The notes under the pieces: model-generated | Database searches by the model: none | The model's input: the letters and a program-made list of their open reading frames with translations, nothing else | Told to the model about the DNA's origin: nothing | Shown here: piece by piece, positions 1-62,000 of the stretch | How positions within the stretch are numbered: position 1 is the stretch's first letter | How the letters are laid out: each line of letters starts with the position of its first letter | NCBI RefSeq assembly: GCF_004010195.1 | Contig: NC_057753.1 | Coordinates: 4,686,887 to 4,748,886 of the forward strand | DNA: 62,000 nt | DNA from: Chiloscyllium plagiosum | Taxonomy: Eukaryota | Direction of reading: 5' to 3' | Position numbers and translations under genes: made by a program

Positions 1-660
1 TTCTTGCAGTAACCGTTAGAAAAATGTCAAGACAAAATCTCAAACATTGACAGTAGAGCTTAGAAATCGCAGTTCGAGCAGTTCCCCAGTTGCAAGTGGA
101 TGTGCACACAAGTCAGAATACAGCGCAAGACAACATAAAGCAGCAGTTTGTAAGTACAAGAAACTTTTGAATTTTGGATCTTTAAAGATGCTCCTCTATA
201 CGAGATCTCTCCTTTAAGCACAAGTGATTGTAAGTCAAACGTTCATAAATCGGGGCCCCCCTGTAAATCTGTTGGAAAAATTTGGAAAGCAGGAATATAA
301 TGGGATGTATGTGACACTGCGTGCAAGATGCTCCCTTTTGATGGACAGTCACAGCAAACAGTCTAATGGGCTGATACCACAAATGTACGAACAGATCTTG
401 ATGAAAAGGGCTGTGGTGCGGCAAGGCACATCAATGGCTGGTAGCTGTTTTGCTATTTGAAGTAATCACTCCATTAGATGCATGGACCCAACTGTAACAA
501 AGGGATTTTAATACGATGCTATATACTTTGGACATAGAAATGATGACAATAACGCAAAGTGGCCGAGCAGAGGCTCATAGTCTAGTTCGGTGCCCACGCG
601 CATGGCTTCAACTGGGACCTTGGGTTCATGTCATGTTACTGGTGACCCTACTGCACTACA

Positions 661-841
661 TACTCTCTCTCACACACGTACACTCCTACAGACTCATACA
701 CTCACGTACACCCTCTCTCACTCACAAGCTCTCTCTCATATGCTCACACATACACTCACATGCGCACATACACCCTCTCACAGACTTATACCCCTTTAGA
801 TTCACACACATACACATACACACTCTCTCTCACAGACACTC
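661..841. repeat. CA/CT-rich low-complexity tract
   Basis: Degenerate (CA)n/(CT)n runs directly upstream of a PLE terminal repeat; the His/Thr-rich ORFs here are artefacts of the repeat. Confidence 0.85.
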
Positions 842-854
842 CCCAGGTCTTTTT

Positions 855-1017
855 CAATATATAATTTCAATTACATTACACTGTAAGCTATTTCTATAAA
901 TTCTGTATCTTACAAACTTATACTCCACAACCACCTGATGAAGGAGTGGCGCTCCGAAAGCTAGTGCTTCCAATTAAACCTGTTGGACTATAACCTGGTG
1001 TTGTGTGATTTTTAACT
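855..1017 (+). mobile_element. Penelope-like element terminal repeat (family B)
   Basis: Closely matches 45183-45337 (gctccgaaagctagtgcttccaattaaacctgttggacta...ggtgttgtgtgattttt). The same terminus caps the GIY-YIG-bearing element at 60603-62000. Confidence 0.75.
931..968 (+). ncRNA. Minimal type I hammerhead ribozyme motif
   Basis: cac-CTGATGA-a-GGAG/CTCC stem II-GAAA-GCTA-gtg: conserved core, palindromic AGCT stem III and a cac/gtg stem I. Confidence 0.7.
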
Positions 1018-1044
1018 GGGTATTTCCTAGACAGTGAAGAGGCG

Positions 1045-2050
1045 GAAGTGTGAAGAGATTTGGGTATTAAGGCACAGGCATCCTTCAAATATCATGTACA
1101 GGAGTAGGAAACAATGAGACCATTAGACATAGGAGCAGAAATTAGGCCATTCAGCCCATCAAGTGCTCCGCCATTCAATCATGGCTGATAAGTTTCTCAA
1201 CCCCATTCTCCCACTTTCTCCCTGGAACCCTTGATCCCCTTGATACTCAAGAACCCATCTATCTCAGTCTTAAATATACTCAATGACCTGGCAACTCTCA
1301 GCCTCCTGTGGCAAAGAATTCCATAGATTTGCCACTCTCTGGCTAAAGTTTCTCTTTATCACCATTCTAAAAGGTCTTCCCTTTATTCTAAGGCCCTCTT
1401 GGGTCCTTGGCTCTCCTACCAATGGAAACATCTTCCTAACATCTACTCTGTCCTGCTCATTCAGTATTCTGTCAGAATAACAGAACAGAAACTCTGGTCA
1501 CTATATCACGAGGAGTAGAATACGAGGGAGTAGAAATCCTGCTGCAGTGACACCAAACCCTGGTTAGACCACACCTGGAGTCACTGTGAGCAACTCTAGG
1601 CTCCACTCTCAGGAAGGAAATGCTGACCTTGAAGGGAGAGCTGCGTAGATTTACCAGAACGATATCTGTTAAATTACAAGGAGAGATTCCACAAACTACA
1701 GTTGGATTCCTTGGAAGGTGGAAGGTTAGGGGAAGATTGGATCGGAGTTTTCAAGGGATCGAGAGGAACTGATGGTGGGGAGAGAAACTACATCCACTGG
1801 TTGGCAAATCTAGGATTGGGGGGCACAGACTGGAAATGAGAGCCAGACATTTCATGAGGGAAATCAAGAAACACTGGTTCACACAGAGTGTGAAAGGACT
1901 GCTGTTTATATTGTCTTGCGCAGTGTTCTGACTTGCGTACAAATCGACTTGCAAATGGCCTCTCTTCAGCAAAAGTCAATCAGTATTAAATCAACTGAAA
2001 ATATCACGTTTAAGATTGCTAAAGCTGTTGGCAGCTGAAGCTGTGAAGGG
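1045..2050 (+). mobile_element. Old degenerate CR1 LINE 3' fragment (interrupted)
   Basis: Decayed ORF2 C-terminal DNA (ctggttagaccacacctggag; ttcacacagagtgtg) resembling the younger CR1 copies in the window. Confidence 0.65.
1117..1472 (-). mobile_element. CR1 LINE 3' end nested in older CR1
   Basis: Closely similar to 26600-27290 and 4920-5345; CR1 3' UTR in reverse orientation. Confidence 0.8.
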
Positions 2051-2071
2051 ATGTTGGACTAAGACAGATAT

Positions 2072-2520
2072 ATGTGGCATTGTGGCTCAGTGGTTAGCAC
2101 TGCTGCCTCACAGTGCCAGGGACTTGGGCTCAATTCCAGCCTTGGGTGCCTGGCTGTGCAGAGTTTGCATGTTCTCCCTATGTCTGTGTGGGTTTTAGAG
2201 AGGCAGCACGGTGGCTCAGTGGTTAGCACTGCAGGCTCACAGCGCCAGGGACCCAGTTTCAATTCGTGCCTTGGGTGACTGTCTGTGTGGAGTTTGCACA
2301 TTCTTCCTGTGTCTGCATGGGTTTCCTCCGAGTGCTCCGGTTTCCTCCTACAGTCCAAAGATGTGGAGGTTAGGGTGAATTGGCCCTGCTAAGTTGCCTG
2401 TAGTGTTAGGTAAAGGGGTAAATGTAGGGGAATGGGTCTGGGTGGGTTGCTCTTCGGAAGGGTTGGTGTGGACTTGTTGGGCCGAAGGGCCTGTTTCCAC
2501 ACTGTAGGGAATCTAATCTA
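2072..2520 (+). mobile_element. HE1-like V-SINE, partial copy followed by full copy
   Basis: tRNA-derived head (tggctcagtggttagcac...) occurs twice, followed by the V-domain and a CR1-like tail ctgtttccacactgtagggaatctaatctaa. Confidence 0.9.
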
Positions 2521-3224
2521 ATATGCAGTTAGCTCACAGAGCAATGACGATCTCACAGAATGGTGGAACAGGCTGAGGAGATGATTGGCCTCTTCCTGCC
2601 CCATGCCCTGACAGTAGGGAGAGGAGAAGGTTGGGGGGGTGAAGGGGGTGTGGGACAAATGGGAAGAATGAGGAGAAGGGAGGGAAAAGGGAAGAGAAAG
2701 GTAGGGAGAGAATGGTGGAGAGGCAGCAGTGCAGGAGGCTGATTGGAAAGAGGCTGGGTGGCTGTGGAGGCATTTGACAGGAGATGAACCACCAATCGCC
2801 TCCATGCTCCATAGTCAAGTAGCAAAATGTAGGACCTACCTTTAAACACAGGCAAACTCCCTTGACAGAGTTCAGTCAGTCAGTCACAGCTCACTTGTCA
2901 GTTTGGGAACTGAAGGAAGTGAATCTGCAGTGATCTGAACTCGCTGGCAATTCAGTTTGACAAAGGATCACAAGAGTTATTTAGCTTCAAGTTCGAATTC
3001 ACTTGGTTCTTGCATCAAGACACTGAATGCACAGTGAATAGACCAGTATTCACTTTACAGCCTGAATCAGACCTGTTTATGTCCAGTCACAACATGCCAA
3101 TTGTCTTCATCAATTCAATCCCTTAAGCTATCCAAAGGAATTTTCAGAAAGAATGATGACACAAGCTACGACTTGACAAGAGTGGACTCTGTTCCAGCAA
3201 AGGATCACCAGCTTTCAACTTCTC

Positions 3225-3585
3225 GGTAAAAATAAAGACTGCAGATGCTGGAAACCAGAGTCGAGATCAGAGTGGTGCTGGAAAAGCACAGCAGGTCAGG
3301 CAGCATCCGAGGAGCAGGAAAATCGATGTTTCATGCAAAAGCCCTTCATCACGAATGGAGGCAGGGAGCCTGCAGGGTGGAGAGATAAATGGGGGAGGGA
3401 AGTGGGGCTGGGGAGAAGGTACCACAGAGTACAAGAGGTGAATGGGGGAGGGATGGAGGTGATAGGTCAGAGGGGAGGGTGAGGGAAGGTAGCAAAGGGT
3501 ACAATAGGTGAATGGGGGAGGGATGGAGGTGATAGGTCAGAGAGGAGGGTGGGGGAAGGTAGCAAAGAGTACAATAAGTGAATGG
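3225..3585 (-). mobile_element. Truncated PLE terminal repeat (family A) with 14-bp TSD
   Basis: gctttcaacttctc at 3211-3224 and 3586-3599; degenerate hammerhead at about 3322-3352; purine-rich internal tandem duplication. Confidence 0.8.
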
Positions 3586-3741
3586 GCTTTCAACTTCTCA
3601 ACAGCAATTTCCTGGCAAATGGGACCGAGATCAGGTTGGGATGTCTGGTCGGCATAGACGAGATGGACTGAAGGATCTGTTACCATGCTGTACATCTCTT
3701 TGACCCTATAACTCTCAAAGAACAGATAATACTGGAGCTGG

Positions 3742-4210
3742 TGTTGTGAGGAAAATCACCAGCCTTTGAGTCAGAATCGGGGTTCAACGACAGAGTTTAT
3801 TGTGCAAGGAAATACCGGAGCTCTGGGGAGAGAGAGAAACACACCAACAGCACAGTGGTCCGCTGCGAGTCTTCTCTCAACCCAGAGCACATGTCAAGAC
3901 ACTTTTATACATTTTGTAATAAAAGGTCAGTGATGAAGTTATTGTCTTTGCAACATGGTTTGTTTATGGTAAACATTGCAGAATCGATAATCATTTCGGT
4001 GCAGTCATTGTCAGTTCCAGCGCAGTCTTTGTTAATTTCAGCGCGGTCGTTGTCAGTTTCAGCGCAGACATTGTCAGTTTCAGTGTCTGCATGGAAGTCC
4101 ATTGCTGTCGTAATGGGCGCTAATCGCTCTTCCTCTGAAGGAGGATTACTGCAGCCCTGGCTGTTATCACTCTGTATTGAGTCTGTATCAAGCTGTTAGC
4201 ATTTCTATCA
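3742..4210 (-). mobile_element. Possible solo LTR
   Basis: TG...CA ends; minus-strand TATA-like (ttttata about 3904) and AATAAA (tttatt about 3796) in LTR order; ~21-bp internal tandem repeats at 3995-4085. No clean TSD was found. Confidence 0.45.
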
Positions 4211-4919
4211 AAGGTGTTGGCTGGACCCTGACACTTCGGCAGGCAGTGTACGCTACTCATGAGTATTCCCTCCCTCATCCACCTTAAACTAATCAACTAG
4301 GTTGTGAGTGCATTGTGCTGGCCCCAGGCAGTGTCTGTGTTTGCTCTGCTGTCTCTCTCTCCATATTGTGGTCCGGCGGCCATCTTGTGTGTCAAGTGGC
4401 CGACTGATGGCTCAGCGGCCATCCTGTGTGTCCGTGCGCCGAGCATCACCCTGCCCCGTGCCGTCTCCCACTTCACTGGGACTGATATATCTGTTTGTTA
4501 CCAATGCCCTCGGACTTTGATGATTCTGAAACTGGTTTCAGCATTCCATCCCAGAATCCCTGCAGTTTCAGTGGCATAAAGGAGATTCAGATTCACACTG
4601 ACAGACCACACCATTCCAGAGGCGCCTCTCTGCAGTTTGTCTGCTTCTCAAGTTCTGTCAATCCAATAAAACCTTGTTAGTTTTTTTTAAAGACTGTTGC
4701 CAGGCAACAGTTTTTCAAATTAATTTACCCTTCAATGCCTCATTCAGAAATTGAGCTCCTGTTAGATCTGCTATCAGTGCTACAGACAGAATATTTTAAG
4801 TTGGGCCCTTGAAATTCCCAGTTATGCCCACAGGAGGTACCCCATGACGGCGTATTCTCACCAATGAAAAATGTCTTAATGTTGATGCAAAGGTGAAATC
4901 AGCTTGGAACATTGGAATG

Positions 4920-5345
4920 AGACCATAAGAGATAGGAGTGGATGTCAGGCCATTCGGCCCATCAAGACCACTCGCCATTCAATCATGGCTGATGGGCATT
5001 TCAACGCCACTTACCCGCACTCTCCCTGTAGCCCTTAATTCCTTGCGAGCTCAAGAATTTATCAATCTCTGCCTTGAAGACACTTAACATCCAGGCCTCC
5101 ACTGCACTCCGTGGGCAATGAATTCCACAGGCCCACCACTCCTCTGGCTGAAGAAATGTCTCCTCATTTATGTTTTAAATTGACCCCCCTCTAATTCTAA
5201 GGCTGTGCCCACCGGTCCTAGTCTCCCCAGCCCAACGGAAACAATTTCCCAGCGTCCACCCTTTCTAAGTCATGCACCATCTTGTAGGTTTCTATGAGAT
5301 CTCCCCTCAACCTTCTCAACTCGAATGAATACAATCCCGGGATCC
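4920..5345 (-). mobile_element. CR1 LINE 3' end
   Basis: ORF 5218..5415 contains GLYSFELRRLRGDLIETYK (CR1 ORF2 C-terminus), followed by the 3' UTR. Confidence 0.9.
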
Positions 5346-5664
5346 ACAGCCAGGAATGCTGCAACGCTGCCACAGCACTGATGGTAAAACCATGGTGCTG
5401 CCTCAGGTGACACACACAACAGCAGAGGGAGGAGGCTATTCAGTCTATCCAGCCCGCTCCACCATTCAACACGATTGTGGCTGATCCTCAATCTCAACCC
5501 AACACTCTTGTTGTGTCCGCTGAACACTCAGAGCCTCAAGAAATCCATTTCTTTCGGCGATCTGTCTTCCACAGTCTTCCGTGATTGGGAATTCCACAGG
5601 TCCATCACCCTCTGCATGAAGGCATTTCTCCCGGCCTGAGTTTGAAACGGTCAACCTCATTTTG

Positions 5665-6362
5665 GGACTGCAGATGAGCAGAGAGATCTCAGTGTCCATG
5701 TACACAGATCCCTGAAAGTTGCCACCCAGGTTGACAGGGTTGTTAAGAAGGCATACAGTGTTTTGGCCTTTATTAATAGAGGGATTGAGTTCTGGAACCA
5801 GGAGGTTATGCTGCAGCTGTACAAAGCTCTGGTTCAGCCACACTTGGGGTATTGTGTACAGTTCTGGTCACCGCATTATAAGAAGGATGTGGAAGCTTTG
5901 GAAAGGGTGCAGAGGAGATTTACTAGGATGTTGCCTGGTATGGAAGGAATGTCTTACGAGGAAAGGCTGAGGGCCTTGAGGCTGTTCTCGGTGGAGAGAA
6001 GAAGGTTGAGAGGTGACTTAACAGAGACATACAAGATAATCAGAGGGTGAGATAGGGTGGACAGGGAGAGCCTTTTTCCAAGCATGGGGACGGCAAACAC
6101 GAGGGGACACAACGTTAAAGTGAGGGGGGAGAGGTATAAGACAGTTGTAGAGGTAGTTTCTTTACTCAGAGAGTAGTAAGGGTATGGAATGCTTTGCCTG
6201 CAACGGTAGTAGATTTGCCAAGTTTAAGTGCATTTAAGTCGTCATTAGACAGGCAAATGGATGTACATGGAATAGTGTAGGTGGGATGGGCTTCAGATTA
6301 GTATGACAGGGCGGCACAACATCGAGGGCCAAAGGGCCTGCACTGCGCTGTAATGTTCTATA
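5665..6362 (+). mobile_element. CR1 LINE 3' fragment (young subfamily)
   Basis: ORF 5763..6050 ...LYKALVQPHLGYCVQFWSP...RRLRGDL; nearly identical to 55200-55870. Confidence 0.92.
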
Positions 6363-6624
6363 TCCCGAGACCCGTGGCCTCGAATTCCATCCTCCCTGCA
6401 ACCAGTCAGTCCACGCTTGTCGGAATTGGATACCTTTCAATGAAAGCCCCTCCCATTCTTCTCAATGCCAGCGGATACAGACCCCGTCAACCAAATTTCT
6501 CCTCTGATTGGAGAGCCCTGCCACGCCAGGAATCAGTCTGTCACTGCACTCCCTCTTTGGCGAATGCATCTTTTGTTCAGTATTTCAGGGGCACCTTTTC
6601 TAGCCCCTTGCCCACGTGGGGTGA

Positions 6625-7168
6625 TAGTGAAGGCGGCGTTTGGTATGCTTTCCTTTATCGGTCAGAGTACTGAGTACAGGAGTTGGGTGGTCATGTTGCG
6701 GCTGTACAGGACGTTGGTTAAGCCACTGATGGAATATTGCGTGCGATTCTGGTCTCCTTCCTATTGGAAGGATGTTGTGAAACCTGAAAGGGTTCAGAAA
6801 AGATTTACAAGGATGTTGCCAGGGTTGGAGGATTTGAGCTATAGGGAGAGGCTGAACAGGCTGGGGCTGTTTTCTCTGGAGCGTCGGAGGCTGAGGGGTG
6901 ACCTTATAGAGGTTTACAAAATTATGACGGGCATGGATAGGGTAAATAGGCAAAGTCTTTTCCCTGAGGTGGAGGAGTCCAGAACTAGGGGGCATAGGTT
7001 TAGGGTGAGAGGGGAAAGATATAAAAGAGACCTAAGGGGCAACTTTTTCACACAGAGGGTGGTACATGTATGGAATGAGCTGCCAGAGGATGTGGTGGAG
7101 GCTGATACAATTACAACATTTAAGAGGTATTTGGATGGGTATATGAATAGGAAGGGTTTGGAGGGATA
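6625..7168 (+). mobile_element. CR1 LINE 3' fragment
   Basis: ORF2 C-terminal peptide LYRTLVKPLMEYCVRFWSP...FFTQRVVHVWNELP, running into the gap. Confidence 0.92.
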
Positions 7169-7544
7169 NNNNNNNNNNNNNNNNNNNNNNNNNNNNNNNN
7201 NNNNNNNNNNNNNNNNNNNNNNNNNNNNNNNNNNNNNNNNNNNNNNNNNNNNNNNNNNNNNNNNNNNNNNNNNNNNNNNNNNNNNNNNNNNNNNNNNNNN
7301 NNNNNNNNNNNNNNNNNNNNNNNNNNNNNNNNNNNNNNNNNNNNNNNNNNNNNNNNNNNNNNNNNNNNNNNNNNNNNNNNNNNNNNNNNNNNNNNNNNNN
7401 NNNNNNNNNNNNNNNNNNNNNNNNNNNNNNNNNNNNNNNNNNNNNNNNNNNNNNNNNNNNNNNNNNNNNNNNNNNNNNNNNNNNNNNNNNNNNNNNNNNN
7501 NNNNNNNNNNNNNNNNNNNNNNNNNNNNNNNNNNNNNNNNNNNN
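7169..7544. other. Assembly gap
   Basis: Run of N. Smaller gaps occur at 24693-24705 and 58301-58308. Confidence 1.
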
Positions 7545-7842
7545 GAAATCCCCCCCCCCCCCCCCACACACATTATCCCAGTCCCAAGCCTCCAACGCGG
7601 CACCACCCTCCTGACCTGTCCATCACTCCCCCACCCCCCGACCTATCACCTTCTCCCTCCCCTTCATCTACCTATCCCTTTCCCAGCTACCTCCCCCCAA
7701 CCCCCTCCCATTGATCTCTCAGCCTTCTTGACCCACAGGCCTCATTCCTGATGAAGGGCTTATGCCCGAAATATCGACTCTCCTGCTCCTCGGATGCTGC
7801 CTGACCCGCTGTGCTTTCCCAGCACCACACTCTCGACTCTCC
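7545..7842 (+). mobile_element. PLE terminal repeat (family A) with hammerhead motif
   Basis: attc-CTGATGA-a-GGGC-ttat-GCCC-GAAA-tatc-gac at about 7744-7780, followed by the gatgctgcctgacc...ccagcacc tail. Confidence 0.8.
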
Positions 7843-7844
7843 CC

Positions 7845-8072
7845 AGTATCGACCTGCTTGGGGTCCTGCGAGTTGAGATGTTTGTTTGAACTCAGTCCCG
7901 CGGTGTAAGGAACCTGAACGGTCTCTCATCCGTGTGAACACACTGATGGGATATCGCTCCCTCGAACTTTGGGCAGTGTGAGTGTGGGTATAGCAGCCCT
8001 CTGGATGCTGCAACATAGTCTTTCCCAGACTCAATGCTCTTTCCCCAATGTGAACTCACTGATGTGTAGGGA
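7845..8072 (-). pseudogene. Decayed C2H2 ZNF relic
   Basis: cgagttgagatg...cctgaacggtctctcatccgtgtgaac aligns by eye with the CxHCGTGF finger DNA of the intact genes (47771-47840, 43731-43800). Confidence 0.7.
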
Positions 8073-8084
8073 GTTCAAATAACC

Positions 8085-8750
8085 TTCACGCCACACAAAT
8101 GCCAGGTAATGACTACCTCCAATAAGAGACAATCTAACAACCGCCCTTTGACACTCATCACTGGTACCATCACTGAATACCCCTACTGTCAACGTCCTGA
8201 GGGTTACCATTGACCAGAAACTCAACTGGACTCGTCACATAGCTACAAGAGAAGGTCAGGGACTAGGAATATTGTGGTGACTAAGTCACCTTTAAACTCC
8301 CACCGTCGGCAAGGAACAAGACAAGGGGGTATTCCAAACTCGCCTGGATTGGTGCAGCTCCAATAACATTCAAGAAGTTTGACATCATCCAGGACAAAGC
8401 AGCCCACTTGACTGGCACCACATCCACATGCATCTGCTCCCTCCCCCACCAACGCTCAGTAGCAGCACCTACCGAACCCATAACCACCTCCACCTTGGCA
8501 GACAAGATATATGAGATCATCACCACCATGTACACATTACCTCCAAGCCACTCTCCATCCTGGAAATAGATCGCCATTCCTTCACAGTTGCTGGCTCAAA
8601 GTCCTAGAATTACCTCACGAAGGACATTTTGGGTCTACTGACAGCACGTGGACTGCAGTGGTTGAAGAAGACAACTTACCACCATCTTCTCAAGGGCATC
8701 TCGGGATGGGCAATAAATGCTGGCCAGCCAGCGATGCCCATATCCCGCAA
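8085..8750 (+). mobile_element. CR1/L2-group LINE 3' end (second family)
   Basis: Matches 29180-29600 (+) and 41250-42170 (-); ends gggcaataaatgctggcc...gatgcccatatccc. Confidence 0.7.
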
Positions 8751-8764
8751 GTGTCTCCTGAACT

Positions 8765-9985
8765 TGGTTGGGTTTTTTTGAAGAAGTAACGAAGAGGATT
8801 GATCAGGGCAGAGCGGTCGACGTCATCTATATGGACTTCAGTAAGGTTTTTGAAAAGTTTCCTCATGGTAGACTAGTTCACAAAGTTAGATCTCATGGAA
8901 TACAGGGATAACTCACCATTTGGATACAGAACTTGCTCAAAGGTAGAAGACAGAGGGTGGTGGTGGAGGGTTGTTTTTCTGACTGGAGGCCTGTGACTAG
9001 TAGAGTGCCAGAAGGATCGGTGCTGGGTCCACTACCTTCCATCATTTATATAAATGATTGGATGTGAACATAGGAGGTACAGTTAGTAAGTTTGCAGATG
9101 ATACCAAAATTGGAGGTGTAGTGGACAGCGAAGAAGGTTACCTAAGACCACAACGGGATCTTGATCAGATGGGCAAATGGGCTGAAAAGTGGCAGATACA
9201 GTTTAATTTAGATAAGTGTGAGGTGCTACATTTTGGAAAAGCAAATCAGAGCAGGACTTATACACTAAATGGTAAGGTCCTCGGGAGTGTTGCTAAACAA
9301 AGAGACCTTGGAGTGCAGGTTCATAATTATGCGAAAGTGGAGTCGCAGGTAGATAGGATAGTGAAGAAGGCATTTGGTATGCTTTCCTTTATTGGTCAGA
9401 GTATTGAGTACAGGAGTGCGGAGGTCATGTTGCAGCTGTACGGGACATTGGTTAGGCCACTGTTGGAATACTGCGTGCAATTCTGGTCTCCTTCATATCG
9501 GAAAGATGTTGTGAAACCTGAAAGGGTTCGGAAAAGATTTACAAGGATGTTGCCAGGGTTGGAGGGTTTGAGCTATAGGGAGAGGCTGAACAGGCTGGGG
9601 CTGTATTTCCTGGAGCATCGGAGGCTGAGGGGAGACCTTATCATGGTTTATAAAATTATGAGAGGCATGGATGGGATAAATTCACAAGGTCTGTACCCTG
9701 GGGTGGGGGAGTCCAGAACTAGAGGACATAGGTTTAGGGTGAGAGGGGAAAGATATACAAGTGACCTAAGGGGCAACTTTTTTCATGCAGAGGGTGGTAT
9801 GTGTGTGGAATGAACTGCCACAGGAAGTGGTAGAGGTTGGTACAATTACAGCATTTAAAAGGCATCTGGATGGGTATATGAATAGGAAGGGTTTGGAGGG
9901 ATATGGACCAAGAGCTGGCTGGTGGGACTAGATTAGGTTAGGATATCTGGTCAGCAAGGTTGAACCGAAGGATCTGTTCCTTCCA
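8765..9985 (+). mobile_element. CR1 LINE RT-to-3' fragment
   Basis: ORF 9058..9813 carries the KFADDTK RT motif and the CR1 C-terminus; the 3' tail follows. Confidence 0.95.
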
Positions 9986-10289
9986 TGTTAAAGGAAGGCT
10001 GAGTGTGCTGCACTTTGCTCGGTATGAAGATGCATCCCATGGAATATTGTCCCCAATATGGGGAACATAGGGTTTAGCGAGAGGGAGAGATTGAGGCAAA
10101 TCTAGATCAGTCGAGAAATAGTGCTTGTCAAATTATCACAGAATCATGGAATCCCTACAGTGCAGAAGCAGGCCATTCGGTTCATTGAGTCAACTACTTG
10201 CTGAACAGCATCCCACCCAGACCCATCCCCTGCCCTATTCCTGTAATCCAGGAGTGAAGGTTTGTAAATCTCCAGGACCTGATAATCTA

Positions 10290-11055
10290 CATCCCTGAGT
10301 TCTTAAAGAAATATCTCTAAAGATAGTGGTGGTCATCTTCCAACATTCTTTTGAGTCTGGAGCAGTTCCTACAAGTCAGAGGGTAGCTAATGGTACTATA
10401 CCATTTAGAAAGGAAGACAGAGAGAAAACAGGGAATTATAAAGCAATGAGTCCAACATCAGTCGTGGGAAAGGTGCCAGAGTCCATTTTGGTTTTAAGAG
10501 GTGTATTTTGCCTTTAGAACTAGCCATTTTGATACAGAACTGGCTCAAAGGTAGAAGACCAGAGGGTGGTAGTGGAGGGTTACTTTGCAGACTGGAGGCC
10601 TGTGACCAGTGGAGTGCCATAAGGATCTGTGCTGGGTCCATTGTTTTTCGTCATTTATATAAATGATTTGGATGTGAGCATAGGAGGTATAGTTAGTAAT
10701 TTTGCAGATGACACCAAAATTGGAGGTGTAGTGGACAGTGAAGAAGGTTGCCTCAGAGACAACGGGATCGTGTCCAGATGGGCCAATGGGCCGAGGAGTG
10801 GCAGATAGAGTTTAATAAATGTGAGGTGCTGTATTTTGGAAAGGCAAATCATATGCATTTAATGGTAAGGTCCTGTGGAGTGTTGCTGAACAAAGAGACC
10901 TTGGGGGCAGGTTCAGAGTTTCTTGAAAGTGGAGTTGCAGGTAGATAGGATAGTGAAGAAGGAATTTGGTATGCTTTCCTTTATTGGTCAGTGCATTGAG
11001 GAGATGAGTTGGGAGGTCATGTTTTGGCTTTACAGGACATTGGTTAGGCTTACTA
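10290..11055 (+). mobile_element. Degenerate CR1 ORF2 fragment
   Basis: NYKAMSPTSVVGK and tttgcagatgacaccaaa (FADDTK) remnants with frameshifts. Confidence 0.85.
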
Positions 11056-11132
11056 TGTGCAATCTCGTCAAAGGCCTGGCTAAAGTCCATGGCTAATGGC
11101 TAATGTCTACTACTCTGCCTTCATGGGTACCT

Positions 11133-11458
11133 GATTAGATTTGATTAGATTACATTACATTACAGTGTGGAAACAGGCCCTTCAGCCCAACAAGTCCACA
11201 CCGACCCGCCGAAGCGCAACCCACCCATGCCCCTACATTTACTCCTTACCTAACACTACGGGCAATTTAGCACGGCCAATTCACCTGACCTGCACATCTT
11301 TGTGACTGTGGGAGGAAACCGGAGCACCCGGAGGAAACCCACGCAGACACGGGGAGAATGTGCAAACTCCACACAGTCAGTCGCCTGAGGCGGGAATTGA
11401 ACCCGGGTCTCCGGCGCTGTGAGGCAGCAGTGCTAACCACTGTGCCACCGCGCCGCCC
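11133..11458 (-). mobile_element. HE1-like SINE, young subfamily
   Basis: Box A/B head, V-domain and (TCTAA)n/(TGTAA)n tail; nearly identical to the copies at 26846, 37067, 50896 and 61595. Confidence 0.95.
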
Positions 11459-11499
11459 ACGGTGGTTACCTCTTTTAAAAAAAAACTTACTTAGTTTGT

Positions 11500-11765
11500 G
11501 AGACACAATTTCCCACAATTTAAAAAAACTCACTCAGTTTCTGAGACACATCCGAATCAGTCCTTGCCTTTCCAAATGCATGTATATCCTCTTTCTCAAA
11601 GTCCCCTCTAATACCTTGCCCACCATTGACATCAGACTCACCAGCCTTTCGTTCCCTGGCTTTTCCTTGCAGCCTTTCTTAAATAATGGCACAACAGTAG
11701 CCACTCTCAAGTCTTCTGGCACCTCATCTTTGATTGCTTATGATACAATATTTCTGCTAGGGGCC
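11500..11765 (-). mobile_element. CR1 ORF2 fragment
   Basis: ORF 11534..11722 PEDLRVATVVPLFKKG...PGN. Confidence 0.8.
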
Positions 11766-11982
11766 CGGTCTGTGTCTTCATCACTAACGCTCATTGAGCA
11801 GATCTGAACTGTGGGAAGGTTTGTGGGTTTGCCTGGTCTCAGACAAAAAAAAACACACTTCCTGTATCAACACAATACAAGGTTTATCATTTCAGATGTG
11901 ACTCCTTGACAAGGAATGTCTCCTGCATGAATCCATCTCAATAATCCACACCCAGCCCCAAAAACACTGCTAATATCATGCT

Positions 11983-12203
11983 ACCAAAAGAGAAAATGCT
12001 GAAAAATCTCAGTAGGTCTGGTAGCATCTGTAAGGAGAGCAAAGAGCTGACATTTTGAGTCTAACTGACCCTTTATCAAAGGGTCAGTTAGACTCGAAAT
12101 GTCAGCTCTTTTCTCTCCTTAGAGATACTGCCAGACCTGCTGAGATTTTCCAGCATTTACTCTTTTGGTTTCAGATTCCAGCATCTGCAGTAATTTGCCT
12201 TTA
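11983..12203. mobile_element. Palindromic PLE-terminus mini-element with 14-bp TSD
   Basis: About 90-bp inverted arms centred near 12076; TSD gctaatatcatgct at 11969-11982 and 12204-12217. Confidence 0.85.
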
Positions 12204-12954
12204 GCTAATATCATGCTCCTTGAGATAATTTATATAGGTACCAATTTTGACCATAACATCTGAATATATGCATAAATCCAGATGGGAAATGGATCATGCA
12301 GAAGGATGTTAAATAATGAGCTGAAAGAGAAGGAGAAAATAATAATGGGATTGGTGAATGCAAAAGCAGGGGAAACTAAAATGGGAAACAAGAAACACTG
12401 CTTATTAAAATTATTGGATTAAGTCTGGAAGACAATCAGTTTCAAGATATTTGACTGAGATAAATAGATGTGATGTAACAAATCACAAGCCCCAAAGGAA
12501 ATATCATTCCGATTATATTCCAAACTAATTTATGAAGGCACAGATCACACTGAGACACCGGAATGAAACATTGAACACACTCCATGGTCTGTCAGTAAAA
12601 TCAATGTATTTCATTTTTTTTAATTAAAAACTGACAGAACGTGGATGCTGGAAACCAAAAGACAAAAACAGAAATTGCGAGAAAATTGCAACAGTGTCTG
12701 TGGAGAGAAATCAGAGTTAATATTTTCGGTCCAGTGACCTTTCTTCTGAACTGATGGTAGCTAGGAAAAAGTTGTTCTTTCTGATTTGGAGATAGGGTGG
12801 GAGAAAGGGGTAAGGAGTAAATGATAGGTGGAGATAGATCTCAAAGAGAGAGAAGAACAGTTGGACAGATAAAGAAGTGGATAATGGTCGGCCGAAGAGA
12901 ATGAATGGCTGCTGGGAACTATTGGCGGCTAATAATGGGTGGTGTGAAATAGCA

Positions 12955-13228
12955 CAGTCAAGATTAGAGTGGTGCTGGAAAAGCACAGCTGGTCAGGCAG
13001 CATCCGAGGAGCAGGAAAATCGACATTTCAGGCAAAATCCCTTCATGGAACAGCACAGCAGGTCAGGCAGCATCTAGGGAGCAGGAAAATTGGAATTCCT
13101 GATGAAGGGCTCTAGCCTGAAATGTCGATTTTCCTGCTCCTCGGATGCTGCCTAACCTACTGTGCTTTTCCAACACCACTCTGATCTTGACTCTGATCTC
13201 CAGCATCTGCAGTCCTCACTTTCTCCCA
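12955..13228. mobile_element. Inverted PLE-terminus mini-element with ~13-bp TSD and hammerhead
   Basis: TSD gtgtgaaatagca (12942-12954) / gtgtgatttagca (13229-13241); CTGATGA at 13099 followed by GAAA. Confidence 0.75.
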
Positions 13229-13358
13229 GTGTGATTTAGCAGACCATGTGATAACAAGGCCTGAGGGGGTAAGGACATGGGAGGAGGTGCTTCACGCCTT
13301 GAAATTAATAGATTTGATATTGAGTTCAGAAGCCTGGAGAGTTCTAAATTGGAAAATG

Positions 13359-13587
13359 ATTAGATTAGATTAGATTAGATTACTTACAGTGTGGAAACAG
13401 GCCCTTCAGCCCAACAAGTCCACACCGACCCGCCGAACCGCAACCCACCCATACCCCTACATTTACCCCTTACCTAACACTACGGGCAATTTAGCATGGC
13501 CAATTCACCTGGCCCTGCACATCTTTGGACTGTGGGAGGAAACCGGAGCACCCGGAGGAAACCCACGCAGACACGGGGAGAATGTGC
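13359..13587 (-). mobile_element. 5'-truncated young HE1-like SINE inside PLE
   Basis: (GATTA)n tail and V-domain nearly identical to the other young copies. Confidence 0.92.
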
Positions 13588-14734
13588 ATGATGTGTTGTT
13601 CTTCCAGCTTGCACTGAGGTTCACTGGAGCACTGCAGCAAGCCTGGGACAGAGATGTTGGCCAGGGAACAAGATAGTGTGTTAAGGTGGCAGGCAACTGG
13701 AGGGTCAGGGTCCTTCTTGCGCGCAGAACATAGGTGTTCTACAAAGTGGTCATCCAGTCTATGCTTTGTTTCCCCAGTGTAAAGGGGACCCATTGTGGGC
13801 AGTGAATGCAAAAACTAGTTTGAGTGAAGTGCAGGTTACACCTGGAAGGTGTGTTTGGTCCCTTGGATTGAAAGGAAAGAGGAAGTAAACGAGGAAGTGT
13901 TACATGGGACTGATGGTGGGGGTGATTTGGGAGTGAAGGAAGAGTGGACCAAGATGTCCCAGAGGGAACAGTCCTTGAGGAAGGCTGACAGGGTAAGGGA
14001 AGGGAATAAGTGCCTGGTGGCATCATCCAGCTGGAGCTAGTGAAAATGGCGGATGATGATCCTCTGGATGTGGATGCTGATGCGATGGTAGGTGAGGACA
14101 GGGAAGACCTTACTGGTATTGTGGGAGGAAAGAGAGAGGAGTGATGGCCAAAGCACGGAAGATGTATTGGACCCGGATGAGGGCCCTGCCAACTACGATG
14201 CTGCGGAATCCTCGGTCGAGGAAGATGGTTGACATTTCAGAGGCCCCCTGGTCAAAATTAACATCACCAGAACAGATGTGATGGAAGATGGAGGAACTGG
14301 CAGAATGGAATAGAGTTGTTGCAGGAAGCAGGGCATGAGGATGTATAGTCAAAGTAACAAGTCAGTTGGTTTCGAGTAGCTATTAATGGCCAGTCTGTCC
14401 CCAAAAACGAACACAGAGGAAATGGAAGGGGAGGGATCAGAGATGAACCAGATGAAGGTGAGAGAGCGGTGGAAATCTGCAGCGAAATTGATAAACATTT
14501 CCGATTCTGAATGAGAGAGGGAAGTAGCACCAATGATATCATTGACATACTGGAAAAAGAGTTGTGGGTGGGGGCGTTCGTTTCATTTTATGTCAATTGA
14601 GCAACTCTGTCATACCAAGTTGGAGGCACAAGGGCAAACTGTTTTAATGTGGGGAATGTTAAGGGTAATGTTAACTGTCGCAAGAACTTTTTTTTACTAT
14701 ATTAAAGGTGTTATGTGAATGCATGCTATAGTTA

Positions 14735-15155
14735 TCGTTGTTGTCTCTGGGCAATGCCCCATTGGCCAAGCTGACCCAAAGCCCAGCATTCCCCGCGGTG
14801 AATCGACAAGCCGGAGAGCAGAGCGCATGCGCAGTCCTGGACGGTGTACGGACCATGCGCGGGATTACAAATGGCGGTCGATGAATGGTTCCTTTTCCTT
14901 TCCGTCCGAAAATGCTGAGAATGAGGCGGGGTGGAGGGAGCGGTAAGCCGGGCGGTTGGATGTAGAAGTTTCGCGAACGTTTTGTGTGAACTGCAATCCC
15001 CTGGTAAGAACCTCCCACTACTCCGTTGTGCACCAAACGGGGCAGAGGCTCCAGGCTTCCTCCCAGCAACAGGCCCCAGGACGTGGCCGCCATCGTTATT
15101 GGGGGCACTCGACAGGAGGACGCATGCGCAGCCGCCATATTTGTAGGGGGTATGT
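14735..15155 (+). promoter_or_regulatory. CpG-island promoter, exon 1 and start of intron 1 of ZNF-A
   Basis: CpG-rich; reverse CCAAT about 14761; NRF1-like GCGCATGCGC 14823-14832 and 15121; YY1-like AAATGGCGG about 14869; donors CG|GTAAGC (14943) and TG|GTAAGA (15004); acceptor tttacAG at 15408. Confidence 0.75.
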
Positions 15156-15517
15156 CCAACACAATCTGTCTGTTTCTCTTTCTTCTCTCGTTGAGGTTGG
15201 TGCCTTTTGTGGGTTCAGACCGTGTAGCATGTTCTCTTCCCTGAAGGATATCAGTTGGATTTTTATTACAACCCAGCATCTTTCATGGTAATTTGTTTCC
15301 CCAGTGCCAGCTTTACAAATTACAACATTTTTTCAGCTCAGCTATGCAACCTGCCATAATGTTTTTACACTCTGATTCCCTCTGTTCTATTTTAACTTAA
15401 ATTTACAGGGTATGAGAAGAGGTGGATTTACAGTCCGGAAACTAAAACCAAACAGAACATCAGTATCCAGCAGAGTCGCCCACTTTAACATCACCAGAAT
15501 AACGTCGGATTTTGAAA

Positions 15518-16387
15518 ATGGAAGGAGAAAGCACTGCTCACAGTGAGGAGAAACCACATAAGTGTTCTGTGTGTGGACGAGGCTTCCCACAATTACTTGG
15601 TCTATCAGAACATAAATGTAGGAACAACAAAGAGAAACCATGGAAGTGTGGGGACTGTGGGAAAGGATTCAGTTCCCCATCAAATCTTGAAACACATCGA
15701 CGCGTTCACACTGGGGAGAGGCCGTTCACCTGCTCCGACTGTGGGGAAGGATTCACTCAGTTATCCCACCTGCTGACACACCGGCGAGTGCACACTGGGG
15801 AGAGGCCATTCACTTGCTCTGAGTGTGGGAAGGGATTCACTCAGTCATCCCATTTGCTGACACACCAGCGAGTGCACACTGGAGAGAGGCCATTCACTTG
15901 CTTAGTATGTGGGAAGGGATTCACTCAGTTATCCCTCCTGCAAAGACACCAGCGAGTTCACACTGGAGAGAGGCCGTTCAGCTGCTCTGACTGTGGGAAA
16001 GGATTCATTCAGCTATCCCACCTGCTGAGACACCAGCGAGGCCACTCTGGAGAGAGACCGTTCACCTGCTCTGAATGTGGGAAGGGATTCACTGCCTCAT
16101 CCACCCTGATGGTGCACCAGCGTGTTCACACTGAGGAGACGCCATTCAAGTGCTCTCACTGCGGAATTGGGTTCAAGCACTCCTCTAACCTCACCGTACA
16201 CCAGAGAGTTCATACTGGGGAGCGGCCATACACCTGCTCCATGTGTGGGAAGGGATTTACTCGGTCATCCTACCTACTGACACACCAGCGTCTTCACACT
16301 GGAGAGAGACCATTCACTTGCTCCATGTGTGGGAAGGGATTCCCTTGTTCATCCCACCTGCTGAGGCACCAGCGGGTTCATAAGTAA
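15518..16387 (+). CDS. C2H2 zinc-finger protein ZNF-A (9 canonical fingers plus 1 degenerate; no KRAB/SCAN/BTB seen)
   Basis: Uninterrupted ORF from ATG 15518 (the track's 15512 start is TTG); CxxC-x12-HxxxH repeats with TGERP linkers; TAA at 16385. Confidence 0.93.
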
Positions 16388-16724
16388 CTACATTGGTTGG
16401 ATAGTGTACTTAATTCAGACACTATTATTTTATATTATTATTGATATGTAGGAGCCATTGGATAGATTATCTTAAATTTAATAGGGCACTGGGACTGAAT
16501 GAGCTATATCAAGGACAGTGAGGGAAATGAAAATTGAAATGGTGCAGGCTGTGGTCATAACTTTCCACATTCAATGGTGATGCCAGTTATTACACCCTTG
16601 TTGTAAAAATAATTGTGCAAAGATAAACCTTGCAGCTACAGGCCGGTCAGGTTCATTTTGTTGGTTGAGAAACTTTTAGAAGTAATAAGCTAGAATGTTA
16701 CTTAATAGCAATATTGTCAATTAC

Positions 16725-17110
16725 TAGGAGTCTGAGGGGGGTTTGTTATAGAAGTGTATAAGGTCATGACAGGCATGGATAGGGTGAAAGCGCTCAGTCA
16801 TTTTCCCAGGGTTGGGGAATTGAGGACGAGGGGGCATCCGTTTAAGGTTAGAGGGGAGAGAATGAAAGGGAACCTGAGGGGCAACATTTTTACACAGTGG
16901 GTGGTACACACATGGAATGAGCTGCCAGCGGAAGTGGTTGAGGCAGGTACATTAACAACATTTAAAAGGCATTTGTACAAATACATGGATAGGAAAGGTT
17001 TAGAAGGACATGGGCCAAGTGCAGGGAAATTGGGTTAGAGTGCATGGACATTTTGGTCGGCATGGACCAGTTTGGGCCAATAGGTCTGTCTCATGCTGTA
17101 GGCCTCTATG
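16725..17110 (+). mobile_element. CR1 LINE 3' end
   Basis: ORF 16754..17038 YKVMTGMDRV...WNELP, plus 3' tail. Confidence 0.9.
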
Positions 17111-18559
17111 AGGAGAGTTATTAATTATTTAAGACAAAAGCATGCTCACCTAAATGGGCTGGAGTGTCTTGAAGAGCTAAGTGTGTTGAAGAGGGTGTTA
17201 ACATGGTGTATCGACTTAAAGGGCATTTGAAATGTTGCCGCACAACAAACTTGTGTGCAAATTCAGAGTTTGTGGAATGAAAGAGACAGAAGTAACTGAG
17301 TGACAGAAAATAATTAGTGTTTCTTGGATGTTTTAGAGAATGTTTGTCATAGAGTTCTGTAGGAGTCAATGTGTGCCGTTCCTTTTCTGCATATATGTTG
17401 TCACAATTGTGTTAGAAAACAACCTGAATGCATAAATATATATTTTGTGATTGCTGGACTGTTCGATGAGTTTTAAAAATAACATTGTCTGCTATAATCA
17501 CACAAGACCTCGCAACAACCTTCTAGAAACTTCTTCAGGACTCAAGCCAAGAACCTCCTGATGGGATTAGAATGTTGAACTGTTACAAATTATCAGCTTG
17601 TCTCCAAGGGAAATCTCAACTGAGAAGAATGTCCAAACTCCTCTGTGGTAAGAAGAATTTAATGGGTCCACTAAACCTCTGTGATGTGCCACAGCCTGTT
17701 TTCTTTTATTTGCAATGAAGATCTTCATCTCAAAGTGTTCCCCTCCCACCACCCATTCTTCCGAAAAGTGGAGGAATGGTCAGATGACTGCAACAGTGCT
17801 GCACTTAACTACCTCCTACGATTTTAAAATTGCTGTCGGTAAACATTATTTTAAACACTTGCGATTGATAAAGATCTCTAACTCCAAATGATAACGATGA
17901 AGCCTTTTGCCTGGAAACAGCAACCCAGAGATTTGTATTTGAGCTCCCTGCAAGTCAGTGTCACGTGACAAACTTCCCTTCACCAAAACTGTGAATTAGA
18001 ATTTACATTTCAGCAATATTCCTCAGATGGTATTCAAAAGGAATTTTAATGGGAAGAAACTGTCTATAGTTGTTGAACTGTCAGCTAGTTAATTAACTTC
18101 TCCCACAAAGGAATTCCAGACTGCTAACTCCAGCTTTATACTTTGGGACCCTACCATAAAAGCACAAACATTGATAAATTACTGTTCTTTGTGTTTTCAC
18201 ACTTAACTTGTTGCTAATTGACAAATGCTTTTAATTTTGATTTGTAATTCTCATTGCATGTTTATGAATGTGCCTTTATTGTAAATAAGTCCCACTAAAC
18301 ATAAGTGTGTCAAATAAACCATATTTCTAGTTTAACTTTACAATAGTGTTGTTACAACAGAGGAAGAAGGAATATCCATCACCTCTGCTTAAAAACATGG
18401 TGAGGTCAAAGTCACACTCTGCTTAGTGACAAGTCGTGAAAGCACGGAGTGAGATTAGTTTCAAAACTCACAATTCATCTGAAATACTGGTTTGCATCTT
18501 CCAAATTTGCAAATTCTACCATCGAGAAGGACTAGGGCAACAGACATATGGGAACCCCA

Positions 18560-18880
18560 TAGAATAGTATCCCTATAAGCATAGGAGGCCACCATTAAGT
18601 CCACGCCAACTCTCTGAAGAGCATTTTACCCCCCTCCCCACACTATCCCTGTAACTCATGGCTAATCCAACTAGCCAGCACATTCCTGAACACAATGGGC
18701 AATTTATTGTGACCAATCCACCTAACCTGCACACCTTTGGATGGTGGGAGGAAACCAGAGCATCCAGAGGAAACCTCGCACAGACACTGGGTGAATGTGC
18801 AAACTCCACCCAGATAGTCACCCAAGGCTGGAACCAGACCAGGGTCCCTGGTGCTGTGCTAGCCACTGTGCCACACCGTC
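18560..18880 (-). mobile_element. Older HE1-like SINE
   Basis: Diverged V-domain and tRNA-like head. Confidence 0.85.
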
Positions 18881-19071
18881 ACTAAATTCCCCAAATGAGC
18901 CACTCGCTATCTTGAGCTGAAACAATGTCAGTATCCCTTTGCGATCACAAGGTCAAAAACCTGGAACGCCTTCCTAACAACAGAGTGACTGTGCCCAAAA
19001 TCAAAAGAAGGCAGCTTAACACAGCGCAGTTAAGAATGTGCAAAAAAAAATGTTGGCAATTTCAACAATGC

Positions 19072-19570
19072 ATAGAGTCATAGAAATGTACAGCACAGAA
19101 ACAGACCCTTTGGTCCACGCCAACCAGATATCCTAGCCTAATCTCGTCCCATTTGCCAGCACTTGGCCCATATCCCCCTCAACTCTTCCTATTCATATAC
19201 CCATCCAGATGCCTTTGAAATGCTGTAATTGTACTAGCCTCCATGACTTCCTCTGGCAATTCATTTCATACATGCACCACCGTCTGGGTGAAAACGTTGC
19301 CCCTTGGGTCCCTTTTATATCGTTTCCCTCTCACCCTAAACCTATGCCCTCTAGTTCTGGGCTCCCCCAGCCCAGAGAAAAGACCTTGTCTATTTAGCCC
19401 ATCCACCCCCCCCCCCCTATAAACCTCTCTAAAGGTCACCCTTGAGCCTGCAACGCTGCACGGAAAAAAGCCCCAGCCTGATCAGCCTCTCCCTGCAGCT
19501 CGAACTCTCCAACCCAGGCAATATCCTTGTAAATCTTTTCTGAGTCCTTTAAAGTTTCACAACATCCTTC
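19072..19570 (-). mobile_element. CR1 LINE 3' end
   Basis: catagagtcataga tail and reverse ORF2 C-terminal DNA. Confidence 0.88.
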
Positions 19571-19668
19571 AAATCTGCATTCCCTCCAATACATCATGTA
19601 CTTTCTGAAAATACTTCTTCCCAGAACCAGTCACCAAAATAACTCCATTGAGGCCAGTATCCCATTGT

Positions 19669-19859
19669 CCTTTATTTACACACGTGTCGTACCCGATACT
19701 GATCTGGCTTCCACAGAGCCAGTTGCTAGAGTGGACAGAACCCCTGATACTCCTGTTCTTGTTTAGTCACCCTTTATTTATATGTGGATAGACTTTGTCA
19801 TCTGATCCAGCTCCCTCAGGGCCAGCTCCCAGAGTGACCAAAACCTTGGACACTCCTTT
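19669..19859. repeat. Diverged tandem dimer, unit about 102 bp
   Basis: cctttattta...ctgatc...gccag...agagtg...actcct occurs at 19669 and again at 19771. Confidence 0.6.
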
Positions 19860-20635
19860 TTTCTGTTTTTATCCCCCCACACTACCACCTAACTGCAGTT
19901 GTGCTTATTTTTTCCCCAGCACCAATGTTGAGTGTGTGCAGATGTGAGACACAGTGAAAGACACAGGTGCATGAATCTTTATTCAGTTTCCACTACCAGG
20001 AAGAAGGGAAACACCCAAGTGGCCACCGACAAGCAGTGCCCTTCACATCAAAGGGCAAATGCTGCATGATCAAACAGTGAAGGGGAGTGCAGGGGTTAAA
20101 TCAAAATAGAATCGGATGGGGAAATAATACACTCCCTGCCCTGCGGTGCCCACCTCTCCCTGAACAATTCCAGGGTGTTGGTGGACATCATGTGCTCCTT
20201 CTCCAGAGACACCCAGGCTCGAACATAACCGCGGAAGAGGGGCAGGCAGTCGGCCCTAATGACCCCCTCCAAGGCCCGCTGCCTGGACCTGTTTATGCCT
20301 AGTTTGGCTAGGCCCAGGAGCAGACCCATGAGGAGGTCTTCAGACCTCCCCTCCCCCCTCCGTGCCCGAAGATCAGGAGCAGGGAACTGAAGTGCAACCA
20401 AAAGCAGTGAAGGAGGTTTTTAAGAAAATCAAAAAGCGAGTGCAAACGCCCACAGAACAAGCAGTTGGGCTGGGAATCCATGAACGACTGCAATCTGCAG
20501 TTGCAGGGGTCCACTGCGTGCGGCATTCTCCATCCCAGATCCCCAAGAGAAAGGGGGAGGACTCCTGCGTAGAGAGCCCTCCACTGGGGATCTCTAGCAC
20601 CTGGTGGCAAATGGGCATGCCAAGGCATGTCCGGG
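19860..20635 (-). mobile_element. Tx1 (L1-clade) LINE 3' end
   Basis: ORFs 20308..20628 (WRALYAGVLP...DLGWR...CLFCG) and 20096..20401 (LLLGLAKLGINRSR...FRERWAP) resemble the Tx1 ORF2 C-terminal zinc-knuckle region. Confidence 0.8.
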
Positions 20636-21048
20636 CAGCCTCAGACACTCCAGGGAAAACAGCCCCAGCCTATTCGACCTCTCCCGAGAGCTCAAATCCT
20701 TCAACCCTGGCAACATTTGTGTAAATCTTTTCTGAACCCTTGCAAATTTCACAACATCCTTCCGATATGAAGGGGACCAGAATGGCACATAATATTAGGA
20801 CCAGGCTATAGTTGTGAGTTTGTTTCATCATGTAGTCAAAGAGCTGGAGGGCTGAGGAGGTCAGTGAAAGGGACTCACTGAGTGCACGTCTGAAGGAGGC
20901 AGAGAACTTCCTCAGACTCTCTTTGAAGAGACTTGGCAGCGGAACAAACTTGGTTAGAGACCAAAACAAAAATTGCAGATGCTGGAATCTAAAGTAGACA
21001 GGCAGGAGGCTGGAAGCACACAGCAAGCCAGGGGGTAGCAGAAGGTGC

Positions 21049-21536
21049 AAGAATCGACGTTTCAGGCAAAAGCCATTCATCAGGAATACTCTGAAGGGTC
21101 TCTTTCTGTGCTGTACACCTCTATGACTATGACTCCTCGGATGCTGCCTGACCTGCTGTACTTTTCCAGCATCACACTCTCGGCTCTGATCTTCAGCATC
21201 TGGAGTCCTCACTTTCGCCTGGTTACAAAGATGAAACCCTTCCAAAACCAAACCAAGATTGAAAGTACCCCAGAATAAGACAATTCTGTTTTTGTGAATA
21301 CCTCTTTTACAGCCATACCCAAATGTGGGATGTGGGAAAAATAGTGTTACTTCTGCAATTCCATTTACTTATACAAAGTAAATGAGCTCACACCAGTGTG
21401 TAATTGTTTTAGCCAAGAGCTGAGTCAACAAGAATGCAAACTATGTGGAGGAAATACAGAATTGTTGTTGTATTAGCTAAAATTGTATGCCAGAATGAAA
21501 CGACTGCAAAACAATGATAGATATTACAGGCGAATA
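21049..21536 (+). repeat. Left arm of ~490-bp inverted repeat
   Basis: Reverse complement of 23067-23557 with only scattered differences; includes a PLE/CR1-tail junction and unique AT-rich DNA. Confidence 0.95.
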
Positions 21537-22280
21537 GATGGCGAATCGGAATAGGCAGGCGGGACGAGCACTGCGCCGGCTCCACCGCGTCCGCGTGACT
21601 GACGGCAGCTCCGGACCAATAGAGCAAGGGGGCGGTTTGGTCTTCCCACCAATCGGAGTAGGCAGGCGGGACTCCACGGGGCCTATCACGTGGAAGCACT
21701 GGGGCACGTCACATGACCACACAACGGCCGGCTCTCCTGCACAGGCGCAGTGGCACTGCGATTGAAGTCTTGAAGGAGAGAAGTTGGAAGAGATGGCGAA
21801 TGTGGAGCTACAGCGGACAGAGGGAACAAGACGGAGCTAGTGCGCGCTGGGAGGTTTAATAAACAGGCCTGCAGATCCGAATTAGAAACTACCGGCCCCG
21901 CGTTTGCAGCAAACGGAAAAACGGCTGCGGCCCGCGGTACCGTCGCCATCTTTCTCGGGGGCATTGTTGCTCGAGAGGAGTGCGTGGTCGCCATCTTTCT
22001 CGGGGGCATTGTTGCTCGAGAGGAGTGCGCGGTCGCCATCTTTCTCGGGGGCATTGTTGTTCGAGAGGAGTGCGTGGTCGCCATGTTTGTGGGGGGCATT
22101 CTGCAGCAGGGCGCGTGCGCAGCCGTCCTTTTGCAGGCGTGTTGGAAACTGAACGCCCTGCTGAATTTCTATGCTGGACTGAGAAAGGAATTTTTGTTTA
22201 CGGGATGTTGATTGGGCAAGATCTGTAAACGGGAAACGCAACGGAAGCATCGCATCTAGAGTCACTGGATTCACCAGGTA
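21537..22280 (+). promoter_or_regulatory. CpG-island promoter 2
   Basis: CCAAT boxes about 21616 and 21649; GC box about 21628; E-box CACGTG about 21687; YY1-like AGATGGCG about 21790; candidate donor CAG|GTACGA at 22278. Confidence 0.75.
21942..22135 (+). repeat. 45-bp tandem repeat (3 near-identical units plus 2 diverged)
   Basis: gtcgccatctttctcgggggcattgttgctcgagaggagtgcgtg units start at 21942, 21987, 22032 and 22077, with a degenerate unit at 22122. Confidence 0.95.
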
Positions 22281-22292
22281 CGAAATATCATT

Positions 22293-22517
22293 CAAATTAC
22301 TTTATCTGAACTATCATCAACTTTTCTCGACCAGCATCCTGCAACCACAGCATCAATGCAGCCCCCCTCCACACTTCACTTCAGCTCTGATGAAGAGCCA
22401 TGTCGACTCGAAACGTTTTCCTACTCTCTCTCCATGGATGCTGTCTGGACACGCTGTGACCTCCAGCATTTGTTGTCTTCAGGACAGATTCCAGCATCAG
22501 CAGTAATTTGTTCCTAT
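22293..22517 (+). mobile_element. PLE-terminus insert with 11-bp TSD and hammerhead motif
   Basis: TSD gaaatatcatt at 22282-22292 and 22518-22528; CTGATGA 22387-22393 and GAAA 22410-22413. Confidence 0.75.
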
Positions 22518-23066
22518 GAAATATCATTGCCCTATAGAAGCAAGAAGAGATTTGTCCATTCTCTCTGACGGTTGTGTGAGAAATAAAGCTCACACACTTC
22601 AATAATTGCAGTCCGAGGCAAAATCTGAATCAGTGGTGTCCTTTATTTTACCCTTGCAAAAGGGTGTGATGTCCAGAGACATACACATCCCAAATTCAAT
22701 TAATACACAACATTTATATAATTTGGTTTCTTTTGTTTTACATTGCTCCTCCCCTGTTTACATCTTCCACTTCCCTAAGACCGGCACCCATTACTCCTGT
22801 TTATCTCTTGCCTTATCCGGCCTTGTCTGTGACAAAATGCTGATTTCTGGCCTCACAAGGCCGTTTGACCTCATCCCGCTGTAGGTCATTGTTAGGCATA
22901 TTCTTCACCATTATCTACCCCCTCCATCTGTACCTTTCCCTGATCCTTATGACCCTTTTAATTGGGGTTTGTTCCTGTGTTTCTGTAAAAGTGGGAAACA
23001 GATGTTTATACCTACTGTTTGCACAGGCGTATCTAGCTTAACTTCCTCCCCTCACAGCATCTTATT

Positions 23067-23557
23067 TATTCGCCTGTAATATCTACCATTGTTTTGCTGT
23101 CACGTTTCATTCTTGCATACAATTTTAGCTAATACAACAACAATTCTGTATTTCCTGCACATAGTTTGCATTCTTGTTGACTCAGCTCTTGGCTAAAACA
23201 ATTACACACTGGTGTGAGCTCATTTACTTTGTATAAGTAAATGGAATTGCAGAAGTAACACTATTTTTCCCACATCCCACATTTGGGTATGACTGTAAAA
23301 GAGATATTCACAAAAACAGAATTGTCTTATTCTGGGATACTTTCAATACTGGTTTGGTTTTGGAAGGGTTTCATCTTTGTAACCAGGCGAAAGTGAGGAC
23401 TCTGGATGCTGAAGATCAGAGTCGAGAGTGTGATGCTGGAAAAGTACAGCAGGTCAGGCAGCATCCGAGGAGTCATAGTCATAAAGGTGTACAGCACAGA
23501 AACAGACCCTTCGGAGTATTCCTGATGAATGGCTTTTGCCTGAAAACGTCGATTCTT
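23067..23557 (-). repeat. Right arm of ~490-bp inverted repeat
   Basis: Reverse complement of 21049-21536; ORFs 21045..21278 (+) and 23327..23605 (-) translate almost identically. Confidence 0.95.
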
Positions 23558-23667
23558 CTGCTCCTCAGATGCTACCTGAACTGCTGTGCTTTTCCAGCAC
23601 CACACTCTCCACTTTCATTTTTGTAACACCCAGCTGTTGCTTGGCAGTTACCTTACATTCATGACAA

Positions 23668-24998
23668 AAGATGGAAAATTATAGGCCAATTAGCCTAACC
23701 TCGGTTGTTGGTAAAATTCTAGAATCTATCATTAAGGATGAGGTTTCTAAATTCTTGGAAGAGCAGGGTCGGATTAGAACAAGTCAACATGGATTTAGTA
23801 AGGGGAGGTCGTGCCTGACAAACCTGTTGGAATTCTTTGAAGAGGTGACAAGTAGGTTAGACCAGGGAAACCCAGTGGATGTGGTCTGTCTAGACTTCCA
23901 AACGGCCTTTGATAAGGTGCCACACGGGAGGCTGTTGAGCAAGGTGAGGGCCCGTGGTGTTCGAGGTGAGCTACTGGTATGGATTGAGGATTGGCTGTCT
24001 GACAGAAGGCAGAGAGTTGGGATAAAAGGTTCTTTTTCGGAATGGCAGCCGGTGACAAGTGGTGTCCCGCAGGGCTCAGTGTTGGGGCCGCAGCTGTTCA
24101 CATTATATATTAATGATCTGGATGAAGGGACTGGGGGCATTCTAGCGAAGTTTGCCGATGATACGAAGTTAGGTGGACAGGCAGGTAGTACTGAGGAAGT
24201 GGGGAGGCTGCAGAAGGATCTAGACAGTTTGGGAGAGTGGTCCAGGAAATGGCTGATGGAATTCAATGTGAGCAAATGCGAGGTCTTGCACTTCGGAAAA
24301 AAGAATACGAGCATGGACTACTTTCTAAACGGTGAGAAAATTCATAAAGCCAAAGTACAAAGGGATCTGGGAGTACTAGTTGAGGATTCTCTAAAGGTTG
24401 AGTCTGTGATTAAGAAAGCGAATGCAATGTTGTCATTTATCTCAAGAGGGTTGGAATATAAAAGCACCGATGTGCTACTGAGACTTTATAAAGCTCTGGC
24501 CATTTGGAGTACTGTGTCCAGTTTTAGTCCCCACACCTCGGGAAGGACATACTGGCACTGGAGCGTGTCCAGCGGAGATTCACACGGATGATCCCTGGAA
24601 TGGTAGGTCTAACATATGAGGAACGGCTGAGGATCCTGGGATTGTATTCATTGGAGTTTAGAAGATTAAAGGGAGATCTAATAGAAACTTACNNNNNNNN
24701 NNNNNGTGGACATAGCCTTAGAATTAGAGGGGGTAAATTCAGAACAGAAATGCTGAGACATTTCTTCAGCCAGAGAGTGGTGGGTCTGTGGAATTCATTG
24801 CCACAGAGTGCAGTGGAGGCTGGGATGCTAAATGTCTTCAAGGCAGAAATTGATAAATTCTTGATGTCACAAGGAATTAAGGGCTACGGGGAGAATGCGG
24901 GTAAGTGGAGTTGAAATGCCCATCAGCCATGATTGAATGGCGGAGTGGACTCGATGGGCCGAATGGCCTTACTTCCACTCCTATATCTTATGGTCTTA
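23668..24998 (+). mobile_element. Young CR1 LINE, 5'-truncated, RT domain largely open
   Basis: 306-aa ORF 23671..24591 with [28 protein letters not shown] and KFADDTK; frameshifted C-terminus; 3' tail. Confidence 0.96.
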
Positions 24999-25319
24999 CA
25001 TTCCATTATTGCTTCTGCGCCTGTCCCTTGATTTCATCAGCTAACAATAGTGTTGCTTGTAATTATGGCTACATATAAAACTACCTCTATTATTCAACCC
25101 CCACCACTTCCCACTTTTTCTCCCCTCCTGGAGAAGCCGGAGATTTGTAGCAGTGCAGACCAGGTGGCAGGTTTCTTTTTCCAACAGAAACTGAAATTGC
25201 TGGAGAAATTCAGCAGGTCCAGTAGCACCCGCAGAAAGAAAACAGAGATAACGTTCTTCTTCAGAATGCCAGTTCTCAAGTTTAAGAAGGGACTCCCTGC
25301 CGCATACACCCTGTTTTGG

Positions 25320-25470
25320 CCCCAGCAAGTTCACGCTGGGGAGAGGCTGTACACCGCAAAGAATGTGGGACCTTTCGATTCCCACTTACTGAGACACCCG
25401 CAAGTTCACAAATAAAGACAGTGACTTGATGTTTCTGCGAATCAGATCCAAGGCTGAACCTTGTTCATTA
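25320..25470 (+). pseudogene. ZNF 3'-end relic (last finger, stop, 3' UTR motif)
   Basis: QQVHAGERLY...SHLLRHPQVHK* followed by the family 3' UTR motif. Confidence 0.75.
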
Positions 25471-25827
25471 GAGTCTCTTTCTCTCCACAGATTTTGCTAG
25501 ACCTGCTGAGTTTCTTCAGCAATGTTTGTTCTTGTTTCAGATCTTCAGCACCTTGTTTTATCTTGGGTTCCTTTCCCTCATGAAGCATGTGGTGTGGGGC
25601 AAGCAGCTTTCGCGGTCACTTTGTTTTCCGAGCTTTGGCCCAATAAGTGATCGGATTCATTCAATTCCATTGCACGATCTGATTTTGGGGTTTTTTTTTT
25701 CCTGCATGTTCTCTCATTCCTGACGTAAACACTTGGCAGAGTATTTGGGTCGTGCAGCTGAATCCAAACTCCACCTCCTAGGATCTGGAGGAAATGCCAT
25801 TCTGAAGTAGCCTCAACAGCATCAGAT

Positions 25828-26095
25828 TTTGAACATGGAAAATCGAAATACCGTACATGTTTCGGAGTGCAGGCGAGATTTCACCCGATCACGTGATCCG
25901 TCAAAACACTAATGCGCTCACTTTGGGGGAAAAACCTTGGAAATGTGGAGACTGTGGGGAGGCATTCATCTACCCACCCCTGTTGGAAATACCTCGGCGC
26001 AGTCACACAGGGGAAAGGCCGTTCACCTGCACTGAGTGTGAAAAGGGATTTGCTAATATCTCTGCCCTACTGAAACACCAGCACACTCGCACTGA
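25828..26095 (+). pseudogene. ZNF 5' relic
   Basis: Family start context ttttgaacATGGAA (25835), frameshifted, then [11 protein letters not shown]...[16 protein letters not shown]; truncated at about 26095. Confidence 0.85.
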
Positions 26096-26589
26096 AGCTG
26101 GGGCGAGAGGAGCTCCCGCTGGAACAAAGGGTGGGACACTCAATAAAGTAACCCTCTGAGCATGCACCTCCAGAGGCTCAGCAAGCAAGCACGTCCCACC
26201 GACAGCAAGCACCGCCCCCTCCCCCTTCTTCAGGAAGAACACCGCCTTTCAGTGCGTCTTTCGAGGCAGTGAAAGTGGTGCGGGCGCCCACCCATCCCTT
26301 GCCAAGGCCGTGGCATATGCCTCTTTTCTCATGTCGGGCTGAATGTGACATTTGAACCCGAGCTGTTTTGTTAAATATGTAAAAAGGCATCCAGGAGGAG
26401 TGTGGGATGCAGAGAATGCATCTACCCCCTGCGTAGGAATGACTGGACGCCACCCCAGATGTTGTTTCAGTTGGTCCTGCATTTGCCACCATGCTCCCTT
26501 CTCCCCTCCCCAAATCCAGGAGCAACTCCTCCCCTCTCGTAAATAGCATGTAAAGGAAACTGGGAGAGTCCCATTAGGCTTTGTCTAAT

Positions 26590-27450
26590 GGTCTCATGGC
26601 CTGGCAGACGGAGGAGCAGAAATTAGGCTGTTCAGCCCATCGAGTCTGCTTCGCCATTCGATCATGGTTGATAAGTTTCTCAACCCCATTCTCCCACTTT
26701 CTCCCCGTAACCCTTGATCCCCTTGGCAATCGATTTAATTTATTTCTCTCTGTTTTAAATATTCTAAATGACTTGGCCTTCTGTGGCAGTGAATTCTCTT
26801 GATCCACCACTCTCTGGCTGAAGAAGTTTCCCCTTGTCTCCATTCTAGATTAGATTAGATTAGATTACTTGCAGTGTGGAAACAGGCCCTTCGGCCCAAC
26901 AAGTCCGCACTGCCCCGCCGAAGCGCAACCCACCCATACCCCTACATTTACCCCTTACCTAACACTACGGGCAATTTAGCATGGCCAATTCACCTGACCC
27001 TGCACATCTTTGTGACTGTGGGAGGAAACCGGAGCACCCGGAGGAAACCCACGCAGACACGGGGAGAACGTGCAAACTCCACACAGTCAGTCGCCTGAGG
27101 CGGGAATTGAACCCGGGTCTCTGGCGCTGTGAGGCAGCAGTGCTAACCACTGTGCCACCGGGCCGCCCATAAAAGGTAAAGGTCTTCCCTTTGCTCTGAG
27201 GCTGTTCCCTCAGGGCATCGTCTCTCTTGCCAGTGGAGGCATCTTCCCAACGTCCAGGCTGTTCAGTATTCTGAAAGTTTCAGATCCCCCGCGTCTTGCT
27301 AAACTCCATCGAATACAGTCCTCAAACGTTCCTCATATGTCAAGCCTTTCATTCCTGAGATCATTCTAGTGAGCTTCCTCTGGACCCGCTCCGGGGCCAG
27401 TACGTCCTTCCGGAGGTATGGGGCCCAAAATTGCTCACAATACTCCAAAT
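26590..27450 (-). mobile_element. CR1 3' fragment interrupted by SINE
   Basis: ORF 26574..26843 RGNFFSQRVV; continues past the SINE. Confidence 0.8.
26846..27168 (-). mobile_element. HE1-like SINE, young subfamily
   Basis: Full length, (GATTA)n tail. Confidence 0.95.
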
Positions 27451-27565
27451 TGCCTCAGGCAACCCCAATGTCTGAAGTTACAGGTCCCAAACAATTGTTT
27501 CCCCAATGCCTAAAGGCAATAGTCACTGGCAGCAAAACAGGTCTTGGTCACAAAGTAATAATAAT

Positions 27566-27875
27566 TAGATTAGATTCCCTACAGTGTGGAAACAGGCCCT
27601 TCAGCCCAACAAGTGCACACCGACCCTCCGAAGAGTAACCCACCCAGAACCATTTCTCTCTGACGAATGCATCTAACGCTATGGGCAATTTTACCATGGC
27701 TAATTCACCTGACCAGCCTGTCTTTGGATTGTAGGAGGAAATCGGAGTGCCCAGAGGAAACCCACACAGACATGGGGAGAATGTGCAAACTCCACACAGA
27801 CAGCAACCTGTGGCTGGAATCGAACCTGGGACCCTGACACTGTGAAGCAGCAGTGCTAACCACCGTGCCACCCCG
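27566..27875 (-). mobile_element. HE1-like SINE
   Basis: Head, V-domain and tail are recognisable. Confidence 0.9.
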
Positions 27876-28339
27876 CTCCAGGATACTGTCACTCACAGGC
27901 CCCAAGCTGTTAGTATTCCAAGGCCTAAATTCTCCCCCGGTGAGGTAGTAGTCCAGTCTCCAGGAACAAGCATCCAAGGCACGAGCTGAATAGAAGTGCT
28001 GACTGCCGTGCTTCCCAGGGCAGCAACACCTGAGGCCCCAAGCTGCAGGCCCCAATCCGCAGCAGCTTCTCCCCAACACAGTAGTCGCAGCAGTCTCATT
28101 TCCTGGAGGAGAAATGCATGCCTCCATGCTTCCAAAGATAGCAGCAGCAACAGAGAATCCCAGGTTCGAGTGCCTTCCAGACAGGCAGTCTGCAGCACCA
28201 GACTCTAGGCCTCAACCAGATCCAGCTGCTTTCAGTTGCTATAGCTGTTGACACTTCAGCATCCAAGTTCCAGTGACAGCAGCAGCAGAGTGCAGACTCC
28301 CGATACCCTGCCCTCTACAGAGAAAGCAACTCTCCACTG

Positions 28340-29150
28340 CCACCCTCTCTCTCCTACCTTCAAGCCAATTTTGTATCCAAATGGCTGGCTAGATCCCATG
28401 AGATCTAGAGATGGAAATGTGTTGCTGGAAAAGCGCAGCAGGTCAGGCAGCATCTAGGGAACAGGAGAATCGACGTTTCGGGCATTAGCCCTTCTTCAGG
28501 GCTAATGCCCGAAACATCGATTCTCCTGTTCCCTAGATGCTGCCTGACCTGCTGCATTTTTCCAGCAACACATTTCCATCTCTGATCTCCAGCATCTGCA
28601 GACCTCACTTTCTTCCCATGATATCTAACCTGATTAACCAGTCTACCATGTGGAACCTTGTCAAGTGCCTTGCTGAGGTCCATATTGACAACATCCACCG
28701 CTCTGCCTTCATCAATCTTCGTCCATTCTTTATCATTTCTTCAAAAACCTCGTGAGTGAGACACAATTTCCCACACACACAGCCATGTTGACCATCCCTA
28801 ATCAGTCTTTGCCTTTTCAAATGCATGTCAATCCTGTCCCTCAGGATCACATCCTACAAATTATCTGCCACTGACTCGGGTCCAACAGTCTATAATTCCC
28901 TGCCTTTTCTTTATCACCTTTCTTAAATTATATCACAACATAAGCCAGCTTCTGGTCTTCCAGCACCTCACCTGTGGCTATTGATGATACAAATATCTCA
29001 ACAAAAGGGACAAGCAATCACTTCCCTAGTTTCCCACAAAGTACTGGGATAGACCTGATCAGCGCCCAGGGATTTGTCCGCCTTTGTGCAATTTAAGGCC
29101 ACCAGCATCACATTCTCTGTAACATGGACACCTTTCAAGTTAGCACTATT
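28340..29150 (-). mobile_element. CR1 ORF2 fragment
   Basis: [37 protein letters not shown]. Confidence 0.85.
28408..28613. mobile_element. Palindromic PLE-terminus mini-element with 14-bp TSD and hammerhead
   Basis: About 85-bp inverted arms around 28495; TSD tcccatgagatcta (28394-28407) / tcccatgatatcta (28614-28627); minus-strand CTGAAGA-a-GGGC-taat-GCCC-GAAA-CGTC. Confidence 0.85.
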
Positions 29151-29179
29151 TATTTTGGTTGGATTCATATCTGGCACAC

Positions 29180-30300
29180 AGGCAGATGGTTGTGGCGTTT
29201 GGAGGTCAGTCACTTCAGCTCCAGGTTATCGCTGCAGAAGTTCCTCATTGTTGTGTCCTAGGCCTCACCACCTTCAGTTGCTTCATCCATGACCTCCTCG
29301 CCATCATCAGGGTCAGATGTGGGTATGTTTGCCAATGTTCAGCCCCATTTGTGGTGACTCAGATACTGAAGTCGTCCATCTCCAAATGTAGCAAGACCTC
29401 AACAATACCCACGCTTGGGCTGCCAAGTGCAAATAACATTCACACCACGTAGATTATTCTCCAATAAGGGACAATCTGACCAACACCCCGTGACATTCAA
29501 TAGCATCACAACATCTGAATCCTGCACTATCAGCATCCTGGAGGTTACCATTAACCAGAAGCTGAATTGGACCAGCCGTATCAATGCAAATATATAAATG
29601 TGATAACAACAATACTCCTGCCACTGGAGAGCTGCATGCAGATTTGGTCCCCTTATTGGAGGTAGGATGTAATTGCATTGGAGACAATGAGGGGGGAGTT
29701 TTCCACGCAAAGGTTAATCCATATATGGAACGAGGTGCCAGAGGAAGTGAGAGCGACGGGTCTAAATTACAACATTTAAAAGGCACTTGGACAGATTCAC
29801 AACAGGAAAGGTTTGGAGGGATACTGGCAAATGGGAGTAGCTCGGTTTGGGAAAGCTGGTCAGCAGAGAAGAGTTGGGCCAAAGGGCCTGTTTTCATGCT
29901 GTATCCCTCTATGATTGGAAGGATGAGAGAAGATTTCATTGAGGTATAAAAGATGTGAAAGGCGATTGACAAAATTAGACGTAGAAGAAATGTTTCCCTT
30001 TTGTGGGGGGGGTAATCTCAAATGAGAGGTCGTAGTTTGAGTCTTACCTGACAGATTTATAACGGGGTAAGGCAGAATTACTTCTTGAAAGGTCGTGAAT
30101 CCGTGGAATTCACTATCTCAGGGTGTGGTGGGTGCAGAACATTGAATAGATTTGAGGAGGAGATAGCTTTTTAATTAGTTGAAGGGTTATGGGGAGAGGA
30201 CAAGAAAGTGGAGCTGATGGCCAGATGAGACCAGCCGTGATCGTACTAAATGGCGATTGAGGTTCAAGTGGCTGCAATGCCTACTCCTGGTTCTTATGTG
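29180..30300 (+). mobile_element. Stacked LINE fragments (second family plus CR1 tails)
   Basis: gttcctcattgttgtgtcctaggc ([13 protein letters not shown]) followed by two decayed CR1 3' ends. Confidence 0.65.
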
Positions 30301-31131
30301 CTCTATTATAATTACTCAGTGGTCCAAAGACCTGCTGAACGGGACCTAATCTGGAGGCCAGGGACCAACTGCTACAACCAGAGTTCAGCTTGATTGAAAG
30401 CAGCTCCGAACTGATCTGTCGGTTTCTCCACTTGGTTCTGTGAGCAACACCTGCCAAAAGATACTGGAAATCTGAAATAACAAGAACAATGTCTGGAAAT
30501 ACTCAGCAGGCCAGGTAGTATCTGTGGACAACAAAACAAAGCAGGGTGAGCAGGCTTACAGGAATAAAAATGGTGCAGGGTTTGATGGTCACTATAAGCT
30601 GAAAAGTTGAAGAGAAATGTGCAGGAAAAGCCAATCCTGACTGCAAGATCTTTTGGGAAGATGAAACAACTTTTGGTACTGCACTACATATATAGATAAC
30701 AGGGAAGATGAGCAAATGGGTTGCTGAATATTTTGCAAAATAGCAGGTATTAAGGAGCACCTTAAAAGAGGGTGGTCAGGTGCAGAGGTTTAGTGTGGAA
30801 TCTGTAGGCACTGTCATTTTTTTGTGGGACTGTACTCTTAAAATCAGGAATCCTCAGCAATCTAGAATTAAAGTGCACATCTCTTGTTGAGTTTGTAAGG
30901 GATTACAGAAGTAGTGAATTTTGAGTAGGTCCTGACTGTAAGTCAGTATTTATGGTCACTTTTCCCTATATGTATCTTTGAGTTCTCTCTCTCACACCTT
31001 TTTTTAAAATGTACTAAATCAATTTCCGGAAATAATATAAGGGCAGGAGTTGCTGATGAGAAACTCAAACAATCCAAATCGCATCAGCATCTGACAGCCT
31101 CCCAATTTATTATAATCTGAATACCCTTAGA

Positions 31132-31760
31132 TTTTGAACACAGAAGGGAAAAAAACACCGTTTACAGGGGAGAGAAATGCACACGTATTCTGTGTGTGGG
31201 CGAGGCTTCAGTCAACCACCTGACCTGTTGAGACACAAGCATGGTTACGATGGAAAGAAATCATGGAAATGTAGGGACTGCGGGTGGGAATTTGGTTTCC
31301 TGTCTCAGTTGCAAGTTCATCACCGTAGTCATACTGGAGAGAGACCATTCGTGTGCACTGCATGTGGGAAGGGATTCAATCAAACTTGCTGAAACACCAG
31401 CGAACTTGCACTGGGGAGAGATCTTTTGTTTGTTATGCATGTAGGACTCATTCAAGTGTCTGACCTGCAGCAAGACCAGAGACTTTAGACTGCGGAGAGG
31501 CCGTTCTTCTGCTCAGTGATTGGGAAGGCATTCACCAGCTCATCCACCCTGCTTTGGCACTAGTGAGTGCACACTGGGGAGAGGCTGTTCACTGCAAAGA
31601 ATGTGGGAAGGGATTCATTCAGTCATTCCAACTGAGCACCAGCAAGTTCACAAGTAACCACAGTAATTTGATCTTTCTACCTATCAGATCCAGGATTGAA
31701 CCTGATTAATTGGAGTCTGGTTATGCTGATGTTAAGAAGTTCCAACCTGGCTCCAGTGTC
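31132..31760 (+). pseudogene. ZNF pseudogene (start codon lost, frameshifts, stops)
   Basis: ttttgaacACAgaa in place of ...ATGgaa; YSVCGRGF...WKCRDCG...[16 protein letters not shown]; ends caagttcacaagTAA plus a 3' UTR similar to that of ZNF-C. Confidence 0.88.
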
Positions 31761-32149
31761 TAATATTCGGGATAAAAATCAAATAAATCAGCATTGTGTG
31801 TTGTGTCTTTTTAATATTGCTAATACAGAAGTTGTTAAAGGACTCTCCTTCTCCTCTGTGTCCTCCATCCTCACTTTCACTAACTGTGGAAGGAGTTCAC
31901 TGAACTTCTCTCTCAGTAAGATTCAGTCAATTTGATCAGCTGCCTCTGCTATTTCCCTCCCTTCCACTAACCTCACAGGATCGAACAGTCTCTAAACTTC
32001 AGTTTTGTCCGAAATCTAAACCTACATCTTTCTGCCCCTCCCACCCGGTCAGAGCTAATCCTGCTCCCCGGTTGCCCCCCTCCCATTAAACTACTTGTCA
32101 CCTGAATTCCCAAGTTGACGGAACCCTCCCCTAAAATTACAGCATTTAT

Positions 32150-32565
32150 ACTCCGGGAGAAACTGCACACGTTGTGTTCTGGAGAAGGGTTCAGCTGAAG
32201 ATTACACCTGGAGAGACACATGCAGTATGGGGAAATTGCGGGTAATGATTGCATTCCCCACCCGCACTGGGAAGTCTTCAACACGGTCACACTGGGAGCA
32301 GGCGGTTCGCCCGCCCTGAGTGTGGGAAAGAATTCACTCAGTCATTCTGACTGTTGATGCACCAGCAAGTTCACACTTGGAGAGGCTATTTACCTGCTCC
32401 AGGTGTTGGGAGACATTCAGTCAATTATATCTGTGTTCCAAGCCAGTGAGTTCACACCAGGGAATGGCCATTCACCTGCCCTCATTCACAGTCATTCACC
32501 CTGCTGACACACCAATGTGTTCACAATTGGCCACGGGGATTGGATTCTGCTGTTATTCGTAATCC
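32150..32565 (+). pseudogene. Heavily decayed ZNF relic
   Basis: cacactgggagcaggcggttc, gagtgtgggaaagaattcactcagtca and ccctgctgacacacca are finger and linker DNA. Confidence 0.75.
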
Positions 32566-32569
32566 AATA

Positions 32570-33035
32570 AAAGATTTACAAGGATGTAGCCAGGGCTTGA
32601 GGTTTGAGCTCTAGGGAGAGGCTGAATAGACTGGGGCTGTTTTCCCTGGTGTGTCAGAGGTTGAGGGATGCCCTTTATAGAGGTTTACAAAATCATGAGG
32701 GCATGATTAGGATAAACGGACAAGGTCTTTTCCTGGGATGGGAGAGTCCAGAACCAGAGGGCATAGTTTTAGGTTGAGAGGGGCAATATTTAAAAGGGAC
32801 CTAAGGGCCAACCTTTTCATGCAGAGGGTGGTGCATGTATGGAATGAGCTGCCAGAGGTGGTGGAGGAGGCTGGTACAATTGCAACATGTAAAAGGCATC
32901 TAGATGGGTATAAGAATAGGAAGGGTTCAGAGGGATATCGGCCCAGTGCTGGCAAATGGGACGCAATGAGGTTAGGATATCTGGTCAGCACAGACGAGTT
33001 GGACCAAAGGGTCTGTTTCTGCTGGCCATCTCAAT
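32570..33035 (+). mobile_element. CR1 LINE 3' end
   Basis: ORF 32738..33037 ESRTRGHSF...WNELP. Confidence 0.9.
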
Positions 33036-34315
33036 GACAAGAAGGAACTGCTTTATGTCAATCCTGCTCGCTGCGTGCAGTGATGCTGCTTTGGAATACT
33101 TCAAGGTGTGGGCATCTGCACATACCATATGCCTGAGGCAGTCTGCTCCTTATCAAAGTAAAGCTTTGTAATGCCTTATGTACTGTAACAGCCCTGTATT
33201 TACATCTGTACATAGTAGGTTATCAAAAACAACTCTTTAAAATAGTGTCTAAGACCTACCACTTTACATGCTCTGTCTATACTGTTGTCTTCTTTCTTCC
33301 TGTCACCAGCCTCATCATGATTAGTATCAACCTGACTATACCACATGATTCATGTTCATTTTGAGATGGGGTTTGTTTCTGCTATTGCTCATAACCCCTG
33401 TAACAGGACTAGAACCTAACAGTCTGGATCAAGAGCTGGTTGTCTGACCAAGGGTGCAGTGTCCCTTTGAGAGCTACTGTCTGATCTTTCCTCTGAATTT
33501 CAGAACCTCTCATCAGAATTTAGTTCAGAATGACGCCTTCAATCTTTACTTCAATTCTCTGCTCATCTTTGGTAAGATCTTGACAGTTCAATGTTTGAAA
33601 GACTCCACTGATTAGCAGCTCCACTTCTTGCTGACAATCCTGACTGATTGCACATTCCGGGAAAGAAGGGGAATGAGAATTGGGAAAATGTAGAGTCTCC
33701 AAATGTTACGTTTCCATCTGGTACAGAAATCTCAGCACAGGAATGGAGACGAGTCCAACCAAGGACTGGAAGAAATCATTGTCTCATAAATTTGTAAACT
33801 CTGAGGACATTTCTTGAATATAATCAAAATAGTTCTCTCTCTCCTCTCTCTCAAAAAAAGATTTCCATAGCTAATTGATGGCTGACAGGCCTGTTATCTC
33901 TGCTAAGCATGTCTCTCACACCGGGACTGAAACAAGACATCACAAATCTGTTAAAGTGCTGAAGGAGAATTGGATCTCACATTAATTGACTCTCATGTGC
34001 AAGAACATCACTTCAAAATGGAACGACATTCAGAATTGATCCAGGTTATCTTCAGCCCAATGCACATGCAGGCTCCCACCACTTAGCCATCCACAGGAGA
34101 TGCCAGCACCAACCACAGAGATCAGGTCTCTTTGTATCTTCTGTGTTCTCTGGGATTAATAGACCATTCTTATCTGTCACAGGCCATATGAGTTCCCTGT
34201 CTGTTTAGCTTATGCTTTGACTTTTAACTCTTGTTCCCTACTTTAAGATCATCTCAACTCCCTTTTTGAATATTCTAGAAGTCTAGGATTGAAAATCTCA
34301 CCAATGTGTGCAATT

Positions 34316-35125
34316 GTAGAGTCATCGAGTTGTACAGCATGGAAACGGACCCTTCAGGCCAACGTGTCCATACTGACCAGGTATCCTAATTTAATCTTGT
34401 TGCATTTGCCGGCATTTGGCCCATATCCATCTAAATTCTTCCTATTCATGTACCCATCCAGATGCCTTTTAAATGTTGTAATTGCAGCACTTTCTCTGGC
34501 AGCACCATCCTCTTCATGAAAATGTTGTCCCTTAGATTCCTTTTAAATCTTTACCATTTCACCTTAAACCTATGCTGTTTAGTCTTGGACTCCCCTACCC
34601 TGGGAAAAAGACCTTGGCTATTCACACTTTCCATGCCCCTCACGATTTTCTCAACCTCTATAAGATCACCCCTCAGCCTCTGGCACTCCAGGGAAAATAG
34701 CCCCAGCCTATTCAGCATCAAACCCTCCAAACCTGGCAACATCTTTTAAATCCTTTCTCACCCCTGTCAAAATTGAAAAGCATGTTTCCTAAAGAAGGGG
34801 GACCAAAACGGAAAGCAGTATTCCAAAAATGGCCTAAACCAATGTCCTGTACAGCCACAACATGACCTCCCAACTCCCAATACTCAATGCATTGACCAAT
34901 AAAGACAAGTGTACCAAATACCTTCTTCATAACTCTAACTACCTGCGACTCCACTTTCAACCAACTATAAACCTGCACCCTAAGGTCTCTTTGTTCAGCA
35001 AAACCCCTAGCATTAAGTGTATAGTCCTGCCCTGATTTGCCTTACCAAAATGCTACATCTCCCAGTTATCTAAATTAGATTACAACTACCATTCCTCAGC
35101 CCATCTGGTCAAGGCCATGTTGTAC
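34316..35125 (-). mobile_element. CR1 LINE 3' fragment
   Basis: ORFs 34551..34742 and 34718..34978 are CR1 C-terminal peptides. Confidence 0.88.
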
Positions 35126-35689
35126 TTTTGCCTCCCTTCAAGCTAATTTTCTGTTCATATTTTATGGAAAAAAGATACAGAGGCTCTGGAGAGTGTGCAG
35201 AGAAGATTTGTAATGATCCCAGAAATGTGTGGATTTCCCGATCAGGAAACGATTGACAGGCTGGGTCACATTTCTCTGGCTGAGGGAGTGACATAATAAA
35301 GGTATTTGATCTTATGATAGAAGGATACACAGAGAAAGTTCCCTCCTGTAGCAAAGAGACCATCAATATAGGATATTCACCAAGAAATCCAGTAGAGAAT
35401 TCAGAAGAGTCTGCTTCTCTGAAACGGTGTGAGGATGGAGAACTCACTCCCGCAAGAAATGGTTGAAATGAATAGTGCTGATCTATTTATGGTGAGGCTG
35501 GACAAATATACAAGGGAATATGAGAATACAAAGGTAGAATTTGACGTGGACAAGTGGCAGGAGCCTAACATGGAACTTAAAGGCCAGAATGGATTAATTG
35601 ATCTGAATACTATGTTTCTGGGTATATCCTGAGTAGTTATATGTAAGGCCTTAACTGTAACATCCAACTTGGAGAGACATTAGGACACC

Positions 35690-36150
35690 CACAATAGGAA
35701 GGACTGGTGGAAGTGTGAGCGTGTGGGAAGGGATTCAGTTTTCCACTTGTCCTTGGTGCAGTCATGGTGGGAGAGACCATGAGTGGTAAGGGATTTGCCG
35801 ATTTGTCCAGCTCCCAGAAACAACAACACACAAAGTGATACCGTAAGGCTAGCAACAAAAACCAGTATTGCTGGGCGGACTTGGCAGTTCAGGCAGCATC
35901 TGTGCAAAGAAAGCAAGGGTCGACATTTAAGGTTCGGCGACCCTTCATCAGAACCATTAGATTTGCTCTGTATGTGGGGAGAGATTCAGTCCAGGAGAAA
36001 GCGAGGACTGCAGGTGCTGGAGATCAGAGTCAAGAGTGTGGTGCTGGAAAAGCACAGCAGGTCAGGCAGCATCCGAGGAGCAGGAGAATCGACATTTCGG
36101 GCATAAGCCCTTCATCAGGAATTGATTCAATCAGTCATCCAGTTTCCAGT
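35690..36150 (+). pseudogene. ZNF relic split by two PLE-terminus inserts
   Basis: tggaagtgt...tgtgggaagggattcagt, gggagagaccat and tgctctgtatgtggggagagattcagtc...agtcatccag. Inserts at about 35850-35955 and 35995-36122; the second carries a minus-strand hammerhead (36088-36120). Confidence 0.65.
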
Positions 36151-36861
36151 TAGTCTCTGTGAGAATGATGATGACTCTTTATTAAGTAGGAGTTGTGATA
36201 AAGATTTCTGATATATTGGTGTAATTTGGGAATCTGCATTCTAAAGTAAAAGGAAGTAGGTTTTGTTACAGTTGTGAAGGGACTTTTTTTTTAAAAGTCA
36301 GAAAATCATGTTTAACAGGGAGTTCAAAATCATTACCAAGAAAACGTGAGACTTATCTGAGAAGAACAGCAAGTCACTTTGGTGCAATGGTTGCTAAGTT
36401 GCTTTTAATGAACTGCAGATTAACAGATGGTCAGAAGCCCTTTTCAACTTGAGGTCAGAAGAAACAATTAGTCCAGTAAAAAGAAATTAAGTTTGTGGGA
36501 AGCCTTCAGGCTGGAAATAAGCTTTATTTTTCAGTTCGAGAAGAAAAGCTGGAGAGACAAAATTTCTCTTAAAGTTCAATCAGCAGGTCAGTAGGCTCAT
36601 CCTTATTTTTGAGTTTTTGGAAGAGACTGAGGGAATTACATCTGAATGAGTGTACAGCAAAGCCAAAGGGGACTGTCTGAAACTTCACCATTTAAGCAAG
36701 AAAGCAGAGAATTGTGATTGGAGCCTTTTCACTGGAGTTGAGTACTTGTAAAGGATACCATGAAAAATTGTTGAATTCTTCCTTTTCCTTGTTTTAAGCA
36801 TCTTACAACTTTTTAAAAAAATTCAATCAAACTTGATGTTATTTATGTAAATTAGCTCACT

Positions 36862-38145
36862 GAGCTTGAAGATTTGTCTTCGGACGTTTTGTCACCAAAC
36901 TAGGTAACATCATCAGTGAGAGTCTCCGGTGAAGCGCTGGTGGTATGTCCCACCTCTCTATTTATAGGTCTTGGTTTCTTAAGGTGGGTGATGTCATTTC
37001 TGGTTCTTTTTCTCAAGGAAGGTAGATAGGATCTAAATTGATGTGTTTATTGATGGAGCTCTGGTCAGATTAGATTAGATTAGATTAGATTAGGTTACTT
37101 ACAGTGTGGAAACAGGCCCTTCGGCCCAACAAGTCCACACCGACCCGCCGAAGCGAAACCCACCCATACCCCTACATTTACCCCTTACCTAACACTACGG
37201 GCAATTTAGTGTGGCCAATTCACCTGACCTGCACATCTTTGTGACTGTGGGAGGAAACCGGAGCACCCGGAGGAAACCCACGCAGACACAGGGAGAACGT
37301 GCAAACTCCACACAGTCAGTCGCCTGAGGCGGGAATTGAACCCGGGTCTCTGGCGCTGTGAGGCAGCAGTGCTAACCACTGTGCCACTGTGCCGCCCAAT
37401 GCCATGCCTCTAAGAATGCCATGCCTCTAAGAATTCTCATGCGTGTCTTATTTTTGCCTGTCCAAGATGTGTGTGTTGTCCCAGTCCAAGTGGTGACTTT
37501 CTTTCTCTGTATGTATAGAAACTAGTGGTAGTGGGTCGCGTCTTTCGGTGGCCAATTGGTGTTCATATATCCTGGTGGCAAGTTTCCTGCTTGTTTGTCT
37601 GATGTAGTGTTTCTTACAGTTCTTGCATGGTATCTTGTAAAGGACGTTAGTGTTGCTGAGAGTATCTAATGGACTCTTTACGTTCATTAGACGCTGTTTA
37701 AATGTGTGTTGGTAGGTTTGTGGACTACCATGATGCCAAGGGGTCTGAGTAGTCTGGAACTCATTTCTGATATGTCTTTGATGTAAGGTAATGTGGCTAT
37801 AGTTTTGGGTTGCGTTGTGTCTGCTTGTTTGAGTTTATTTCTGAGGAATCGGCGGATTGTGTTTATTGGATACTTGTTTTTCTTGAAAACATTGCAGAGA
37901 TATTTTTCTTCTGCTGTTTGTAGTTCTTGGGTGCTGCAGTGTGATGTAGCTCATTGAAATAATGTCTTGATGCAGCTCCGTTTGTGGGTGTTGGGATGAT
38001 TGCTTCTGAAGTGAAGTATTTGGTCCGTGTTTGTTGTTTTTCTATAGACACTAGTTTGAAGCTCTCCATTAACCGTACATTCAACTGTCATGTCTAGGAA
38101 TGGGAGTCTGTTGTCGTCGTCCTCATTTGTAAATTTTATGCAACA
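36862..38145 (-). mobile_element. Penelope-like element (RT C-terminus, GIY-YIG, terminal hammerhead)
   Basis: IKFT...LPFLD...VYRKTTNTD...SNHP (37951..38151); VLYKIPCKNCKKHYIRQT...RIYEH (37448..37687); minus CTGATGA (36916-36910)-GTTACC/GGTGAC-AAAA-CGTC. Confidence 0.92.
37067..37397 (-). mobile_element. HE1-like SINE, young, inside PLE
   Basis: Full length; followed by a 17-bp tandem duplication of host DNA (aatgccatgcctctaag twice). Confidence 0.95.
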
Positions 38146-38347
38146 GACCAAAGACTTAACTAGTGTGTCTCAGCTTCGAGCCCTTGGATAGAGATTTCCA
38201 AAGATTCATTACTCACTGATTGAAGAAATTCCTGCACATCTCGGGTTTCTAAACTCTATGAAATAGACCCAATTTACTCAATGTCTCTTCAGGACCCAAG
38301 ACCCTTATTAATAGATTAAACCTGGTCTCATGAGGGGCAGAGACAGA

Positions 38348-38959
38348 TGTAACTATTATACAGAAAAAGGAAATGATAGATAATAAAAGAACTTTCTAGC
38401 AATCTTCATGGTGGTGAGAAAGACTATGAGGTATGAGCAGGTAGGGAACGAGTTAAGTTTTGGGTTGTGTGAGACAAAGGTTCAGTTTGGATCAGATAAG
38501 AACTTGTAGTAAGCGATGAGGTGCTGGAGGCAAGGGGAGTGGTATAACTAAGGTGAAAAAGTATTAATTATGTAAAGTCAACTAACAAGGTGAAGAAACA
38601 TTCATTATGCAAAGTCAGTTAACACGGTGAAAGGCCTTCATTATGTGAAGCCAGTTAACAAGGTTAAGAACATTCACTGTGTCACACCAGATGGTTTAAT
38701 CTTTGTTATTGACACCCGCTGATTGTAACGGTCACCTAATCAATATGTATGTTGCCTTATCTGGATGCTCCTCCTGTAAATGACTGTATAATTCATTAAG
38801 AACTGGCTGTTCCAGAGAAGACGGAGAACTCATATCTCTGAGCACATGGGCGATCGTTCTCTCTCCCTCCAGGGCCCGGAATAAGGAGGTAAAACTATAC
38901 TGTGTCTCTGAGCGTTTTGCTTTGTCTGAGGCGGGAACGGGACCAGAGTGGGAGATACA
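38348..38959 (+). mobile_element. Probable solo LTR
   Basis: TGTA...TACA termini; near-TSD acaga/aaaga; four ~37-bp tandem repeats at 38545-38690; TATA-like about 38787. Confidence 0.6.
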
Positions 38960-39519
38960 AAAGAAAAATATTCTGGAAATAATGGTGAAACTGAGCGTCT
39001 ACTGAGAATGAGGAATTTAAAGGAATAGTATTTGAAAAACTAATGGAATTGAGTGGCGACAAATCCCCTGAACTTGCCTCCTGATGATACAAACTTTTGG
39101 TGGAGCAGCAAGAGGACTCCCAAAAGCTGTAAAAGGATGTAGACAGGTTGAGTGAATGGATAAAAACAAGGCAGATGGAATACAATGAGGTCCACTTTGT
39201 TAGAGTAGGTCAAACAGCGGAATATTCTGCATTGAAAGGGACCTGGGTACCCCTGTACACAAGTAACAGATGATCAAGATGTAGCTTTCATTCCATTAGT
39301 GCTCTGGCCTAATACAGATTCTTGGCTCATTGTTAACGTTCATCCTGAGCTGTTTTCCTGACAGTTTTCATCCACAGAGGATAGTGATCCCACTCTCAGG
39401 AGCAAGGATGTGAATGAGAGTGAGAGGAAGAATTGAATTACACACTGATAATCAAGACAACTGTGCTAACTACCCCCTTGCAAACACTAGGAAGAACAAT
39501 TGGTAGCTCAGTTTTTATT

Positions 39520-39830
39520 ACAAAGTGATAGGGCAGCACAGTGGCTAGCATTGTTGCGTCACAGCACCGAGTTTGACTCCAGCCTTGGTGACTATCTGTG
39601 TGGAGTTTGCAAGTTCTCCCCGTGTCTGCATGGGTTTCCTCCCGGTGCTCCAGTTACATCCCACGGTCCAAAGATGAGCATATTAAGTGGATTGACCAAG
39701 TTAAATTGCCCATAGAACGCAGGGATGCTCAGGTTAGGTGGATTAGCCATGGAAAGGTAGGGTAACAGGGATAGGGTGTCAGCCTGATGGGATGAATAGC
39801 CTGCTCCCGCACTGTAGGGATTCCATAGGA
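39520..39830 (+). mobile_element. Older HE1-like SINE
   Basis: Diverged head, V-domain and ctgtagggatt tail. Confidence 0.85.
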
Positions 39831-40294
39831 TTGAAAATGTCTTGCTGTAATTATACAGGGCAATAGCTGAGACCAAATCTGGAGTGCTGTGCGAAAGTTT
39901 ACTCTTCTTACCAAAGGAGGGATAGATTTGGGAAGTATACGATTGATTCACAGGAAGGGTTCCTGGGGTAGGGGTCTTGAGTCATGAAGAGACATTGAAT
40001 AAAGTGGGGCTATATCATGGGGTTTGGGAATCTGAATTGCGGAGGAAATCCTTCATTCAGATTGTGATGAATTTTTGGCATTCTCTACCTAAGAGGGCTC
40101 AAAGCTAAGTCATTAAGGCATATTAAAGACAGAAAGTGACAGATTTCTGGAGACGACAGACATCAGTGGATATGAAGACAGTGTGGGGAAGTAGTGATCA
40201 GTAGAAAATAAACCATAATCTTAATGAATGGTGGAACAGATTCAATGGGGTGAATAGCCTACGAATTAGAATATCAGAATAAGTGGTCAACCGA

Positions 40295-40635
40295 GGGGTG
40301 GCTTAGTGATTAGCACTGGTGCCTCACAGTCCCAGGGACCTGGGTTTGATTCCAGTCTTGGGATGACTGTCTGTGTGGCGTTTGCGTGTTTTCCCTGTGT
40401 CTGCGTGGGCTTCCTCTAGGTGTTCTGGTTTCCTCCCACTATCCAGAGATGTGCAAGTTAGGTGAATTGGCCGTGCTAAACTGCCTACAGTGTTCAGGGA
40501 TTTGTGGTGAATTAATCAGGGGTAAATGTAGAGTAATAGGGTAGGGGAACAGGTGTGGGTGGGTTAGTCTTTGAAGGGTTAATGTGGTCTTGTTGGGCCG
40601 AATGGCCTGTTTCCACATTATAGGGATTCTATGTT
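40295..40635 (+). mobile_element. HE1-like SINE amid decayed CR1 tails
   Basis: Head gtggcttagtgattagcac, box B ggtttgattcc, tail gggattctatg. Confidence 0.88.
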
Positions 40636-41249
40636 TCTGTGAATTTAAGACTGAGGTGAGGAGTGATTTCTTCACTCTAAAGGATGTCAACCTGTGGACT
40701 ATCTCCCCCAGGGTGCTGTCGGGGCTCAATAATCGAAAAGATTTAAGGCTCCAGTCAATACGTTTTTGGGTCCAAAGGGATATGTGTCGGGTGGAGCTGA
40801 GCTGTAATTTCAGCCATGATCGTACCTAATGACAATGCAGGTTCAAAGGACTTAATGGGCAACTCGTGATCCCGTTTCTGATGTTCATGAAACCTCAGTC
40901 TGGATCTGTCAAAACCGCTGAGATAGCGAATTCGTGCTTTCCTGAGAAAACCACCAAGATTTCAGGCCACAAACGTTGATTATTGTTGTCAAATTGCAGT
41001 GAAATGTCGGCAGAGACGTTTGTTTTTAAAGGAGACATGTAAATATAATGAGACTTATCCAGCAGTTCAACTGTAATGGGGAGAATAAATTCATAAACCA
41101 AGGATCAAAGATACCGCAGGCCAGTGACAGATTCGCTGTGAATCAGCACCAACGAGTGCTGAGTGTTCATCACAGCATGGATCGGAGTTTGAGGCGATCA
41201 ACTGATGAGTTTTTAACGAGTAAGAATTCCTTTAATGTATTATTATTAT

Positions 41250-42170
41250 TATTTAGTCATGGAATGTAGGTATCATTAGCTGGACGAGCACGTATTACCC
41301 ATCATACTGTCCTGTGAGAAGATGGTGGCTGCTCTCACTGCACTGTAGGGATACCCAGAATGCTGTTCGGAAGGTAGATCTAGCCTCAGGACTGGTGAAG
41401 CGATGCCAATACAGTTGCAACTCAGGGAGGTCTATGGCCTGGACAGGAACCTGCAGATGGTGGGGTTTCCTCCTCCTTTGAGGTGGTCCTGATCGTGGGT
41501 TTGGAAGGTGCAGTTGAATGAGTCGGAGTGAACTGCTGCAGCGCATCTTGTAGATGTCAGATATTTCTGCTACTGTAATGGTAGTGAGGGTCTGAATGTT
41601 GAATATATTAGATGAAATGACAGGCTGTTTCATTCTGACATTTGTCAAGCATCTTGAGTGTTGTTGGAACTACACTATTCTAGGTAAGTGGAACATATTT
41701 CACCATACTGCAGAATTGTGACTCGTAGATGGTAGGAGTCAGGAGGTGAGTTACTCACTGCAGGATTCCAAGCCTCTGAATTGTTTTTCTAACCACTATA
41801 TTTATATGGCTGGTCCCATTCAGTTTCTGGTCAATGATAACTACCAGGATGTTCATAGTGAAGGATTCAGCATTGGAATGTCAAGGAATGATGGTTTTGT
41901 ACATTTTTTTGTCAGAGGTGGTCAATGCCTGACATTTGCGTGTTGAAAATGTTATTTCCCGAGCACCTAGTCTAAACCTGGAAGTTGTCCAGGTCTTGCT
42001 ACATTTAGACACGGGCTGCTTCAGTATCTGAGAAGTCTCAAATGCAGCTGAACTATCATCGTGATGTTCAATCATGAGTGAGCGTCCCTCCCTTGAACCT
42101 TGTGATGCAGGAAATGTCATTGGTGAAGCAGTTGAAAATAGCTGGATGAGGGCACTATCTGACACGTTCA
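41250..42170 (-). mobile_element. CR1/L2-group LINE 3' region (second family)
   Basis: Reverse-complement similarity to 8085-8750 and 29180-29600. Confidence 0.7.
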
Positions 42171-42205
42171 CAGCTTTGAACAGCCTTTCCGTAAAATAGC
42201 TCAAG

Positions 42206-42453
42206 AAAGTCAGGCAGCATCCTAAGAGCAGCCTCTTCCAAGGATGCCTACTTTGAAGATGTTCTCTTCTCTCTCTGCAAGGATCTCAGTGAGTCTGTGA
42301 CTGCACCCCCCCTCCCCACCCCTCTCAGGTCAACTTCTCTGCCCTGAAGCTCTTGATTCTCCAGCTCCTTGGATGCTGCCTGAACTGCTGTACTTTTCCA
42401 GCACCACGCTCTCGACTCTGATCTCCAGCGTCTGCAGTCCTCACTTCCTCCCT
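42206..42453 (+). mobile_element. PLE-terminus insert with 15-bp TSD
   Basis: gtaaaatagctcaag (42191-42205) / gtaaaatggctcaag (42454-42468); short inverted start. Confidence 0.75.
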
Positions 42454-42860
42454 GTAAAATGGCTCAAGGATAATTACGATAGCAACATTCAGAGCTTTCA
42501 CAGCCTCATCCTACAGATACAGAACACTTCTTCTTGTTAATGTACAGCTACAGGTCTGCACTCTGACGGGTTCATTGCTCATCTTCAGCTCAAGACAGTT
42601 CCAAATTTAAATTTAAAAATGATGCTTGCAGAAAGAATGATGTGCTCTTGTAAAAATGAGAGATGTTGAGGGATCATGCTTATTCTAAAAGGGACAACTG
42701 AGATCAGAATGAAAATGGTTTAGTTCTAGATGTGTTGAATAGCAGCCATAACCAGATCCCAAACTCTGCTGTTACTGGTGAGCTCACTGATGTCTCAGCA
42801 GGTTGGATGCTGGACTATATCCCTTCCTACACAAGGAGCAGATGAATGGGCTCTCCCCAA
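42454..42860 (-). pseudogene. ZNF 3'-end relic (last finger plus 3' UTR)
   Basis: Minus strand ggggagagcccattcatctgc...aacctgctgagacatcagtgagctcac; the 3' UTR is paralogous to 43030-43350. Confidence 0.75.
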
Positions 42861-43530
42861 ACTATAAATGGAATCACAGTTGTCCAGCAGTTCAGCAATA
42901 AAAGGGAGAGAAACTTCAAAAAACAAGGAACAAAGGTGCCACAGGCTAGTCAGTGATTCACAATTAACCAGACTTTAAGAGGATTCCTTCAATATCTGAG
43001 AGATTAACAGTTTTGAACAGGCTGCCTGTCAAATAGCTCCAGGTGAGATTGCCAACATTCAGAGTTTATACAGCCTCATCCCCAAATTACAGAACACACT
43101 GTCTCCTGTCAGTACAAAGCTAAAGGATTGGATTATTATTTACTGTCAATTCAATTTTTATCCGAGAGGATTTAAACGTAAAAATGATATTTGAAGACAT
43201 AATGGTCTATTCACACACGAGTAAGAGGTGTTTCAGGGCACCATTGGCTAATGAGACCAGAAACAAACCCCCACTATCAGAATGAACATGGTTCAGTCTT
43301 CGATATGATTAACAGGAGAATCCAAACCCAGCTGTCACTAATGAACTTGATGATAAACAAGAGAATCCTTTGCAAATGACCATTCTGTAAGGTGTTGTGA
43401 GGCCCTGTGATTGCCTAAACCCAGTCCCAACGTGAGAGGACTGAACACTTTCTCATCAGTGAAAGTATTGATGGGGCATCAGTTCATCAGATCTGTTAAA
43501 GTGCTGCCCACAGTGTTGACGTTCACTAGG

Positions 43531-44406
43531 TTACTCCATGTTGTGAACCCGCTGGTGTCTCAGCAGGTGGGACGATCGAGTGAATCCCCTCCCGCACTCA
43601 GAACAGGCAAATGGTCTCTCACCAGTGTGGACTCGCTTGTGTAACACGAGGTTGGAGGAGTGTGTGAATCTCTTTCCACACTCTGAGCAAGTGAATGGCT
43701 TCTCCCCAGTGTGAATTCGCCGGTGCTCGGCGAGTTGAGACGAGCCCCTGAACCCAGTCCCGCAGTGAGAGCACCTGAACGGTCTCTCATCAGTGTGAAC
43801 GCGTTGATGGTAAATCAGTTCTGCAGAACTTTTAAAGCATTTCTCACAGTCTGGGCACATAAAGGGTCTCTCCCCAGTGTGAATCCGCTGATGTGTCAGC
43901 AGGTGGGTTGACCGGGTGAATCCCTTCCCACACTCAGAGCAGGAGAACGGCCTCTCCCCGGTGTGGATTCGCCGGTGTATAGCGAGGTCAGATGATCGCC
44001 TGAAGCCAGTCCCACAGTGAGGGCACCCGAATGGTCTCTCATCGGCATGAACCCGTTGATGGTACACCAGTTCGTCGGACCTTTTGAAGCATTTCTCACA
44101 GTCTGGGCATTGAAAAGGTCGCTCCCCGGTGTGAATTCGCTTGTGTGTTACGAGGTGGGATGATCGGGTGAATCCCTTCCCACACATAGAACAAATGAAT
44201 GGTCTCTCTCCAGTGTGAACACGTTGGTGTGTCCGCAGGGTCGTTGAGCATGCGAATCCCTTACCACACTCAGGGCACATGAACGGCCTCTCCCCAGTGT
44301 GACTGCGCCGATGAGTTTCCAACGCGGACGGGGATCTGAATCCCTTCCCGCAGTCCTCACATCTCCACAGTTTCTCCCCAGGGTCAATGCTGCTCTCTCC
44401 TTCCAT
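43531..44406 (-). CDS. C2H2 zinc-finger protein ZNF-B (10 fingers)
   Basis: Open ORF from ATG 44406 (the track's 44412 start is TTG); 10 canonical fingers; acceptor candidates at about 44552 and 44533. Confidence 0.93.
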
Positions 44407-44599
44407 GTTCAAAAGGAGGAAGATTAACCAGGTCGAGATAAAATCAGTCTCTCTCTGTCAGAGCCAGAGTTGAGACGCGTTTTCATTTTCCCCGTCTGCA
44501 AATGGTTCTTATTTTATATTCTTTATGGACAACTACAAAAAAAAACCCTTACTGTAAATTAAATGACAGAAATTCAGAAGAGCCAAACATTTCCTGCAG

Positions 44600-44995
44600 T
44601 CTGAATGTGCGCCCTGGGGCACACTGCCCCTCATAAACATGGCAGCCCCGCGGAACATTGCCCCCAATAAATATGGCGACCGGTTTTTTTTTCACCGCCG
44701 TTTGATGCAAACGCGGGGTCGGACGTTTCTAATTTGCATCCAGAAGTCTACATTATGTGTTTATTTTTTTAAAAAAAATCTCCAGTCCATAATAGTTTCT
44801 CCCATTCACTGCTGTCCGTCCCCCTTTACCGTCCTCTTCACCTCCCGCCCTGGACAGACAGTGATCGCGGTGGCTTTGCGAAGTCGCTGCGGCGGCCCAG
44901 TGGTTCCGCCTGTCGTCCGCTCCGATTGGTTCGAGCCCAGACATCCGCCGCTTCTCATTGGTCCGAAGCCGCTGTCAATCAACTGGGATCTATTG
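44600..44995 (-). promoter_or_regulatory. CpG-island promoter of ZNF-B
   Basis: Minus-strand CCAAT boxes (attgg about 44925 and 44957); CpG-rich; two copies of the cluster motif at 44622-44680. Confidence 0.75.
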
Positions 44996-45029
44996 TGACG
45001 AGTGTCTCTTTCGCTGTTGCCCTGGGATG

Positions 45030-45371
45030 TACAAAGTTAAAAATCACACAACACCAGGTTATAGTCCAACAGGTCCAGTAAAACCTTTTTTAAAAAGGTT
45101 TTGTGATTTACACATGAAAGAAGTGAAACTATCACTGTATTCTAACAGATGAAAGGCTTAACAGACAATCAATTTTTCAATGTATAATTTCAGTTACATC
45201 ACACTGCAAATTTTTGCTATAAATTCTGTGTTACGATCGAGCCCTCCACAATCACCTGATGAAGGAGCGTCGCTCCGAAAGCTAGTGCTTCCAATTAAAC
45301 CTGTTGGACTATAGCCTGGTGTTGTGTGATTTTTAACGCTGTACACCCCAGTCCAACACCGGCATCTCCAA
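45030..45371 (+). mobile_element. PLE family-B mini-element with inverted ends, 11-bp TSD and hammerhead
   Basis: 45030-45073 is the inverse of about 45300-45343; TSD gccctgggatg at 45019-45029 and 45372-45382; cac-CTGATGA(45256)-a-GGAGC/GCTCC-GAAA-GCTA-gtg. Confidence 0.85.
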
Positions 45372-46399
45372 GCCCTGGGATGGGCTTCATCGTTCACAGT
45401 GAATCGTGCAAGCATTGGGTGGAATAGGGGCTGGTTGCCATTCAGCCCATTGTAACTGCCATCTATCCCTCTGGAAATACTGCAAACCTGACCTACTCCC
45501 CTTTTTCTTTGGCCAGAGCCCTCCAAATCTTTCCTTATTAAGTTGATTTCCTTTTGAGAATGACAGCGGAGTCTGTTTCCAGCTGCCGCTCAGTTTGTTC
45601 CAGTTTATCAAAACTCGTTTTGTAAAATTATCTCCACATGCATTATTTGGAAACTGCCTTCAGTGCTTTCCGAACATTCGGCCAGTGTTTTTATTTACTT
45701 TTTTCTCTCCATCTGTGCACATGAGATCTTCTAGAAATAAATGAACACCGCCTGAAAATCACCGCTTATCCTTCTCTGGAGAGAATTATCTGAGCTTCTG
45801 TCTCACACAACAGAAGCCCCTCTTTTTTTCATTCATTCACTGAGCAGCATTTATTGTCCATCTGTGGTAGGTAGTAGTGTTGCCTTGATTCTATTGCTCT
45901 TGTCCTTCTTATTTGGAGATGTTATGGGTTGGAAGATGCTGTTAGAGGAGATTTGGTGAGTTGCTTGTCAGTGGTCAAGAGATAATGTTGAAGCTACTGG
46001 ATGGGATGTCAGTCAAGCATGCTGCTTTTAACTGGATAGTGTTAAGTTTTGCCTGATACTATTCTGGCAAATATTTTCTGTGCCATCTCAGAGACTTTGT
46101 CACTTTTCTCTTGGTGTGATAGTCAGAATTGAACACAATATTTCTGCTGAGGCAGAGTCAGTGAGTTGGAAAGATTCAGGATAATTCTCTTGCTTTCATA
46201 CACTATGCTTCAGAGAAGAAAGTGTTATATGAACAGCTTGATCACCAGTCATATTCATAGATTTATGTCTACACACTCCATGGACACACTGCCTAAAATT
46301 ATATGACTAAGTTTATTCTGTCTCATTTCCTTCATTCTTTCAAAAGCCGTCATCGACTGTGAATCATTTTGGGGTGCTCTCAACACATGCACAATTTAG

Positions 46400-47300
46400 A
46401 GACCAGAACAGGAATAATAGATATCTCAAAGGACTTTGCAATATTGGTGGAGGGGGGAGGTTGCAAAACTGGAGATTACAGATCCAGAGAGTGACACAGT
46501 TCATGGAGAGTGGAATATTACAGGCCCTGGAGTGAATTTCAAAACAAAATGGCAATCTAAAGACACAATTTAACCATAATCTAATTAAAGTGAGTGTTAG
46601 AGTGTTGGCAAAATGGGTCTTTGTATGAGAAAGTACACAGGCAGCAGAGTTGATCTTCTTGATTTTCAACTCAGATAAGTTTCTGCTCATCCAAAACGGT
46701 GTGGAGAATAAGCAGTTTGAGAGTTCAGTGGAGGAATGGTGAAGTAGAGCTGGACATTATCAGTGCACACGTGAAAACTAACAGAGTGCTTTTGGATGAT
46801 GTCACCTAACAGTGGCAGGTGGATGAAAAATAGGAGTTATCAAGGATAGATCTTTGGGGGACACCAAGACTTTGGAGAGGGAAGGGAGGGTGGAGATGGG
46901 GCAAAAGTATGAAGGCATGTTATGGTCAGGGTTCTTTGTTTGAAGATGAGTGATGATGCATATTTAAAGGTGAGAGGGACAAAAGCAGGAGAGAGGGAAC
47001 TTTTTGCAACATCAACTAACAGCTGAATGATCACTGAATAGGGTCGGGGAGAAAGAGGAAGGTTTACACCAAAGTGAACACTGACAGAGTCTGAGGCAAG
47101 ACAGGATAGAATGAGGAGAAAGATGCCAGGTTCGGATTACAACAAGGGGGAGATTAAGAGACTGTTTGGCTTAGTACCGAGTGGAAAGGAGGCAGTAAAT
47201 CAGATTGTATCAATCTTATTGACAAAGACGATCCATAAATTCCTCATGTTTTGTCGGAGGTGAGGATTGAGGAGGCAAGGAAGAGGGAGACGCCTTCAAA
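46400..47300 (-). mobile_element. Old L2-like LINE fragments
   Basis: ORF 46364..46690 NSAACVLSHTK...RL resembles the L2 ORF2 C-terminus; heavily decayed. Confidence 0.55.
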
Positions 47301-47483
47301 AGCAAATAATTTGTTTTCGCAAAATTAAAGACTCCACGCATACCATGTTTAACATGACCTTGATTTACTTGAGCTTTATGCTGATAGTAATCTCTAAAAC
47401 TAGACTGGAATTTATTAACAGCAGCAGAAGCAGACCCCAATGAACATGGCTCAGTACTGGATGTGACCCACAGCAAAATTCAG

Positions 47484-48362
47484 TCATTGTGGTTGCTTGT
47501 GAACTCGCTGGTGCCTCAGCAGGTTGGACGAATTAATGAATCCCTTACCACACTCAGAGCATGTGAATGGCCTTTCCCCAGTGTGAGTGCGCCGATGTAT
47601 CACCAAGATGGATGAACGCGTGAATCCCTTTCCACACTCTAAGCAGATGAAGAGCCTCCCTCCAGTGTGAACCCGCTGGTGGGTGAGCAGATGGGATGAC
47701 CGAGTGAATCCTGTCCCACACTCAGTGCAGGTGAATGGCCTCTCCTCGGTGTGAATTCGCTGGTGAACAGCGAGTTGAGATGATCGCTTGAATCCAGTCC
47801 CACAGTGGGAGCACCTGAACGGTCTCTCGTCAGTGTGGAGGCGTTGATGTCGCATCAGTTCCCCAGAACTTTTAAAGCATTTCCCACAGTCTGGGCATTT
47901 AAAAGGTCTTTCGTCAGTGTGAACACGTTGGTGTGCGAGGAGATTTGTTAACTGAGAGCATGACTTCCCACAGTCAGAGCAGATGAACGGTCTCTCCCCA
48001 GTGTGAACCCGCTGGTGTGTCTGCAGGGCAGAGGACTGAGTGAATCCCTTCCCACAGTCAGGACAAGTAAACGGTCTCTCCCCAGTGTGAACCCGCTGGT
48101 GTGTCTTTAGGGTGGACAATTGAGAGAATCCCTTTCCACACTCAGAGCAGGTGAACGGCCGCTCCCCTGTGTGACTGCGCTGATGAGTGTCCAGCTCAGA
48201 TGGGGATTTGAATCCCTTCCCACAGTCTCCACATTTCCATGGTTTACCCCCGCTGTGGCTGCAGTCATGTTCGGACAGGCCCGGTGATTGGCTGAAGCTG
48301 GGCCCACACACACAACACGAATCTGATTGCTCACTACAGTGAAGGGCGCTGTTTCCTTCCAT
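47484..48362 (-). CDS. C2H2 zinc-finger protein ZNF-C (10 fingers)
   Basis: 292-aa open [11 protein letters not shown]...; 10 C2H2-spaced units; acceptor tttcacAG at 48475-48474. Confidence 0.93.
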
Positions 48363-49387
48363 GTTTAAAATCCAGTGATCTTAAAAGGTTCCAACGAATT
48401 GGGCAACTTCATCAGATCCTAATATGATTTCGGTTTCACCTTTCCGACCTCAAATCCTCCCACTTAATATCTCCTGTGAAACTGTTCTAAAACAGAAAGC
48501 TGAGAGTGAGAGGAAAACCCACCAAAAACACAAACGCATGTTGTGAAACTCAGTGGAATGACTCCAGTCATCTGTGGGACATGCACGAGAAATAGTGACT
48601 ACAAAAGCTGTTGATTGTCATAAAAACTAAACACGTTTGCCAATGTCTTCTAGAAAAGGGAACCTACAGCCCAGTCTGGATTTACACCAGACACTTGTCT
48701 CGATGGGAGGACAGGAAGATAGATATGGGAGTGGCAGAGGGATTTTATGTATTTGCAACTTGACTGGAATTCAGACGGAATCTCCCACTTCCGCAACCTC
48801 CATGATCTGGAAGGACCAGGGTAGCAGGTCTAGGTGAACACCATCAGCTCCAGGTCATACACCATCCTGATTTGTCTGACCTCCAGTTCTGGATAAGTGG
48901 AAAGTTCCTCCGTTTAAATATTAGGAAGACGGAAGCCACTGTCTCAGCCTTCACAACAAACTTTTCTCCCTCACCACTGCCCCCATCCCTGACCTTGGTA
49001 ACTGTATGAGGCTGAAACAGATTGTAAACAACTATTACAAAATGTTTCACTCTAAGATGAGCTTCTAGCCACACATTCCATTATCACCAAATTGCCTGTA
49101 TCCACATGGCTCCCCTCCCTATCTCTGTAACCTCCTGCAGACTCAACACTGTAGGTCTCTGTAGGAGTAACTACCCTCCACCCTAGTCTCAACTTTTCTG
49201 GTGAAACTTTTGTTTATGTCCAGACTAAACTATCCTAACACACTCCCAGCCAGCCTTCCACATTCAACCTCCCTATAATCTCGAGGTCATCCAAACGCTG
49301 GCTGGCCATGTGTCGTCTTGCACGCGTTTTCTTCATCCACCACCAGTCTGTTCACTGACATATCTGTTTAACAAGCTCTAGTGTTTT

Positions 49388-52300
49388 AGTCATAGAGTCA
49401 CAGAGACATACTGCATTGAAATAGACTGTTCATCCCAACTTGTCGATGCTGACCAGATATCCTAAATTAATCTACTCCCAAAAACCAACATTTGGCCATA
49501 TCACTTCCCCACTACCACCCCAGCCCCCAAACCCTTCCTATTCACGTACCTACCCAGATGTCTTTTAAATGCTGCAGTTGTACCAGCCTCTACCATTTCA
49601 TCTGGCAGCTCATTCCATACATGCACCACCCTCTGCGTGAAAATGTGACCCCCTTCGGGCCCTTTTAAATCTTTCCCTTCTCACCTTCAACCTGTGTCCT
49701 CTGGTTTTGGACACCCCCACCCTGGGGAAAAGACCTAGACTATTTACCCTTTCCATGCCCCTCATGATGTTGTAAGTCTCTGCATGGTCACCCCTCAGCC
49801 TCTGACACACCAGAGAAAAAAAACCCCCGAGCCTATTCAGCCTCTCCCTGTAGCTCAAACGCTCCAACACTGGCAACATTCTGTCAATCTTTTCTGAACC
49901 TTTCAGGTTTAACGGCATTCCTCCTGTAGCCGGAAGACTAGAATTGAATGCAGTATTCCAAAACTGGTCTAACAATGTCCTGTACAGTCACAACATGACC
50001 TCCCAACTCCTATACTCAGTGTTTTGACTAATAAAGGAAAGAATACCAAACACCTTCTTCACTACACTGTCTACCTGCGACTTCACTTTCAAGGAACTAC
50101 GAACCCGAGTTCCAAGGTCCGTTTAGTCGGCAATACTCCCAGGACCTTACCATTATAAGTCCAAAATGTAGCACCTCACACTTATCAAGATTAAATTCCA
50201 TCTGCCACTCCTCGGCATAAGATCAGTTTATGTGATCAAGGTCCCGCTGTACTATTCTGCTATACACTACACTTCCAATTTTGGTGTCAGGTGCAAATTT
50301 GCCAGCTATACCTCCTATGACAACATCCAAATCATCTATATAAATGACGAAAAGCAGTGGACCCAGCACTGATCCCTGTGGCACACCATCTGTCACAGGT
50401 CTCCCAGTCTGAAAAGCATCCCTCAACCACCACCCTGTGTCTCCTACCTTCCAGCCAATTTTGTATCCAAATGGCTAGTTCTCCAAATGGCTGTCGATGA
50501 TACAAATATCTCAGCAAGGGGTCCAGCAATCCCTTCCCTCGCTTCCTAGTAAGTTCTGGGATACAGCTGATCAGATCCCGGAGATTTATCCACCTTTATG
50601 CATTTTAAGATGTCCAGCACCTCCTCCTTTGTATTGTTGACACTTGTCAAGATATCACAATTTATTTCCTCAAATTCTCTAGCTTCCATACCTTTTTCCA
50701 CTGATGCAAAATACTCGTTTAGTGTCTCACCCATCTCCTGTAGTTCCACATGTAGACAGCTTTGCTGATCCTTAAGAGGCCCTATTCTCTTCCGAGTTAT
50801 TCTTTTGTCCTTCATGTATTTGTAGAAACCCTCTTAACCCTATTTACCAAAGCCATCTCATATCCCCTTTCTGCCCTCCTGATTTCCCTCTTAGTGGGCG
50901 GCATGGTGGCAGTGGGCGGCACGGTGGCACAGTGGTTAGCACTGCTGCCTCACAGCGCCAGAGACCCGGGTTCAATTCCCGCCTCAGGCGCCTGATTGTG
51001 TGGAGTTTGCACATTCTCTCCGTGTTTGCGTGGGTTTCCTCCCACAGTCCAAAGATGTGCAGGTCAGGTGAATTGGCCATGCTAAATTCTCCGTAGTGTT
51101 AGGTAAGGGGTAAATGTAGGGGTATAGGTGGGTTGCGCTTCGGCGGGTCGGTGTGGACTTGTTGGGCCGAAGGGCCTGTTTCCACACTGTAAGTAATCTA
51201 ATCTAATCTAATCTAATCTAATTCAAAAAAATATACTCCTACTATCCTTATACTCCTCGAAAGATTCACTTAATCCCTGCTGTCTATACCTGACATATGC
51301 TTCCTTCTTTTCCTTGACCAGAACCTCAATTTCTCTACTAATCCAGCATTCCCCAAATCTACCGACCTTGCAACTGGACTCTCGTTATCTCATTTTGGAA
51401 GGCTTCCATTTTCCAGCCTTCCCTTTACCTGTGTATATCCACCCACAATCAACCTTTGAGAGCTCTTGCCGAATGCCATCAAAGCTGGCCTTCCTCCAAT
51501 TTGGAACTCTGATTTTTAGATCACATTTATCTTTTTCCATCACGATCTTAAAACTAATAGAATTATGATCACTTGCCCAAAAGCGCTCCCCCACTGACAC
51601 CTTAATTATTTGCCCTGCCTTTTTTCCTAAGAGAAGGTCAAGGTTTGCTCCTTCTCTAGAAGTCCATCCACATACTCAATCAGAAAATGTTCTTGTCCAC
51701 ACTTTACAACTTCCTCTCCGTCCAAGACTTCAATGTTATAGCAGTACCAGTTTGTGTTTGGAAAGTTAAAAGCTGCTACTATAACCATCCTATTATTTTT
51801 ACAGACAACTGTGATCTCCTCACAGATTTCCCGCTGACCATTGGGGCATAAAATAGTACAATCCCATTAACGTGATCATCCATTTCTTATTTCTCAGTTC
51901 CATCCAAATAATTTCACTGGACGTACTCTCTAGAATATCCTTCCAAAGTACAGCTGTAATGTTATCCCTACTCAAACATGCCGCTCCCCCTTCTTCCCCT
52001 GCCCTTCCTGTAGCGTCTATACCCTGGAACATTACGCTGTCAGTCCTGTCCTGTCCATCCCTGAGCCATGTCTCTGTAATAACTGTGATATCCCAATCCC
52101 ATATTCCCAACCATGCCCTGCGTTCATCTGCCTTCCTGGTTAGGCCTCCTGCATTGAAACAAATGAAGTTTAATTTCTGTTTTCTTCCTGCCTACCTTGA
52201 ACATTTGACCTGCTCCTTTCCCAACTGCACCAGCCTCAGGGTGATCCCTTTTCTCACTATCTCTCTGAATTCAACCCCTGCCTTACTAATTTATGTCCTC

Positions 52301-52900
52301 CTGGGTAGCTCTAGCAAATCTCCCTGCCAGTATATTAGTCCCCTTCCAATTCAGTTGCAACCTGGCTTTCTTATACATGTCACTTGTACCCCAGAAGAGA
52401 TTCCAATGATCCAAAACTGAACATTCTTCTCCTCAGCCACATATTCACGTACTCTATCCTCCTATTCCTCCCACCTTCCCTTGCACGTGGCACCAGGAGT
52501 AATCCAGTTATTATTACCCATGAGGATCTACTTTATAACCTTCTGCCTAACCTTCATTTCTCCCCACAGAATCTCATCCCTTTCTCTTCCTTTGTCGTTG
52601 GTTCCAATGTGTACAATGACGTCCTGCTGGTCCCTCTCCCCTTTGAGAACATTCTGCACTCTCTCTGAGATATCCTTGACCACGGTACCTGGGAGGCAAC
52701 ACACCATTCTGATATCTCATTGCCAGCCACAGAAATGTCCGTCTGTGCCTCTGACTAGAGTCCGCTGTCAAAATCAATCTCTTGGAACTTTGCATCACCC
52801 TCGTTACAGTAGAGCAAAGTCTCAGAAATCTGGCTGTCAGTGCTAAATTCCTCTGAGAGTCCATCACCACATGCGCAACATGCCTACCCCTCCTACCTTT
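49388..52900 (-). mobile_element. Long decayed CR1 LINE (ORF1 esterase region, endonuclease, RT, 3' tail)
   Basis: DITVITETWL and SDHNSI (endonuclease), [10 protein letters not shown] (RT). At about 52590-52710 the minus strand reads VCCLPG...IVHIGTND, the SGNH esterase of CR1 ORF1. Confidence 0.9.
50896..51222 (+). mobile_element. HE1-like SINE, young, inside CR1
   Basis: (TCTAA)n tail; 18-bp head duplication; small internal deletion. Confidence 0.95.
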
Positions 52901-52944
52901 CCAATAAATCAAACTGCATCTACATCCATGAGGTAACCCATCTA

Positions 52945-55870
52945 GCTGACAGGAGCAGAGCAGGGACAGGAATGGTTGTTGCTGGTTCTAGGATTTAGAT
53001 GTTTCAGTAAGAACAAAGATGGTAAAAGAGGGGGAGGTGTGGCATTGTTGGTCAAGGACAGTATTACATTTGCAGAAAGGATGTTTGGGGACTCATCAAC
53101 TGAGGTAGTATGGGTTGAGGTTAGAAAAAGGAAAGGAGAAGTCACCCTGTTGGGAGTTTTCTATCGGCCTCCGAATAGTTCCAGAGATGTAGAGGAAAGC
53201 ATAGCAAAGATGATTCTCGATAGGAGTGAGACAGACGGGGCAATTGTCATGGGGGCTTCAACTTTCCAAATATTGACTGGGAACACAATAGTACGAGTAC
53301 TATAGATGGATCAGTTTTTGTCCAGTGTGTGCAGGAGGGTTTCCTGACACAGTATGTAGACAGGCCAACAAGGGATGAAGCCACATTAGATTTGGTACTG
53401 TGTAATGAGCCCGGCCAGGTGTTAGACTTGGAAGTAGGTGAGCACTTTGGTGATAGCGATCACAATTCTGTTATGTTTCCTTTGGTGATAGAAAGGGATA
53501 GGTGTATACCACTGGGCAAGACTTACAGCTGGGGGAAAGGCAATTACGATGCTATTAGGCAAGATTTAGGAAGCATAGGATTGGGAAGGAAACTGCAGGG
53601 GATGGGCACATTAGAAATGTGGAGCTTATTCAAGGAAAAGCTCCTGTGTGTCCTAGATAAGTATGTACCTGTCAGGCAGGGAGGAAGCTGTAGAACGTGG
53701 GAGCCGTGGTTTACGAAGGAAGTGGAATCTCTGGTTGAGAGGAAGAAGAAAGTTTATATTAGGATGAGATGTGAAGGCTCAGTTAGGGCGCTTGAGGGTT
53801 ACAAGATAGCCAGGAAAGACCTAAAGAGAGAGCTCAGAAGAGCCAGGAGGAGACATGAGAAGTTGTTGGCGGATAGGATCAGGGTGAATCCTAAGGCTTT
53901 CTATAGGTATTTAAAGAATAAAAGAATGACAAGAGTAAGATTAGGGTCAATCAAGGATAGTAGTGGGAAGTTGTGTGTGGAGTCAGAGGAGACAGGGGAA
54001 GCACAAAATGAATATTTTTCGACAGTATTCACTCGAGAAAATGACAATGTTGTTGAGGAGAATACGGAGATACAGGCTACTAGACTGGGGGTGGGATTGA
54101 GATTCACAAGGAAGAGGTATTAGAAATCCTGCAGAGTGTGAAAATAGATAAGTCCCCTAGGCTGGATAGGGTTTATCTTAGGATCCTCTGGGAAGCCAAG
54201 GAGGAGATTGCCGAGCCTTTGGCATTGATCTTTAAATCCTCATTGTCTACAGCAATAGTGCCAGAAGACTGGAAGATAGCAAATGTGGTTCCCCTGTTCA
54301 AGAAGGGGAGTAGAGACAACCCTGGTAATTATAGACCAGTGAGCCTTACTTCTGTTGTTGGCAATGTTGGAAAAGGTTATAAGAGATAGGATTTATAATC
54401 ATCTAGAAAAGATGAATTTGATTAGGGATAGTCGGCACAGCTTTGTGAAGGGTGGGTGGTGCCTCATCTACAAGAATAGTGCCAGAAGACTGGAGGATAG
54501 CAAATGTTGCTCCCTTGTTCAAGAAGGGAAGTAGAGACAACCCTGGAAATTCTAGACCTATCAGCCTTACTTTGGTTGTGGGTAAAGTGTTGGAAAGGGT
54601 TATAAGAGATAGGATGTATAATCATGTAGAAAAGAATAAGTTGATTAGGGTTAGTCAACATGGTTTTGTGAAGGGTAGGTCGTGCCTCACTAACCTTATT
54701 GAGTTCTTTGAGAGGTGGATGAGGGTAAAGTGGTTGTTGTGGTATATGCATTTCAGTAAGGTATTTGATAAAGTTCCCCATGGTAGGCTATTGCATAAAA
54801 TACGGAGGCATGGGACTGAGGGTGATTTAGCGGTTTGGATCAAACATTGGCTAGCTGAAAGAAGACAGAGGGTACTGGTTGTTGGGAAATATTCATCCTG
54901 GAGTTCAGTTACTAGTGGTGTACCGCAAGGATCTGTTTTGGGTCCACTGCTGTTTGTCATTTATATAAATGACCTGGAAGAGGGCGTTGAAGGTTAGTAA
55001 ATTGGTGGATGGCACTAAGGTCAGTAGAGTTGCGAATTGTGACAAAGGATGTTGTAGGCTACAGAGAGAAACAGATAAGCTGCAGAGCTGGGCTGAGAGG
55101 TGGCAAATGGAGTTTAATGCGGACAAGTGTGAGGTGATTCACTTTGGTCGGAGTAACCGGAATGCAAAGTATTGAGCTAATGGTAAGATTCTTGGTAGTG
55201 TAGATGAGCAAAGAGATCTCGGTGTCCATGTACACAGATCCTTGAAAGTTGCCACCCAGGTTGACAGGGTTGTTAAGAAGGCATACAGTGTTTTAGCTTT
55301 TATTAATAGAGGAATCGAGTTCCAGAACCATGAGGTTATGCTACAGCTGTACAAAACTCTGGTGCGGCCGCACTTGGAGTATTGTGTACAGTTTTGGTCA
55401 CCGCATTATAAGAAGGATGTGAAAGCTTTGGAAAGGATGCAGAAGAGATTTACTAGGATGTTGCCTGGTATGGTACGAGGAAAGGCTGAGGGATTTGAGG
55501 CTGTTTTCGTTAGAGAGAAGAAGATTGAGAGGTGACTTAATAGAGACATATAAGATAATCAGAGGGTGAGATAGGGTGGACAGGGAGAGCCTTGTTCCAA
55601 GTATGGTGACAGCGAGCACAAGGGGGCATTAAATTGAGGGGTATAGATATAGGACAGATGTCAGAGGTAGTTTCTTTACTCAGAGAGTAGTAAGGGTATG
55701 GAATGCTTTGCCTGCAATGGTAGTAGATTCACTAACTTTAAGTGCATTTAAGTCATCATTGGACAAGCATATGGACGTACATGGAATAGTGATGGGCTTC
55801 AGATTGGTATGATAGGCAGCGCAACATCAAGGTCCGAAGGGCCTGTACTGCGCTGTAATGTTCTATGTTC
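52945..55870 (+). mobile_element. CR1 LINE ORF2 (endonuclease to RT) plus 3' tail, frameshifted
   Basis: GGGVALLVK, GVFYRPP, LDLVL and SDHN (endonuclease); [10 protein letters not shown] (RT); tail gtaatgttctatgttc. Confidence 0.95.
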
Positions 55871-56047
55871 TGACAGGTGTATTTGGGGTTTTACTATCTT
55901 CCCACATCACACCCTGTGACTCTTGTAAATGCCTCATTGCCTGTACCTGCTGCTCCAAACTATCCATGTGATCCGATAGGATTCACCATGTCAGCGTGTT
56001 TGTGACACAGTTGCCTAAATGTAGGAGTTCTGAACATTTGTCGAAAT

Positions 56048-56532
56048 TAGAATCCCTACAGTGTGGAAACAGGCCCTTCAGCCCACCAAGTCCACACCAA
56101 CCCTCCGAAGAGTATCCCACCCAGACCCATTCCTCTACCCTATTACTCTATATTCCTGAAGAAGGACTTATGCCCGAAACGTCGATTCTCCTGTTTCCTG
56201 GATGCTGCCTGACCTGCTGCGCTTTTCCAGCGACACATTTTCAGCTCTGATCTCCAGCATCTGCAGACCTCACTTTCTACTCTATATTTACCCTGACTAA
56301 TGCACCAAACCTACACATCCCTGAACACTATGGACAATTTAGCATGACCAATCCACCCTAACTTGGAAACCTTTGGATTGTGGGAGGAAACCGGAGCACC
56401 TGGAGGAAACCAATGCAGACACGGGGAGAACGTGCAAACTCCACACAGACTGTTACCCCGAGGCGGGAATCGAACCTGGGTCCCTGGTGCTGGGGGGCAG
56501 CAGTGCTAACCGCTGAGTTACCGTGCCGCCCC
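56048..56532 (-). mobile_element. HE1-like SINE interrupted by PLE-terminus insert
   Basis: Insert 56155-56277 flanked by tactctatatt (56144-56154 and 56278-56288), starting at a CTGAAGA hammerhead core. Confidence 0.88.
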
Positions 56533-57111
56533 TAACTGTAGCGGCCCTTTGGCTCATCATGTCCATCAAACATCAGTGAAAGACAGCAATAGGTGGATAT
56601 GGATTCAGATCCACAACATAGAGGTCACCCCAGCTACAGAGCCATGGAACCTCTCACAGATAAAAGCACAGCATTAAAAGCTCGAACTTGTCAATGGACG
56701 GTCACAAATACTCACCTTTCAAACAATTATTGTGCTTTGAAAAATCCCCTACTGGAGTCGGCAGCCGGAAATCTATGGGAAGAAGTGAAGTCAGAGAAAA
56801 ATCTCACAGTTCAGGAATTACCCAGTGAGTAGGCGATGTCACTTCACGTCCTTCTCAAATGTTCTGTAAGAAGAAGTGTACAAGTGTGAGCAAGAGACCG
56901 ACATTCACAAGCGACAAAACATTTCACTTGGTCTGAGTTTAGTGTACATAACTCCTGCCCTGAAAAAGGGATTTCAAAACTCTATCCCTGTTAGTACGGG
57001 ATAGAAATCCACAGCATCCCCTCCTCCTGGCCCAGGCTGACCGCATGGTCCCTGCTGCACACTGGCCCTCGTCGTGGTCAGCAGTCTCTTGACTGAAGGC
57101 TGGCATCTGCT

Positions 57112-59060
57112 CAGAGTCGATAAAGTGTGGAGCTGGAAAAAGCACAGCAGGTCAAGCAGCATCAGAGGAGTAGGAGAGTCAACATTTCAGGTCAGGACCC
57201 TTCATCAGGATTGGGGAAGGGGCTGAGAAATAAACAGAGGGAAGAGGAGTAGAGCTGGGGAAAAAGGTAGGCGGGATGGTAGGAGGTGATTGCAATTCGT
57301 CAGTGGGAGGAAGGGTGGAGCAGATAGGCGGGAAGGAAGGTGGACTGGCAGGGTCAGGTCAAGGGGGTGGGGCAGAGAGGGAGGGCTGGACCTGAGTGGA
57401 GATTGGGAAGCTGGTGAATTCCACGTATGATTGAAAGCTCCCTCGGTGGAAGATGAGGCGTTCTTCCTCCAGTGTGCATGTGGTCCAAGCCAGGACGGAC
57501 ATGTCGTCAAGGGAGCTGGAAAGGATAGCAACCAGAAGGTGGGCTTGTTGGTGTGTACGGACTGTAAATATTTCCTGAACTGATCTCAAAAGTTTACTCA
57601 CGGTCTCTCCGATGTAGAAGAGAATACATCTGGAACAATGGATGCAATATGTTAGAGGAAGTGCAGGTGATTCCTTAGGGCCTTGGATGGAGTTAAGAGG
57701 GGAGATGTGGTGGCAGGTGCAGGGAAAGGTGCCACGTGCGGCGGAGAGGTTGGTGGGGAGTGTGGACCTAATGATGGGAGTTGCAGAGGGAACAGTCCCT
57801 ACGGAAAGTGGATAGGGGTGGTGGGGTCAGAATGCAGGTGGCAAAAATGGCTGAGGATGATGTGTTGGATTTGCAATGTGAGGACCCAGCCAGGGGGACT
57901 CTATCCTTGTTGCGGTTGGTGAGGGCTTTGAAAGCAGAGGTGAGGGAAATGAAGGAGGTGCAGTTGAGGCCATTACATTTCACAGGGGAAGGGAAATTAC
58001 GGTTCTTGAAGTAGGCGGACAACTGGGATGTCCTGCAGTGGAATCGCTCACCCTGAGAGCAGGTACAGCAGAAGCAGAAGATTTGGGAGTAAAAGATCGC
58101 ATTTCTGCAGGAGGGGCAGCGGGAGGAGATGTCATCAAGGTAGCTGTGGGAGTCGATGGGTTTGAAATAGATGTCAGTGCTAGTTAGTTGGTGGAGATGG
58201 AGATGGAGATGGGGAGGTCCAGAAAGTGGGGGGGGGGGGGAGGTGTTAAGCGATTGTCCAGGTGAATGAGTTGAAACTTTATTGCTGGAACAGCACAGCA
58301 NNNNNNNNGGTGGAAGGTGTTAGTGTAGTGGATGAACTGTTCAACCTCCTCGTGGGAGCACGAGGTAGCGCCTGTGCCCGAAACGTCGAATCTCCTGTTC
58401 CCTGGATGCTGCCTGACCTGCTGTGCTGTTCCAGCAATAAAGTTTCAACTTTGATCTCCAGCATCTGCAGACCTCACTTTCTCCTCCAGGTGAATGAGGT
58501 CAGGATGGAAGATGTGGGTGAAGTTAATGAACTGTTTGAGCTCCTCATAGGAGCACGAGGCAGGGCAGATACAGTCATCAATGTAGCGGAGGAAAAGGTG
58601 GTGCTGGTGTGAATGCAGCAGAGGGATTATTCCATGTATCCTACGAAGAGGCATAGCTCAGGCCTGTGTGGGTACCCATAGCCACCCCGCTGGTTTATAG
58701 GAAGTGGGAGGATTCAAAGGAAAAGTTGTTCAGGGCGATGACCGGTTCCGCCAAGCGAATGAGAGTGTCGGTGGAAGCGCATCGATTGGGTCTGCAGGAG
58801 AGGCAGAAACAGAGTGTTTTTAGGCTCTCCTCATTGGGGGAGGGGTAGGGTGGAATACAGATGTAGAGAGACTGAATGTCCATGGTGAAGATGAGGTTTT
58901 GGGGACTGCAGAATTGAAAGTCATGGAAAAGGTGAAGGGCGCGAGTGGTGTCCTGAACATAGGTGGGGAGTTCTTGGACCAACGGGGTAGGGTGGAGTCA
59001 AGAGGAGATGAGTTCAGTGGGACAGCAGCAGACAGAGACTATTGATAGACTGGGGCAGTG
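57112..59060 (-). mobile_element. Penelope-like element, RT through terminal repeat, decayed
   Basis: YVQDT...LIFTMDIQSLY (58695..58982), FLRYIDD (58445..58654), LEEERLIF; hammerhead about 57177-57210. Confidence 0.9.
58271..58484. mobile_element. Inverted PLE-terminus insert with 14-bp TSD (contains gap)
   Basis: tccaggtgaatgag at 58257-58270 and 58485-58498; inverted arms ttgaaactttattgctggaacagcacagca. Confidence 0.75.
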
Positions 59061-59067
59061 ATCAAAG

Positions 59068-59410
59068 AATCCCTACAGTGTGAAAATAGGCCATTAGGCC
59101 CAACAAGTCCATGCTGACCCTCCACAGAATATCCCTCCCAGACTCATTCCCCTACCCTATTAACTCTACACTTATCCCTGACTAATGCATACATCATTGA
59201 ACACGATGGGCAATTTAGCATGGCCAATTCACCCTAACCTGCACATCTTTGGACTCCGGGAGAAAACTGGCGCACCCAGAGGAAACCCACACAGACAGAG
59301 GGAGAATGTGCAAACTCCACACAAACACTCGCCCCCGAGGCTGGAATTGAACCTGGGTCCCTGGCACTGTGAGGCAGCAGTGCTAACCACTGAGCCACCA
59401 TGCCGCATCG
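59068..59410 (-). mobile_element. HE1-like SINE
   Basis: Full length, moderately diverged. Confidence 0.9.
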
Positions 59411-59799
59411 CCCTCCACCTCCTCCTCCGCTACCTTGATGATTGTATCAGCACTGCCCTGTGCTCCCACGAGGGTGCTTGAACAAGTTCATCAACGCCAC
59501 CAGTCAAGTTTATCAATTTTGGGTAGGACACAGGCCAGGACGGGGAATGGGAAACTAAAAGGTGGGAGGCTGCGGATGGGGGAATCTCCCAAGTCAAGTT
59601 TCTGTCCTTGGTCTTCATGTAACTGAACACAGCCACAGAACTTTGGGCCAAGGCATCCTCTGAGCTAGGGTACTGCGAGACCAGGATTTTCTTATTTTTC
59701 CCCCTCTGCCTCTGCTCTGCATCATCAGTAAGACATTGGGCGTGAAAGGCAAATACAGCCTGGTCGACAAGTTGTCTCCATCCTGAACAATAGGCAGCA

Positions 59800-60175
59800 A
59801 GCTCCGCCCATTCATTCCAAACATTGCCCCCGACAAAGATGGCGGTCGCACACGGCCCCCCCCCGCGCGATGCCGTCGCCCCCGACAAAGATGGCGGCCG
59901 TCAGACCGGGGCCTGTCCCTTGGGAGCAAGCTTGGAGCCGTTGCTCCAGTTGGAACAAACGGGGCACTGGGAGATTCTCATTCGGGGTTTGTAGCTCACG
60001 TCAGACAGTTTACGGGTCGTGTCCGTCCACCCGCGGCATCTATCGCCGCTCCCGTCCCGCCTCATTTGGTAACCTTTCCGGAGCCAAGGAATGAAAGTCG
60101 GTCCACGGCCATATCGCGCTCCGCGCATGCTGTATTCGCGACGGTCTCTGCGCATGCGCACTGCTCTCCTGGTTG
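59800..60175 (-). promoter_or_regulatory. CpG-island promoter 4
   Basis: CpG-rich; NRF1-like GCGCATGCGCA about 60150; two copies of gcccccgacaaagatggcgg at 59826 and 59878. Confidence 0.7.
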
Positions 60176-60602
60176 GTTGACATCACTTAGAATGTTGGGT
60201 GGGTGTTCTACTCATTGCATTGAGGTTTGTTCTTTATTATTGTGGAGATACATGGCCCAAATAATACTGTTATAACGTAAGTTGTACTGATAACCATTTG
60301 AGACTGAGCCTGGTGCAATTTATGTAGCACATCTTGTGTGTTGAGAAAATGGGTATATGAATAGGAAGGGTTTATTGCAGGTCAAATGGGACTAGATTAA
60401 CTTAGGATGTCTAGTCAGCATGGACGAGGTGGACCGAAGGGTCTGTTTCCATGCCGTACAGCTTCATGACTCTGCAGTGCAGAGTCCATTCAGCCCATCC
60501 TGTTTATGACTGTTCTCCACACTTCCTCCTATTCTGCTATTTTCCGCCCACGGCTCTGCACATTTGATTCCCTTTCAAACAACCAGCTAATTGTCTTTTG
60601 TG

Positions 60603-62000
60603 GAGGTGCCAGTGTCGCACTGGGTGGACAAAGTTAGAAGTCACACGACACCAGGTTATAGTCCAGCAGGTTCATTTGAAATCACAGACACACACAAAAT
60701 AGGCACCCGAGCAGAGAGATCAAAAGATCACACAAATGGTGAGAGTGGAGTGGTGTGTCTCTGCAGGTGATCAAAAGTGTCAGAAACTGTGAGTGAAGTG
60801 TCAACAGCTGAATAACAAGTGAAGGGACGACTGATTAAATGAGGCAGAAAGATATTTTACAATTAAAAATAAGGCGGTGCTGGAGATTAACCAAATGAAT
60901 GAAACAACATGATAGCTATAAGAGTTACATGCTGAGGGTCTAACCAAAGTAATAAGTAATCCAAAACTGTACAAACTAATTAAGGTAAAGAAATCATAAT
61001 TTGTCAAGTGATGGTGTTAAAACAGGACAGTAAGGAAGATTTTACAGATACAGAATAGTGTGGTGGGGTCACATATAGCATGATATGAACCTGAGATCAC
61101 AATTGAGGCGGTCTTTATGGGCAACAGAACTTGGCTATCAGTTTCTGGTCAGCAATTCTGTGTTGTTGTGTACCTCGAAGGCCACCTTGGAGGATGCTTA
61201 TCCAAAGATCGGAGGCTGAATGCCCTTGACCGCTGAAGTATTCCCTGACTGGGAGGGAACATTCCTGTCTAGCGATTATTGTCCGTTCATCTGTAGCGTC
61301 CACATGGACTCGCCAATATACCATGCCTTGGGGCATCCTTGCCTACAGTGTATGAGATAGACAATATTGGCCAAGTGATATGAGCATGTGCCACGTACAT
61401 GGTAGGTAGTGTTCCCATGAGTGATGGTAGTATCCATGTTAATGATCTGATATGTTTTGCCACAGCAGGGTTGTGTGATGTTGTGGTCCATGTTGACCTG
61501 AAGACTGGGCAGTTTGCGCAAACAATGATCTGTTTAAAGGCAAGAAGTGGAGATGTAAGGATGATTTTGGTGAGATGCTCATTGTCATAAATGTGAGCGG
61601 CACGGTGGCACAGCAGTTAGCACTGCTGCCTCACAGCGCCCGAGACCCGGGTTCAATTCCCGCCTCAGGCGACTGACTGTGTGGAGTTTGCACGTTCTCC
61701 CCGTGTCTGCAAGGGTTTCCTCCGGGTACTCCGGTTTCCTCCCACAGTCCAAAGATGTGCAGGTCAGGTGAACTGGCCATGCTAAATTGCCCGTAGTGTT
61801 AGGTAAGGGGTAAATGTAGGGGTATGGGTGGGTTGCGCTTCGGCGGGTCGGTGTGGACTTGTTGGGCCGAAGGGCCTGTTTCCACACTGTAATGTAATGT
61901 AATCTAATCTAAACATGTTGAAGGCTGCGAAGAACATGACATTCTCTCTTCTCTGGAGAAATACTGGATGACGAAGGTACTCTATCAGACATATCCTATG
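60603..62000 (-). mobile_element. Penelope-like element (GIY-YIG region plus family-B terminus), runs off window
   Basis: NIVYLIHCRQGCPKAWYIGE (61276..61521); EQKLIAKF-like DQKLIAKF; terminus acaccaggttatagtcc. Confidence 0.88.
61595..61912 (+). mobile_element. HE1-like SINE, young, inside PLE
   Basis: Full length, tail (TGTAA)n(TCTAA)n. Confidence 0.95.

Follow-up and report, generated by a model that had tools for sequence, protein, structure and literature searches.

Ten copies of one oriented 22-bp element lie at four CpG-rich stretches of this shark locus, each copy sense to the neighboring C2H2-only ZNF gene or relic. Alignments of these stretches indicate that they are descendants of one ancestral 5' region, and that the element was inherited by gene duplication. 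That region probably served as 5' control region for a family of short, C2H2-only ZNF genes in chondrichthyans, with a duplicated, selectively kept array of YY1 sites and a second constrained G-rich site. Within the window, by which we mean the whole 62-kb stretch of DNA analyzed, GYCGCCATNTTTNTNGGGGGCA matches 10 sites at ≤2 mismatches (five exact, four with one mismatch, one with two), against a mean of 0.01 in 100 shuffled sequences, and a looser search at 3 or 4 mismatches adds no further site. The ten copies score 30-38 bits in a PWM scan of the window, in which the next-best site reaches 12.4, and held-out copies still outrank all other sites when one island at a time is left out of the matrix (lowest 20.9 vs 12.0 in the same run). 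Neither the PWM scan nor a four-island profile search detected a copy elsewhere in the 62 kb. The sequence-only reading, which had reported the same oriented element in at least two copies at four ZNF islands only, is therefore upheld in its central observation. Its details needed revision: a 25-nt consensus including a terminal (A/T/G)TG fits just 4 of the 10 copies, the conserved unit being 22 nt; a "degenerate copy" reported at 22122 has 11 of 22 positions unlike those of its neighbor and is absent from the 22 best PWM sites; and most coordinates were right, save that both positions in the last island were one base off.

All copies fall inside stretches of 376-636 bp with a GC content of 0.53-0.62 and a CpG o/e of 0.93-1.07, compared with 0.46 and 0.37 for the window as a whole. 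These stretches, islands A-D, are putative promoters. Island A (14780..15155, plus strand) carries a palindrome at 14822, donor-like GTs at 14943 and 15004, an opposite-facing YY1-like AAATGGCGG at 14869, and pattern matches to the element at 15086..15107, where the YY1 half is imperfect (CGCCATCGT), and at 15131..15152. Its paralogue, island D (59800..60185, minus strand), has a palindrome at 60160, a donor-like GT at 59999 and matches at 59877..59898 and 59825..59846; we take both palindromes to be NRF1-like. Island B (21530..22165, plus strand) has CCAAT boxes at 21616 and 21649 and four copies at 21942, 21987, 22032 and 22077 (21942..22098), which were recovered by pattern and as a tandem repeat (period 45 bp, 3.5 copies, 94%) whose first three 22-mers are identical. 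Island C (44600..45000, minus strand), the paralogue of B, has CCAAT boxes at 44961 and 44929, a donor-like GT at 44829 and matches at 44659..44680 and 44625..44646, the second having lost its CpG and changed one base of the G-box. The element thus lies downstream of the palindrome in A and D and of two CCAAT boxes in B and C, as originally described. Copy number is 2, 4, 2 and 2 in A, B, C and D, spanning 56-157 bp, and the copy-to-copy period (45, 45, 34 and 52 bp) keeps no phase. The spacers vary in length (23, 23, 12 and 30 bp) and in sequence, while the 22-mers persist. Copies also turn over, with 0 differences among the first three of B, 2 between those of D, and 4 between D copies and either A copy.

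Three intact ZNF ORFs follow the element in the sense direction: ORF A (15518..16387, plus strand; 289 aa, 9 canonical C2H2 fingers), ORF C (43531..44406, minus strand; 291 aa, 10 fingers) and ORF E (47484..48362, minus strand; 292 aa, 10 finger matches). No effector domain was found in ORFs A and C. A search confined to the three stop-to-stop ORFs returned only zinc-finger or small cysteine-cluster families and no KRAB domain, which a coding exon further upstream might still supply. Exact look-up of the proteins found 0 of 3, the ORF C query lacking its first Met and hence being no test. The 370 bp upstream of ORF E align with the stretch directly after the element in A (score 102, shuffle maximum 40), and island D, 11.5 kb away, is therefore the probable 5' end of ORF E. 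The earlier statement that the element points toward the next ZNF gene or relic accordingly holds for the ORFs starting at 15518, 44406 and 48362, and less well for island B, which is of C type, whereas the relic that follows is of A/E type. No intact ORF lies after B, yet this island retains the element and has expanded it, in an array that sits between recent inverted duplicates. Sequence signals resembling donors and acceptors lie on either side of the element in A, C and D/E (acceptor-like at 15408 for ORF A and 44496 for ORF C). An unspliced leader would contain 13 upstream ATGs in A and 9 in C, which favors an intron over the element and would place it, probably, in intron 1 just downstream of the start site. 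In A, C and D, the donor-like sites upstream of the element score 4-5 of 7; island B has none, so an intron 1 position may not hold for every island.

The relationship of the islands is clearest within pairs: A and D align over ~400 bp (score 210, shuffle maximum 38), and B and C over ~450 bp (score 135, shuffle maximum 39). Across pairs A-B, A-C and C-D, alignments of the upstream 300 bp do not exceed those of shuffled sequence. The view that flanking island DNA had diverged beyond alignment therefore fails within pairs and largely stands between them, save for a 35-bp block. This second block, TnAGAAnCnnCC-n4-CnnCGTT(n)TGnnnCAAnnGG, lies upstream of the element in all four islands, and its pattern, built from these same four, matches the window four times, once per island. 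It occupies 15005..15040 in A (plus strand, 45 bp upstream of copy 1, with an imperfect palindrome at its end), 21882..21916 in B (plus, 25 bp), 44698..44732 in C (minus, 17 bp) and 59946..59980 in D (minus, 47 bp). The four-island profile gave 6 matches at E<1e-5, only in these islands; 3 weak ones are the palindrome read backwards. Duplication of the islands from one ancestral 5' region explains why all four hold the element, and no circuit is needed to account for it.

The element is conserved beyond neutral expectation, and both of its halves are constrained. Between islands, first and last copies are identical at 16-19 of 22 positions (73-86%) with zero indels, against 40/79, 44/91 and 33/71 identical 4-fold sites in the ZNF ORFs (46-51%). 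Mean pairwise identity is 0.89 in the GGGGGCA half, 0.83 in the YY1 half and 0.33 in ungapped flanks. Twelve of 22 columns are invariant over 8 non-redundant copies, with P = 5e-12 at a neutral identity of 0.48 and 0.004 at a promoter-level identity of 0.72, both on a star tree, which overstates the independence of the copies. For the G-rich half, invariance has P = 1e-5 to 3e-4 at neutral identity and 0.05-0.10 at promoter-level identity. These tests carry an ascertainment bias, as conservation was the reason for selecting the element, and the comparison set is four islands of one window, with no non-ZNF promoter control. Within pairs, the excess over gap-free aligned promoter is not significant (A-D p=0.12, B-C p=0.056), and Fisher tests for A-B, A-C and C-D compare the element with noise, their upstream alignments being at shuffle level. 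Overall, these data do not prove a new regulatory circuit and suggest that the element is, most likely, a control site passed on by descent and retained by selection.

The left 12 bp would constitute a YY1 site. The consensus CGCCATNTT, as given in the accessible part of PMC1904287, is matched by 8 of the 10 copies, its free N (element position 9) being variable here; the first copy of A and the second of C each miss by one base, so that the original assignment of this half to YY1 applies to most copies and not to all. Island B copies share 11 of 12 bases with the tested L1 Tf site GTCGCCATCTTG in the available text of PMC11602158. For the right half, the sequence-only reading had taken a G-rich extension at fixed spacing as a sign of a composite site or long footprint within a cluster-wide co-regulatory or autoregulatory circuit. 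Constraint on GGGGGCA does hold. Spacing between the halves is constant in 10/10 copies, but at the local indel rate a 4-bp junction would stay free of indels with P ~0.4; such spacing could persist by chance and is by itself weak evidence. The circuit finds no support, since sharing follows from duplication and nothing ties the element to the cluster's proteins.

We consider it doubtful that the 22 bp form an obligate composite of YY1 and a fixed-distance partner, or a single poly-zinc-finger footprint (possibly of a family member), acting to coordinate the shark ZNF family as a whole or to feed back on it. The G-box half matches the YY1 half in conservation, T14 is invariant in 10/10 copies, the whole 22 bp lack indels (P ~0.007), the strand is identical across all islands, and the 9-10 fingers per ORF suffice for a site of this length. 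Against these points, the finger contact residues differ among the three ORFs, the invariance of the right half becomes marginal at promoter-level identity, the uninterrupted junction is weak evidence alone, and common ancestry explains the shared element without a circuit. The INSM1 consensus T(G/T)(C/T)(C/T)(T/A)GGGG(G/T)C(G/A), in the available text of PMC3125357, is exact in 0/10 copies with 1-3 mismatches in each, and 116 window sites also lie within 2 mismatches. A CTCF site was rejected: by eye, the element shares GCC.CCA and GGGGGC with the CTCF consensus but without the 8-bp insert. An extended version is unlikely: the 22-bp unit and the 35-bp block would mark KRAB-less ZNF genes in sharks and rays with a family-wide address, and YY1 together with a dedicated partner, or else a member of the family, would recognize this as a single site of fixed geometry. 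If true, it would be the cartilaginous fishes' own way to coordinate a fast-evolving ZNF repertoire.

It is quite unlikely that the element is a functionless transposon or minisatellite remnant of the ancestral gene, alike by descent and gene conversion. The paralogy of the islands, the non-significant excess within pairs and the young tandem array of B, between inverted duplicates and with no intact gene beside it, would all suit a remnant; however, 22-mers that stay while spacers change and 4-fold sites approach 50% do not, nor does the confinement of the element, within the window, to the islands. Island DNA recurs there at most once, against up to 14-15 copies for the stretches next to B and D. 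Intronic G-run splicing enhancers are of the hnRNP H/F type, and the G-run might act in this way behind weak donors, or the element as a small hairpin (GYCnCC pairing with GGnGGC), a role in RNA that we regard as very unlikely. The element is always sense, donor-like sites precede it in A, C and D, and each isolated unit folds as a hairpin (-5 to -11 kcal/mol; 95% of cells pair). Yet there are 0 two-sided compensatory changes, 500/500 shuffles reach the observed scores, the hairpin has a central G.G mismatch, the four arrays in context show no folding advantage over shuffles (z -1.5 to +0.5), Rfam holds no match, and the YY1-type conservation of the loop is left unexplained. A coding role (sense AAIFVGG, with codon-like variable positions) was rejected, as periods of 34 and 52 break the frame and third positions are invariant. 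For antisense island frames, 0/466 candidates were relatives, and another search gave 5 hits, all short-period repeat proteins (the two named being from frog and sturgeon). In collections with little or no shark DNA, the two-copy pattern had 0 matches in metagenome contigs and prokaryote genomes, and the single pattern 0 in viral contigs. Eight lone metagenome matches, 7 of them in open frames >200 codons and 0/8 with either a ZNF match or homology to the islands outside the motif, are read as chance.

Under the favored reading of an inherited control region, each duplication would have copied the CpG island, the 35-bp block and the array of 22-bp sites. Purifying selection would retain the 22-bp sites while spacers and synonymous positions drift, and local duplication or conversion would alter copy number, as in the four copies of B. 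YY1 is predicted to bind the unmethylated island ~170-250 bp downstream of the putative start site, probably in intron 1, and by analogy with reported Yy1 intron-1 and L1 Tf arrays may support transcription. The GGGGGCA half would be a second constrained site for some G-rich-binding factor, for which exact spacing may or may not matter. Little is known about the control of KRAB-less ZNF families in fishes. With a 22-bp tag that outlasts near-saturated synonymous sites, ZNF promoters could be located in practice across shark genomes, and the idea of an extended YY1 site could readily be put to the test; should the tag be no more than an inherited YY1 array, it is one more example of a known pattern. 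A literature search, with supplements, most subscription papers and motif databases outside its scope, returned nothing on shark ZNF promoters and no description of the element.

Several known systems share parts of this arrangement, as far as the accessible portions of the sources cited here describe them. KRAB-less, lineage-specific families with two promoter classes are also seen among zebrafish chromosome-4 ZNF genes, whose expression is coordinated (bioRxiv 10.1101/2021.08.09.455629, PMC5690287, bioRxiv 10.1101/2022.11.29.518450); those classes are TATA/sharp versus broad, and the main text of bioRxiv 10.1101/2021.08.09.455629 does not contain "YY1" or "CCAAT". The LTSM of ribosomal protein genes is likewise oriented, bipartite and of fixed spacer, and marks one gene class; it sits downstream of the start and mostly in intron 1, as the shark element probably would, but it is ATC-N7-ATC bound by NonO/SFPQ in unrelated genes, whereas the shark genes are paralogous and the sequence differs (PMC3262029). 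Mouse L1 Tf monomers are head-to-tail units with one YY1 site each, the one sharing 11/12 bases with B copies, and their sites are methylation-sensitive and synergistic between copies; L1 Tf is nevertheless a retrotransposon promoter with long monomers, and the shark islands lack dispersed-repeat behavior within the window (PMC11602158). The Yy1 intron-1 cluster, whose sites are needed for promoter activity, also keeps its sites conserved between spacers that differ in length and sequence; it sits close to the beginning of intron 1, as the shark element probably would, but has five sites in two orientations regulating YY1 itself, instead of one orientation and a tail at ZNF paralogues (PMC2743690). 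In the Peg3-DMR, intron 1 holds a tandem array of GGCGCCATCTT, about 10 sites over 2.5 kb (PMC4196374). As in Peg3, the putative shark YY1 sites stand in tandem repeats where a zinc-finger gene of a ZNF cluster has its 5' end. Unlike this one imprinted mammalian locus, they number 2-4 in 56-157 bp, recur at paralogues, and each carry a GGGGGCA tail that the available text of PMC4196374 does not mention. The element is thus best read as a putative YY1 array of the Peg3/Yy1/L1 Tf kind, distinguished by a previously undescribed G-rich extension.

Scanning the window with the pattern GYCGCCATNTTTNTNGGGGGCA found the 22-bp element, a YY1-like left half joined to a G-rich (GGGGGCA) right half, at 10 places with at most two mismatches, against 0.01 expected from shuffles. 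The copies lie at 15086 and 15131 (+) in island A, 21942, 21987, 22032 and 22077 (+) in island B, 44680 and 44646 (-) in island C, and 59898 and 59846 (-) in island D, these four CpG islands being putative 5' regions of C2H2-only ZNF genes or relics. Allowing four mismatches added no site in the window, and the sequence-only reading had likewise seen none outside these islands; its 25-nt consensus is satisfied by only four of the ten copies, and its degenerate copy at 22122 differs from the adjoining copy at 11 of 22 bases. PWM scores are 30-38 bits for the copies and at most 12.4 for all other window sites, and the separation persists with one island omitted from training. All four copy groups are situated within short CpG-rich stretches, with both island C copies slightly beyond the segment defined by a sliding rule. 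This loose rule passes 15 window segments; the 11 without a copy comprise two ZNF coding regions, five SINE-like repeat matches and four others, with no recognisable non-ZNF promoter among them. Copy periods of 45, 45, 34 and 52 bp preserve neither reading frame nor helical phase. Turnover of copies is local: no differences separate B1, B2 and B3, D1 and D2 differ at two positions, and D and A copies at four. A C-to-T change in A2 creates a donor-like GGG/GTATGT inside the G-box (15147-15155, +). In islands A and B the arrays are preceded by opposite-facing YY1-like cores, AAATGGCGG and AGATGGCG, at 14869 (+) and at 21536 and 21791 (+), which carry no G-rich tail.

Outside the element, the sequence-only reading held the island flanks to be diverged beyond visual alignment. 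This is largely true between the types A/D and B/C, where nothing aligns except the element and a single 35-bp block, but not within them: the A-D alignment spans ~400 bp (score 210, shuffle maximum 38), and the B-C alignment ~450 bp (135, maximum 39). A and D have an NRF1-like palindrome in common, and B and C two CCAAT boxes. The sequence just 3' of the element in A also aligns with 370 bp upstream of ORF E (score 102, maximum 40). Together with the A-D alignment, this indicates that island D and ORF E are a copy of gene A, divided by ~11 kb of repeat-rich DNA; 41% of this gap (48730-59800) is covered by other window copies, and its gene A equivalent is 366 bp. Long ORFs there and in 5646-9813 and 23665-24914 resemble CR1-type LINE pieces. 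Island B tracks C for ~110 bp beyond the element with no ORF thereafter, and the next relic belongs to the A/E type. A 339-bp, 96% identical inverted duplicate flanks B on both sides (21203-21539, 23064-23402), and a recent rearrangement may account for the absence of a coding exon after B.

The 35-bp block, TnAGAAnC...CGTTTGnnnCAAACGG, overlooked in the earlier reading, precedes the first copy by 17-47 bp, at 15005-15040 (+) in A, 21882-21916 (+) in B, 44698-44732 (-) in C and 59946-59980 (-) in D; its pattern, built from these four, has exactly four window occurrences. It terminates in an imperfect palindrome, near-perfect in B and C (CGTTTG-N3-CAAACG), that could be a dimer site. A and D also carry CT(A/G)CAA..CCCC (14991-15001, +; 59984-59994, -), which we take to resemble the ACTACA..TCCCA (ZNF143/THAP11-type) promoter motif.

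The three intact ORFs, A (15518-16387, +), C (43531-44406, -) and E (47484-48362, -), encode 289-292 aa with 9-10 C2H2 fingers each and no effector domain in Pfam. Top identities among the 120 homologues listed, to Hemitrygon stingray (73%) and Pristiophorus sawshark (69%), fit a chondrichthyan family. Broken ZNF pieces lie at 7840-8090 (-), 25300-26100, 30860-31740, 32190-32550 and, weakly, 35720-36120 (all +), and 42770-42860 (-), none of them in the window adjoined by an element. The relics at 25.5-26.1 kb and 30.9-31.7 kb retain an A/E-type intron end with no adjoining island or element. Four of the seven upstream regions compared show no alignment to the islands beyond shuffles; the remaining three align marginally, to island B only (34-38 vs shuffle maxima of 27-31). 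Runs of N, from assembly gaps or masking, occur at 7169-7544, 24693-24705 and 58301-58308.

By general promoter geometry, the start site would lie near the NRF1-like or CCAAT core, which would place the first copy ~170-250 bp downstream. In A, C and D the element has donor-like sites on its 5' side (B has none upstream) and acceptor-like sites on its 3' side, and unspliced leaders would contain 13 (A) and 9 (C) upstream ATGs; the element is therefore likely within intron 1. The left half was correctly recognised as the YY1 consensus, CGCCATNTT, found in eight of ten copies with its free N variable; this consensus and the methylation sensitivity of the YY1 site are described in part of PMC1904287. 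For the right half, comparison with INSM1 alone among published consensuses gave no exact match, and that candidate was rejected.

The ZNF ORFs are pairwise identical at 40/79, 44/91 and 33/71 fourfold-degenerate sites, whereas matched element copies are identical at 16-19 of 22 bases, with no indels. Across eight non-redundant copies (B1 and B3, identical to B2, left out), mean pairwise identity is 0.83 over bases 1-12, 0.50 over 13-15 and 0.89 over 16-22. Conservation above the flanks in paralogue alignments thus holds against ungapped 20-bp flanks (0.33) but not within pairs, where the excess over the gap-free promoter alignment is not significant (p 0.12 and 0.056). For the 12 invariant columns, P is 5e-12 under neutral identity and 0.004 if identity is at the promoter level (post hoc, star tree). 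At the level of sequence, the element is under constraint. A profile of the four island regions finds no further match in the window. A neutral or transposon remnant would accord with the within-pair result, but we regard it as quite improbable. The sequence-only reading proposed a composite site or long ZNF footprint serving a cluster-wide co-regulatory or autoregulatory circuit, from the fixed spacing of the halves. The spacing is indeed constant, and 22 bp lacking any indel has P ~0.007, but at the same local gap rate constant spacing alone has P ~0.4, and an obligate composite or long footprint forming such a circuit for the family is unlikely. Slightly less probable than a remnant is an RNA-level G-run or hairpin; the halves can pair as a weak hairpin, but they show no covariation and are no more stable in context, and the element has no Rfam match.

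Across the four islands of this one window, to which all our conclusions apply, the element is real, and its sharing is explained mainly by the islands having descended from one ancestral ZNF promoter region. We moderately favour a model in which a YY1 array, inherited at ZNF 5' regions, would be accompanied by a second constrained, G-rich site, the two together favouring transcription while the island is unmethylated, and copy number drifting over time. The demonstrated steps are sequence facts, from which we infer binding and activity entirely.

No description of the element or of shark ZNF promoters was found in the searched literature, supplements excluded, and in the accessible part of the whale shark genome paper C2H2 genes appear only in enrichment lists. 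Zebrafish KRAB-less ZNF genes have common promoter classes, according to portions of three reports (bioRxiv 10.1101/2021.08.09.455629; PMC5690287; bioRxiv 10.1101/2022.11.29.518450). As far as the available sections of the respective papers describe them, the shark element would act in the manner of the YY1 arrays in Peg3 intron 1 (PMC4196374), Yy1 intron 1 (PMC2743690) and the mouse L1 Tf monomer (PMC11602158), and its oriented layout resembles that of the ribosomal-protein gene LTSM (PMC3262029). By its sequence, the shark element fits among these YY1 arrays, its intron 1 position and YY1 binding being putative.

Follow-up and report, generated by a model that had tools for sequence, protein, structure and literature searches.

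Near-identical inverted arms around a CpG-island promoter in a shark zinc-finger cluster look like an old, one-off local inverted duplication

The CpG-island promoter termed promoter 2 is enclosed by two nearly identical inverted arms, which together represent a real, old and one-off inverted duplication of a known kind. The duplication most probably (at roughly three chances in four) arose locally by DNA template switching of the four-point type 1-4-3-2, within the FoSTeS/MMBIR or homeologous-repair family. The arms look like an ordinary old accident rather than a working promoter switch; the original prediction had favored such a switch, probably wrongly, and had read part of each arm as unique DNA, which is incorrect. 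All positions refer to the window, that is, the whole 62-kb stretch of DNA that was analysed, which is a C2H2 zinc-finger gene cluster set among LINE, SINE and Penelope-type repeats. On this reading, the locus is a clean, readable case of a shark zinc-finger cluster so densely filled with similar repeats that these give rise to inverted duplications nearby and rearrange what surrounds a promoter, with Penelope-type tails acting at the junction as Alu copies do in human rearrangements. The features on which this reading is based are collected in Table 1.

Table 1. Positions of the arms, their component parts, their junctions and the neighboring features in the window.
Feature	Position	Strand	Basis
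Left outer flank: Penelope-type tail remnant of 'subfamily X', cut at arm start (putative switch-out point)	20963-21048	-	alignment, contigs
Left arm: derived inverted copy of 23064-23557	21049-21539	+	alignment; polarity from junctions
Penelope-type tail end with hammerhead-like motif	21059-21083 (motif)	-	within arm part 21049-21222
Second Penelope-type tail piece	21133-21222	.	within arm part 21049-21222
Sole low-copy stretch of the arm	21223-21322	.	contig depth
217 bp from the 5' (U3) side of the LTR-like repeat, truncated; now immediately upstream of the promoter	21323-21539	+	contig depth, sequence
Left inner junction (putative return point), with a 7-bp direct repeat across it	21529-21546	+	sequence
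Promoter 2 (CpG island) with a probable non-coding first exon that ends at a CAG/GT donor	21540-22277	+	CpG, contigs
45-bp tandem array, 3.5 copies, 94%; YY1-like GCCATnTT core per unit	21942-22100	+	repeat scan, motif
Complete 707-bp solo-LTR-like repeat, antisense within the probable first intron; crosses the right inner junction	22575-23281	-	sequence, contig depth
Right arm: donor (original) copy	23064-23557	-	both ends native
Right outer flank: seamless Penelope-type tail continuation, 'subfamily Y'	23558-23616	+	alignment, contigs
Nearest downstream C2H2 zinc-finger remnant, frameshifted, one full finger	25833-26159	+	sequence

Gapped alignment of the left arm with the reverse complement of the right arm gives identity in 475 of 494 columns, the remainder consisting of 16 substitutions (11 transitions and 5 transversions), one 1-bp indel and one 2-bp indel. 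The longest perfect run is 134 bp, and with 97% identity over 443 nt when aligned without gaps, the arms surpass every other long inverted pair of the 62 kb in similarity, far above chance. The expected architecture of near-identical arms of about 490 bp bracketing a core of about 1.53 kb is thus borne out, with an arm identity of 96% over 491 bp and a core of 1524 bp. As both arms contain the identical tail-tail junction, a single duplication is the indicated origin, and the arms appear to be the product of one inverted duplication rather than of separate transposon insertions. This part of the earlier proposal stands; its description of the duplication as recent was overstated, given the divergence of 3.3%. 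The outer ends of the arms sit inside two tail copies, and similarity fades over the 40 bp beyond them. No direct repeat of 4-12 bp, and hence no target-site duplication, was found at the outer ends when these were shifted by up to 15 bp, and the three 4-mers present within 15 bp of the outer ends are either part of a tail palindrome or lie off the ends.

Contigs from four public runs (X1, X9, X16 and X13; 4 of 24) were compared with the left flank, left arm and core at a likeness of 85. In the bin 21246-21321, summed contig depth was 6.5 in X1, 0 in X9, 11.7 in X16 and 0 in X13. For X1 and X16 it ranged from 7,756 to 83,089 across bins 21322-21549, where each listed variant site was represented by 25-42 contigs; depth is equally high across bins 22538-23063. 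Since many differing contigs fall on 21323-21539, this stretch belongs to an interspersed family, depth itself being no copy number. Of the roughly 300 bp in the arms that had been described as unique and AT-rich, no more than about 100 bp proved to be low-copy. The LTR-derived stretch contains one AP-1-like heptamer, and 21091-21128 in the left arm is presumably a LINE/SINE-type tail.

A hammerhead-like motif is present at both arm ends, the right-arm core motif having one extra base. The minimal hammerhead-like core pattern occurs at five sites in the window (21059-21083, 22387-22414, 23522-23547, 28475-28499 and 56156-56180). A search of 20900-23700 against Rfam at E-values up to 5 returned three matches, all far below gathering scores, and no hammerhead. 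Minimal hammerhead forms are carried by Penelope-like elements, according to PMC6155905. The frame at 57362-57826, beside a tail copy, had an Atlas score of 0.94 to clusters with GIY-YIG on 13-29% of their members (14 of 30 hits). Pfam found no GIY-YIG, and the three Penelope-like frames tested received no name. The label 'Penelope', which draws on the hammerhead-like motif together with the Atlas lead, is a candidate assignment.

The repeat at 22575-23281 has, from its sequence, the anatomy of a solo LTR: it possesses TG...CA ends, with a TATA-like box at position 562 followed by AATAAA at position 635, and it is high-copy and interspersed. Its target-site duplication is imperfect, matching in 3 of 4 bases, and three candidate end pairs reach that level. 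No second copy of the repeat is present in the 62-kb window, which is why the stretch had looked unique. For a stretch of 22 bases from the LTR, a metagenome scan returned 0 matches. Two origins centered on the LTR itself, namely a retro-integration with two U3 ends and independent LTR insertions, were rejected because the duplication also takes in 274 bp beyond the LTR ends, which is not LTR DNA, and the unit is without a flanking target-site duplication.

The junctions distinguish the original arm from the copy. The right inner end corresponds to position 218 of the 707-bp LTR, and at the left inner junction the LTR is cut off. The joint from 21539 to 23063, on opposite strands, is found in 2 X1 contigs with a summed depth of 657 among the matches listed; as these are family contigs, the sequence of the LTR family itself continues across the right inner junction. 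Outside the arms, the right flank shares 44-50 identities in 56-63 columns with four window tail copies that belong to the subfamily other than X (the fifth copy was omitted), and the left flank shares 34-38 identities in about 60 columns with the same four. Moreover, 342 X1 contigs and 397 X16 contigs follow the left flank up to 21032 and then depart from the window sequence, and 135 X1 contigs join at 21050, where they are preceded by sequence of the right-flank ('subfamily Y') type. The left outer element is therefore an X/Y chimera. With both native junctions on the right, the right arm is the donor and the left arm the copy, and the core keeps its ancestral orientation, without net inversion.

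The 7-bp repeat pattern that spans the left inner junction is seen at 0.5% of 20,000 random window points. No contig bridging 21539/21540 occurs among the matches listed in the four runs. Similarly, the left-arm letters at 21256 and 21268 are absent from the X1 matches listed, the single X1 contig there having the right-arm letters.

In the proposed template switch, two inverted Penelope-type tail copies of different subfamilies, about 2.5 kb apart, would have flanked promoter 2 at the start. A strand that was either nascent or broken, with its end near 21048 in the left tail copy, would then have annealed to the similar right copy near 23557 and copied 491 bases backwards, comprising intron DNA and then the first 217 bases of the solo LTR. 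At the promoter's edge, at about 21540, it would have gone back to its original template. The DNA between the left tail and the promoter would have been lost, the orientation of the core would have been kept, and the arms would have drifted apart afterwards. The locus presents a nearby reverse-complement copy, a donor that is native at both ends, an uninverted spacer, and homeology or microhomology at the new junctions, all of which are features of the 1-4-3-2 type. The repeat itself, the polarity of donor and copy, the chimeric outer junction, the lack of a target-site duplication and the divergence on both arms are shown by the data, whereas the repair pathway, the extent of the DNA that was lost and the absence of function are what we infer. 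A sequence scar cannot separate replication switching at a fork from break repair.

Events of type 1-4-3-2 yield an inverted repeat without inversion of the spacer, and according to PMC5453318 they account for 31% of high-confidence human-chimp events. The present locus shares with the cases of Loytynoja and Goldman (2017; PMC5453318) the order of switch points, the inverted repeat, the uninverted spacer and the close donor; the events described there, however, are short clusters of tens of bases, whereas the copied piece is here 491 bp and the first switch would have occurred by repeat homeology. A second parallel comes from PLP1, for which PMC4352052 describes chimeric Alu junctions, one of them holding a 488-bp segment ascribed to a U-turn between close inverted Alus. 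Here, too, there is a chimeric repeat at the junction, together with close inverted copies and a copied piece of about 490 bp. Unlike at PLP1 (PMC4352052), the repeats are Penelope-type tails, and the event is old and lies outside any large triplication.

Immediately inside the left arm, CpG o/e in 200-bp windows rises from 0.0-0.13 (windows from 21200 and 21300) to 1.07 (window from 21500), in agreement with the prediction that the CpG island starts where the left arm ends. The core likewise holds promoter 2 with its 45-bp array, as had been claimed. Contigs from X13, presumed to be RNA, cover 21696-21937 and 22140-22277, the second stopping exactly at the CAG/GT donor. Cover by X9 begins at 21725 and that by X1 extends to 21613; the uncovered stretches (21550-21612 in X1 and the promoter in X16) are holes that carry no evidence, and the contigs give no strand. 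There is a weak hint of promoter 2 activity in the direction in which it now points. The idea of a fold-back RNA was rejected, since transcription from promoter 2 starts within the core and only one arm would be transcribed. The DNA upstream of the promoter has been replaced by the LTR piece, which could have altered its activity. That only pseudogenes lie downstream is borne out as far as the window reaches, where stops or frameshifts break each of the zinc-finger remnants on the plus strand (25833, about 31100 and about 32200), two of which share the exon start of the intact gene.

Several further observations concern this promoter and its paralogues. YY1-like GCCATnTT cores are found in four CpG islands of the zinc-finger cluster (15134, 21945-22080, 44636-44670 and 59836-59888); these islands hold 9 of the 19 GCCATnTT sites in the 62 kb, and the array of promoter 2 multiplies the site to four. 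The array recalls the tandem YY1 array of Peg3, as described in PMC4196374. The promoter also contains a duplicated unit of CCAAT-box and GC-box (21543-21567 and 21650-21673), the upstream copy of which is altered right at the left-arm junction. A word of 11 bases that sits on the left inner junction (21536) occurs a second time at 21791.

The arms differ by 3.3% (95% interval 1.9-5.2%), against 0.3-0.5% for single-copy contigs compared with the window (5 differences in about 1,090 bases in X1, 4 in 860 in X9 and 2 in 581 in X13). As this divergence is well above the differences in single-copy contigs, the arms are not two alleles. Both arms have changed since the duplication: among the differences that could be polarised, those at 21102, 21183, 21256 and 21268 and a 2-bp loss are derived in the left arm, those at 21060, 21121, 21201 and 21202 (in left-arm coordinates) are derived in the right arm, and that at 21092 is ambiguous. 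At the epaulette shark mutation rate of 7e-10 per base per generation given in PMC10587355, the duplication would date to about 2e7 generations ago (1e7-1e8 over the interval of that source), a figure that assumes that the rate applies, ignores CpG decay and copying errors, and is to be read only as 'old'. A difference-free gap of 134 bp arose by chance in 5.6-9.5% of 20,000 simulations, so that there is no significant converted tract. The X13 and X16 runs share an organism label but differ much in their likeness to the window, and no firm date was therefore taken from X16. One low-copy X16 contig of 1142 bases contains a 121-base piece that falls on 21173-21293 with 8 differences from the left arm; this contig may be an orthologue or a paralogue without the LTR, and its depth (11.2) is also found at 22534-22543.

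The arms could share the proposed origin and yet now mediate an inversion polymorphism, in which the 1.5-kb core is turned round by non-allelic recombination on a subset of chromosomes or in a subset of cells. This is unlikely, even if the arms are 96% identical over 491 bp and lie 1.5 kb apart. According to PMC6748972, human recurrent inversions use inverted repeats that are more than 90% identical, and close repeats can recombine through matches of less than 50 bp according to PMC2583991; the same sources, however, give 654 bp as the smallest repeat among 24 human inversions, with a range up to 24.2 kb (PMC6748972), and an efficient range of about 200-500 bp for the perfect run, which is 134 bp here, with a 20-fold reduction of recombination in mouse cells for a match of 134 bp relative to one of 232 bp (PMC2583991). 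Thus, while the locus resembles the human recurrent inversions of PMC6748972 and PMC3961182 in having inverted repeats of more than 90% identity around a short promoter-bearing segment, it differs from them in that its arms are shorter than 654 bp, its perfect run is 134 bp and no second orientation was seen. Also against this alternative, the assembled haplotype is in the ancestral orientation and both arms have diverged without a significant converted tract. A rare flip by ordinary recombination may occur.

The stronger claim, that the accidental arms became a working switch through which recombination reverses promoter 2 in certain individuals or cell types, is very improbable. Nothing positive was found in favor of the invertible switch put forward in the original prediction. 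With the two native junctions both in the right arm, there was no net inversion, and the arms have diverged separately with no significant homogenised tract. Pfam identified no recombinase among the nine of the 113 window ORFs that were searched. If the switch were nevertheless true, promoter 2 would either drive a transcript of the zinc-finger remnants or fire antisense into the 3' end of the gene at 15503-16387, with the LTR U3 piece upstream of the promoter in either state. This would make it an invertible promoter within the zinc-finger cluster of a vertebrate. The flipped core would aim the promoter, in antisense, at the 3' end rather than the start of this intact plus-strand zinc-finger gene, 5 kb away. 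Importance would need a flip that is shown and is regulated or common.

Origins other than DNA template switching were also weighed. An RNA-templated copy in cis, for which a DNA end within the left Penelope-type copy would have primed a reverse transcriptase that used the nascent transcript of promoter 2 as template, has a fitting geometry, in that the transcript crosses the right arm and the plus strand of the left arm is its complement; promoter 2 also seems to be transcribed (again a weak hint), and the copied piece ends at the sense hammerhead-like motif at 23522-23547. The copy, however, extends about 7 bases beyond the self-cleavage site expected from the hammerhead consensus and shares there a letter private to the right arm. 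This origin is consequently ranked low and considered improbable. It is further disfavored by the lack of a poly(A) and of a target-site duplication, and the location of the outer ends in the best-conserved part of the tail is explained equally well by DNA homeology. Slightly less credible again is an assembly artefact or misplaced paralogue, in which case the left arm would be absent from this place in real chromosomes. N gaps do occur elsewhere in the window, and neither the left inner junction nor the left-arm letters were recovered among the matches listed. Yet there is no N in 20400-24300, and the 3.3% difference between the arms, with its transition bias, contrasts with the few differences in single-copy contigs. 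In addition, the X1 contig of the low-copy arm has a depth of 8.59, compared with 3.6-6 for single-copy sequence, and ends at 21299, by the arm difference at 21301, which weakly suits two collapsed versions of the arm; X1 may be the assembled sample.

An inversion of the core by a staggered break, with the arms as a by-product of fill-in, is scarcely credible. Inverted duplications of similar size mark 59% of the Drosophila inversions studied, with a median of 321 bp in D. yakuba (PMC1885836), and the locus resembles these inversions (Ranz et al. 2007) in that a segment is bracketed by a duplication that is inverted and a few hundred bases long; unlike in those cases, the segment here is uninverted relative to its ancestral junctions. 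A staggered break predicts one native junction in each arm, but both are found on the right, where the LTR is unbroken across the inner junction, and promoter 2 points toward its zinc-finger remnants, the same arrangement as that of the paralogous promoters 1 and 3 relative to their genes. A staggered-break inversion is therefore contradicted unless a second flip restored the orientation. The least credible origin is a foldback- or MITE-like cassette that moves zinc-finger promoters, which had been offered as the alternative to a switch. Foldback elements and MITEs possess a target-site duplication and sharp ends and are present in several copies. The locus shares with them long inverted arms around a spacer, here around a promoter within a cluster of paralogous promoters, but it has no target-site duplication, its outer ends are blurred and lie inside pre-existing tail copies, and its arms are a mosaic of host repeats. 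Moreover, the other promoters in the window are without such arms, and no second arm-core-arm unit was seen in the window. At a likeness of 85, the promoter (21613-21971, with 0 differences) and the low-copy part of the arm each lie under a single X1 contig among the matches listed, although contigs cannot prove absence. What the cassette proposal founders on is the lack of a target-site duplication together with the indistinct outer ends.

Elsewhere in the window, an intact minus-strand zinc-finger frame spans 47484-48380 (298 aa from stop to stop); the 1.4 kb upstream of it is without a CpG island (o/e at most 0.5), and its promoter may be the island near 60 kb. A hypothetical read-through transcript from the gene at 15503-16387 to 23557 would hold both arms and could fold into double-stranded RNA of about 490 bp. 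Finally, a SINE-like family of 320 bp is represented by copies at 11133-11459, 26846-27169, 37073-37398, 50912-51218 and 61593-61912, which are 89-96% identical and occur in both orientations, and unrelated repeat copies of 89-96% similarity are common in the window.
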